A DNA stretch of 64,000 bases from the NCBI GenBank assembly GCA_026770705.1, contig JANJGN010000041.1, forward strand, positions 3,162,001 to 3,226,000. The letters are read 5' to 3'. Under the pieces are notes generated by a model. The model searched no databases. It had not been told where the DNA came from and worked only from the letters and a program-made list of their open reading frames with translations. Shown here one piece after another: positions 1-64,000 of this stretch (its first letter is position 1; every line of letters starts with the position of its first letter). The position numbers were made by a program, and so were the translations under genes. The stretch is from Isurus oxyrinchus. Taxonomy: Eukaryota.

Positions 1-310
1 CGGCACTTTCAGCAAACTCAATGAATGTCCATCCGCCGGGGTTGCAGATCATAATTTCGATCATTTACCCCTCCCTGAGTATTGAAATTCTTCCTCATCT
101 CAGTTCTAAATGCACACCTCGTATACTGATATTGTTATAGCTGGTTTTAGACGCACCCGCCAGAGGAAACATCCATCAAAAATCTGCTCCACCAAAACGT
201 ATAAGAAAGATTAATGCTTCAGGGAGATCACTTCCCATTTACCAATGCTCCAGGAAGCAGAGGCCGAATCTTTTCAATGTCTCCACATAAGATAATCCCA
301 ATTATATTAC
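1..310 (-). mobile_element. CR1-type LINE 3' fragment
   Basis: ttcctcatctcagttctaaatg and ctggttttagac..ccagaggaaacatcc are the antisense of a CR1 ORF2 C-terminal region. Similar text occurs near 16300, 24050 and 62300. Confidence 0.55.
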
Positions 311-1259
311 CATAATCCAAGAAGTAAACTGTGGAACATTCCTTGTCGCAGAGCTACAACAACACCTAATGAAATCTACACTAAAGGAGCAAAATAGAAT
401 GCTTGACCAGCACCAAAAACATCAACATGAAGACTCCACCTGAAAATTGTAAAGCTGGGGATACACTGGGCTTGGGTTAGAAGTTATGGTTGTGCACAAA
501 TCAGCTTCAGCTGATGGTCCACAGTGCCCCGTCAATGCCCCCTTTTGAGTTCTTTATCAAGGTGAAACCTACCCCCATTTAGCACAATTGTTGTCTCACA
601 CAATAAGATGGAGGGAAGCCCCAATGGGAAGGCGGAATTTGTTTGTACTACGACCGTGCCCTGGTCAATCCTATCAATAATTGAATGGACCAATGGACAT
701 GTGGTGGGTAGATTAGTGGAGCGAATTCAATTAGGCTTTTGCCTCTGGTTGTTTCACTGACCACCTGCCAACATCCCAGTCGAGCATTTACCTTTTTGAC
801 TCTGCCAGCTGGGCCATTATTGGAGTTACCGATCCTCTCTTACTCACAGACATCGAGGTCCCCGACATAAAGCATTTTTTTTTTCTTGTCATTCCCCAAA
901 ACTTCGGCCAGTAATGATCATTGATTCATCTGCTGAGGGGAACAGCAGGTCATCACGAGGAGCGGATATTCATTGCCCATATATTACGTGATGTCATGAG
1001 ATTTCATTTAAGTACCACGTTCTCTCAGGTTCGTGGAAAATGGTGCACACTGAAAGTGCTCCAAAATGGTATTTAGGAAAGCAGTAATGCAATTGAGCGA
1101 CACCGAGTATTTGGATGAATAGTTCAACTTTTACATAAGATTATTTCTCTCAGATGTTTGCTGATGAATCATATGAACTTGAAAAGCAGTAAGAGTACTT
1201 ATTATTTTAATGATAAACAGCTTGAATAATTGAGTTCACGAAATGATTGCAAATGAAGC

Positions 1260-2840
1260 GATCTGCTTTGTCCTGGATTAAGTCAATATCCTTGAATTCT
1301 TTTGGAGCATAAATCATCTAGGCAGGTGTAGTGTCTCCCATCACACTCATGATGTGTGCACTTTAGATGGAGGAAAATATTTTGAGAGACAAAGTGTGCG
1401 ATGAGATTCTGACTTGCCCTTCTAATCAATGTTTCTTGTCAATGGTGTTTCCAAGGATGTTGAAAATCGGCGCTTCATTTAATGCCATTAAATTTCAAGG
1501 GCATTTTGTTAGATATTCTTCTGGTGCAGGTGGACATTGCCTGTCAATTGTGATAGGCGAATATTACTTGTCATTTTACAGCAGAAGTTTGGGTATTGCC
1601 CAGGTCTTGATGGACATGGCACAGATTTAATCAGCAGCTATGGTGTCGCGAATTATGCTGAACATTGAACAATGATAAGCGGACACAACCCCCTCCCACT
1701 ATCCCACCCCCTCCCTACTACACCAAACCTCCTTCTGTGTTTAAAAAGGAGAGACGTTAATTGATGCAGCAGCTTAAGATGGTTGGGCGCAGAACACTGC
1801 CCTGAGTCTCTCGTCCAGTGATGTCATGCGGCTGAGATGATTCCCCTGCAAAGCAAACAAAAGAAAATAAAAAATTTGTACTTTTTGCTTGATAAGACTC
1901 CAAACAATGGGGATGTTGCCCCTTCTTCTTATTGACTACAATTCGCATAGCCTTCCCTGATACATTGTGTGACAAATGTTGTCTTGATATAAAACACAGC
2001 CTCACCTCATGAGTGCAGCACGTTTGAATACATTTGGACTAAGGCGAACCGAGAGCTGTAGCACGCACAATGCAAATAGTGAGCGTCACTGAGCTGTTTG
2101 CTGCCGAGTACTTGGCGATTGAAAGCACTGCCCATGAGAATGTTCATCATTTTGAACATGATGAAGTGTAGGCAGATGGGGCTGTAATTAGATTCAGTGG
2201 ATTTGTCGTGTTTATTTTTTGTGGATAGGCATATCTGTGAAATTGTTCACATTTTCGCATGGATGCCAATATTTAAGATGCACCATTCCAGCTTCGATAG
2301 GAAGGCTTATTCAGGAGCAATTATCTCCCGTAGTATTGGCATTATCTAAAAGGACCTATAGCCTCTGCATCATCCAATTCCTTCAGTCTTTCCATAAATT
2401 AACGTGCTGAGAATCACACTGTATGATGACTGGCATCGGTGATGCTTGTCCTCCGTGGAGGAGGCCGGGATGGTTCATCCACCCGTCACTTCAGGGTGAA
2501 AATGGCTGCAAATTCTTCAGCCATGCATATGCACTGGTGTGATGTGCTCCACAATCATTGCCGCTGCCGATATTGGTGGGAGCCATCCAAAAGTGAGGTG
2601 CATAATTTCCCACCACCATTCATGGCGACTGTGACAGGACTTCAGAGCTGAGCTTTTGTTAAGTTGTAGGCGGATCAATGAGCTCTTTCTTTCTCATGCT
2701 GATTACGGTTTTTGCTTGCAGCCAGCCCGTCTTGCAATTGGTGTGGCTTAGCCGTTCTGTTAGGTATGATTGCTGCTGCTGTGGACATATGACAGATGTC
2801 AGCAATGTTCCTTCATTTGTGTATTTGACCTCGAAAGCCT
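1260..2840 (-). mobile_element. Decayed non-LTR retrotransposon, family A (RT region), in the intron of copy 1 only
   Basis: Antisense match to the copies at 8360-9290, 13240-15010 and 47080-48360 (for example ccatcacactcatgatgtgtgcactttagatgg and cttgatataaaa). Absent at the paralogous position of copy 2. Confidence 0.65.
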
Positions 2841-5800
2841 GGAAGGACAAGAGCAGAAGAGGAATGGGAACACTCATCATTACAAAATCCTTTCCAAGTC
2901 ACACACCAAGCTGACTTGGCGATACATCACCGTTGGATGACTGTCACTGGATCAAAACCTGGAAATCCTTCGCTCGTAGCATTGTGTCTGAAGTAACTGC
3001 ACATGGACTGCAGCACTAGAAAACTCTTAATTTCAAGGAGGGTTAGTGAAAACTGAAATAAAAGTTCTAATCTTGTCAATATATCCAAAAAAAAGTAAAA
3101 TGTTGCATGATGACGAATCTATGCATATTGATCTCCTTTTTGCATTGGAATGACGGCCCTGGCTATTTATTTTGTTCCAACTCCACAAAGATTAACTAAA
3201 AATGCAGGATTCAATGTAAATTATTTCGGAGAACACTGGCCCCTAACTGAGAACGTACAATTTAAATTCACTTCGGAATATCTATTTATTTAACAAAAGA
3301 TTTGTATGGAATTTTCGTCCTCAAATGCACTCCCTCTGCCCCACCCCCTCACCCACCAAATCCCCCAATCCCCAGTGCACAACCAGCTCAAAATTGACGA
3401 ATCCGCACGAAGATCAATGACGTGCATCGGTTATAATGACGTTACGTACATAAATCTCCCAGTTGCACATGGAGAACGGGAGGGCACCATCTTTTACAAA
3501 CTGCTAATTAGCAAGTTATTGAGTTTATGAACCACACAATCACATGTTTTCTTGACTTGTGCTTTGCACTTTGTATGGCCCAGACGAGAGAAAAAAATAT
3601 TGCTGGGCAGCTACCATTAGGCGAGAATCGCGCGGAAGAGAGTTTCTGCCTCCGGGACCATGATTAAATGCAGCAACAGTTTCTGCCTGGGAAGGTGGAA
3701 GCGCCTTCATGTTTACTTTTCAGATTTTTGTTTCTGGCCTGAGCTTTCAGCAAAAAATATTTTTGGAAAAACAGTTTCTGAGAGCAGGTGGTCTTGATCT
3801 TGCAGCCATAACGACTTTCCGTTCACAACTTTACACTCTGCCGCACGATGTTCAGGCTTTCACTGCCGATTTCACGTGGACCCCAATTGCATCACTCGTT
3901 GCCTACTCCCCGATAAGGAATTTAATGACTTGTTGAGCGCGAGATGGTATAAGGGTGGGTGAGTAGGAAAAGGGCTATTTTTACATTTCTCCAATTTCAC
4001 GCTGCCGAAATTAGTAAAATCCTGGCCGCTGTCTACTAATTGTAATGTTTCTTTATGGTCTTAATCACGATTCGCGTTTTGAACCTGCACCGGAGGATCT
4101 GTGTCACTTCTCTAGTATAACTGCTGCTGCACAAACACAATGCAGTGCATCGCACTCAGTGGTGCGTTCGCCAGAATATTAGCACATTCAATGAAATGAA
4201 TTATCCCTTAAGTATCAGTTTTGCATGCAAGATATGCCATAGAATATTGTTATTTTCTACTTACATTGCGAATAGAACATTGTTGTGAAAGTTACATGGA
4301 TTTTGGACCGTGGAGAAAACGCCCACGCTCTGTAGTTCTTCAGAACCGGGTGTTTGCAGTAACGAGCCCAAGAAGCACATAAACCAAAGTCCACTGCACC
4401 TGCTCCATGTTCCTTTTCACAAACAGCAAATCAATAACAGGACAGAAGCAGATTGCAGTTGCAGAGAGCAATGGGTTATTCTGGGGCATATATACATAGT
4501 CATGTCTCTAGTTTATTTAGCAGGGTATTATGTTGTTAACATATTTGATGTCTGTATACTTAACTTGCTAGCTCAATATTGAATAATGGTTTGGACAATT
4601 CACTACCTCATTCGGTAGATAATGAGTGGTTCATCCCTGAGGCATTTCAACGTTTACTTCGGAGGAATATTCTGGGAATATAATGGTAATTTATTGGACA
4701 ATATTTCAGATAATTAATTTATTTAAACTCTGGCTGCTTCGATATATATAATTGTTCAAATTACGGTATTGTTTAAAGTGTTTTCGTATTTACTGTGCTG
4801 GCCAGTACAGTTTCAGGTGCTGATATTTTGGCTCAACATATTTTTTATAATTCACAATAGCTTACGGATAATTATGTCTCTCAGTTTAAATGCTTATCAT
4901 TGTAGGAATATAAATATTTGGTTTGCTCAAATAAAAGTTATCGGGTAAATGAAGGTTAGTTTTCATTTTGACATATATTTTTAGCTGCAATTGTCTCAAA
5001 AAATCTTTGAATTCTAATGCTTCCACCCTGTCCCGTGCAGCCCACAAAGTCAAGAGAAACTCAAACTTTATTTTTTATCCATTTCCTGGCGTTTTCAAAG
5101 CTCCCATCCCCGAATAAAACTTTTCCCTGCGAACCTGCATAAGAATATCACCTTGTACTGATTGTCATTGTACAGCCACTGTGATGACGAATATGTAAAC
5201 TTGCATTCGGCCTCATCTATGCTGGTCTTTTAGGTAGCTCAGTGACCAATTTTTGGTCCTCTGTTTTTAGCATTCCATCTTTACCCTCACAATCGTTCAG
5301 AGAATTTTCGTGTCCATGGGCAATATTGTACTTCAAGCTGCAAGTGATGTTGCACAGTAACACTTCCGAGTACTTATCACATCTATAGACCACCAGCACT
5401 CTTTGCACTAGTACCTCTTCCAGAGTATATGCTACATGGCCCAGATTCTCTTTTGCGCATCGATTTTCCAATTTCACATTGTATCAAGAAATGAATTAAC
5501 TCTTTACATCTCCCACTTACCTTTTAATATTCACCATGCCCAGCCGTTTGTGTGCAATCAAATTGTCCAGGTCACATTTGCCCCCAGCAATCTCAAGCGT
5601 TATTTGACAATGTTTGCACAGTTTACATTGAAGATGTTCCTATCAAAAGACGAATTATCAACGCATGTTTTTTTCTTCCACATGCACTTTCACGTGTTCC
5701 AGTTAATATTTAGTACATGGAAGCCTCAAAAAGCTGACTGTGCATATTTAGATCAATTGCACGATTCTTTGCTGCAACAGGAAAAAAATTAATTATGTCC

Positions 5801-5844
5801 ATCTGTGTTGTATATCTCCTGCTCTCTCTATACCTCCCCTACAG

Positions 5845-6749
5845 TTAATGTTGTCGCGATTGTAATTCTTTCCCGACGAAAGTGTGGCCTCTCCAAATGT
5901 ATTACCCACTATATGATCGCAATGGCCACGGCGGATCTTCTGGTTGTTTGTGCAGAAGCCATTCTGAAGAATACGCTGGATATTTACTTCCCTGTTTTAT
6001 TCTTGACCAACAGCACCGTGTGCCAACTAAAGTTGACACTGTTTAATGTAGTCACAACAGCCTCAGTCTGGTTCACAGTGGTGTTCACCTTCGATCGTTT
6101 TGTTGTCATATGTTGTAAGCAGCTGCGAAAACAATATTGCACGGAGACAACAGCCGTAGCTGTCATATCAATGGTGAGTGTGTTGAGCTGTTTGATAAAC
6201 ATTCCCTGGTATTTTGCGTATGAACCAGCATATATAATGGACAATGTAAATCGTGGTTGTGTCCCGAAACAGACATTTTTCAGTTCTGCCAAATGGCTTG
6301 TATTTGACTTGTTCGCTCTTACCTTGACCCCATGTGCTCCATTCTTTCTAATTGTGTTGCTAAATGTTTTGACGGCTAGACATATTTTGGCAGCCAGTAA
6401 AGTTCGCAGGGGTCTCCACGGTTGCAGCAATGGAGAATATCACAAGGATTCTGTAATTGAAAGCCGAAGAAAGTCCATTATTTTGCTCTTCAGTATAACT
6501 GGCAGCTTTATATTGCTCTGGACAGCTCCACTTATATATCTCATCTCTCTGCGTGCAACAATCACATCGGATACTGACACAAATGAGCTTAAGTCAGTTG
6601 GATTCATGCTTGGGGTCCTCAGTTCCTGCACAAATACATTCATTTATGTGCTGACGCAGGCTAGGTTTAGGGAGGAAATAAAGAACGGAATGCAATACCT
6701 TGCAAAACTGTGCATAATGCTATGCAAAATAGAGCTGAAGACCCATTGA
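5845..6749 (+). CDS. GPR139/GPR142-like orphan class A GPCR, copy 1, terminal coding exon (TM1 end to C-terminus); first coding exon not found in window
   Basis: Open frame within ORF 5805..6749 with 7TM motifs: TM1 N (VNVVAIVIL), TM2 AxADL, TM3 Cys and SVWFTVVFTFDRF, TM4 NIPWY, ECL2 Cys, TM5 PF-LI-LLN, TM6 F-LLW-xP, TM7 TNTFIY, helix 8 RFREE. Polypyrimidine acceptor ctctctctatacctcccctacAG ends at 5844 (phase 1). The ORF's nominal start is GTG inside the intron, so an upstream exon is required. Confidence 0.9.
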
Positions 6750-6929
6750 CCTTTACAGGAGGACATAGAGGTTTTGCCCTGAATGTACTCATGTTAGAAA
6801 AATGCTTGTAACAACATTTAATATCCTACTAAAATGCTTTTTTCTAATATAATTTCAATTTAACTCAATTTCACAGGATACTGTAATCAATTGTGAAATG
6901 TATGTCATGAAAACAAGAATTTAACAATT

Positions 6930-6935
6930 AATAAA
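6930..6935 (+). terminator. Candidate polyadenylation signal for GPCR copy 1
   Basis: AATAAA about 180 nt after the TGA. The sequence is AT-rich, so chance occurrence is possible. Confidence 0.35.
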
Positions 6936-8359
6936 GAAAGTACTGAAGAGCCCGTGTTAACGTTGCAGAGTTTGAAAGGATGAATTGTGATGTCAGATTC
7001 TGACACCCTTGCATACATTGGGACAGTTGTTCTTATCAACAAGAGAACACCCAAAACGTCACCAGCTGGATCACAATAACTCGACAAATGTAACATATAC
7101 AAACATGAGAAATTTCCTACAACATCTATTCTGGGCCAAATAGTACATAGGGGGATTTTTCAGTGCAAGTTTCATTAAGTCTGGCCCCCTCCAAATTTCG
7201 AACAGTTGTGCAATGAGCTAATTCTCAGAGTTCCATATACCTCAGATGATTAAAACAAGGAAGGCCTGGTCATCGCTTATTTTGTGAGAGGACAGAAATT
7301 GGCACAATTGATCACTCATTCCCACGATCCATATGGCTGTGAAACGGCTCAATATATTTTATTCAAAACTGTTAAGTCCTATTTACCTTCGTTTCCTTTG
7401 AAAGCGCAAATAGCTCATACTTGTTATTTCACAATTAATGCTGCTACCATGTTCCCACATGCTCATTCACATCACTCACTGTTTCATGTCATCTGGTCCT
7501 TTCACACACACAGCCACCAAAATGCTGTTATCATAATTCTGGAAAGTTTTATTATGTTTAACTTGATATCCACTCATCAATATAGTGAGTGACGCTTCAA
7601 CCAGGTATCTGCACGAATTCCCAGCCAAGAAACGTCCGGGCACACATGGTCCTAGCATCAAATTCCTTATTTGTATACTTTACACATATTGAATGTGAAA
7701 AAATGTAATGTAATTCTTCTTGTCACATTATCTATTCATGTAGATAACTTAAATGCCGTTCGTAGAATGCAACCACAGACGAGCAACAGCACAGAAGCAG
7801 ATCATTTGGCCAGTCCTTCACTTATTGTCTTTTCGAAGGAAGGTCTGGCCGGCAGCCACTCCTCCAGCTTCTTCCTGTTATCTGGGTCATTCACTTTTCT
7901 CAGATGTTAATACACAATCCGCTTGACGATTTCTAATTAACCACCCTAATTACCCGGTAAAATGATTGGCCAGAACAACTGCCAATTAAAGCGGTATTAA
8001 ATAGAAAACTACAACTGCTGTCCTTGAATAAATTAACATTAAAAACAAGAATGATTTGGTCATGGCATGAGAGGCATAGCAGACATGAAATGCAACTACT
8101 GCCAATCTTTAATTGCTCTGACAGCAAAGCATACGTGATCCATCTTTTCTAGCAGCTACAGTGTTTCTTATATCTTCGCACTAGCTGCTTAGGCCCTGAA
8201 TTACTAAATGCCCACACCGCCGGTCAGCTAGCACTCCTTTTTAAATGTTTGTTCTGGCGTTTCGGCACGTGCACTTTCTAAATAGACACCCCGCCTGCTC
8301 AGCTTCCAGTCCTTTTAGTTCCTGAGAGAACCTGACTTCCTCAGGGTAGTGCCCGAGGC

Positions 8360-9290
8360 TCAAAGATGTTTAGCTCCCTCATCAATGCCCTTCTCTCCAT
8401 CTTCAGGTCGGAAAAAGGGGATGTTCGCTGACGATTGCGAAATGTTCAATACAGTTCGGGACTCCTAAGTTAAGGAGGTTGTCCATGGCCCAATGCAGCA
8501 TGTTCAGGCTTTGGCTGGCAATTAGCAAAGGACATTCACACCATACAGGTACCAGGCAATGATTATCTCCAAAAGAGAAAATCAATCCATCGCCCATTAA
8601 CATTCAATGGCGTTACCATCACCGAAAGTCACACTATCAGCATTGCTACGGTTATCATTGACCAGAAACACAACTGGGTTGGCCATATAAACACAACGTT
8701 TACAACTGCAGTTCAGATGCAAGAAATCCTGCGGTGTGTAATACAGCTCCTTGCTACATAATTCCTTTCCACCAAATACAAGGCCCAAGGTAGAATTGTG
8801 ATGGTATACACTCCATTTGCATGGATGTGGTCAGCTCCAATAGCAGTCAAGAAGCATGAACAATCAGCAGCTGATTGACACCACATCAATAAACCTTGAC
8901 TCCATCCACCACTGACGAAAAATTGCAGCATCGTGTACTACCTGCAAGGTGCACAGCAAGGGTTCTCTTAGTCACCTTAGACATTACCGTCTAAACCGAT
9001 GACCGCAACCATCTAGAAGGATGATGGGTAGCGGGTGCATGGGAACACAACAATCTGGAAGTTCCACACCAAGCTACTCACCAGCCTGTTTTGAAAAGAT
9101 AATCCTGTTTCTTAATTGTCGTTGCTTCAAATTCCAGGAACTCCATCCCTAAAAGCACAATGGGTTTAGGGTTACCGGAGGGACTGCTACATTCAAGAAG
9201 GTAGCTTAGCACCATCTTCTAAAGGGTACTTAAGTCTGGGTAATAAATGCTGTGCGATCTATTGACGCCAAGACCCCCTCAATGACTAAT
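8360..9290 (+). mobile_element. Family A LINE 3' portion, shared with the right arm
   Basis: RT remnant (gggatgttcgctgacgattgc, MFADD) and the family 3' tail (gggtaataaatgctg). Mirrored at about 31150-32100 with the same flanks. Confidence 0.75.
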
Positions 9291-9299
9291 AATAAATTA

Positions 9300-9715
9300 T
9301 CATTGTTTCTGTAGCTGCACAGCTCCGGCGCTTCCCATTTCTCCAGTCAGATAGCTCTGTTCTACTAAAGTCAAATCACTGTTGCAGCTAATACTTCCTG
9401 CTTCATTTAAAACTATGCTCTAGCTATTTAGCTCCCACACTTTTATAGGTCTTTGCTCTCGGGGAAGAGCACCGTCTACTTTCCAATCTGTGTTTTGATT
9501 ATCTAGCTCCCACTATTTTCTAACTCTGTTATGGGGGAACAGCCTCTTTCTTAACGGCTTTGACTATCTATCTTTCGCTCTTTTTAAATCTCTCCTGTGG
9601 CAGCTCAGCTCTCGCTCTTTTTACATTTCTGCATTGGCGCCTCAACTCCCCCTCTAATTAAAATATCATCTGTTCCTGTTCAGCTCCCCGCTCTCTCTAA
9701 ATCCCAGCTCTCAAT
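9300..9715 (+). repeat. Degenerate tandem repeat, unit about (c)agctcccgctctttttaaat; mirrored at about 30770-31040
   Basis: About six diverged units near 9430, 9505, 9572, 9607, 9645 and 9682. Reverse-complement units aaaagagcgggagct near 30910, 30945 and 31020. Confidence 0.6.
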
Positions 9716-9899
9716 GTTCAGCTGCAGCACTAAAAGAATAATTACACCTGCCCTGACTGCCAAGATCTAGCCGGGAATTTGAGATTGTTGATGTTAGTTA
9801 AGAATGATCACTGGTTTGTAACACCATGCCTGACAACAAGAACATGCTTGAACAAAATTAATTGCATTTTGATATCACAGCAGAGAAGAGTAATGAAGA

Positions 9900-10450
9900 G
9901 AATAAATAGTGAAGATGATTTTGAGATATTAATTGACAACTTATAACAGATAAGGCTGCTTAAGAAAATTTAGGCTCATTAAAGAGGACAAAAGCACGGG
10001 TTGTGGAAAGGAAGGGGTCGCTTTCCAATTACATCCAATTCAGTAATGCACAGAAAACGCACACTGTTTGTAGACGTTTTGTTTCAGTCTGGATGATGGT
10101 GGCCAGTGGTGTTCCCAACGAATCCGGGTTTGTGATATTTTTGCTCGATATAAACCAGTTGGATCTTGGAATACAGCAAAACGTCTGAAAATGTGTTAGT
10201 TATGCAAAAATGTTGTGAGTTAACCAGTGACGATGATACGAATCTGCTGCATTAAGACATGGAGGGACGAGCAAAATAGGCAGGAGATTAGCAGATGCAA
10301 TTTAATATATTGCAATGTAAAATAATTCAGCTTGGCAGAAGGTGTCGTGTGGGGAAATAGAGATGGAATGTCACTGTCCTAAAGTATGTGATAGAATGGA
10401 GGGGCCAAGGTGCATGTGCTTCGTTGTTAGAGTGTGGTAGACAGAGCTGT
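9900..10450 (+). mobile_element. CR1-type RT fragment, very decayed
   Basis: aagaaaatttaggctcat, gtggccagtggtgttccc (SGVPQ motif) and cagatgcaatttaat (QMQFN). Confidence 0.55.
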
Positions 10451-10649
10451 GCCTCGCATATGGAAAAGTGTGGCGAGCTCGCCTGGCAATGCACATTGAG
10501 GGCGGAATACGGACTTCGCTGGATGACCTGTGAATGCGGTGACCTTTCAGTAATGATTATGTTTGAAGGCGTCTGTTTAAGTGATACAAACGAGGTGCCC
10601 TATTCGGATTTAGGATTCAATGGCTAGCGCGATCAGAGACAGAGACAAT

Positions 10650-12330
10650 GGGGGAAATATTGCTCGGGAGCGAAGAAAAGACAGAAAGAAAACAAGAGAA
10701 TAAGAAAACCTTGAAATGTTCTCTGGAAAAGAAGAAGGCTTTTAAACGTTTCTCGGCAAATCTGCGAATTTTTGAATTAATGCACTCCAGCGAATGCACT
10801 CACCAAGTCTCAGGAAGAGGACGTTAGTGTGAAACGTACACAGGCTGATGAAACAGTGAATTCTTCCGCCGCATTTCCAACTGAAGAAGTAATCTATGGT
10901 CCATCAAGATGGCCAGATTTATTCAACATGTAGATGATAGACATTACAGCGAGGAGACGGCCTGTGAAAATAATCGGCAGTCCCTCTGTCTTTCCAAACG
11001 ATAATGTGAACGAAACCTTTCAGAATACTTAACCTCATTGGAAATGTCAAATGGAGAAAAAGTTGAATCAAATGACCTGTTGCACATGAAAAATCCCTGA
11101 TGCAGCTTTTTTTATTCCGCAGCAAATGTTACGGCTCAGAATCCACACGCAAATTATGCAAGGAATGCGGCAAAGCCTGCAAACATCTCAATGAAAGATT
11201 GCAATGTCATCGAATTATCCAAGGAGCGTATTCAAAACCCAACAAAATGGATTGAAAGAAAGTGAATGTTCCCAGAAATGAAGGTACTAGATGAGTAAGC
11301 ACATATAAATAAACAATGTGAAGAAAAAATGACTAGCAACGTTGACAGGCATGTTAGAAGCCGTTCAGCTCTTGTTGATCATAACTCAGATTTTGTCGAA
11401 CACATGCAAGACTTTATGAACACAACAATGAATCATTTCTTGGATTATTCAACATTAGAGCTAAATTCGAGCCAATTTGCAAGGATATGTCACATGCATC
11501 AATAACTAATACACTGCTGACCATTTTAATGGCTCTCTTATTCAAAATGAGCTAATTTCGATGTTGGCGTTGCAGGTGATGACCATAACCGTTATTGTAG
11601 AGTTGGAGGCTGCAATACCCCTTGCGCCTATTCCTTTCAATGCCCCTGGTCTGAGTGATAAAGATCAGATATACCTTGTGCTTCGTTAGGTTGATCTGAC
11701 TTCTGAAGATTTGAATTGAAGGGAGGATTTAATTCATTTTCTGCTGATTCAGGGCAACATTTGGCAAGGCCTGTCTGATACTCTCAATGATGCGCCAGAT
11801 GGGCTTGGCCTTAGCATCACTGACTGTAAGAGGCAGAGACACAACAATCGGATAAACATAAATGATCAGAAACGAGTCGTACAGGCCTGCCCTCTTCATC
11901 ACAACCGTCGAGGCGTTTAACTCCATGTGGCTGCCACAACTTATGTCTGGCATTGCAAGATATGGCAAAGTGTAGTTCTAAAACCATAACACTGCTTTCG
12001 AGTTGTGCAGCGAATTTAAACAATTTCAGTTTGAAATAATTGATGGCATTTATTGAGAGCAGATCCTTGCTGTATAAAGTAATTGTCAGACAGTTGGTGG
12101 GCTGTTGAGTGTAGAGTGGGAATGCAAGATGTTACCAAACATCTGATATTAGGAAGGCATTGATTACAGTTGCTGAAGAATGTGACAACTCAAACGTTAA
12201 AATAGAGACTTAGTCCACGAACAATGACGAAACCGAAGCTTTTGAATTTGGCTTTGCACTGGCTGAGTGGCACGACAGCATATTCGCCAGAAGCAGTGAC
12301 CCAGAATATTCGATCCTTCGAAATGCAGTT
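10650..12330 (+). mobile_element. hAT-superfamily DNA transposase fossil (ZMYM1-like/DUF4371 type)
   Basis: Reading across frameshifts gives MSNGEKVE (11044), LYEHNNESFLGL (about 11413), IQNELISMLA (11540), LGLSITDCKRQ (about 11805), PCGCHNLCLALQDMAKCSSK (11923; the hAT CxxH motif) and FEFGFALAEWHD (about 12240), in the expected order. No ORF in the track captures it. Confidence 0.8.
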
Positions 12331-12399
12331 TCGAGCGGCTTTAAGCAAAAGTGAAAAGCAGGCTGTGTAGCACTCGTAATAAGGTAAGGTATTATTTTC

Positions 12400-13230
12400 C
12401 AGAGCGGATCTTCAATCAAACGATGATGGGCCAATTTGTCAGGAGCTGGGAACGTCAAGGGGATCAGATATTGGTGGAAATTGTTTATAGGCCACCAAAC
12501 AACGGTACTAATTAGTGGCACGGTATTTTTCAGGAAATTCGATTTAACATTGTTAAAGCAGGAAAATGAGAAACTACAGTTTACAAAAAGGCCGTGGTTA
12601 ACCAAATCAGCACTAATTACCTGGAAGAGATATTCATTGGATATATACGAGATAGGTTTCTGAACCAGTACGTTGAGGAGCCAACTAGGGATCGAGCTAG
12701 ACAGGACTTAATGCTATGCCATGAGAAATACTCAATGGATTTCCATGCTTTCAAGTTGTGTTTGGGAAATAGTCACAATAAAGTGAAAGAATTTCGCAAT
12801 AAGTATGACAGTGATATACTGAAATCTAAAACTCGCTTCTGCAATCTGGAGAAATGAAATTATGAATGTAAGATAGGCTAGTTGGCTTTGATGCATTGCA
12901 AAAATATAGGAAGAGAATTGTCAGTGGACATCAATGGCGAGTACTTAAGGAAAAAAATGCATCGACTACATCAGACATGGGGAATAGGGATAGAGATAGA
13001 AACGAAACAGCAACTTTTCACCTGTCGTCTCCCGAGAACATACAGAATATTTCCTAGAAAAGCTCGGCAACCAAGGGACTTGTGAAGCGGAGGAGCGAAA
13101 CTAAATCAATGGTTTTCGGGAAAAAGTTAGTGTTTGAATTATGAACTGGACTAAAGATTAAATAATTCGCGGGACTAGATTTGCTTCATCTCAAGAGTGC
13201 TGAAGGTGGAGCCTAAAGAAACAATGGATA
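12400..13230 (+). mobile_element. CR1-type endonuclease/linker fragment
   Basis: ORF 12594..12857 contains IRDRFLNQYVEEPTRDRARQDL and LGNSHN, the CR1 APE C-terminal PTR..LDL..SDH motifs. Confidence 0.7.
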
Positions 13231-13239
13231 TATTCGTTG

Positions 13240-15010
13240 TTTTCTGCAAACATTCTTTACCTTCTGGAAAGCCTCCAACGAATTGCGCTCACTGCGTAAG
13301 CACGTTCCACAATTATCCACACCACCAAAACTGAGAGGGCCCAACACATCAGTAGAAAATGTAAAGCTGACGCATTGGCAAAAATCTTCCTCTAGAGGTA
13401 CCGAGTGGATGAGCCATCTTGGCCTCCTCGGTACGTTCCCAATATCACAGATGACAGTCTTCAGCAAAGTGCTCTCATTCTCCGTGATATCAGCAAGCCA
13501 CTGCACCTCTGGATACTGCGAGACAATGGGCACCAAGAATATTCCAGCAATTGTACTGAAGGCTTCTGAACCCGAAAGTATCCTGTGCCATACCAATGCT
13601 GCTCCAGTACAGATTCAACACAGGCATCTACCCAAATATGTGAAAAGTCGCCCAGGTATGTGATTCACAAAAACGCTGCACAAACCCAGCCTGTTCGTTA
13701 ACTGTGGCATCAGCCTACATCTGATGAAAAGGTAAGTAATGGAAGGGTTCAGAAAGCGGCATCTGATCACAAGTAATCTGCTCACTGAGGCTCAGTTTGG
13801 ATTGCAAAAGATTCATTGAGTTGTGAATAGCATCACAGCCATGGTCCAAACATGGAGACAAGAGCTGAACTTCAGATGTGACGTGACAGTGCCCACACTT
13901 AATATCAAGGCAGCATTTGATAATTTGTGGCATCAAGGCACCCTCAAATAACTGGAGTCATTGCAAATAAAAGGGAAAACTCTCCATCGGATGGAATCAT
14001 ATCTGGTAAAAATGAGTATGGTGGTTGTAGTTGCAGATAGTTCATCTCAGTTCAAGGATGTCACTGAAGGAGATGCTCTGCATTGTGCCCAGGTTTAAGC
14101 ACCCTTAGGTGCATCACATATCACCTTTCATCCACCATATGTTCAGAATTGGGGATGTTCGATAACGATTGCTCAATGGACAGAATATTTGCAACTCCTC
14201 AAATACTGAGCCGTTTATGCCTAGATACAGGAAAGTCTGTAGGTTATCCAGGCTTTGGGAGAGAAGTGCCAATTAACTTTAACACCACATAAGTACTAAT
14301 TTATATCAAAAAATAATCTAACAATCATCCCTTGGCATTCAATGATATTATGATTTCTGAAACCAACGCTATCATCATCCTATGAACAACCGTTGAACAG
14401 TAACTGAACTGGCCCAACCATATTAAGACTGTGGCTACACGAGCTGGCCAGAGGCTAGGCAATCTGCGGCGAGTAACTTACGACCTGTCTCCTCAATGCT
14501 TGGCCACCATCTACAATGCAAAAGTCAGGAGTTCCCGCATCAATGCTGCTCCAACGGCCCTCAGGAACCTCAAAGCAATCCACAAACAAAGCTTCATTGG
14601 CTGCCCTTCAATAAGTGTACGCTCTCTCCAGCACGGACAGACAGTGATTGCTGTTTGCACCAGCTACAATATCTTCCTCAGGAGCACATCACTCTACCTT
14701 AGACAGTAGATCCCAAAAGCAGAATGGCTGCCATCTAGAAGGACAACAACAGCAGGCAGATGGGAGCACAAGCACTTGCAAGTTTTTCTCCCCGCTATTG
14801 ACCATCCTGGCTTGGGGTTATCACCGTTCCTTCATTGCTGCTCGGTAAGGCCCTGGAGCTTACTTCCAAAATGAACTGCGGGTTTATCTGCACCACATGC
14901 ACAGCAATGGCTCAAGAATGTAGCTCACCATAACCTTCTCAAGGGCAATTAGGATGGACAGTAAATGCCAGCCAACCAGCGATGCCAATATCCTGTAAAT
15001 CAATAATAAA
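13240..15010 (+). mobile_element. Family A LINE, 5'-truncated, RT to 3' tail
   Basis: MGTKNIPAIVLK, IKAAF (about 13900), LGMFDNDC, ATRAGQRLGNLRRV..LATIYNAKVRS, and the 3' tail aagggcaattaggatggacagtaaatgcc..aataataaa. Confidence 0.8.
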
Positions 15011-15974
15011 TATAGAGACAGCGTGATGAGTTTCGCAACAATGTGGATTCTGGCAGTGAACAATGAGGGCGATGTCATGGAATTTATTCAATGCAGAGTT
15101 AGAAAGATTTTTGGTAGAGCAGGGAGGTAAGGTTTATGGACCATGTACGACGTTGAAGTAGAGAGACATTGTAGGTCAGTTATGATCTTAATGAACAGTG
15201 GAGCAGTATAGAAGTGTTGCTTGACCTACTCCAGCTGCTAAGCGCTATATTCAAACTTATATTTCCCATAATTGTAAACAATATTTACTCCTGTACTCCA
15301 ATCTCTTCCAAATAATCTTAGCATGTCATCTGCCCTCTTAATTGATTTCTTTACACGCGAGGCCTCGGGGTTCACACTTTTTAAATATTATATACTGCTT
15401 TCATAATATTAGGGCAGTGGTCAATGACTTCACAATTCGACACATAATACTTCGTCTAACAGCATATTGACAAAACAATTCATCATTCTATATCTCTCTA
15501 CAAACTTTCTGTTCTCCCCTCAGCTTACCTTTCTCCATAGGTCTAGATCATCAGCAAAGTTAGATACATAATTCTTTGCCATTTCTGTCGAGTCATTAAG
15601 ATTGATTTTAAGAGCCATTGAGCAACTTTCAGCCTTTTAAAGAGAAACAGGAAAAGGTCACTCTGAGCGTCGGGCATTTTAGAATTGAAATGAAGTAGGT
15701 ATTCAATGTATTCAGCCACTTTGGCCGAAATAGAAGAAGTCTATTCAGTCCTTTTTGTGTTTGTTACAGACGAGGAGGCGGAAGACATGCAGCATTTGTC
15801 GATCCTATTACACAGGCGCAGGGGGATGTCATTTAGCACCCACAGCCTGTTGCCGTGGAACACTGGGGAAAGACTCTAAGGGAGCAATCAACACATCGTT
15901 GAAATGCTCAATACAGGCACTAATGTATCACACAAGTTTGAAAAATTATGCTCCTCTTGTAGAATTGCATATGT

Positions 15975-16135
15975 CTCACTGCCTCTCACAAACACTGACA
16001 CACTCACAATCTGTCTCTCACACGCATTGACACAGTCGCCCTCTGTCTCTCACAATCAATTCACAAACTCTATCTCTACCTCACATTCACAATGACACAG
16101 TCGCTCTGTCATACACAGTGACACATTGTGGCACG
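15975..16135. repeat. Low-complexity CA/CT microsatellite-like tract
   Basis: Repeated ctctcacaa/gacacactc/gacacagtcgc units. Confidence 0.6.
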
Positions 16136-16139
16136 CAAA

Positions 16140-17700
16140 ATTACAGAATCAAACAATGTAAAAGTGTCCCTTCGGCCCATCGAGTGTCCTACATACCTGA
16201 TGACATTTTCCTGCACTTGGCACATAACCTTGAATATTATTACGTGCCATGTGATCATCCAGGGGCTTTGTATGGACGTGAGGCAAACCGCTACTACCAG
16301 GCAGTTCATTCTAGTCCATAGCCACCCTCCCAGTAAAAAAGCTGTCCTCACATTACACCTAAACCTCCTGCCCCTCATCTTGAACTTACGCCCCCTCCTC
16401 ACTGACCCTTCAACTAACAGTCCATACCCCACGTAATCTTGTACACCTTGATCTGGCCGTTCATCAGTCCTCGCTGCTCCAACAAAAGCAACCCAATTCT
16501 ATCCAACCTCTCCTTATAACGTAAACAGCCTGGTGAATCTCCCCTGCACACCCTCCATTGCAATCACATCCTTCATAAAATATGGGGACCAGAACTGCAC
16601 CCAGTACTCCAGCTGTGACCGCTACAATGTAGTATAGTAATCAAACATGACCTCCCAACTTTTGTAACCTAAGCCTCAATTGATAAGCGCATGTGTCCCA
16701 TACGCCTTTATCACCACCCCACTAAATGTCGATTTCGCCGTCAGATATAGACACACACGCCAAAGTCCCATTGTTCCTCAGTACTTCCTATTGTTGTGCC
16801 GTTCATTGAATAATTTCTTGTCAAAGTAACCCTTTCAAAGTGTATCACCATACACTTTTCAGTGTTAAATTCCATCTGCCACTTATCTGCCCGTTTGACC
16901 ATACCGATTATAACATCACATCCTGTAGACAATAAACCTCACTGTAAAAAATCGGGCAGTCTTTGTGCCATCCACAAACATACTAATCCTTCCTTTCACA
17001 TAGTCATCTATGTCATTTATATAGATGATGAATAACATTGCTCCCAGCACAGCTCCCTGTGGTGCGACACTAGACACTGGCTTCCAGACACTAAAACATA
17101 TTTCTGTGATCACACTCTGCCTCCTACAACTGAGCCAATTTTGAATCCACGTTATCAAATTGTCATGTATCTCATAGGCAGTTGCGTTCTTTATAAGTCT
17201 CCCATGTGGGACCGTGTCAAAGGCTTTGCTGAAATTCATCTAAACTCCATCAACTGCACTACCATCATCTACACAACTGGTCAGCTCCTCAAAAAAATTG
17301 ATCCAATTTGTTAGAAATGACACTCTTCTGACAAAGACAAGCTGACTATCCCTGATCAAACATTTTCTCTCCATGTTGAGATAGATTGTGTCCTTCAGAA
17401 TGTTCTCCATTAGTTTCCCTACCACTGACTTGAAACTAACTGGCCTGTCGTTCTAGAACACTTCTAAAACAGTGGAACCACGTTAGCTGTTCTCCAGTCT
17501 TCTGGCACCTTCACCATGGCAAGAGATGAATCCATAATTTGGTTCAGAGCGCCTGCGATCTCTTCCGTTGCCTCCCTCAGCAACGTGGATCAGTAATCAT
17601 CCGGACCTGGAGTTTTATCCCCTTTTAAGCGGGCCAACATCTCCATATCTTGCCACTCCCTATATAAATTTGCTTAAGAAACTCGCAGTCTCTCTCCACG
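16140..17700 (-). mobile_element. CR1-type LINE, RT domain to 3' end
   Basis: Minus-strand ORFs: VGKLMENILKD..SQLVFVRRVSFLTN; NFSKAFDTVPHGRL..WIQNWL..APQGAVLGAMLFIIYINDID..MFVDGT; KWQMEFNTEKC; VRRGRKFKMRG. Confidence 0.9.
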
Positions 17701-19409
17701 AGTTCCAAACTTTCATTCTCATTACAGAGGGAATTCCAGAGCTCGAGGCCGCGCCGCTGCAGGTACGTCCGCCAATGCTGGATCGTTTAAAAATGTGATG
17801 CACTTGTAGCCTCATTTATTGGAGTGCAGAGATTTAGTGCAATTCTGAAGCTGGAGGAGAATAAGGAGGTAGAAAGCAAACAAGGCCATGGACGGATTTG
17901 AAAACAAGACTGAGCGTTTTAAAACCCCAACATTTTTTTTACTGATCTAACATATGTCAATCAGCACATCATTTTTAACCAATAATGTTTAGAGTATGGA
18001 TGTGGAATGCAAAATTTCTGATGGCCTCTAACTTATGCAGGTCTGTATGTGTGGGACCAGCAAGAAGTTAGTGGGATTATTCAGTTCCAATTTTAACCGT
18101 TTCCTGATTGAGGATTTCAGCAACTGGCGATTCAACACCCGTAGTCAGGGGACGTTACAGAGTGGAATAAGTTACTCATAAGAGTGACAAATATAAGTGG
18201 CAGGAGTCATTCTTCGAATGAATTACTTCACCAAGGCTGAGAACAGTGTCCTTTCAATTCACATATTCAATTGGGCCAGGACAGTTGTTTCAAGCAAGGC
18301 AATAAATTATAGTCCGTTGTTTGGAAACCTTGACTTTATTCTTCCCAGTATTAATCTGGAGGCACAGGACCTCACGTTCGCTATTGGATGTCGCATAAAT
18401 AAGCAAAAAGCGGAAACCAAAGGAGCGCAGAAGTATGTTGGTGAGACGGAGCTTGTTGCTAAAAAGGTGAAAAAATAATCCTGTATCTTTGGGTAATTTT
18501 GCCGTGTAGCTCCACGCATATGATAATTGGGAATAGGTGCGGACAACTGCAGATCTTTGGAGGACAAGAAAAAGCTAAAGTTATTGGGATAATTTAAAAA
18601 TAACCAACGTTCATTATTTTAGCAAAATGCTTCACTGAGATTAATAGAACTTTTTTCAGTTTAAACAAATATATTCAGAGTTGCAGCGCCAATAATTATA
18701 AGTGAAGTTAGGGTCCTCATCAGTGTTGAGCCAATTCTATACTAAAACAAATATGAGGGAGCAAATAATTTCCTCCTGTTCTTATGACTGGCTCGAGATA
18801 TTGACTACTGAGAAATACACTGGCCTTGGAAACAGGAGCGAAGCTCATGTGTTCAGTATTAATGGGATGCATCAGCACCAGAACACCAGGCAGAAAGAGC
18901 AGTGCTTTCCCCATCTTCCACTCAGTTGCTCAGAGGAACAATCAAATGAATGGAGGAAATTAGCTGTTTATATGAACTCAGAGAGTAATATGTGTAATAA
19001 TCAAACCCAAACGATGGGTATTGGCTTGTTAAATGGACAGTTCATTAAATAAGTCCAACAGCCACTGGAATCAAAGAGTGAACGTGTCGTCAACGGAAAT
19101 CATTTATTCAGAAACAATAGGGCCAATTTGAGGAATGTTTCCACTGGAGGCCATTTAGGGAATTACTGTGCATAATAAACAAAGGAAACATACAGCAGAC
19201 TAGGCCATTGGGCAACAGTGCCTGTAACATCTCTCTGATAGAACAATCCAATCACACCTGTTTCCAATCTGCTCGACCTGCACCGCCCGACGTTCCATTC
19301 ATCTTCAAGTATTTTTACAACTAAACTTTTTTAAGGTGTTATTGAATCTGTTTCCAACACCCATTAATGTTGTGCATTTCAGGTTACAACAACTTGCGGA
19401 AAAAAGGAA

Positions 19410-20820
19410 ACTATTTACCTTTAAATCTTCAGCCTCAAATATTCCAACCAAAATGACGATCTGACATTTACCTATGTTCTCCTGCAACCTGTTGTTTTTT
19501 TTTATTATTTTTGCACAAACAATTAACATTTATTTTTGCAGCCTCTTTGCAATGGTATCAAAATTATTTCTGAAAGCACATGTTTCTCATTAGTAAATTT
19601 GACCACACGGCACACTATCTCTTTATCCAAGTCAATATTGTAAAAGGGTTTGGTAAACATGAGGCCACTGGAGTACCCTATGGCACCCCCAGCCTTCCAG
19701 ATACTGTATGCCAACTTTAATACAGGCCAGTTATGTCGACACTGCTTCCTGCTAAGCCAGGCGACAGACATGATGCAATGTTACCCTTACACTATGAATA
19801 TGTAACATGTGTAATAATCCTTTTTTTTAACTTGGAAACGTATCGGACACGTTTTAGTAATTCAAAATAAAACTGCATCCAATAGTCCTTCTTTCCTCAT
19901 CCTGCTTGTTACATCCTGAAATATCTGGAATAAATTTGTGCACGATTGTGATTTCAGAAAATCAGCTTCGCTCTGCCTGATTGGATCATGAATTTCTACA
20001 TTTTCTGCGATCATTTCCATAAAAATGCCTTCCTGCTGGAGTTTAGAAGAAGTGAACAAACAGCTTAAAAACTCATCGGCCGCAGTATCCTGCTCAAACT
20101 GGTCGCAGAACGATTTCTGTGGGTAATATAAGAGGGTACCTTGCACTGAGAGAGTAAAATCAAACAAGAAAAGATCATGACTAATGTTTAATTAATTCTA
20201 AATGTAACAAATAATATTTTATTTTCAAAGAACGATAAGGCTTAAGACATTCAGAATTTCATCACTCGCAAAAGTCAAGGGTTCAGTTTTTTTTTCAAAT
20301 ATGTCTTTTAGGCCGTGCAGACGTCAAGCGGACAGTTACATGTTAATGGCACTGTGGTGGGCATTGAGTTACATGCCATCTAGACCTGTTAAAGTCTCCT
20401 ATGAAAATCGCCAGAGAACTAGATGGATTTACATAATTCAATATTATTAAAAATATAAAACTACGTTCGACTTATTCCAGATATGTAACGTTAAAATTAA
20501 AAACAGGAGGATTTTTAGTGTTCATTTCCTTTGTATTTCAACGTTGGACTCATCCACGCCTGTTTAGGACAGACTTCCTTAACGTTCTTTGCAATGTCTA
20601 TGGTCAGTGTTACTCTTTAGGCAGATTGAATTTGTAACATTACAGGCTATTTATTAAGTCTCCAAGATTGAACAAAATGGTCTAAAATAACGATCAGGAT
20701 TAATGCTTTTGTGTTTGTCCCAATGTGTGACTGAGCCTCGAAACCGCAGGGTTGGTTTAATTGTACGTTGCCCTCTTCATTCATCGGCGGTGACCTTCAC
20801 AGCCAAGACCTGGTTGTGTC
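19410..20820 (+). repeat. Direct duplication unit 1 (antisense CR1 fragment plus about 0.8 kb of non-CR1 sequence)
   Basis: Collinear with 24500-25920 at an offset of about 5.1 kb. Shared strings include tacctttaaatcttcagcc, cactcgcaaaagtcaag, caacgttggactcatcca and cacagccaagacctg. Confidence 0.85.
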
Positions 20821-21439
20821 CGGTTGTGTTGCATTGCCAAGAGCTTATTGACAGAGGTGCTGAACAGAGCTTGTTGAATAAAACTGGGAATCTGGGAAAA
20901 GCTGCGGATCTCAAGTAGCAGCAGAATAATAGGAAATTCGCTCTTTAAGCTCATGCCGCGGTATATTCCACATCCCACCCTCCTGCCCGCCGCGGGATTA
21001 ACACGGACAAGATGACGAGTGCAAGTCGCAGTCCAAGGGCAGCACCAAATATACCACATAGGGGAACGTGGTGAATCTTCAACACACCGTTACCTGCATT
21101 TTAAGGAACAGAAGAAAACTGCAAAAATGCTAACATCTCCCACAAACAGTGCCCCGACATGAATTCCCGTCGCATCCAGTAGTTAATGATAGTGCCCATA
21201 AGAAAACTTTAATGAGGAGGAGGCTTCAAATGTATCCCATCGGCCATTTTGGGAGCCAAATGACATCAGTACAATCGACAAGGTTGTAACATTTGCAGCT
21301 CGTGTGTGTCAGGATTGTAAGTGCTTCATCTTAATGTCCCAGACACCACAGACGCCACACTGAATTTAAAAACAAAATATTGCTCATAATGGAAATCTGA
21401 AATAAACACAGGTTAGGTTGGAAAACCTCAACAGGTTTG

Positions 21440-22060
21440 GCAGAATCTGCGGATGGAGTCCACATTCGATTTTATTTCTGTTTCCATCAGGATGTGGAAA
21501 ATTTGATTTACTTGATATGATCTCAAGAAATGCCTGAAAGGACTGGACACAGCAAAAGCTGGAGGGGCGACACAATCCCAGCAGATTTACTGAAGATTTG
21601 TGCTGTATATCCATCCGAAATTGGAGGCCAAAACACTCAGTGCAGAAATATAAAAAGCACCAGCTGCCGAAAATTAGTAAAAAAAAAACATGGCCGTGTG
21701 TGCTGTGCGCAAATAGCATGACATATAAAACCCTGGCAAATAGCGGTTCATCAATCTGGCCTCGGACATCAGCAATAACATGCGAATTGTCATTTTGGTA
21801 TTAAACGGCAGTTACATAAGACCACCAGTTCATTGGAACCCGGATAGTGTTCCGCCACAGTCACTCGGTGAATGGCTTCATTGTAGCTTTGCGAGTATCA
21901 CGGACAAAATGGCTGAACTCAGGAGATGTGATGATAATAACGTCACTTCGTATCAAGGCAGCATTTGTCCATGAGCGATATCAAGGTAGCTCCGATGTTA
22001 CGATCAGCGTAGAGAATATTTCGATATTCATGACAGCAAAAGAAAGAATCTGAACGTCAA
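21440..22060 (+). mobile_element. Family A LINE RT fragment, very decayed
   Basis: KKCLKGLDTAKA..TIPADLLKICA and atcaaggcagcatttg (IKAAF), as at about 13500-13930. Confidence 0.6.
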
Positions 22061-23049
22061 CATTTATCTTAAAAGAATTGGTTGTATTGCAACAATCGAC
22101 CAAAACCCAACATATTTCAAACATTAATAGGTCAATGATACTTCAGGGGGGATGTAAATGTCAATGTTGGATACTCGGAGGAACATAAGAGATAGTAGCA
22201 GGTGGTAGATCAAATGCCACTTCGAGCCTGCTCCTCCATTTATTACTAGCGTGGCATATCTTGGGGTTAAATTCCATTCCCTGTCCTTTCCAGGCACCAG
22301 TTTTATGAACCGCTTCTCTAGCACCTCCGAAGATGGCATAACTTCTCTGCAATTAGAAGACAAAAACTGCCAACAATACTCCAGCTGTAGTTTCAACAAC
22401 ACACTATGCAGACATCTCTAGTTTTCTTCATCCCTCTACTCCAATTCCCTATCCAACAAATACACTATCTGCTCTCAGCGTGTAAGATAGAACGCTCTTA
22501 TGTATTGATTTGTCTCAATCCCTATTTCTCAAGTGTACATCAAATAGCTTTACTCAGTACAGTTCGGCCCGAGGTCACTTAAGACATAAGGCACTGCATC
22601 CGATACCCAGGAACAATACAAATGCGCTATCCCCTTCTCAATTGTGACTTTTCTACCCAGAATCAACCTAGCTTGTTCTCCCTATGTGAAGCTGTTAGGA
22701 ATTCTCATCTTGTCTTCTTTTCATCCACTGATTAAAAGTCCCTGTCATGTTTTCAAATAATTATCCCCACGGCTTCACACTGAGATACCTGCTTGCGTCC
22801 TGGAACTGTGTATTTCTTCCAGCAGCACGGGCATGAGTTGCAAATAAAATACCAATTCGATTAACTTGTCGTTTTTGGCTTCCACTGCATTGCAACTTGA
22901 CCCTCAGTTTCACATCTCAGAACTGTGATAACATCGTAATGTTGAATTGTTCTGCCTTCCAAAAGTCTTTCTTACTTCCAATTAGCATTTCCAGTGTCCA
23001 TTACGACTATAAAATGCAGGGTTTACAGCAAGCTCCAAGTTTCATTTTC

Positions 23050-23778
23050 AAATAGATGTTTAGCCTATGTGTGTGCCAGTCTGTGTGCTAACTGGATTAA
23101 GACCAAGAACTCTCGGTGCTTTTCTGTATAATAGTGTTGTGAAATAAACAGAGGTAGAGGTACATTTGTGTTTCCTTGAATGGAGCATTCAAGAGGGGAG
23201 TAAAATGTTTCACCTAGCTAAGAGAAACCAATCAATGTTTATATTACTAATACATTTGGTGCAATGAAATGTGTTTTATGTGTTTTATTGTTGGACGAGG
23301 TCATGCCCAAAGGGCCTGGTAATTCACTGAGAATTTACATGCAAAAAGACGAATGTGTATAATAGAAGCGAGCTTGGGTGTGAAAGGCAGAGGCATCTAA
23401 CGTCAAAGCAGCTGTAAGCTTCCAACAGTCTGCAATGGAAAGAGATTGAAAGGAAAGTCGTTTTGAATTTGTAAGGAAAAAATGCTTCGCCTGGTGTCTG
23501 GTTAAATCTATTTGATACTGATGGTGAATTACTTGAGATTTTTCAAAGATGTTACCATTATAGTAATTTCTAGCCAGGTGTTTGTGTTTAGTCTATTGCG
23601 AACTAATACATGTTTCCCTTAGTTTTACAGAAGACCTGACGAGAAGCGTTGGCTTTATCCCTGAATTTGGAGCAAGAATTCAAAACATACGAATTTATAT
23701 CCAGGTTCTGACAGTTGTTTAAATTTCCCCTCTGAGACTTTAACTAGCTTTGCCTTTAAATAATGTTGAATCATAACA
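23050..23778 (+). mobile_element. Probable solo LTR related to the LTR of the Gypsy element at 56700-59460
   Basis: Shares gtctgtgtgctaactggattaagacc and tgcttcgcctggtgtct..ggtgaat with the reverse complement of 58950-59450. Ends in ...CATAACA. The left end and TSD are not resolved. Confidence 0.55.
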
Positions 23779-24499
23779 CATAAAAAGTTTACAAACCTGA
23801 TGTTCGTATTCCATTAACCTAAACTAAAAGCTCAGGTAGAAGTTGGCAACCTGCTTTCTGGTGAAACTCTTTTTGAAAGTTGTCGCAGCTTGGGGAAGAG
23901 TGATATTACTGCGCACTCTCTCCAGTATTTTGAGAAAATATTTAATGACCTACCGTCTACTGTTGTTTTATATTTGTAACACTTAATTCCAAATATCGAC
24001 TACCCCGTGACAAATGTAATACCCCATATTCTCTGGTTTGGAAAGGAGACTCCTTAAAATGGAACATTTCCCCTAGTTATGGATTCCCTCACTAGAAAAA
24101 AAACATCCTGTCAACATCAACCCTGATAAAACAGCCCTAGAACCTTGGAGGTTTACAGAATATCTTTTCCAACTTTTTCAAATTCTAATGAACAGTAACC
24201 TATCTCCCTGAGCTTTCCTCATAAGTTAGCTTTTCATACCAGTGAGCAGTCGTGTGATCTATCTATAAACTGAGCCTAACGCATGTGCATTGTTACTTAA
24301 ATAAGGACAGCATAAGTGCACAAGACACCACCAACTTGTTGCAGCAGCATGGCGTCGCCACTTGCATACATCACCCCCCATCCAGTGATGGCTAATATTT
24401 TATATGCCTTACTTTTCACTTACTGTACTTGTATGCTAACTCGTCATGATTCATATTCGAGAACATCTAGAGCTTTTCTGCTGCAACAGACAGAACACT

Positions 24500-25920
24500 T
24501 TCTCTACCTTTAAATCTTCAGCCCCTATTATACCTAACAAAGTGACAATCTGACATTTTCTGATATTTTCCTGCAACATGTTTTTATTTTTGAACAAACA
24601 CTTAACATTTATTTTTGCGGAGTCTTCGCAACGTTGATCACAATTATTTTTGAATGCACATGTATATCGTCAGTAAAGTTGACCGCACTGCACTATATTT
24701 CTTTATCCAAGTCAACATTGTAAAACGGTTTGGGTAAACTTGAGGCCACAGTATTGAACCCTATGGCACCCCCACCCGTCCAGATACAGTTTTGTCAACT
24801 TGAAAACGGGCCAGTTGTGTCGACTCTTTTTCCTGTTAAGCCACCTGACAGACATGATGCAACGTTACCCTAAAACCATTACTATGCAACATGTGTAATA
24901 ATCATTTTTTAAGTGGAAACGTATCGGATACATTTTGGAAAGTAAAAATAAAACCGCATCAAGGAGTCCTTCTTTCCTCATTGTGCTTGTTACATTCCGA
25001 AATAACTAATACAATTATGCACGTTTGTTTTTATTTCAGAAAATCATTTTCACTCTTCCTGATTGGATCATGAATTCCTACAGTTACTGCGATCAGTTCC
25101 TTAAAAATGCCTTCCTTCTGGAGTTAAGAGGAAAAGAACAAACAGAAAAAAAAACTTTTCAGCCTCGGTGACATGGTCCAACTGGTGGCAGAACAATTTC
25201 TGTCGGTACAATAAGAAGGCAGCTTGCACTGAGGGAAAAAAATCAAATGGAAAATCAAGATTAATGATAAATGAATTGTAAATATAACAAATAACATTTT
25301 ATTTTAAAAGAACGTTGACTCTTAATATATTTAGAGTTACGTCACTCGCAAAAGTCAAGAGTTCATGATTTTTCGAATATGTCTTTTTGGCCGAGAAGAC
25401 CTCCGGATGAGTTTTCCTGCGGACAGTAAAAAGTTAATGGCACGGCTGTGGGCCTTGAGTCACATGACCTCTAGACCTATTAAAGTCTCGCATACAAATC
25501 GTATGAGAGCTACGTAGATTTATATAAATCATGATTATTTTAAATAAATAAACAACTTGCTACATATTCCGTATATGTAACCTTAAATGTAAAGGCAGAT
25601 TGACTTTTAGTAACCGGTTCCTTTGTAATTCAACGTTGGACTCATCCAGGCCTTTGAAGGACAGACTTCCATAACGTTGTTTCCAACGTTCATGGTCAAT
25701 GTTAAATTTAGGCTGATTAACTGTCTATCTCCACCAGATTGGTAATTATTTATTAAGTCTGTAAGGTTCCACAAGCTGGAATAAAAGAACGATTAGCATT
25801 TCTGTTTTAGTGTTGTCCCCGGATGTGACTGAGGATCGACTGCGCAGGGTTGGTTTAATTGTACTTTGCCCTCTTCGTTCATCGGTGGTGACCATCACAG
25901 CCAAGACCTGCTTTTGTTGC
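24500..25920 (+). repeat. Direct duplication unit 2
   Basis: See unit 1. The CR1 part extends further left here, to about 23900. Confidence 0.85.
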
Positions 25921-27249
25921 TGATGTTTAATTGCACTAGAGAAGCTGGTGCTGAGCAGTCCCTCGGTTCAAGCTGGCTAGGCAGTTCAATGTCATCCTTA
26001 ATTGACTTTTCTGCAGAGTGTCTATAAAACTGATTATTTGCTCGGCCATTTCTAAGGGCAGTTAGGAGTCAACCACGTTACCGTGGGACTGGAATAACTT
26101 GTAGGCCGTGCAGTGTGAGGCCGACATTAAATGGCATTACAGAACAAGATTTTTAAAGACAATCCAATAATGCCATTGTCACAATTCGCGGGTTTATTAT
26201 GCAAGGATTTTCTTTCCGGATTTCGTTTAATTGGAAGTTTGTTGGGTGTGTAAAAACTTTAATGTTTCTTAGAGTTCCCAATTGCGCGAATTCCTTGCGA
26301 GTCAACTCCAGCGCTTCCTTTATGATTAGTTACATGCATTTCGCTGCCTTGAGAACGGTAAGGCTTCAAACCGTGCATCAACTCTCTGTGTCTGCAGACA
26401 ATTCTGTGTTATGCATGACAACCAGTGCCATAAGACCTCCCATGGTGTATCCCTTCACTGTGTTTATAAACAGTTCAGTTCCCTGGGTTAGAGTTTGCTT
26501 CATCCGGTCTTTTTGAAGAGACTACCGGGTCCAGGCCACTTTCACCCACCACCACCACCACTCCTGCACGGCAGAACCGCTCCAAATCTCTGTCTCCCTT
26601 TTCTGCTTCAAGATATTTTTTAAGACCGACCCGATTGACTAAACCTTTGATCAGTTGTCCAGTTATGTTGTGTGGACCTAATGTGAAGCAACCTGAGCCA
26701 CGTGTTAATTGTGTCATATCAATATGAGTTGTTGTTGTCAATTTGCCGTATAATGCTCTATGCAGCATCTTTAGTTGTTTTACTTTGTTTATATTCAATA
26801 CAACTACACGAGGGCTTCCATTGCTGCACTTCGGATTCTGTGTCATGCTATATGTGTGGTTGTAAGGATCAGTGCATGAATCCCGTCATCCCATTCCTTA
26901 TCACTCATCGGGCAATATGACAGGAGGTCCTGGGCCGATCTTCTCAGAGGGAAAACCATGATAACTCCCTGTTCCCTGAAATCTCCCTGCTCTGTGTTTG
27001 GTGTTCAGTGAGAATTTTTTGTACGATTTCCACAAACAGTGTAACAGACGTTGCAGAGCCCTGACCCCTTACAGATTGAATAATCGTCAAGGAGGTTTAG
27101 GAAGAAATTTGACAAAGTAAATTAGAAAAATGCTCAAACACAGAAACAATCACCACTATTATTGGCATTGGACTGACTATTTCAGACGTTGAACATATAT
27201 TTTTGAGAGAGAGTATGAGAGAGAGTGAGAGAGAGAGCGAGTAAGAGAA

Positions 27250-29230
27250 AGAGAATTTACTGCGTCCGTCACCCACCATGGGCTTGCCTTCCCCCGAGAA
27301 CGGGTTCATTGCGCTCCCTCCAGAGAGAAAATTGGTAATTCCCGACCTTCCGGCGAAAATCTCATACTCCCCCACCGTGGCAGGCATATAGTCCCCTGGT
27401 CGCTGCTTTCATTGGGTATCGCTCATCTAAGGGAACTTCTGAAGCTCCTCCTCGCCCGGTATTCATGCTATATATCTACTCCTCACCACTTTTAATGTAA
27501 TATATGCCACAGGGCCCTAGTTGTAGGTGATATACATCCTCTTCGCTGATTTACCTGGCAAAGTTCACCCATTGCCGGGTCAAACCAAAGAAATAACACC
27601 CCGTCCATTGGACCTGGCATAACCCCACACTCCACCAACCCAGCCCCCGCAGGGTACCTGGTAGAAATCTCCTTCTTCTTGGAAAATCTTGTTTCTCATT
27701 GACTGCCCTGCAACACGTAATATAAATTTACCCCTCTGCCAATTAAGCTTTAACATCAACCCCCTGTTCGATTTTCCCCCTACTTTTTGCATGAATAAAC
27801 ACTATGCCTAGTTTATCTCGCGAACTGTTCTGCAACCAGACTTATCCCACTGTACTGGTATATATCCACATCCCATTGCGCCGATTATACCTCTCCCAGT
27901 ATACTTGGTTTGCCTCCCTAACCACACCACCACCAGTATCCTGGCACACCATCGCCCTCTCCTGGTGTTACTGATATACATAACGCTCCACTGACTGTGC
28001 TTCATGACCTCCTTTCTCTACTTCTACATATCTGATTTATGCCCCATCCCACCAGTTTAACTGGCAGATCAGTTCCTCCATCTGGAGAACATCCGTATTT
28101 TGAGCATGCAACGCAGCATAACTTGTATCTCATTCATCCCTACCTTCCTGCAGATGTGCATCACCACAATTCAACAATGTTTTTTCCCTCCATCCTTTGT
28201 CCCGGTATCTCATTCCCTCGTGAAACTGGTATGCCTCCCCCGAACAAGTGTCATGTCTGTTGTATCAACACTATTCCACTCTATATTAGAAAACAAAAGC
28301 TTAATCTGGTCTGCAGGGATATCAGCCACCAGCCAGTAAATCATGCTGTATCGTCCCATTTTTTCTTGTCAACCTGGTATATGACATCTGCCCCATTGTA
28401 CCATTAGCACCACTATGCTCACCGCTTATAATTGGTATACCCCTGTTTTCAACGGAAGTTTTTTTTTACATATAGCAATGTACTTGTCACAATACTCAAC
28501 CACCCCCACCCCGCTGCGCCCGTTATTCATGGTGACAGCTTTTGGGCAGGCAGGTGTTGTTGTAATGGAGCAGCACGTTTGTGGCGGCCCGTGATATTCA
28601 TGAATCAGTCGGGACCCACCACTGTTTTCGAAGCAAGAGGACGAGTTAATGTTTGGTCACAGTAGTCGCTAGTTTTCCAACCTGCACTGTCATCATCATT
28701 ACTAGCCCATATCCTCATCTGCTCTCCCAAAAGACCGTCTCCACACTAATGCCTTCAGCATTTTCGTGATAGCACGTGGGGTGACTTTATTTGACTAAAG
28801 ACTGGCATTTGCGATACTGGGGACAAAACCTGTTGCTTATTTGGATCATCTATGCACATATGGTTGAAATTGTTGCAAATATTTCTGCCTTGTTGTATGC
28901 TCTCGTGTGTCCTCCCATCAATGAGGTTGGGGATGTTTGTGCAGTCTCCGCCTTCAGTTAGTTGTGTTTTTGGTCACAGTCACTCATGTCTGGATTTGGA
29001 AAAACTGAAGATTTAACCTCTGGTCCGTTTGTTGGGGGAACCTTTTTACCTGCCCACCACATGTTTCTTTGGATGTTTGTTATGGAAGTTTCAATTTGTT
29101 GCAGCTTTGCAACATGATTTTGAAAGTTTTTCATCTCACTTTTAGGAATGTCTGGCAGTGTTCCCACATGCCAGCATCCCACAGCACACCATCGCGCCCC
29201 ACTGCCCGCGCTCTTCTGACAGCCAGAGTT
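27250..29230 (-). mobile_element. Possible highly decayed LTR-retroelement/ERV internal region
   Basis: Strongly purine-biased minus strand, unlike the local LINEs. Hints are KQWWVP..LIHEYHG (integrase zinc-finger-like, about 28580-28630) and a Cys/Trp/Gly-rich stretch with RSRERRS (about 28000-28030). Weak evidence. Confidence 0.3.
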
Positions 29231-31149
29231 TAGCTACAGTTTGATATTAATTGCAACGTGAGGTATATGCAGGGCCAAGGTATTACAGCTTGTGGTTGCA
29301 TACAATGCTACCGCCGTTGTTCTTCCCCAGGCGGTATGAATGCCCATTTTCCAGTTGTTAGAACTATTCCATTTAACCCGCTCATAGAGCCGCATTATAT
29401 GATGGTGCATATCTGAATGTGAGCATGGGAGTTAATCACCAATACAATTGTGAGGTGCTCACTCTTTCTTCTGCTTTCATGTTTACATGCATCTGAAACA
29501 GATAGATTGGTGAGGAGGAAGTAACATAGATTTGTCTTCCGTGTTGCTGGTTCCTTCACCAGCAGCTACTGAGCCAGTCCAGCAGCAATGTATTTTATGA
29601 GTCAGACAGTTTGGAAAGCAATAGTGTGACTGAGCCACCCTTGATGAAGCGCATTGAAGTTCCTCAAGCAGATTGTGGTTTGTGACCTTGCCAGCCAATA
29701 AGATTCTTCCAATTGGTTCTCAACGTGGAAGAGTTCTGATTCTTCAATTAAACAGAGAATGTTTCAGGGTCTTATCATTTTCTCATTTTTCCTTCTGCCT
29801 TTTCTCTGCACCCGAGCTATATTACCTCTGTTTGTTTTTCCCTCTCTCTGCACGAGCTATCCATTGCACTCTAAATACAAATAGGGCCGCTCATTTACGT
29901 CAATTATACAGACGCCTCCAATCTCACCCAGAAGGGAAAGGTGGTTCGCTTTCAAATGTCAGAACAGGGGACCCCACATCCCGCCCCTAAAGCGGAGTGT
30001 AAGGCGCGTTCGTCACAATTATCTATACCCAAGGCACGTCTGTGTCCACCACAGTCAAACATCGAAGCATTTGCAAACTGGTCACTCTATTCATCCAAAT
30101 TCTTGAGAACAGTGACATTCAACATCTATTACCTTTCAATACCTCTTCTACCAAAGTGTATTATTTTACCCAGCAATGCATTAAATTGCAACTACTAATT
30201 CACTGCCAATTTTGCTCGTTTCTCCAAGTCCGATTGCAGTGGATTCGTACCATCCTGAGTGGTTGACCGCCACCTTACCATGTGTGTATCTGTAACATAT
30301 TTTGAGACGTGGTCCTGTGTTCAAAAATCCTGCTGGTTTATAGAGAGCAAAACGAACACCCGCCAACAGAGATCCTTGGGGAAATCTAGTAGCTACCATC
30401 ATCCAGGCTGAAACAAAACGATTACCAGCAGTTTCTGTTTTCAGTAACCAAGTTACTGAATTGTATACAATTGGATAGAGACTCCCTGCTTCTGCCCTCT
30501 TTCATGAGCCTAAATTTTCTTATCAGCCTTATCTGTGCTAAATTGTCAATTAATACCTCAACACCCATTCAGCCAACATGTCCTGTGTTATCTTCCTTAA
30601 TTTTCCCTGCTCTGACATCAGAATGCAAACTAAGTTTTTCAAGTATGTTCTTAGTTTAAAGCATGTCTTTTACAAATCCTTGATCATTCTCAATTAAAGT
30701 TAACCGTCTCAAATTCCTGGCGGAAGCTTGGCTGTAAGGTCAGATTTGGTTATATTTTTAGTACTGCAGCTGAACAGTGAGAGCAGTGAATTAGAGAGAG
30801 ACGGGGGCTGAGCACCAAAAGGTAGTATTTTTAAAACGAGGGGACAGTTGAGATGTCAGAGCAGGAACTTAAATTGAGAGGGAGCTGAGCTTCCAGAGGG
30901 GAGATTTAAAAAGAGCGGGAGCTGAGCTGCCCGAAGAGATAGTTAGAGCGGGAGCTAGATAATCAAATCACAGATTGAGAATTACCAGGGGCTGTTCACC
31001 CAAAGCAGAGAGTTAATAAAAGAGCGGGAGCTAAATAGCGATTTCAGTGTTTTATAAGAAGCTGGAACATTGATTTGACTATGGCAGAGCATGGTTCTCA
31101 GAATGGAGAATTGGAATGTGCAGTAGTTGTGCAGCCACTTAAACAATTA

Positions 31150-32100
31150 TTTTTGTATATTCAAATACGGGATTTTGGCTTCAATCGCTGGCACAGCATT
31201 TCTTGCAAATCGTAGTTACCCTTATCAAGATGGTGGTGAGCTTCCTTCTTGAACTGCATCAGTCCCTGGTGTGCCTGTACACCCACACCTGATAGGGATG
31301 GAATCCCAGGATTTTGACCCAACGATATTGAAGGAACAGCGATATGTTTTCAAATCTGGGCTGTAAGTAGCTTGGGGGGATCTTGGAGGTTTTGGTGATC
31401 CCGGTAACCTGCTGCCCCTTATCGTACTGGGTGAGAGAGTCGTGAGCTTGGAAAGTCCTACCAAAAGGCCTTGTTGAATTGCTGAAGTGCCTCTTGTAGA
31501 TGGCACACAGCTGCCATTGTTTTCCAGCGTTGGAGGGACTCAAAGTGTGTCGATGTGGTGTCAATCAAGCGGCTGCTTTGTCCTTGAAGCTGTCAAGCTT
31601 CTTTTGTTTTGTTGGAGCTGCACGCATCTAGGCAAGTGGAGAGTATAGCATCAAATTCTTTCCTTTGCCTTGAAGATGGTGGATAGAATTTGGGGAGCCA
31701 GGAAGGGTGTTACTCTCCGCAGGATTCTGAACCTCTGAAGTGGGTTTGTAGACATCGTGTTTATATGCCTAATCCAGATAAGTTTACAGTCAAGGATAAC
31801 AGCTGATAGTGGGAAATTCATTAATGCCATGGAACGTCAACAGGCATTGGTTGTATTATCTCTTTTGGAAATGGTCATTGCCTGGCACTTGTGTGGTGTG
31901 AATGTTGTTTGCCAATTGTCAGCCAAAGCCGGTACATTGTCCAGAACATGCTGCACTTGGCCATGGGGTGCGACAATATCTCAGTAGTGGGGGATGGTGT
32001 TGAACATTGTGCATCATCATCGAACATCCCAATTCTTGACTTTGCATTGAGTGAAGATCCTTGATGAGTGAGCTAAACATCGTTGAGACTCGGTCACTAC
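31150..32100 (-). mobile_element. Family A LINE 3' portion, paralogous to 8360-9290
   Basis: gatggtggtgagcttccttcttgaactgc, ccaggattttgacccaacg and catcatcgaacatccc, at the same position relative to the GPCR stop as in the left arm. Confidence 0.8.
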
Positions 32101-33559
32101 CCTGAAGAACTCAGGTTCCCTCAGGATCTAAAAGGACTGGCAGCTCAGCAGCCAGGGTGTATATTTAGAAAGTTCAGGTGCCAAAACTTCAGAAGAACTA
32201 TTTAGAAAAGAGTGTTAGGCTATCTGTCGTTGTGGGTATTTAGTTATTCAGGTCCAAAGCATCCTGTGCGAATATTTCACGTTCACTGTAGATGCTCGAA
32301 AAGGCAGCTCACGTTCACTTTGCTGTAAGAGCAATTAGTGGTTGGCAGTAAATGTTTTTCTTGCCAGCTATGTCCCTCATGCCATGACCGAATCATTTTT
32401 TCAAATGTTCATTTATTCCTTGACGGCGCGTATAGGTTTGTAGCCATCGCCACTGTACATTGGCCATTTTAATTGGCAGTACTTCTGGCGAACCATTTTC
32501 CCAGATGTTTAGACAGCTCAACTAGGAAAGGTCAAGGCGATTTTGTGTTTGTATGTGAGAAAGACGAATGACCCAGACAGTATGCACAAGGAGGAGGAGT
32601 GGATGACGGCTGCAGCTTCAACTCAGGGAGCCAATGAGGAAAGGGTGAGTCAAATTATCTGCTCTATGCTGTAATCTGTGTATGGTTGCATTCTACGAAC
32701 TTTGTTTAAGTAAATTAAAGGTGAATAAATGATAAGAATATGTGAAGAGAAGAATTATATTATATATTTTCACATTCAAAATGCATAGGAATACAAAGGA
32801 AGAAGATTATGGTAGGGCCATGAACGAGTAGAGGTTTCATAGCTGAGAATTGTTGCGGATATCTGGTTGAAGCTTTACTCGTTATTTTGATGAGTGGATG
32901 TCAAGTTAATATTTTTTAGACGCCACAGCATCTGTGAGTTGTGATGACAACCATTTGGTGGCTGTGTGTGTGAAAGGACCAGAGAACATGAAACAGAGTG
33001 TTGTGAATGAGCATGTGGGGAGTAGGCAGCCCCTATGTTCGTGAGTAATTAAGTATGAGTTTTGTAAGCTTTCAAATGAATCGTAGGGAAATTCAGAGAT
33101 ATGTAACCGTCTCTAAGTCCTATAGATAGTGAGAATGAGTAATAAAAGTTACCACATGATCAATTGCGCCCATGCCCGGTATTGAACAATGCATGTCATG
33201 GCCAGGAGCTCCTCCTTTTTTAATCATGGAACTTTGAATAGCCACTAATTGTGCAACAGTCTGATATCTGGTTGGAGCCAGTTTTCATGCAACCGGTTCT
33301 GAAAACCGCCCTTTATTTTATTCAGTCCTGAACAGAAAATGAAAGGTATTTGTGACGTTTTTCTATGTCACGGTTTTTTGAGTTATTGTCATCTAGCTGG
33401 TGATGTTTGGGGTGTTCTCTTGTTGATCAGAGCAGCTGTATAATGATCTCTATGGATTCAGAACCTGGAATCATATTTCCTCCTTTCAAACTCTGCAATA
33501 ATAACACGGGCTGTTCAGTAAAGAAATTTTCTTATTACCATCACGCCTCAAGCCCAGCA

Positions 33560-33565
33560 TTTATT
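33560..33565 (-). terminator. Candidate polyadenylation signal for GPCR copy 2
   Basis: AATAAA on the minus strand about 170 nt after the stop, a similar distance to copy 1. Confidence 0.3.
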
Positions 33566-33735
33566 AGAGTATACTGCGAAAAGAAGTTCAATTTGAGACT
33601 ATACTATAAAGGAGTATTTTTAGCAGGGATATAATTTTATCCAGAGTGGCCATACATTACTTAAGGTATTTTGGTAATTTGAGACCCTTCAGGTACAATG
33701 TTTATGTAGTCCTGTAAACGTCAATAGATTTTCAG

Positions 33736-34623
33736 TTATAATTTGACTAATTTTACGCACAGTTTCACAAGGTACTGCATTCCGTTCCTCAGCTCCTCCC
33801 TAAATTTAGCCTGTGTCAGCACATAAATGAATGTATTTGTGCAGCAACTGAGGACCCCAAGCATGACTCCAACTAACTCAAGCTGATTAGTGCCAGAATA
33901 TGAAATTATTGTTGTACGCACAGAGACAACATATGCAACTGGAGTTGCCCAGAGCATTATAAAGCTGCCGGTTATACTGAAGAGTAAAATTATCGACTTT
34001 CTTCGGCTTGCAATCTCTGGATCTTTGTGATGCTCTCCATTGCAGCAACCGCGGAGACCCCTGTGAACTTTACTGGCGGCCAAAATACATCTCACCGTCA
34101 AAATATTTAGCAACAAAATTAAAATGAATGGAACCAATGTGGTCAAAGTAAGTGTAAACAAATCAAACGTAGCCCATTCAGCATTAGTGTAAAATGCCTG
34201 TTTTAGGAAGCAACCACGAGGTATATTGTCAATTATATATGCAGGTTCATAAGCAAAACACCAGGGAATGTTTATCAAACAACTCAAAACATTCACTTGA
34301 TATGACAGCTACGCCTGTTGTCTCTGTGCAATATTTTTTTCTCCGTTCTTCACAACATATCGCCACAAAACGATCGAAGGTGAACGCCAATGTTAACCAG
34401 ACAGAGGCTGATGTGACTACATAAATCAATGTCTCAGTTAGATGGCACACCGTGCTCATGGTCAAGAATGAATCCGGGAAATAAATACCCAGCATCTCCT
34501 TCAGTATGACTTCAGTACAGATAAACAGGAGATCAACCGCTGCCATTGCAATCATGGAGAGTGTAATGCATTTGGAGAGACCACACTTTCTTCTGGAAAG
34601 GATCACAATCGCAACAACATTAG
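33736..34623 (-). pseudogene. GPCR copy 2 terminal exon with a single 2-bp frameshift (recent pseudogene, null allele or assembly error)
   Basis: ORFs 34247..34747 and 33736..34296 are the two halves of a paralog about 71% identical to copy 1 (my by-eye count, about 87 differences in about 296 aa). Copy 1 reads tca ATG GTG agt and copy 2 reads tca A-- GTG aat at 34297/34296. Acceptor ccctcacttacAG at 34625-34624. The repaired gene would encode 319 aa. Confidence 0.85.
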
Positions 34624-37600
34624 CTGTAAGTGAGGGATAGAGAGAGAAGAAGCTAGACGTCATAGCGGAACAAGGCACTTTCTCTTCCAGTTGCAGCAAA
34701 GCCTCATGCATTTGACGCAAACATGCATGGCCTGCTTCCCGAGACAACCATGTACTAAATGTGGATTGGACTTAGTAAATGTGGACAGGGAATTGTTTAT
34801 TCCTCTTTTAATAGGAGCATCATCAATTAAACTGGGCAACTACTGTGCAATAACGATTGAGTTTTTTGAGGGAGAATCTGATATGGACAATTTGATGGTA
34901 CAAAAAAGGCTGGGCATGTTGAATTTCAAATAGTAAATGGGAGGTGTAAAGAGACAATGCATGTGTGAAGGTGCAATATCAATTTGGAAATGAAGTCGCA
35001 AAACAGAATCTGGGCTATGTAGAGGTATACTCTGGTAGAGGTTGTGGTGCAATAAGTGTTGTGCGGTTGACAGATGCAATAAATTTTTGAAAGGGTTACT
35101 GTGACACAGGACTGACAGATCGAAGGTAGAGTGTGGCCCAGCAGCATGGGCATACTCCGAAGGCTTGGAAGTATAAAGATAGAATAGGATTTGCACAGGA
35201 CATGTTAGATTGGTCACTGAGCTACAAAGTAACGCTAGCATAGACGAGGCCGAATAAAGGTTTACCCAGGAGTCCTCACAGATGCGGTCCAATGACAATC
35301 AAAATATGCTGACATTTTTATGCAAATGAGCCAGATGTTTTATGGCAGACTCAGAAATCTAAGATTAATATGCAGGCTGGGCACTTTGAAGGTATAGGTC
35401 AGGTGAATGCATCGCTAATTCATTGCCGATAAAAGTGAAGCAACATTGCTTTTCCGACTGGGTATGGTTGGTGCTGATCATGGGGGCAGTTCAATGGCCG
35501 ATTGGGAATGGTGACATTGCTGTCAGATTAAGGGTGGAATATTTGTTGGCCAACGGGAAGGCAGAGTAGCTATTGCCTGGGACAACGCTTCTTTCTGAAA
35601 AGATTAGTTTTAAAGTGCAGTGAATGGATTTTGCAAACTGCAGGGTCAATAGGAATCACAGCGATGCAAGACACATTGTTGTTAAAGTGTAGAGCGCGAG
35701 CAATTCCAAGATGTGATTCCGGTCAGGTTCAAATTAACTATCTTTTCTGAGGCGACAGGAGAGCGTTCCGATTGATTGATCGGCTGTAGATTATATCTCT
35801 TTGTTTCCGAAAGGTCACTTGCATTTCATTCACACTTTCCGTGAGAAATGAATTGAAATGTGAAGCTAAACACTGACCGTTGAAGGACACAAAGTGCAAA
35901 ATGTCCAGGTTGACATGGATCGTGATGGGCAGATCGATTTGAGTTGGTAGATTATTTTAGGTCCAATATATCTTTAGAACAGGAAAACAGCGAAGTGTTG
36001 ATTACCCGATGAAAAAAAGCTAAATCCTAACATTTGCAAGGATAAATTAACGTACTTTGCAGCTATTTTCAATTTGGATTGGTTTGGATCATAACATCCT
36101 TGAATTTTAGCAATATTTGGTAAAATGCATATTTCTTTTTCAAAATGCAAGAACATTTTTAGTGAATTAGAGATCTAATTCAATGTTTGTGCTATTATAT
36201 AGATTACATTGAAACATTTCTACTAATTACTGATTAACTTCAAAGATCTTTATAAATCAAGCGAAACTGACGTGAGCCTCAGATGATCATGGCTGCATCA
36301 TTGTTTCTGCTGTTATCTTAATAAAACTCTGTTGTCTTTTGAAGATAATAGTTTCACAGTGAATCTCAATGAACCAATTCGCTTTGCCATACATTTACTA
36401 ACTTAATGCACACGTTTACTTAAATTTTATCTGCATTTCAAAGCCAGGTAAATAACTCTAGTTTTAAATAATATCCAAATTAAGTAATTGGTTCGCATCT
36501 GAATCTGTATTTGTGGTTCTGATGCCTATGTTGCAGGACAGGATTTCTTGGCTCTTGCAAGGGTACAGAATAGCGTTTCGGCTGAAATCTCCGATCACTC
36601 AGGATTCCCAGATTAAGGAATAGAAAATGTGCATTCTCAGAATGAAGGGATGAGTAAAAAGAGATTTTATTGAAGTACCAAGTACTTTCAAGGCTTTGCA
36701 ACCTGGAGCACTCTGAAAGTGTACTTTTCAGAAACTTGAATTTAGGAAAACATCAATGCAGTGGAGCAATGTCTATAAACGTGGTGGTGAATTAACATTT
36801 TGGATCATATTAATTCCCAAAGATGTTGATTAATTATTTACAGGAACTTTGAAAAAAGTAAGTCGTGTTAGTCGGATAAAGATAAACAGAATGTTTGCAT
36901 TTCTGCATCAGCTTGTGAATTGGCAAGCTCTGACCACACAAAAAAAGCTATCTTTATAAGGTGACATCCCCAGCCCAGTTGTCAACTGCTGCCTCGGATT
37001 CACAATTTTCTAACTGGAATGAAAGCGACAGACATTGATGTACTGATGGGAACTGTCACAGATAATTACAAACAGCCTTGAACACGCCAGGTAATGTATA
37101 TAAGCTGATGTTTGATTTTCTGTTGACCGTGTAGGCTGCACTGGAAAGCGGGGGAAACATTAGAAAAGCAAAGCCATTTTGATTCAATTACAGCCCAAAA
37201 GAAGCGTCAAAAATTAAGGTTTACCTTCAATTATCCTATACCTATTATTCCGTGAGTAAATCTGATATTAATAGCCTTACAATGTCATTAATATTCACCC
37301 AGAGGCATAAACATCAATTCGCTATTTGGAATTAAACAAAGATGGTTGACCAAATTATCAGTACCTGAAGCTGTACTGGCCGGAACTGTAAATAAGGAAA
37401 CAGTTAAAAGTAGGAAAAATACAGTACTGTTCACAGTTATAGATTGAAGCAGTCAATGTTTGAACAAATTAATAATCAAAACTAATATCCAATAAATTAT
37501 CAGCATGTTTCCAGAATTGTCCTCCTAATTAATCATTGAGATGCTCCAAGAAAAAACCACACTATTTTCTAATGAAGTTAACATTGAATTATCCAAACAG

Positions 37601-39529
37601 TATTATATCTGTCAAATTAAGTGTACAGCTATCAAGTATATTATCCATATAAGCTCCTGGTAAATTAAATAGAGAATTGAACATTTATATATGCTGCGGA
37701 ATTACTCTCTGCAAATGCAGTCTACATCTCACCTGTTATTGATTTGCTGTTTGTGAAAAGAAACATAGAGCAAGTGCAGTGTCCTTTGATTAATGTGCCT
37801 CTTGGTGTTGTTCCCGCAAACACCCCAGTCTGATAAACCACAGAGCAATGGAGTTTCTGCCACTTTCATAAATCCATATCAGTTCAAGAGCGATGTTTGC
37901 TTCGCAGTGTAAGCACAAAATAACAATTTTCTTTGGCATTGTTTGTATGCAAAGCAGATGCTACAGCTCCAATTCATTCCAGGGACGTGGTGACTACTCT
38001 GGCAAATGCAACACAGAGCGAGATCCACTGAACATTGTTTTTGGTTATGACACATTGCAGCAGACTCGGTAGCGACAGTTACAGTAGAAAGGCAGGACAA
38101 GTTCACCCGCTGCATGTTTAAAACGCTAAAAATGATTTAGGTTCATAAAGCAACATTACATTAAGTAGGCATCGGATTTGATTTTATGTTTTTTCAGAAA
38201 TGTGAGATTGGTAAATGCAAAATAGGTGATCGGAACCCTATTGTCCCACGCAACATCCCTTAGACGGCCTCCCCCTCCTCAACTCATCAAATCCCGGGGA
38301 AGAGGCAATGAGTGATGTAAAATGGTGTCCGCGTCCAATTGGCAGTGAACGCCTAGTCCTCATGTGGCAGAGTGTAATGCCATGTACAGAGAATTGGTAT
38401 GGCTACAAGCTCAATACAACCTACTTTCAGCAAATTTTTCGAAAAATGCTTTTCATTGAAAACTCAGGCAAGAAACAAAAAAGTGAGAAAAATGCATGCC
38501 GATGCTGTCATCTTCCCCAGCACAACCTGCTGCTGCATTCGATCATGCTCCCGGAGGCAGGAGTTCCCTTCCGCACATTTGCCGTCTCACAGTAGCTGCT
38601 CAAAAACGCTTACTTTCTCTCGAATGAGCCATGGGAAATGCAATGCTCCAAACAGGAAAACATACCATTGGTTCGCTCACAAGCTCAATAACCTGTTAAT
38701 TTGTAACTTGCGAAAAGTGGGCCCGCTCGTTCTCTATCTGCAGTTGTGGAGAATAACGAACCCGGCTTCCTTACACCTGATGCACGTAATTGATATTCGT
38801 GCAGATTCAACGTTTTTGAGGGGTGGGGGAGGGGGGTGATGGGTGATGCGGGGGAGCACGTTTCTGGGTGGGGTGGGTGCGAGGTGGTGATGGGCAGTGT
38901 GGGGGTGGGGGTTCGGGGTGCGATTTGGGGAAGAAATGTCCAGTCAATCGTTTTGGCTACAGATTTAGACATTCAGGAGCGAAATGAAGATATAAATCCT
39001 CAGCTTGGAACCAGAGTACTGCAAAAGGATTGGAATTAAAACATGCCCATTGTTGTTAGCCTTAGTTTAGTGCTGCAAAGTAAACATGCAGGGACGTCCT
39101 TTCATTATCAAATGACAAAAACATTCATAGATTCGGGATTATGCAGCACTTTATTTTCGTGGGATACATTGGCAAGATGAGCATTTTTTTTTCCGAGATC
39201 ACATATTCTTCTTGTTGGTGTCCATGTGATGCGGGTGCACACACAATGTTACTAGCGATGCATTTACAGGTGTTTGATCCACAGGCAATCAGGGAACGCT
39301 GATGTATCTCCAAGTCAGGATGGGGTGTGACATCGATAGGTTTTTGCATTAATATTGTTCCAATGCCACTTCTGTCCTTGCCCTTCCAGACTTTCGATGA
39401 GAACCAGATAACTACTCGGGGAGCATAGGTGTTCCAAAATCGGACCATTTATGTCTCAGTTAGCAATCTGTGTGCTAAGATAGATGTTTCATTACTTACG
39501 TCCTGGCGTCAGTACTGGTGAACAAAATT

Positions 39530-39845
39530 GTCAGCCAATGCGCCATTGCCATAGAGAAGTAGTTCTGCACTATAGGATGTAGTAACTTTCAAAACAGATG
39601 TCAGTTCGTTTCACAGGGAAAACGTCAAAGATTCCTTGCCTCTATTTCAATCACCAACCTTGTCGTAGCCCCGTAGGTCCTGACTACCATTTAAACTTCT
39701 GCTAAACCCCACAAAACGGATGATCTGGTCATTGTCAACTTGCTGCTTGTGGAATATTCCCGACCGTTTGCATCACTTCAGTGACAACACTTCATATAAA
39801 TCTATTAAGCTGGTCGATAATTGAGGTTGTAGAAATGCATGTATT
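39530..39845 (+). mobile_element. Old SINE with Deu-domain-like core (SacSINE1/AmnSINE-like, from memory)
   Basis: cacaaaacggatgatctggtcattgtcaacttgctgcttgtgg and cagtgacaacacttca resemble the DeuSINE central core. Confidence 0.5.
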
Positions 39846-40382
39846 TCAATAGACAAGTGACTAAGACATCGGAATATCTTCTGCACACACAGCAATCTGT
39901 TTCAGCCAGACTACGAGATATCCTCTCTGCATACAGATTTGTAAAAATATCGCTGTCGTAGTGAGTATCTGATCTGACAGGGATCCCGGTATTGAAATAT
40001 TGGAAACTGGATGATAACCATTAGCAACGGCTGCAAATATTTCAAGCATAATTTTGCAGAATGCGAATTAGCCTCTGCACAGATATTCACAGATTATGTT
40101 TTCACCAAGTTGAAACTCGGTTTGCAATTGATTATGATAATTATTGCAGAGCCTACACGGTTACATGACATTGCATAAAGCAACAATAAGGTGTCAGCAG
40201 TGGAGAAAATGGAATGAATGATATAGCAACAGCAAGAAATCTATTAACGTTATGGTTAAACGTACATCCCTTCTATGATGATTTCCCAAAATTAAAGAAA
40301 TTATTTCATGTTATCGGAACCGGCGTTTGAGAAGAAGATCAACATCCATTTATATGTGCAATGATTGTATTTAGGCTCTTAC

Positions 40383-40452
40383 CAGGAACACCAATAGCCG
40401 CAAGAATAGGATAGAAAATGGCTTCTATCTGGCGAAGTATCTTTAATCCCAT
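40383..40452 (-). CDS. First coding exon of GPCR copy 2 (MGLKILRQIEAIFYPILAAIGVP, phase-1 donor)
   Basis: ATG at 40452-40450; 70 nt = 23 codons + 1 nt, ending CCTG|GTAAGA (canonical donor). Joins the phase-1 acceptor at 34624 to give ...IGVPANVVAIVIL, a complete TM1. The intron is 5759 nt. Confidence 0.85.
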
Positions 40453-40709
40453 CTTTATTAGGAGGCGTCTTTCCTGCAGAGATTGATGCACAAGGTGAAA
40501 TGAACGTTTGACCTGAAACGTAGAGATCATCTTCTTCTTTAAATTCAGCTCAGGAAATTAAAAGAAACACGTTTAAATCACAGGAGATTTGGAAGTAGAT
40601 GCCACGTTAATTAAACTAGAGCGTCAGGTTAAAACTAGAGCGACAGGATTCCCAGCATGGAACAGAGAAAAGCTGTTACCTTTACCTAACATGAAGCCCT
40701 TTATTTAAC

Positions 40710-41005
40710 TAATCAAACCCACGACCACTACAATCTCGAAAGACAAAGGCAACATGAACATGGGAACGCCACTCGCTGAATGTTGCTCTCCAAGACACTC
40801 ATCGTCTGATCGGGACAAATATCCGCGTTTCTTCATAGCCTCTCTGTCAAATTAGTGGATCCTCCCTGACGATACCGTGGATGTAAGTACACAACAGAGA
40901 CCGCAGCAGGTTACCACACACTTCAGAAGTGAAATTAGAGATAGGCAATAAAGGCTGGCCTTGTCAGCGTTGCCTTCATCCACGAATGAAAAGAAGGACA
41001 AAAAT
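40710..41005 (+). mobile_element. Family A LINE 3' end
   Basis: catgggaacgccac and ggcaataaaggctggccttgtcagcgttgccttcatccacgaatgaaaa (family tail). Confidence 0.65.
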
Positions 41006-42249
41006 TTATATTGTTAGTCCAAGGTCATGTTAATAAACGTACATTGGAAAACGAGAGCTTTGAGAATGGGTTTGTAAATGGCTCGTATCTGATGAAGTAC
41101 AACAACTGATATCCACTGCGAGAGGAGCTAACTCCTGTTGAAAGCGATACACGGAGCCTGTTGGAAAACATGAAATATGGCAGTCAGAGAAGCTGTTATA
41201 TAGGCAGCAGATAAATCCCCATAAGGGCATTCATGTCCCCTAAAGAAAACAATTAGTTTCAGTCAATGAACAAACAGGTTACGTCAGTCACTCTCCTTTT
41301 GAAAGGAACTGTTTCAAAATGAAACGTCGAACAATGGAATGATGTGCGAGGTGAATAACACTGAAGGGGCTATTTTAGCGAGCAACTGGTAGATCCCACA
41401 GTGGAAAGTCCTGTCGGGAAAGGATTGACACACACAGCGATGTCAGGAATCAAATTGATACTAATTTAGATCAAAGTGATTCGAGGGAACTCAATCGACC
41501 TGAACTGCCCTGAGAGGTGATGGGGGAAATTTCAGATGTTCACCACTGCCATGTGTTTCCGGTCACATTCTATGTTCCAACAGGGCATATGTGTGATGTA
41601 TTTCTTTGAAATTTAAGCTTCCAGAAGGAACTCATACGCTCCCCAGATCTTTCCGTGGATTTTTCTGGCACTGACACTTCCGTCAGTGACTTGACCTACA
41701 TATTCTGTCGTTGCCCATAAATTTGCACCATTCCGGCTGGAAATTATAGATGCAACCGTTGGACCTGGGAGGTTGGCGTTGTTGGTGCCTTGATGTGCAA
41801 TAGTGCAGAGTGATGCTTGAACTGAATGAAAAAAAAATGTTTTTGAGAAATTAATGGTATATATAGAGTACATCGCTGGGAAGGCAATCCAATCTGAACT
41901 TAAAACTCTTGGCCCTCAAATCTATTCTGGTCAGAATCATTAGCAGATGTATTCACTGATTATAATCAACCCAAATCGACGGGGCCTGCAGCTTTGGTGT
42001 GGGCTGCATTTCAAACAAACACCAAAACCAGAATAGTTAAGGTCAGTAGGTTATTTCGCCACTTGAGCCTGTTCTGCAACTCGGAAAATTCATGTTTTAT
42101 CTGATCCTGGTCTCATCTACACTCTCCTGCCTGGTCTCCCCAAACCAACATCTTCCGCCAAACCCTTCCGCCACCTCCCTCACACCACGCTCATACAGCC
42201 TCATGAACCTAGTCTCCCTTATTGGTCAATAAACAATCCAGCTCATGGA

Positions 42250-43260
42250 TATGCGACAGCCCGAAACAGATGTTCAGTGCCATTCAATCTATGACAATGA
42301 CGACATAATTAGAGGGATGCAAAGTGGTTCGGCAGTATGAATTCATTTCCTGCCACTTGCATCACCAATTAAGGCTTGTTAATGTGTCCAGTTCTGTTTG
42401 TCACATATTTGCCGGTATTTGTCCAAGCATGCACTCCAAGAACTTGACACATTCATTTCAGCACCACCGGCAGCCTTTTCAAAGACGCAAGAATAAAACC
42501 TTTCACTGGGAAGCTACAGAGAGAAGTCATATTCTCGGACCAATGTGCTCTCATACGTCAGTATCCGGAGGCATTCAGCTGCGTCCTGAGCATTAGTTTG
42601 CAAACTCAGAATGTTTTTCATTGGCAATATAACTGAGGATAGAGATGCTATATCAAACCGTTGCTGATGACGTGCTCCAAGATACCACAGCTGCTTTGAA
42701 TAACGCACCACTCTTTTCAGTCCGGAAGTTTTGTTATCTTGGCAGCATGCATTCCTGGGGCACTAACTGGATGGGCAAATTACCCACCGCCTGACAAAAA
42801 CAAGCTCGGCACGTGGCAGGATTGTCTCACTGACTTCTGCAAAAAGAACATGGATTTGCCCTCAGATAGAAGATCAAGATCTGCCAGGCAGTGTTTCTTA
42901 TATCACTTCCATATCAGTGCGAATCTTGTACAACCTATCGGCCTGGTAGATACCTAATGAAAACTTTCCAACTTAACTGTCTGTGAACTATTTACAACGG
43001 TTGTTAGCAGGAGAAAATCCGCAAAGCCGATGATCTTGCAAAGTGCAGCATGCCTGACATCGAGAAAATGTTCATTAGAGCCCCGCTGGCTGGGTCAGTC
43101 AGGCCCGTTCATCCAGAAAATTCCTGCGTACAAACAAGCCACACTCAGTGAGCACGGGAAGCTCCACTACAGGATGCCTGAAATCTCAAAGCCAAACTCA
43201 GATGTTGCAAGCTCGATCCCAATACATGGGATCCTGACACTACCTTACTAAAAGCAACGC
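42250..43260 (+). mobile_element. RTE-like LINE RT fragment, very decayed
   Basis: aagttttgttatcttggcagc (KFCYLGS), gagatgctatatcaa (E-LYQ) and cgctggctgggtca (RWLG) in RTE-typical order. Confidence 0.5.
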
Positions 43261-44259
43261 GGTGTGCCTGCGCCACATGAAGCAGACAGATGGTGCACCA
43301 GAATCCTTATACTAAAATAGGGGTTCACAGTTCTGCTTCAGGCGACAAGCCCTGTGGGGATGGAGGATTGGGTACAGGGGCAAGGCTGTGATTCCTGGAG
43401 GCCCCCAGCCAATGTCCTCTACCAATGCCTCCGATATGTGGCGGTCGTCGGGTACATTTTTCGGGAAAAATTTGCCTTTCCATACCTGCTTCTGCCACTT
43501 AGCAGTCCACGTCCAAATGGGCGGCCATATAGCATGTTGTAAGAATAGGTCACCCTAATGCACCGAAGCCTTAACACCAGGGAGAGGGAGGAGAATGCTG
43601 CCAATCACTCAGCTTGGCATCACCCGGTCCTTCCAATCAAAAACCGCTTCCGGTCTCAGCGGCTCAACAGAGTCGTGGAAAGGCTGAGCCAGAACAAGGA
43701 GAAGTGAAACAATCTGTGACTTTGATTTCAACTCCTCAGTGGTAAAAACGGTGGAAGAAAATGTAGGTCCAGAATGTGACTCCTCAGTTATCTGAAATCG
43801 CACTGAGCCTAACGGATTTCATTCTAGGTACTGAGGGAATGCCACTGACATCAAAGAGATGAAATGCACAATTTCAGGAAGGTAGGGCATCTCCACATTT
43901 TCAAGGGCAATTTGGATCGAACATTAACTTGGCCCATCTAACCACATCCCCGCCACATGAAAGGATATATTTGAAAATATGATTGTGAACAAACATTCAG
44001 CACAACTAAATGTAGGAATCATCCAGTGATTTCAGCCTTTGTGGAGAACAGAGTCAAGCGCCTTAAGGAGAAGGAAAGGCGGGCAAGGTCAGTTTATTCC
44101 CCCTGAATGTACTTTTTATGCAGAAATTGGCAATCGATTGTGCAAGTATAGACCTGATCTAATCTCACTCGTGATATCACACTGACATTTTTTGCAGCGG
44201 ACTCACTTGTCGAAGGTTTGGGAGAAATAATCATCAAGATAGTTATACGGACTGACGAA

Positions 44260-44342
44260 AAGACAGACAGACAGACACATAGATGCACAGACAGACAAAC
44301 ATTCCAATGGATAGACTGATTAGAAGAGAAAGTTTCATGCGG

Positions 44343-44374
<32 letters not shown>

Positions 44375-44492
44375 ACGAGCAACAAATTGAGCTTGCGAGT
44401 GAAAAAGCAAGGGAATGTGAGACCGAGATGGATGGATAGATAGATATATATGGAGTTGGATAGATAGTTAGATGGATGGATAGATAGATTGA
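44260..44492. repeat. Compound microsatellite (GACA)n/(GA)n/(GGAT)n/(GATA)n
   Basis: Directly visible tracts at 44260-44300, 44343-44372, 44427-44450 and 44459-44490. Confidence 0.85.
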
Positions 44493-45269
44493 AAGATAAG
44501 AACATGAAGGGCTGAAATATAAGTCCTTCTTGCAACAAATAACCCCTGTGGATCATTGACAAAGACGACCTTGAAGCAAAAAAGGTGATTGTGATTTAAA
44601 AAGAAACACAAAAACGCAATGAATGTATACGTACGAATATTGAACACGAATAAAATTGGGAATTTCGCCTGACAAATCCCCCTTAATATCAAATCAGATA
44701 TGACGTCCAGGAATTCGGTCTCTGACATTCGAATCTAGTAGCAAATAAAACAATTTGAAGGATAGCAATTTCCTCATGACCTTTATCATTTATGTTCATC
44801 AGTAAAGCGATTGCTATTTTTTTCTACAAGAAGAGGCCGACGTCTGGGAACACTGTTTAACTCAACTGATCACTCCCCAAAATATGTGCAGTATCTCCAA
44901 GGGACAATTGTGGAATGCGTCAGGTTGGAAACATGGGCTGGCCAAATGGAGTTGGGGGTTGGTGGGTGGGGGTGCTGGGTTTTGCGGGTGATGCTGCTGG
45001 GAGGGGTCCTTGTACAATTGGTGTGAAGGGAAAGGGAATTCTACCAGTGGATTGCCCAATGCAAGTTTGCTTATTCTGAGTACTATGATGTCTAATCAGT
45101 GAGAGGAACCTTCATGTTGTTAATGCCAATTCTTCAACAGACAATGATACCATTTGCGACCAGCCCCACGATTCTTCATTTTCCTTGCTGTCAAGCCCCT
45201 CCAAACGCTGAAAACCTGAAGTAGCAGTGGACAATGCTGCACACGAACTCTGTTTTAGTTATTTTAATC

Positions 45270-46089
45270 ATATCCGAGTACATTCTTCAAATGCATTCGC
45301 AACATATTCGGTAACATAATATACATGCAGATCATTGTGCATAACTGAGGAGCTCCAGAAGGATGTCAATAACTTGGCTAAATTGTCTGCATGCGTTAAA
45401 CTGGACAACACATCCAACATCTGCTACCACAGAGAATAAACCATAAATGCTGACAATAACTAGCTGCATTTTATTGAGAGGACAAAAAATTAAATGTTGC
45501 ATTCCCTTCGATTTTCCATCTCCCTGAAAGCCCGGAGTCTCCTGCAGCTTCTGCTGGTCAGTAACCTGTGCCTGACAGTGAAACTACTGACCAGCAGAAG
45601 AAGGACAAGTGTTCTCTCCCTGGTTAGAATGTGATTGAGGAACTTGATTATTCTCCAGGACAGAGAATGCGGGTCATTTATTGCCTCATCACTGAGCGGG
45701 TTTTTATTGGTAGCCAATACTCATTTGACAACAATAAATATCAGGAAAGGTTCCTTGAACAGCCCAAAAAATTTGAGTATTACCTGAAGCTTAGCCGCTG
45801 TTTGTCCAGCACAATACTTACATTTCAGATTTTGCCAACAAAAGGCTACAAAGCTTTGAATGGTGCGAGTGACTGTGAACCAGTCAGAAAAGTCAGTGGC
45901 TGATAGCTTTGGCATTACACACGGGGTTGGAGTTCAAGAAACGAAACTCTTTTTAGAAAACAATCAGAAAGTGTCGAAATGTTAGGCTGAGGAAAACAGG
46001 TTTGCCACTGTCATAGTCACCACTTGCTGAGTGTCACATTTGGAGAGACCACACTTCCTGCAAATGTGTCCGAATCATCACTATGTTAG
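45270..46089 (-). pseudogene. GPCR copy 3, heavily decayed terminal exon of the same family
   Basis: Acceptor ccccttacgctcAG|CTAAC (A-N) at 46090. Then RKCGLSKC and MTVANL; ORF 45721..45915 SDWFTVTRTIQSFVAFCWQNLKCKYC (matches SVWFTVVFTFDRFVVICCKQLRKQYC); ORF 45490..45717 LLLLVSSFTVRHRLLTSRSCRRLR..EMENRRE (TM5/ICL3); TM7 remnant ctcctcagtt..tgcacaa..atctgcatgtat near 45320-45355. Many indels and stops. Confidence 0.8.
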
Positions 46090-47079
46090 CTGAGCGTAAG
46101 GGGACTATACAATACCAAACTAACAAGCTTCAGTCAGGACTTACTGAATATTTCAGAATCATTCTATCTTACTGATCAGATGGTTAATGATACGCGGGAA
46201 GGCACAAAGAATTAATGGAAATTATTGGAGAAGCAAAGACGCTTTGAGGGAGGAAGTCAGAAGTTATGGGGTAAGCAGGGATTTTCGCTTGGGATGGCTG
46301 AGGGAGGAGCTAGTGTTCATGGGGGAAGCTGAGGCTATTGAGGCAAAACTTTTCACGAGCGAAGATATGTGTTGATGGATGTACCCGGGCGGTCAGCCTA
46401 GGAATGACGGTGTGGATACAAGTAAAGCAGGGTTGAAGGGGGAAAATTGCATATGGTGAGACATCATGGAGGAATGGGGACATTAGGTTTGATGGTGTGA
46501 ACAGGAGTATTACGGGGAGCTAGGGTGCCATGGGAGTTTTGGGAGACGCGTTGTAGTGGTGTCACTGATTGAGGAAAAGCTGGTGTAACATGGGGGAGAA
46601 GATCTAATGTTGTTTGAGTGCAGGATGGGACGGGAGCGCGGTAAGGCAGAGTTCTTGGCAGAGCAATGCTTTAAGGGTCTGTTCTCCCGAGCAGCCTCTC
46701 AATATGATAGGAGCCACCCGCAATAAAAACAAAGAATGATTTTACATACGTCCTGAGCAATCAGCTCAACATCTTGATGGAAGATTTGCTTGCACATGAT
46801 ACAACTCCTCGTTTTTTTTCTTAGGTGAGCTCAACAGCATATTTGCATCATTGCAGGCTGCAGAGAGGTTACATTCAGAGATTTCACCACTACAAGCACT
46901 GCAAGGTACGGGCCACGAACACTCTTTATCTCTCCATGGTATCTGTCAGGCCTGGCATGTACATCCACAACAGCCAGAAGTCATATTGAATTAAATATAA
47001 CGTTTAGAGGTGTTTTGGTTAATCATTATCAAACAAAGTATGAAAAAATTGTGCAAGCACGCTATTACTAGCGGTGAGA

Positions 47080-48362
47080 TGAGTACGAGTGCTCTTGACA
47101 TAAAGGCAGCATTTGACCGAGTGTGGCATCAAGGAGCCGGAACAAAAATGGGGCCAACTGGAAACTCACCTTAGGCGCAAAGGAAGAGGGCACACTGCAG
47201 GATTTCCTCAGGTTAATTCCCGAGTGCCAACCAGCGTCTGTTGCTTCATCAATGTGTATCCATCTATCATATGGTCAGAAGTGGGGATGTTCAATGATGT
47301 TTGCACAATGTTCAGGAGCATTTGCGATTCCTCAGGTAATGAAGCAGCCCAGGTTCAAATGCCACACGAACTGGTCAGGACGTTGCGGCCTCTCCCAACC
47401 GGCGGGGCATTACGTGCCTGCCGCACTTGTAGTGAATAACATAGCTCTTCTCATCCTCCAAGGAGTGTGGTGATGGGCGTGGAGTGTGGGTTGGATGGTT
47501 AGTCGCGAGAAACACCGTGTCAGGAAAAACAAATATTGGCTCTGGAAAATATGCAGCCTGTCGCTGAATATCTGCAAGGAAAAACTACTTCATAAAAGTG
47601 CCTGGCAATGACAATTTACAGCAAGAGAGAATCTAACCATTGTCCCTGACTAACAAAGGCATCACCATCACCATCAAGAGCAACATCCAGGAGGCCACCA
47701 TTTACCAGAAACTGATCTGGACTAGTCTCACATTTACTGTGGCTACAAAAGCAGATCAGAAGCCAGGAATCGCCCAGGAAATTACTTATTTCCTGATTCG
47801 CCAAAGGGTGTCCACTACCTATAAGGCACAAGTCAGGAGTTGGACTGAATACTCTCCACTGTCAAAGATGAAGGCAGCTCCAAAATCACTCCAGCAACTC
47901 CTCACAATCCAGGACAAAACAGCCCCCTTGATTATGATACCAAACCAAACATACACTCCCTCCACCAACGATGCACAGCAGGAGTGTGTACCATCTATAA
48001 GATGCATTGCACCAAATCACGAAGACCTCTTCGGCTGCACCTTCTAATTCTGCGGCCAATTCCCTGTCGAAGGGCAAGGTCAGCAGATGGATGGGAACAA
48101 GACAATATTTAATCTCCTCCCCAAGACACGGACCATCCAAGTTTGGAAAGACATCGGTGTTCCCTAACTGTCGCTGGGTCAATATCCTTTGATACGACAA
48201 TACCTCCCTCCACCACCCCCTAACCACACTGTGGGTGTAGGTATACCACAGAGACCAGAACCTTTCAATAGGCTGCTCACCACCACCTTCACAAGGGCAA
48301 CTAGGGATGGGCAATACATTTCCGCCAGCCATCAAGGCCTCCATCCCATGAATGAATAAAAG
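47080..48362 (+). mobile_element. Family A LINE, RT to 3' tail, internally deleted
   Basis: cttgacataaaggcagcatttgaccgagtgtggcatcaagga (LDIKAAFDRVWHQG), TYKAQVRSWTEYSPL, and tail gggcaactagggatgggcaata..catcccatgaatgaataaa. Confidence 0.85.
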
Positions 48363-51300
48363 AACCCTCAAATGATGATTTATTGGCCCATATGATAAAC
48401 TGGGTTGCAAAAAGCCTGGCTCAGGAGGCACCAAACTAATCGAATTAATTGTCTCGCACAGGACTGGGAGCAATGCCCTCATCGGGAGAGATCAGGTCAG
48501 TTGGTGGAACTCAAAGTGGCTGGTGAATGGATGCTGACGATGGTCCACTGTAGACAAGGCTGAACCTTGACACAAAATCGCAGTTTAGCGTGACACATAG
48601 CCTTTTGCTAACCGTGATGAAGCCACTGCCTCATAAAACATCACCTAAGACAGAGACAGTTCTGCAATAATCATTTACGTTGTACCGGGAGCAAGAGATT
48701 TCTTAGTCAGGGACATCCTCATGAAGTGGGGGACATGGGCTGGGGAGTTTTTCCATTATTCTTTCGGGGGAACGGGAAAATGGGGCGAGGCCAATCAGCA
48801 ACAGCTAAAGAGGGAGACAGGGGCAACAGGGTGATTTGGTGCCTTCACTCCCCTCCTCCACTTCCCCTGAGGCAGACGCTCCGGAAAAGCTAGACCCCCG
48901 TCGGAAAAGGCGCTTTATTAAAAAATCGCCAAGGTAGCAGCTCCCTTCAAACGTTGATTAAAAGCTACCCATATTGTTTTACGATTGAACCCAATGATAT
49001 TTGACACTCAGCAATGGACATCCTGTCCATTCAAAGCATAACCAGATAGGGTGTCTGTCCATTTCTGTCCCCGGATTATGCCTGAATAGTTTTCACTTAA
49101 ATGGAGCTAATTTATACACCACAGCACCCTCTATGGTAGTGACTTCCACGTTCTCACCTCTCCCCAGGGAAGTAAGCATTGTTGAATTCCCTTTGAGTTT
49201 TCTTGGCGATTGTCTTTTATTTAAGACCTCCAGATATAAGCATCGTCTCTAGAGCAAACATTCGCTCTGCATCCAACTTATTAAAATCTTTCATAATTTT
49301 AAATATATAGATATGAGGAGCCCATTCGGTACATTCAGCCTTTCTAGTCTCGCTCCTTCTATCTCTATTTCTTTCACATAGTTTCCAACACGTGGCGTAG
49401 TCACTTCACTGGAACACACCTCTTGTGTCCCTGCATGCATACATGATGGCGTGCATGGGGGCAAGCGAGAGTGTTTTTGGCTTTCACTAGTGACTAATGA
49501 ATAACATTTGGTCAGACTGTTTTGTAATTGACGATGTTCACCTCGTGAACATGTTCATTTTAAGCAGGCATCCAGGTTAGGACTCGTTTTGCCCGAGGCG
49601 ACATCTTGGGTCAGGCATTTCGAGACAGTGCCTCCTATGGACATCAACTAAAAATAGTGAGTGCAGTGCTCCTTGAGCATGCTGGACACCTCCTAGATTT
49701 CACCGCGGGGAAGGGAGCTCTTGGTTATTGGCATCTTGCAAGGTGTCCCCTTGGAGGTCGAATGGTGGGGGAGGAAGCAGGATCTGTTTTAGGGAGAAAG
49801 TGACAGGAGGGTGAAGTGTCATCAATCACCCCTGCTGCAGTGAGTACCTTTCTTTCTCTGTTATATTTCCGGTCGAATCCCTCTGAGCTGTTCCTACAGA
49901 CTGTGCTCCGTCAACCTAAGCAGGAGAGTCACTGGGCAGGCTTATGCTGTATGCCAGCCAGTCCACTACACACAAAGAACGTGCAAGGTGCCCACAGATA
50001 ATCTGAGAAGAATATTGTGCTTAATCGGGAATTGGGTGCAAGTGAGTGCAACTGTTTCCGTGTTAACCGTAACTGGCAAGTTTAAATTAATTTCATTGCC
50101 AGCCAGGAACAAAAATAGGAAAAATACTTTCAGGGCCAGTTTCAAACCTCACACTGAAGCGCACCCTTCAGCGTTTTTCAAGTCTAACGAGAGGTTTTGT
50201 TATGTGGACCCGCGGCAATGGACAGCCTGGTTGCTCAACAAACTGACCAGCAATGGGCTGTTGGATCCTACCCTGTCATGATTCATGATTTTCCCATCCA
50301 CATGCCTTCGTGCCAAGCGATCAGGCTGGATTGCAAATAGCCGCCGGTCAGCCCTGTTCCCAGGCAAATTCTTAACAGACTCATAAGCTTCCGAACACGA
50401 CACACATGTTCTCAAGTCAGTTGAAGGGCATTTAGCACAGAGCATCCAAACTGCATAGCGCACACACGACCAGCCTTTTATCATGCACTCCCATTCCTGA
50501 GTGCAGTTTAGACTCCAACCAATGCCCACCTTTGGAATACAACTAAAGCCGAACAAAAGTGAGAGACATTAAGGACCAGGAAGCCATTCAGCCCAACGAG
50601 TTCCCACAGCTGCAAGGTAGTGTGGGATCAATGGGAAAAGGGGACATGGGAAGAAGGGGTGGATAATGGAGAGCCGGGAAGATAGCAAGTTGGGGGTTGT
50701 TGTTTTGAGTGGGGTGGTACAAGGGGCTGGAGCAACCGGAGTGGCAGGGAAATTCGGCTGTGCAGTTGTCATGAAGGGGGGAGACAAAGTGTCCAATGTA
50801 GGTGCAGCTGCAGGATGTTGCCCCCGCTAATCAGTAACTCCAGGGAAAAGGAAACATTTCTCTGGACTCACTGATTAACTCACTGATTCTGAAACAAAGA
50901 GCTCAGTTCACGACTTTCAACCGTGTCCCAGGGGATAGCAGTGCAGGAATATTGTATTCCACCGTAGGCATACACTTAGGAAGGACATACGCTTACCAAA
51001 CCATTCTGTGGTACTGTTCGGATACTAACCAGGGTGCCTTCCTTCTGGGGCATCACATCAGCAAATAGGTACATGGTCCCTGAAATAGTTCCGCTTAATA
51101 GATGTTAATTGTCATAAGAGAATGCTGAGCTAGCTGGTGAGTCATTAGTTGTTCTATAACAACACAGGCTTATTCAACGTGCACATCGAAATGGACGTGT
51201 AGATACGCAGCTACGTCTGACACACATCTAGATTGATTAAGCAGTTGAGAATTTGCATCATATGAGAATTTGGGAAAGTGAGGTCAAGACGTGTTTTTTT

Positions 51301-51649
51301 TCCCCACTTTCGTCAGCATCCGGTCATTGCACAGTTTTCCTCCTCATCCCCAAAATAGCTGAGTGCAACATTCTGGGAACGTACCTCTGTAAAGTATTAA
51401 TTAATTGGCTAATTAAATGAGCGTCAGTGTCAGCAGTGGCAGGTTGGTGGTGGCCATTTTAGCAGAATGTAGGTATCGATGAAATACACTGAGCGGGATT
51501 ATGCTTTGTGGAAATTTTCAGGCATTTGTGGGGAGGCAATGGGGGCAAATGTTGTTTGGACACTTTGCTCCAGAAGGCAGTCATTCCCCATACGTTAGAG
51601 AGAACTTGACATTGGTGAATAGTCAGAAGCTGGACTGTGAGTGCATGCC

Positions 51650-54240
51650 TGCCGGATAAGGGGACCCAGCACTGAGTCTTCAAGGAGCCTTCGTACATGA
51701 CCTTTTCAGCAGGTATGACGTGCCTGCAACCTGTGCAAATGGGGAGGACTGCAAGGTAGATGAGCGGACTGATCATGACACAATGGTGAGGAATGTGTTT
51801 CGAATGAGTGGAACGAAGAGGAATAGTAGTGATAGGCTACAGTGTAGCCATGTTGTGTTCGCTGCAATTGGAAACATGAGTCCAGGCTGCTGGGTTACCG
51901 AAAAGCTATTAGCTTTTCAGAGACCTGCTCAGGCTGGAGCGGAGCTTCATATTGTAGGGACAGGATTCACTGTGTAGTTGACCATGTGAGTACAAAAAGC
52001 ACTGGAACAACTAGGAAGTAATTTCTGCATAGTGATTGGGGGAGAAAGGCACGAGGTTAAACAGCAGAAAAAAACGATAGCAATTTATGCCTATGACCGG
52101 TGTGATATAAAAATTGGTGTAACGTGAATGCACTTAGGAAGTTGAATACGTGTCTCAAAGAATAGTGTAGGAGAAATTAATGCTGATCTACTTGCACTGG
52201 CACCAGTACTATGAAAGCGGGAGCATTGCCATTAGGGCCGTCTAGACTTTAATCCCCAGATTCCGAGTGGGATGCAGTGTAAGGAAGAAGAGATGGTTTC
52301 AAAATAACCAGAGGGTAAAGAGATAATCTCGGGCAGTTGGAATAAATAAAATGGAAATAGCAAGAAAATATATCTTTGAAGGTATAAAGGTGAAGGTAAT
52401 CAGGTAATGGAAGGAAGGAGAAGTAACTGCAAGCTTAGGAGTGTGCTAGCAGGAAGGGGCGGTGTTTGCAAAAATGGTAATAAAACAATGAATTAATGAC
52501 TCTAAATTTGAATGGCTGCAACATTTGCATGAAAACAAGTGAATTCTATTCTCAAATATAACTTGATATGGCTGATCTGATAGACATTGTGGAGACGGGG
52601 CTACAAGCAAACCAATGCAGGGAACTGAATATCCTCGGCCCTGTGACATTCTGGAAGGAGAAGAAGCTGGGAAAAATTATTGGGGTAGCTTTGGTGATCA
52701 AAGAGGGCTTTGGTACTGTGCTGAGAAATGACTGGTGAAAAATGTCAAAATGTAGAATCAGTTTGTGTGCAAATAAGCGAAAGCAGGGAGCAGAAAATAT
52801 TGCCGTGAGTTGTTTATATTGCACCAACTTGCAGTAATCTAAGAATATCTCATTACATTAGAGATTCTTGTATGAAGTGCAGAACTCTAACCATGGGGGA
52901 TATCCCTGTACATACAGAGTTGATAAAACTAATTGCTTCTAATGTTTTGGGGAACGAGTTATTAGAACAGTTGCAAGATGGTATTCTAGAGCAGCACGTT
53001 GATCAGCCAAATAGTGCATATTTTATTTCAGATCAAGTCTTGTGCAACTGAACATTGCTCATTGATACTCTTGATGTAAAGCAGCCGATAGGAAACAGTG
53101 AGCATAATATGCTTTAATGTTTCAGTAAGTTTCTATGTGCTGTTTTCCAATCAGAAATAAGGATCTTAATATAAACAATGAGTCTGCTAAGGAATTCGGG
53201 GGGTCGGGGCGGGTGAGTGATTGGCTATGATAGATTGGAAAAATTTGCTAACGGATGGAGTTGGACAAGCAATGGTTAACGTTTAAGCAACGAATACATA
53301 GTTTACAATGGAAACACATTCCTTTAATGACCAGAAGTCCAGCAAGGAAAGTCTTCAAACCGCGGGGGGAGGGCGGTGGGGGGTACGAGGCCTATATGAT
53401 AAACAGTAAATCTGAAATTTGGGAGCATTTTAGAATTCTGCTAAGGAGGACCAAGAAAAATAATAAGAAAGAGAACATACAAGGAGTGAGTAAACCAGCG
53501 AGAAATATAAAATAAATCTCTGAAATGCTCCTCTGTGTAAAATAAAGGAAAAAAGTTTACCAAAAATAAATGTATGTTCAATGGCAGAGTCAGGATAATG
53601 TACTTCATGTAGTAAGGAAATGATATATCAAATTAACAAATACTTTGTGTCTATCATCATGGAGAAAAATACAAAACCATCCCAGAAATGATTGAAAAGC
53701 AGAGGGCTAGATTAAAAGAGGATCTGCTAGATTTTAATTCAAGTGATAAAGAAAGTATTCGGGAAATTAATGGTGCTTAAAGTGCATAATAACACTGGGC
53801 CTAATGATCCTTAAGCAGGAGGGCTGAAGAAAGGTGATGGTCGAGATAGCAGATGCATTGGTGACGACCATTCAAAATTCTCAGGAAGCTGTAGAGATTG
53901 GAAAGTGTCACACGTAACCCTACTATTTAGGAAAGGAGTTAGAGAGTAAATGGAACACGACAGGCCTTTCATATTTGCACCACTACTAGGAAGGATGCTC
54001 GAATCTATAAGAAAGGATGTGATAACAGGATATCTCGATAAAAATTGTAGGATTTAGAAAAGGCAACACGGATTTAGGAAAAGGAAATCATGTTTAACCA
54101 ATCTGATGGTACATGCTGAGTATATAACTACTCAAATAGATAAATGGGAATCGGTCGATGTGGTATCTTTAGATTGTTTTGTAAGCTTTATATAAAGACA
54201 CATAAAAAACGGTTAGTAAGCAAAATTAGAGCTCATGGGT
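51650..54240 (+). mobile_element. Long decayed CR1-type LINE (ORF1 esterase-like end, endonuclease, start of RT)
   Basis: In order: gtagtgatagg (VVIG), tggcaccagtact (WHQY), gacattgtggagacggggcta (ETW-like), KQWLTFKQ, gattggaaagtgtcacacgtaacccta (WK..VTP), caacacggatttaggaaaaggaaatcatgtttaaccaatctg (QHGFRK.KSCLTNL). Confidence 0.75.
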
Positions 54241-56699
54241 TGGCGGCTGTCACCAAGCTGTTCAAATTCTCTCTTACCGTGACCCTACAAATGCCTCCCT
54301 TCAGATGATGATCAAATTCTCTTTTGAAAGCCACGATGGAATTTTCCCACCCTCAATATCAGACAATGCGTCCGAAATTCTAAAGTTTCTCTGTGTAAAA
54401 TTATTTATATTTCCTCACATTACCATTTTCTTCTTTCCATTGCCAACCTGCTTGCACTGCATTCGATCTTCCTTCCAGCGCCTTCTCTTTCGTTCTTTCG
54501 TGGTGTCTTTCGTGGTCTCTCTCAGCCTGGAAAACAACTCTGCCTAGATAGTTAAACATTTCATTGTTCAACCGGTTGTGGTTTGTTAAATATTCAGATC
54601 GGTCATTTTTAAACCGTCTGACAGAGGTTGTGCCTCAGATGGAAATGTAACTGAAAGGTGCCAATCAAAAACCTTGATGTGAAGGAGCCCTTAGGAAAGA
54701 GTGAGCATAATATGTAGGAATTTTACATTAAGTTTCAATGTGCTGTGTTCTAATCAGAGACAATGTTCTTAAATCAAAACAAAGGGGTGTTAACATATCT
54801 GGGCTAGAAGTTCTGGTTGTGATCCCTACTACAGAAGATGTGAGTATTTGGAGGACCATACATGATGAAGGTCGCACAATTTGATATCAAAACTTCTAAA
54901 CCTTCCAACGTTTGCATGGTACCTTACAATGTGTGGTTGAGTCGTGGGGGTGGGAAGCATTTTCAGGAAGATATGAAGCAATGAGACAATCCTACGCAAC
55001 ACACTTCAGCAAGGTGTGAGCAATGAGCTGTTATTCTGAGAGGACGTTATACACATTATTCTCAGGATGCTGTACCCAGATCTTTCAGGCCTTAGGTGCC
55101 ATCCCGTGGAGAGAAAGCTAAATATTGGGATCCATGATTTTTTTGGACAGCTCCGCAGACACGATGGACCTTGTCATTTCACGTTGGAGGTAATTAGTGA
55201 CTGGCCTCCCGGCCTGCACTATTTAAAACTGGGACAGTTGTATAGCACTACTCCTTCGTTTTTATTAAATGTTGGACACAGTTAGATCTGGCTGAGTTGA
55301 ATAGCTTTGAACTAAACTGAGCTGTTGTTTGTTGGAATACATACCTCAGTCTATTGCATCTGCTTGAATTAATTTATCATTATTTAATTCATGGCGAGGA
55401 TTTTTTGCCTCGGACAGTTCCTGGGGCAGTTCAGTCGACTACAAATTGCTGTGGTTGTGTATTCACATTAGAACAGGATAGCTTAGGACACACTTGTGAA
55501 CCCAGAAAGAATGGTTGTTCCAAGAATCGACAATGGTGCCATGTTCACCATTAGAATTTTAATTCCAGATATTCTGTATTTCATTGAATTCATTCATCTG
55601 CTAGGGCAGTATTCAAACTCAGGCCACCAGCTCATTACTCTGGGTCGCTAGATCAGTAGCTCAGTGACAATGCCACTACACCATCTCCTCCTCCTGATAT
55701 ACATGCCACGGTTTTTGGGGCAACAGCTGAGCACCTCGACCTTGCGGCATACCTGCTGTTGATTCTGACATTGGCTCCTGCATTCTGCATTGAGCCAAGT
55801 ATGCACTCTTGATTTGGTGGTTATGGTGGGTTGTGGGATATGCCGGTCCATGATTGGTGATTGTGGTTGTGACACAGTTCTGCTGCTGCTAATGGCACAC
55901 AGTGCCTCAAATACGCCCAGTCTAGCGCTGTTAGGTCCGTTCTGAATATAACACATCTGGCACAGTGGGAGTGATGCTCAACACGATGGAATGATTCCTC
56001 GATGTGAAGATAACATATATCAGCCCTGCACCAATTCAGTGACAGTACAGGATTGAGTGGTAGAATGGACTCCTGTTCCAATGAATATTGCTCAAGAATC
56101 ACTAATGAAAGACGCAGTCACCTCTCAATTTGACAATCTCTTGGAGCGAGATAGAGAGAGTCTCTCCCAGCAACAGGAATCCAAATACCAACAACAGAGC
56201 TTTCAAAATCTTCTCCTGAGCTCCTGAGAGTCACAAGGAGATACCAGAGCACAGATGGTCTTTATAGGAATTGAGTGACTGTTCACTACACTACACAATG
56301 CGGATTGGCTCAATTTTAAGAGTGATGACAAGGCACTAAAAATCCCAAGCCAGATTGGTGGTAATGAACAGGGAGACAGGTCTGTGTAATGATCGAACTG
56401 GCGAAGTTTTAATAGAAAACGACACTGTGTTTGAAGTAAGAATCATTCTAAACAAAATAAAGCCATTTTGGCCATTGAGCCTCAGTTGGTGCTTTGCCAG
56501 AGCTACCAAATTCTGCCAACTCGATATCTTCTCATCCTCCATAGCTCTGTATTTTTTCTCTAATTCAATCATTTCAACATTTGCATCATCTTCAATTATC
56601 CTTCCAGGATGCACTGCTGGTGCATTTATTCTTCATGCCAAAGCGCATTCAGTAACTGGCATTGATGTAGTTCATCCAGTGTCTGAAAAGCTGACGCCC

Positions 56700-58700
56700 A
56701 TTCACATAAGTGTACTTGTCGAAATCCTCGCATCAAGTCAATTTATGTGGTAGGTCCGACTTTCTTGATATGCTCATCAGATCATCGCCTGTGATATGAA
56801 TCTGCCTTTGTTGTCGTGTTCATTTTTCGGTAATTAATACATAGTGCTTGTCACCCATCTGGTTTCCGCACCATTACAGTGGCTGAACTCTAATTAGTGT
56901 GTCTAGGCCCTATCATGTCATTTTGAAGGTTAAATTCAGCTTCCTCCCGCACTTTTGTTAATTTTAGTAGTTTTCATCTCTATCCGTGTTTGCTTATTGA
57001 AGGTCAATTCCCCACCTCAGTATCATCTACAGAAAATATGCATTCCCCAATTTATTTCCAATAATTGCTTTGTATGAATGATATAGCTCTTTTGAATGAC
57101 TCTGACGCTTTCTTGGAAGGATACCTAAACAGAAATTTACGTTCCTCAGTACTTCCTCATTTTGCAACTAAATCAGACATAGGTCAGTTTCAGAATCCTT
57201 ACCCTTTACCCCTGTTCCCTTAAATACAAATGCCTGTAACTCTTCCTGTTTATTCTGTCGATTAAAATATATGTAAGCATATTTATATGGTGCACTGGCC
57301 GGCTCTTCCTTCTACGTTGGGTTCTTTATCACATAGTTTACCACATTCCGTCCCCTTTCAACCTGGTAAGGCCCACAAAACATTGTCCTCACATGTTCAC
57401 CTGACACTACCAACAAAACGAAGACTTTGTCCATAGCCAAAAAACTAAGAGCCGTTGCGCTTTTAGCTGTATTTGCCTTCTTTAACTGCTGAGCTATAAT
57501 GGACAGTTTCCTGGTGTGCTCACATGCCTTCCTCAATCCTTCTCGGAATTTAGCCACATAGTCGAAAAGTGTAGTTTCTGAAGTTTGACTCATTGAGTTC
57601 TCCGGACTCAGTTTGAACTTTCCCCACACATCATGACCAGAAATTAAATCATAAGGACTGTACCCTGTTGATACGTTAATGATATCTGCAATGGAAAACC
57701 ACACGTGTATAATCCCTCGAAAACAAGCATGTGGATAATCTAGATCACGTACGCTAATTATAGTCTTTGTGCACAGTTACCAACTTTCTAAGGCACACTG
57801 TGAGTTAGGGTGATCCGCTGTCGTCCTAAATTGTTTTATTCCTAGGCTGTCCATAACTTATTTGAACAGCTGTGAGATGAAATTCGAATCCTGATCCGAC
57901 TCCATTCCTTTTGGTAATCCATATCTTGTAATGGAAAATGATTTACTCCACTACAATGAACTTTGCTGCACTTTTCCTTAAAGGCAAGCTTCTGGAAATC
58001 TCGTGGACATATATATGATTGGCAGTAAGTACTGATTCCCGCTTTTAGTCCAAGGGGGGTGTCCTAAACAATCAATCAGGACACTGTTAAATGGTTCCAT
58101 AAACACTGGAATTTGAATTAAATGTGAAGATTTAACTGATGCTTGAGGTTTTCCTTTCACCTGACGTGTGCGACATGTTTGACAGAATTTGGCTGCATCT
58201 TTATGTAGTCAAGTCCAATATTTTCCCCGTTGTAATTAGTTTGGAACTTCCTAATTCCCAAATATAGAGCGATTGGAATTTTATGAGGCGCTCTCAAAAT
58301 TTAATCCCATTCCAAACGTGTTATCACTACTTCGTGCTTTGCTGTACAATTGTTCGGAATGTAATTACACTCGGTAATGCATTTTGTTTTTGCTTCAGAA
58401 TAAACTGTCTTGTTTACCTGCGGTAGGACTGGACACTGCAAATTTTGCTCCACTAATGAACTGAATGCTTCAGTCTCATCCACTTCGACCCTCTCGTCCT
58501 AAGCAATATTTTCAAGGATTTATACAGCTAAATAAATTTCAGCACGTCTGCCTGTCTTTTAGATTATTCCACATCTTGTTTAAACTGGTACACCTGTGGT
58601 TCAATCACCACATAATCTGGAAACATGCCATTATTCTCTTTCTGTACAAACTCTGCTGATTGTACTTCAACGGGCTGTTCAACTACAATAGGTTATTACG
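56700..58700 (-). mobile_element. Ty3/Gypsy LTR retrotransposon pol remnant with integrase upstream of RT (Gmr1-type order)
   Basis: Minus strand in order: KFCQTCRTRQVKGKP (IN zinc finger, about 58190), EPFNSVLIDCLG..TKSGNQYLL..STRFPEA, SDQDSNF, STGYSPYDLISGH, GPYQV..VNYVI, then the RT N-terminus VMVRKPDG..LCINYRK..TKADSY..DLMRGFRQVHL (about 56880-56710, truncated). Confidence 0.85.
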
Positions 58701-58769
58701 ACACAGCAGTTGATAAAGGCTCAGTTGTTTAAAAGCAAAAAGGGAAAATTGAACAACTGTCTTAACCTA

Positions 58770-59460
58770 CACTGGTATGTTTGAGATACAACTCTGAATT
58801 CAGAAATAAAACTACCAATCTCCACAAGGTTTTTTACTTAAAAATAAAGTAAACATTTATTAATTTAACAACAATTTTTAACGTGCACACATGACTACAA
58901 ATTATTAACATAATACAATTTAAACAAGTTCTCAAATTAATTACTCCCAGGTAAACATTCACCAAGGAACCATTAACTAATCGACTTTGAATAGACACCA
59001 GGCAAAGCACAATTAACCTTAAGAATTTAAATTGCGGTTTATTTCAATTTGTTTCTTTTGCAGAAACAGTTCCAGGCTGACAGGCTGGTTTGCTCTTAGC
59101 TGTCACTGACTCGTATGTACACATTAACTTCTGTTTAAATCTAGCTTTCTCTTTGAATGAAAATTTTCAATTGCATTACTTTTTTTTAAATTTCACCTCT
59201 CCTTACATTAATCTTTTCAATCCACCAATTTTTTCTGCAATATAAACTCATGGGTTGGTGTCGTCTATCTAGGAACAATATTTTAACCATTCTTTTGAAT
59301 GGTTTATTCAACAAATATGCATTCCATTTTACTTTTTACTGCTTCTAATTATCTAATTAATATCACAAACTACTATACATCAAATCACCCAGCCTAGCTG
59401 GCTTTCATCCAGCTAAGATACACAGACACAAACCTGGACACAAACAAACATATAATCAGG
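58770..59460 (-). mobile_element. Probable 5' LTR of the Gypsy element
   Basis: AT-rich non-coding block directly upstream of pol on the same strand, similar to 23050-23778, with AATAAA on the minus strand near 58860. Confidence 0.5.
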
Positions 59461-59639
59461 CCTCAAATTCAAGTTATGCACTTTATTTTAGGACATTTAA
59501 CGCTTTCTTTGGCAATTTCACTTTCATTGCGGACATGGGTCGACCATCTTTACTTCTGCAAATTTGGAGAAATGTCCCCAACATTGAGCTTACGGGTGCT
59601 GCAACATTTGGTAAAAAAGAGGTTTTTTTATCAATTCTT

Positions 59640-59920
59640 TCATGAGACGCGGACTTCGCTGGCTGGACCAGCATTTATTGTCCATCCCTAATTTACCCAT
59701 GAGAAGGGAGTTGTGAGCTGCCTCCTTGAACAGCCTGATGCATTTGGTGTAGCTACAACCACAGTCCTGTTAGAAAGGGAGATCCAGGATTTTGACCCAG
59801 CGACAGTGAAGGAACAGCTGATAAATTTCCACGTCATGATGGTGAGTTACTTGGAAGGGGACCTGCAGATGGTGGTGTTGTGGGTTTGGAAAGTGCCATC
59901 TAAGGAGCCTGGGTTAATTT
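59640..59920 (-). mobile_element. Family A LINE 3' end
   Basis: ggaccagcatttattgtccatccctaatt..gagaagg..ccaggattttgacccagcgacagtgaaggaac. Confidence 0.8.
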
Positions 59921-62734
59921 AAGGGGCGTACGTGACTGTGTTAACTAATCCAACAATCAACAAGACACAACACTTAGTTAATTAATGCATGAATAAATAT
60001 AGAAAGGAATGAATAAATGAACGTATGCATGAATGTTTCTGGCCATTGAAGAAACAGCGTCGAAAAAAAGTAGTCTTGCTCTCGGGCATATTCATAATAT
60101 TATTTCACAAGGTCCTAATTTGGGGAATAGTTTCATATGAGCTGCATCGTCCATGTGTCAGTGCCGGCAGGCTTCAAGGCGAATGGGGCTTTTGAAATGG
60201 GCGGGACTTAACTTTGGGATGTGTCCCCCTCACACTGCCACCAGGAGCGACGTTTCCAGGGACGAATGAGAATGAGGATTAGATGCTCGGATCACCGTGT
60301 CGAATAGATCATTTACATAATGAACCGCCCTTCCCCTACCCCCTGAAAATGCAGTGTGATTTTACAGCTGTGCGGAGTCCAACTCAGCCTCAATACGTTC
60401 TCCAGATCTGTGATGGCTGCCCCCTTGTGGCAATTCTGTGGTCCAGCAACGCCGGAGAAGCAATTTCCCCAAAGCGTTTTGTACAGCAGGAATGGGCTCC
60501 TCTGTGGGCGCAAAGTACCAAATGCAAATTTTTCCCAGCGCATAAAGGGGATGTTTTCCTCCCTTCCTTAACATTTTGTACTGTTGCGTGGTCATACCTG
60601 CTCAGAGTTGCCTCAGTGGCGCCCATCTCGTCCCTTGGAGCTGCCAATGATCTGCAGCTGACAGCATTGTACGAAGGGAGGTAATGCCATCATCCTTGTT
60701 GGGATGGTGATCTTTGAAGCGCCCCATTCGGAGGCCACCTTCTGGAAAATTGCTCCACTGGACTGGCTCCCAGCAACTCTGGCTCGCATATTGTCCCATC
60801 CTCATGGTGCTGAATCCACAGGGAAATTCTGCCCAAAATGTCAAAGCCTGCAGCTCATCCAGAAATGGAAATGTTGGAAACATTAAGAGGGAAATTCATG
60901 TCGAAAGTGTAAAGAACATATTTTTGTTTTGTTTTTTTTTTCTCTCCTGGACTGTGGCATTAAGATTGGACTTTGGCTTCAAATGCTACCATGTCTGCAT
61001 TCTAATAGAGATGTTCACTCGAGCAGGAGAAGAAGAAATCACACATAATTGCTATCTCCTGGAACAGTGTCTGCCAGCCTGAAAAGAATGGTGCTGGAAA
61101 GGAGACCTGGTTTAAGAGTGAGCTCGCTGCTGATGGTTTCTGATGACCCATGAGCAATAAGCCATGTTTTGTGTTTTGATATTGCAGTAGATCATCTGCT
61201 AGCCTGCGATCAAAAAAATAAAAATAAAGACCTGGAATCTCTCTCTCTGCTATGTTTTGCAAAACTCGAATAATCCTGCCATAGTAGCTACCTGGCTAGT
61301 CCTCACATAGTTGTATCCTGCGTTCTTTGCTAAACCCCAGTTAGGAGGAAAATGGGGAAAAACAGTAGTGGCGACTTTAAAAGCAAGTTTGAACCAGAGA
61401 GCCACAGACTGCTAGTGCTCAGTGCTCTGGTCGGCCATAACAACCTACAAAAAATTTGGAATAACAGAGCCAAATTAAAAGAATCTAATCCCGAAGTACG
61501 GATTGGTTCAATTGAACTGTTTAATCTCACCTTTAAAATCTGTGTTTTTTATGTCATGTGTCTGTTTGTATATAGGAGCTTTGAAGGGGTAGAGTTATGT
61601 TGTAGAATTTAAACTGGTCATGTTTCTTCCTGTTGCCACTGGGTACAGGCAAATTGTTTAATGAAGTGTTATTTACATTTGAAGTTTGCAAACATGGTGC
61701 TCGTCTGCTGTGAAACTAAATGGAACAGTTGTGTTGAATTGGGGCAATCCACTGGCCTAATCAATCTTTTCACATTTGCCACTGTTCGGGGAACAATGGT
61801 GATTCATGTGGCAAAATACTAACCACGTTGAGGCCTGGCAAAGGGAAACATGCCAGATGATTTTTCTTGTATGCACCTGTGCAGTGATGAAATTAGAGTG
61901 GATTGGCTGGGGCAACGTAAATAATATGGTCCTAATTTTAAAATGATTCAGTGCCACTTATTTGTTGTTTCACTTGCAGAAAGCCCTGAAATGCACATAA
62001 TTCATACAAAACGAACTAGATAAGAGATAACACTTGATTCCTTTTACACTAATATAATATTTTTTCTTTCTAAATAGGGATGTCACACTTCACATAACAA
62101 CATAGGAAAAGTAGCACATGACTTAGGAGCTGGTGAAGGCCATTCTGCCCTTCAAGCCTGCTCCGCCTTTGAAGAAAGCCTGGCTGATCTGGTTGTGGCC
62201 TCAACTCAAATTTAATCTTTTCGAGTTTGTCTATAGGATATCTATCTAACTCTGCCTTGAAAGATGTCATTGACATAACATCCATTGCTTTCTGGTGAAG
62301 GGTATTCCACATTTAAACAGCCATTTGAGAAAGAGAGAAAACAAAATCCCCATTTCTGCCTTAAAACGCAGAACACATTCATAAATTGTGCTACATAGTT
62401 CTACTCCTTCCCATGAGTTCAAATATCATCCCGTTATCTATGCTGTCAATTCTCATCGGCATCTTATTTGTTACAATAATATAGCCTCATGTTCCACAAA
62501 ATTCAAATGAGTGTAATTCGACCCTCATTAACCTTTCAGCTTACATTTAGGCAATTCGGCCAAACGTATCGGCGCCAGACAAGACAGATCTGAGTACAAA
62601 CATCCCATTTTCCAGTGCTCGGCTGATAGTTCTGGAGGCTATGGCAACACAAGTCAATATCTAAATACTTCTTAAATGTTCTGAGGTTTTCTGACTCAGC
62701 TACCCATGCTGTTGAAGTATTCAGATTTTCACTC

Positions 62735-63070
62735 CTTCATGGGATGTGGGCTTCGATTGGAAGGCCATCATTTATTGCTCATGCTTAATTGTGCCATAGT
62801 TCTGAGTTCAGTAAAGAGTCAACCTCATTGCTATGTGTCTGGAGTCACATGTAGGGCAGATCAGTAAGAACAGCAGATTTCCCTGCCTAAGGGACGTTAG
62901 TGAACCAGATTCCTTTTTACAACAATCGACAACGGTCATCTTTAGACTTTTCAATTCAGATTTCTATTGCATTCAAGTTCAATGATCTGCTGAATCCGGG
63001 TATCCAGAGCATTACTCTGGGTCTCTGGAATACCAATTCAATGACGATACAAAAATGCCACCGCCTCCCA
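62735..63070 (-). mobile_element. SINE with tRNA-like head and family A LINE tail, inserted into a CR1 fragment (about 62100-63230)
   Basis: Minus strand starts ggaggcggtggc..ccagagacccagagtaatgctctgg and ends gcaataaatgatggcc..cccacatcccatgaa, the same tail as the family A LINEs. Related pieces at about 26020-26240 and about 55500-55690 (A-box-like TGGTGTAGTGG). Confidence 0.6.
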
Positions 63071-64000
63071 CTTCATAAAACAAGCCTCCTCATTCCATAA
63101 ATGAGTTGAGAGAATGTTCACTGATCTGCTGCTAACGTAATTATAGATTTAATTTTCTTTTAATACGGAGAGCAGAACTGGACACAGAAATTCAGATGTG
63201 TTTTCACGAGGCCAAGTGTAGCTGCATCAGGTGGTGATGGAATCACATTCGGGGTGAATCAATTTTGAAAGTAATCGGTATACCCTTAGACATTAGGGTG
63301 AAACATCAGTTGAAAGGGAGTAATTGGTTAATATTCAATGATCCTATTGTTAGAGGTGCGATTGGTCTATTTGTCTCTTTCTGTGAGGTGTGAGGAATGT
63401 TCAATTCCAATTACAAACACCAGGTTGTGATCAAGCAGAGCTATTGCCACCTTGTGAGCTCGTATTCAATGTGTCTTCTGCACCCCATATGCTATTAAAT
63501 GTTGTTCTTTAATGAAGTTAGTGTGCATCAATCCTGTTAGTTACGAGGTGAAAATGGTTGACAGGATCAACAACTGTGTTGATCAGAGATGGTACCGCTA
63601 CCATGCTGTATGTGGCTGCTTGCGGCCATGGATGTTTCACCGATTGCTCTTCACAAGGTGCTGTAGTGCTTTGTCGTTGCCTTCTGCAGTAGGGCTGACC
63701 AGGAAAGTCTCCCACTCTTACCGCTGCCATGAAATGCATTGGAAGAGTCGCCGGAGGATAGGTGAACCGCTCGACAAAGTTATCAACATAGCTTCTGCGG
63801 CCATCAAGTCCTGAATAGGGATTCGAAGCCAGGTGTTCTGGATCGAGGTAGGGACATTAACACTGCTCTACAGGACCTGCGGATCTGTAGTAGAATTTCC
63901 AATTGTTGCTGCGACAGCAGCATTCTCTGTGTTAACTGTCATGAATGGTAGATGGTGTTTGCTGCACTAAACCTTTGCTACTTTCACTGTAACACTTTTG

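Follow-up and report, generated by a model that had tools for sequence, protein, structure and literature searches.

Introduction

GPR139 and GPR142 are class A G protein-coupled receptors (GPCRs) activated by L-Trp and L-Phe (PDB 7vug, 9m42), and the available text of PMC7318219 gives 70% identity between human and zebrafish GPR139, two exons for the human gene, and an agonist pocket defined by mutagenesis as E108, F109, H187, W241, R244 and N271. Neighbouring orphan receptors have been named 'GPR210A/B' plus a third subtype (Rinne 2019, PMC6504862) and 'NMOGPR' and 'Orphan 139-like' (Furlong and Seong 2017, PMC5207463, Table 1); found in coelacanth, gar and teleosts and lacking a human ortholog, they are described in the accessible sections of both papers with no report of a shark expansion, the word 'shark' being absent from those of PMC6504862. 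The protostome sister group of GPR139 and GPR142 consists of the FMRFamide/myosuppressin receptors (PMC8557429, in the part available), to which the nematode srw receptors are related, a birth-and-death family for which the detection of environmental peptides has been speculated (PMC2576165, likewise in part).

Cartilaginous fishes have been described, in the accessible text of the two sources concerned, as short of GPCRs (PMC8455134) and of odorant receptors (PMC6368271), the latter giving the catshark only 5–8 OR, ORA and TAAR genes each, a scarcity that sits oddly with the chemical sensitivity of these animals. No description of a GPR139-like expansion in sharks was found in the full-text literature, outside which subscription papers could mention the family; the 24 supplementary files of a whale-shark paper yielded one GPR142 orthogroup label and nothing more on the family, and the supplement of a zebra-shark paper no mention of it. 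The 64,000-nucleotide stretch of Isurus oxyrinchus DNA analysed here (the window) carries members of such an expansion, the shark copies of which differ most in their predicted binding pocket and are likely to constitute an unrecognised set of chemical sensors.

Gene copies in the window

The first-pass annotation had proposed three paralogs coding for the motif RKCGLSKC within 40 kb, and a family hidden Markov model (HMM) recovered all of them (copy 1, E 5e-114; copy 2, E 2e-78 plus 3e-47; copy 3, E 5e-21), the best chance match in the reversed or complemented window having an E value of 1.2. The coordinates of these copies and of additional remnants are collected in Table 1.

Table 1. Receptor-related features of the window, in order of position.
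Feature	Position	Strand	Description
Copy 1 intron, part matching copy 2 intron	2831..5844	+	ends in acceptor AG; 69-71% identity
Copy 1 exon 2	5845..6749	+	open frame from mid-TM1 to stop (second half of TM1 to TM7, plus C-tail)
Copy 2 downstream flank	29740..33735	-	homologous to copy 1 flank 6750-10736, 69% identity; limit of inverted duplication
Copy 2 exon 2	33736..34623	-	single 2-bp deletion, otherwise open
Copy 2 intron	34624..40382	-	5759 bp, phase 1; 1.75-kb stretch (35324-37074) missing in copy 1
Copy 2 exon 1, coding part	40383..40452	-	ATG, 23 codons + 1 base, then GT donor (phase 1); intact; E 1.3e-13
Decayed exon 1 duplicate	41043..41154	-	~650 bp upstream of copy 2 exon 1; without ATG, phase-1 GT kept; nhmmer E 0.0018
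Fourth remnant	44594..44779	-	decayed TM1-TM3 fragment of another family member; E 2.4e-6
Copy 3, ruined exon 2	45261..46089	-	different sub-lineage; acceptor kept, early frameshift, several stops; E 4.6e-21

Copy 1 was identified as a class A receptor by its match to 7tm_1 (E 1.2e-21, 77.8 bits against a Pfam cut-off of 30.5), and proteins from basking shark and white shark are 81–82% identical to it. Its exon 2 follows a phase-1 acceptor AG at 5843-5844. Searches of positions 1-5844 by tblastn, protein HMM, blastn and nhmmer found no exon 1, so that intactness is established for exon 2 rather than for the whole gene; homology with the copy 2 intron ends at 2831, to the left of which repeats also present elsewhere in the window account for 1703 of 2831 bases. 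The live gene of the window is probably copy 1, with its first exon probably lying beyond the left edge. No RNA sequencing run was listed as containing copy 1.

Copy 2, bounded within exon 2 by an acceptor AG at 34625-34624 and a stop codon at 33738-33736, is a complete two-exon gene apart from one 2-bp deletion, which adjoins 34297 at the start of TM4, and it shows directly a phase-1 intron immediately 5' to the TM1 Asn codon. The gene is either recently broken or mis-assembled. Reads from four of the five listed sequencing runs supplied three short pieces belonging to other paralogs (42–81 bases, depth 2.7–7.4) together with repeat matches; the pieces fall near the start of exon 2, one extending into the intron, and neither cover the frameshift nor span the exon joint. 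A 26-bp satellite was sought in 40300-44300 and in the window as a whole and was not found.

Homology in copy 3 extends from the start of the exon at 46089 to about 45261, and a frameshift within about 10 codons places its RKCGLSKC motif out of frame with the acceptor. The acceptor itself is kept in copies 1, 2 and 3, all of which the first-pass annotation had credited with a phase-1 acceptor and this motif; the motif recurs throughout the family, its first R usually replaced by G. Copy 3 and the fourth remnant are old pseudogenes. Each of the three states previously noted (an intact exon, a single frameshift, a ruined copy) was verified, but a single three-stage decay series from one duplication was rejected, given that copies 1 and 2 pair with each other and copy 3, which resembles other family members far more closely than it does copy 1 (94 bits for its best single match, 43 bits for its match to copy 1), derives from another sub-lineage.

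Copies 1 and 2 form an old inverted pair, with 82% nucleotide identity across exon 2 and 69–71% in the flanks. Their dN/dS of 0.44 over the whole exon (bootstrap 0.30–0.64) demonstrates purifying selection between them. A process consisting mostly of drift, in which repeat-rich DNA duplicates a neuro-endocrine GPR139-like receptor whose outer half is under relaxed constraint and gains no selected new ligands, would accommodate the broken state of three of the four exon 2 copies in the window, the repeat-rich flanks, and the higher dN/dS after the frameshift (0.53) than before it (0.33), but it is at odds with a ratio held below 1 over a duplication of this age (dS 0.37). Comparisons of the pocket, given below, bear on the same alternative.

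Size, distribution and relationships of the family

Of 3130 candidates, 1903 clusters (90% identity) reached E<=0.001 and make up the family, and all 120 of the clusters listed are from elasmobranchs (sharks or rays), 48 of them from the horn shark Heterodontus francisci and 42 from the sevengill Heptranchias perlo. Shark and ray genomes hold dozens of copies or more each, and amphibians about one. Catshark members carry consecutive accessions on one contig, and the occurrence of clustered paralogs alongside pseudogenes marks a birth-and-death family. The first-pass annotation was therefore correct in expecting a lineage-expanded family with duplication and pseudogenes (1903 clusters, with broken copies in the window itself), as it was in expecting automatic annotation to apply the label 'probable GPR139', under which family members are indeed named.

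A conserved relative exists in amphibians and sturgeon (Xenopus tropicalis XP_031757816.1, Pleurodeles XP_069092602.1, Acipenser RXM35349.1) that is about 32–33% identical to shark members. The amphibian search returned 20 rows from 20 species, 66–74% identical to the query, and unlike the shark family this gene is represented by one row per species with a pocket that is 98% identical. Trees containing no canonical GPR139 or GPR142 sequences joined the shark family to the amphibian/sturgeon clade with support of 97/99, and an approximately unbiased (AU) test rejected both alternative groupings (p-AU 0.001 and 0.0014); on this phylogenetic evidence the amphibian/sturgeon gene is the sister group of the shark family. 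A conserved coelacanth/teleost/reptile clade, considered as an alternative sister group, was rejected by the same test and has single shark rows of its own. The reported distribution of the GPR210/NMOGPR orphans fits the conserved clades found here, and the bony-vertebrate relatives may correspond to these named receptors.

Comparison with GPR139 and GPR142

Residues N1.50, D2.50, C3.25, the D-R-F triplet, P5.50, W6.48, N7.49 and Y7.53 were present at 96–100% in 114 members, accompanied by atypical activation motifs in which P6.50 is mostly T and P7.50 is replaced by T in 96%. The family resembles GPR139 and GPR142 in its two-exon layout and in N1.50, D2.50, DR, W6.48, N5.58, N7.49 and Y7.53, and differs from them in the remoteness of the similarity, in not keeping the pocket residues, in having C3.25 in 96% of members and in having mostly lost P6.50; both known receptors are in addition single-copy and highly conserved, whereas the shark family is multi-copy with pseudogenes. 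The position of the intron may be echoed more widely, 16 of 23 hand-picked models from the conserved clades turning from an unrelated leader to homology at the TM1-Asn intron point.

A reading of these genes simply as the orthologs of GPR139 or GPR142 in sharks, locally duplicated a few times and responsive to L-Trp and L-Phe, can draw on their automatic names and on the solved structures, among which the family profile matches GPR139 best (E 4.9e-20, 75 bits, the runner-up scoring 50); GPR139 is likewise the closest solved structure for the amphibian, coelacanth and amphioxus relatives. The profile match, together with the neighbours of the family in the Atlas, places it in the wider group of GPR139/142, GPR210 and FMRFamide receptors. 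Copy 1 on its own, however, reaches only 33.6 bits against human GPR139 (E 2.7e-7), level with GPR52/GPR21 and far from the identity of the true human and zebrafish orthologs; nearer non-mammalian relatives exist; and at least 48 and at least 42 clusters from two single species are incompatible with a single copy. Such orthology is scarcely tenable, in agreement with the previous suggestion that these are not one-to-one orthologs of known receptors. The accompanying supposition that aromatic amino acid sensing is held in common with GPR139 and GPR142 was not supported: copies 1 and 2 keep W alone of the six GPR139 pocket residues; horn-shark paralogs keep between one and four of the six, and the amphibian gene keeps F3.33, W6.48 and N7.39, plus a basic K6.51.

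Variation in the predicted pocket

Pairwise identity was compared at 114 positions of the intracellular half and at 29 pocket positions, which we take to be generic class A ligand-pocket positions and which are predictions mapped by alignment without helix bulges rather than taken from a structure. Identity among horn-shark paralogs (45 of 48 used) was 0.41 in the pocket versus 0.80 in the intracellular half, and among sevengill paralogs (40 of 42 used) 0.49 versus 0.85; by way of contrast, amphibian orthologs (20 of 22 used) gave 0.98 versus 0.78. All 45 horn-shark paralogs had distinct pocket strings, and at the six GPR139 mutagenesis positions they displayed 9, 8, 12, 1, 10 and 14 different residues, compared with one at each in amphibians. 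The variable pocket sites agree between horn shark and sevengill (Spearman 0.86), and amphibians show little or no variation at the sites that vary most in sharks. Copies 1 and 2 conform to the same pattern, with 14/28 pocket positions identical as against 89/108 intracellular positions (Fisher p 0.0009), while 22–23/28 pocket positions are shared between copy 1 and the two homologs nearest to it in other sharks.

The extracellular half is accordingly variable and the transducer face conserved, and the margin of the pocket over other extracellular sites is modest: it was moderately more variable than the remaining extracellular half in the horn shark (p 0.022), the sevengill (p 0.10) and all 114 members (p 0.051), and for copy 1 against copy 2 the p value was 0.15. 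These borderline values leave room for relaxed constraint across the whole outer half, as a history of drift would predict. Drift is less easily reconciled with retention of the copy 1 pocket across shark species and not between it and its paralog copy 2, with the near-invariance in amphibians of the most variable sites, or with an inner face that stays 80–85% identical, and we consider it distinctly improbable as the main explanation. The pocket pattern instead fits a ligand-diversified repertoire.

A candidate repertoire of chemical sensors

The family may be a two-exon class A GPCR repertoire of chemical sensors, with many copies in sharks and rays and one seen in each amphibian species, a reading that we regard as evenly balanced. 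The prediction is that ligands differ from one shark copy to the next, being water-borne peptides or amino-acid derivatives, and that all copies signal through one G protein in common. Retention by the amphibian gene of F3.33, W6.48, N7.39 and the basic residue at 6.51 suggests a GPR139-like ancestral sensor, its ligands being aromatic amino acids or peptides with an aromatic end; duplication may then have freed its pocket to diversify, and the conserved inner face points to one common transducer, which by analogy with GPR139 could be Gq/PLC. More tentatively, and with a little less than even confidence, the family is proposed as an additional chemosensory family of sharks and rays, possibly the largest, independent of OR, TAAR, V1R, V2R, T1R and T2R, descended from one gene of GPR139 type, which remains single and conserved in amphibians and sturgeon, and thereby a vertebrate parallel of nematode srw.

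Rodents have expanded sets of peptide-sensing receptors, the MRGPRs and the formyl-peptide receptors (FPRs). Ligand-diversified internal danger sensors of this type, deployed in sensory neurons, mast-like cells or leukocytes against microbial, parasite and tissue-damage peptides, would yield the identical sequence pattern, since this is what immune or nociceptive repertoires also display, and the reported absence of MAS1 and its relatives from cartilaginous fishes (PMC8455134, in the part available) leaves an MRGPR-like role open. The linkage of expanded invertebrate relatives to chemosensation argues against this alternative, and one short supplement (4,750 characters, uninformative) of a nurse-shark spleen single-nucleus paper makes no mention of the family; on balance, an internal defensive role seems rather unlikely. 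The chemosensory proposal is in turn little affected by the available text of a catshark study, in which no GPCR appears among the 50 most abundant brain-plus-olfactory-specific genes (PMC11979771), since known odorant receptors would be missing from such a list too.

With at least 42–48 distinct members per species, concealed by the name 'probable GPR139', the family would revise the account of receptor scarcity in cartilaginous fishes, be its function olfactory, gustatory or defensive. Through the amphibian sister gene this question can be tested, since where that gene is expressed and what it binds can be established in Xenopus or axolotl; the gene also marks the point of departure for the divergence of the shark pockets.

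Among known systems, the nematode srw and mollusc FMRFamide-receptor-like expansions are alike in belonging to the same wider receptor group and in clustered birth-and-death evolution. PF10324 (srw) occurs in 17–74% of the members of neighbours of the family in the Atlas and is matched by an anchovy relative (28.3 bits); unlike srw, however, the shark proteins scanned (copy 1 and two shark homologs) gave no match to it, and the shark expansion is independent. The vertebrate OR, TAAR, V1R/ORA, V2R, T2R, FPR and MRGPR repertoires are similarly composed of clustered paralogs with pseudogenes, variable in the outer and conserved in the inner half, but differ from the shark family in their ancestry and in its possession of a coding intron in TM1.

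Receptor gene copies and other elements of the window

A six-frame scan confirmed three occurrences of the RKCGLSKC motif, in the copies that the first-pass annotation had described as one intact exon, one singly frameshifted and one ruined. Copy 1 scored 77.8 bits against Pfam 7tm_1, and copy 2 proved to be a two-exon gene, complete except for its 2-bp deletion. The family HMM located a further remnant, copy 4, at an E-value to be set against a best of 1.2 for control searches of reversed or complemented window DNA. Because the in-frame bases just upstream of the copy 2 ATG resemble leaders modelled as protein in Heptranchias paralogs, they suggest a conserved 5' untranslated stretch; the same stretch includes a pyrimidine-CAG that could serve as acceptor for an upstream non-coding exon.

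Among the remaining elements, the direct repeat probably represents mobile-element remnants, and the reverse-transcriptase fragment is probably a decayed LINE. The open stretch resembles an LTR-retrotransposon integrase tail.

Features of the window (window positions)
Feature	Position	Strand	Description
Copy 1 exon 2	5845-6749 (stop)	+	open; pyrimidine tract and AG directly ahead, phase 1
Copy 2 exon 1	40452-40383	-	ATG, 23 codons plus one base, then GT donor
Copy 2 intron	between exons 1 and 2	-	5759 bp
Copy 2 exon 2	from 34623	-	single 2-bp deletion adjoining 34297
Candidate 5' untranslated stretch	40453-40520	-	upstream of copy 2 ATG
Decayed spare exon 1	41154-41043	-	~650 bp upstream of copy 2 exon 1; no ATG, GT in same phase
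Copy 3	46089 to about 45261	-	acceptor retained; early frameshift, several stops
Copy 4 (remnant)	44779-44594	-	family HMM, E 2.4e-6
Inverted duplication	2831-10736 vs 39397-29740		copies 1 and 2; 69-71% identity
1.4-kb direct repeat	19416-20843 and 24505-25941		78% identity; in the DNA separating copies 1 and 2
Reverse-transcriptase fragment	16919-17239	-	Pfam RVT_1, E 4.4e-11
Repeats related to RVT_1 fragment	about 8300-9300, 14100-15000, 31150-32030, 47540-48360		
154-codon open stretch	57315-57776	-	no Pfam match

History of the copies

Within the inverted pair, copies 1 and 2 share 82% DNA identity over exon 2, with a dN of 0.16, a dS of 0.37 and a dN/dS of 0.44 (bootstrap 0.30-0.64; 294 codons), and both copies were under constraint through most of their history; the lesion in copy 2 is therefore likely to be recent, or an error of assembly. 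Copy 3 has a different affinity: it matches other family members much better than copies 1 or 2, which ranked only 220 and 249 when all retrieved proteins were compared with it. Internally repetitive gene models raised some of the top totals in this ranking, but the best single match reached 94 bits as against 43 for copy 1. Thus, intact, frameshifted and ruined copies are indeed present as first described, but they do not constitute a three-stage decay series of one duplication.

No exon 1 of copy 1 was found in the window. Homology to the copy 2 intron stops ~1 kb short of the place expected for it, and beyond that limit 1703 of 2831 bases match repeats elsewhere in the window. The best matches of copy 1 were basking shark and white shark proteins (81-82% identity), as would suit a mackerel-shark relative. 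Its closest full-length homolog, a basking-shark protein (tree support 99/89), possesses exon 1. The missing exon presumably lies to the left of the window, its loss being the alternative.

Family size and taxonomic spread

Of 3130 candidates from a protein search with copy 1, 1903 clusters (90% identity) had E<=0.001, and all of the best 120 of these clusters were from sharks or rays. At least 48 of the 120 belonged to the horn shark Heterodontus francisci and at least 42 to the sevengill Heptranchias perlo, counts that are lower bounds and include some partial or poorly modelled rows; the suggestion of a lineage-expanded family is thus borne out. A profile built from 76 sequences matched 137 clusters (50% identity) at E<=1e-30. 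Eight of ten mid-scoring representatives looked up carried elasmobranch names, and one further representative has the accession prefix of elephant shark; ten low-scoring matches included salamander, coelacanth, two teleosts, crocodile and two amphioxus.

Public annotations do show these genes under the GPR139 label, as had been anticipated, but not uniformly: some members are named GPR15-like, cephalotocin receptor-like, capa receptor-like or vasopressin V2-like, so counting by name would miss them.

Among the non-mammalian neighbours of GPR139/142 that already have names are GPR210A, GPR210B and one more subtype (PMC6504862), as well as NMOGPR and 'Orphan 139-like' (PMC5207463, Table 1). No account of a shark GPR139-like expansion was found in the full-text searches and supplements covered. 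The family is absent from passages and one supplement of PMC10620051, passages of PMC11979771 and one supplement of PMC10529500, and a whale-shark paper, searched with 24 supplements, speaks of GPCR paucity in cartilaginous fishes (PMC8455134). The window genes are real, and part of a large and apparently undescribed receptor repertoire.

Relation to GPR139 and to two conserved gene groups

Human GPR139 was the solved structure closest to the family profile (75 bits at E 4.9e-20, the next scoring 50), and copy 1 alone gave 33.6 bits with human GPR139, equal to GPR52 and GPR21. True GPR139 orthologs share 70% identity between human and zebrafish, and the agonist site comprises F109, H187, W241, N271, R244 and E108 (PMC7318219); copies 1 and 2 retain the Trp only. 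Given this low score and the mostly lost agonist site, these genes are, as judged from sequence, relatives of GPR139 rather than orthologs, and the one-to-one orthology to known receptors that would have undone the first-pass annotation is very unlikely.

Two conserved GPR139-related groups were also recovered. Clade A includes coelacanth, sturgeon, bowfin, teleosts, amphibians and reptiles, plus shark rows of its own (one each in three species), with no bird or mammal named among the best 120 of 145 rows; it is a conserved orphan from sharks through reptiles, with Ser or Cys where W6.48 is expected. Of 25 hits for clade B, 20 were amphibian, each from a different species, and one was from sturgeon; the word-based search recovered only four shark proteins, so its silence on other groups carries little weight. 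All 20 amphibian proteins retain three of the six agonist-site residues, with Lys for Arg (confirmed by direct alignment), and have an almost invariant pocket. At positions 1.50 and 2.50, which rank among the most conserved in class A, all 20 carry substitutions, to Ser and Asn respectively.

The trees contain no canonical GPR139 or GPR142 and are rooted on an amphioxus or invertebrate-like protein with long branches. They joined the shark family to clade B (SH-aLRT 99; 97/99 with a mixture model, for which the bootstrap had yet to converge completely), and the AU test rejected forced A+B and forced shark family+A groupings (p-AU 0.001 and 0.0014). That the shark family forms one clade apart from clade B is more weakly indicated (88/79 in the mixture-model tree, undecided in the AU-test tree).

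Variation among paralogs and possible function

Generic helix positions were mapped via motif anchors, and rows with >=90% of positions filled were kept (horn shark 45/48, sevengill 40/42, amphibian 20/22, clade A 57/59); the 29 pocket positions are generic class A ones. Mean pairwise identities, in the order pocket, rest of the extracellular half, intracellular half, were 0.41, 0.54 and 0.80 among horn-shark paralogs and 0.49, 0.59 and 0.85 among sevengill paralogs, as compared with 0.98, 0.82 and 0.78 for amphibian orthologs and 0.78, 0.61 and 0.69 for clade A orthologs. The near-invariance in amphibians serves as an internal check that the pocket positions matter. At five of the six published GPR139 positions, the horn-shark paralogs show 8-14 distinct residues and the amphibian proteins a single one. 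Since pocket and other extracellular sites differed with p values of 0.022 (horn shark), 0.10 (sevengill) and 0.051 (all 114 members), the only firm statement is that the outer half of the aligned paralogs is variable and the inner half conserved, the predicted pocket being most variable. Drift as the cause of this variation is improbable, ranking behind either sensory role considered below.

The repertoire bears a clear sequence signature of putative ligand diversification and has a tractable single-copy sister gene. We infer its role from this pattern as follows. The ancestor may have been a GPR139-like sensor of aromatic amino acids or aromatic-ended peptides, a kind of ancestral ligand proposed elsewhere (PMC8557429); its gene would then have duplicated many times in cartilaginous fishes, the pockets diverging to new ligands and the G-protein face staying unchanged. 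An internal sensor of the MRGPR or FPR kind would fit the sequence pattern equally well, and is a possible, somewhat unlikely, reading. External chemosensation, to which we would give about an even chance, is favoured because sharks are poor in classical odorant receptors (PMC6368271), because 'probable GPR139' is among genes high in a snail chemosensory organ (PMC10638732), and because the nematode srw family, which evolves by birth and death, arose in the same receptor group (PMC2576165).
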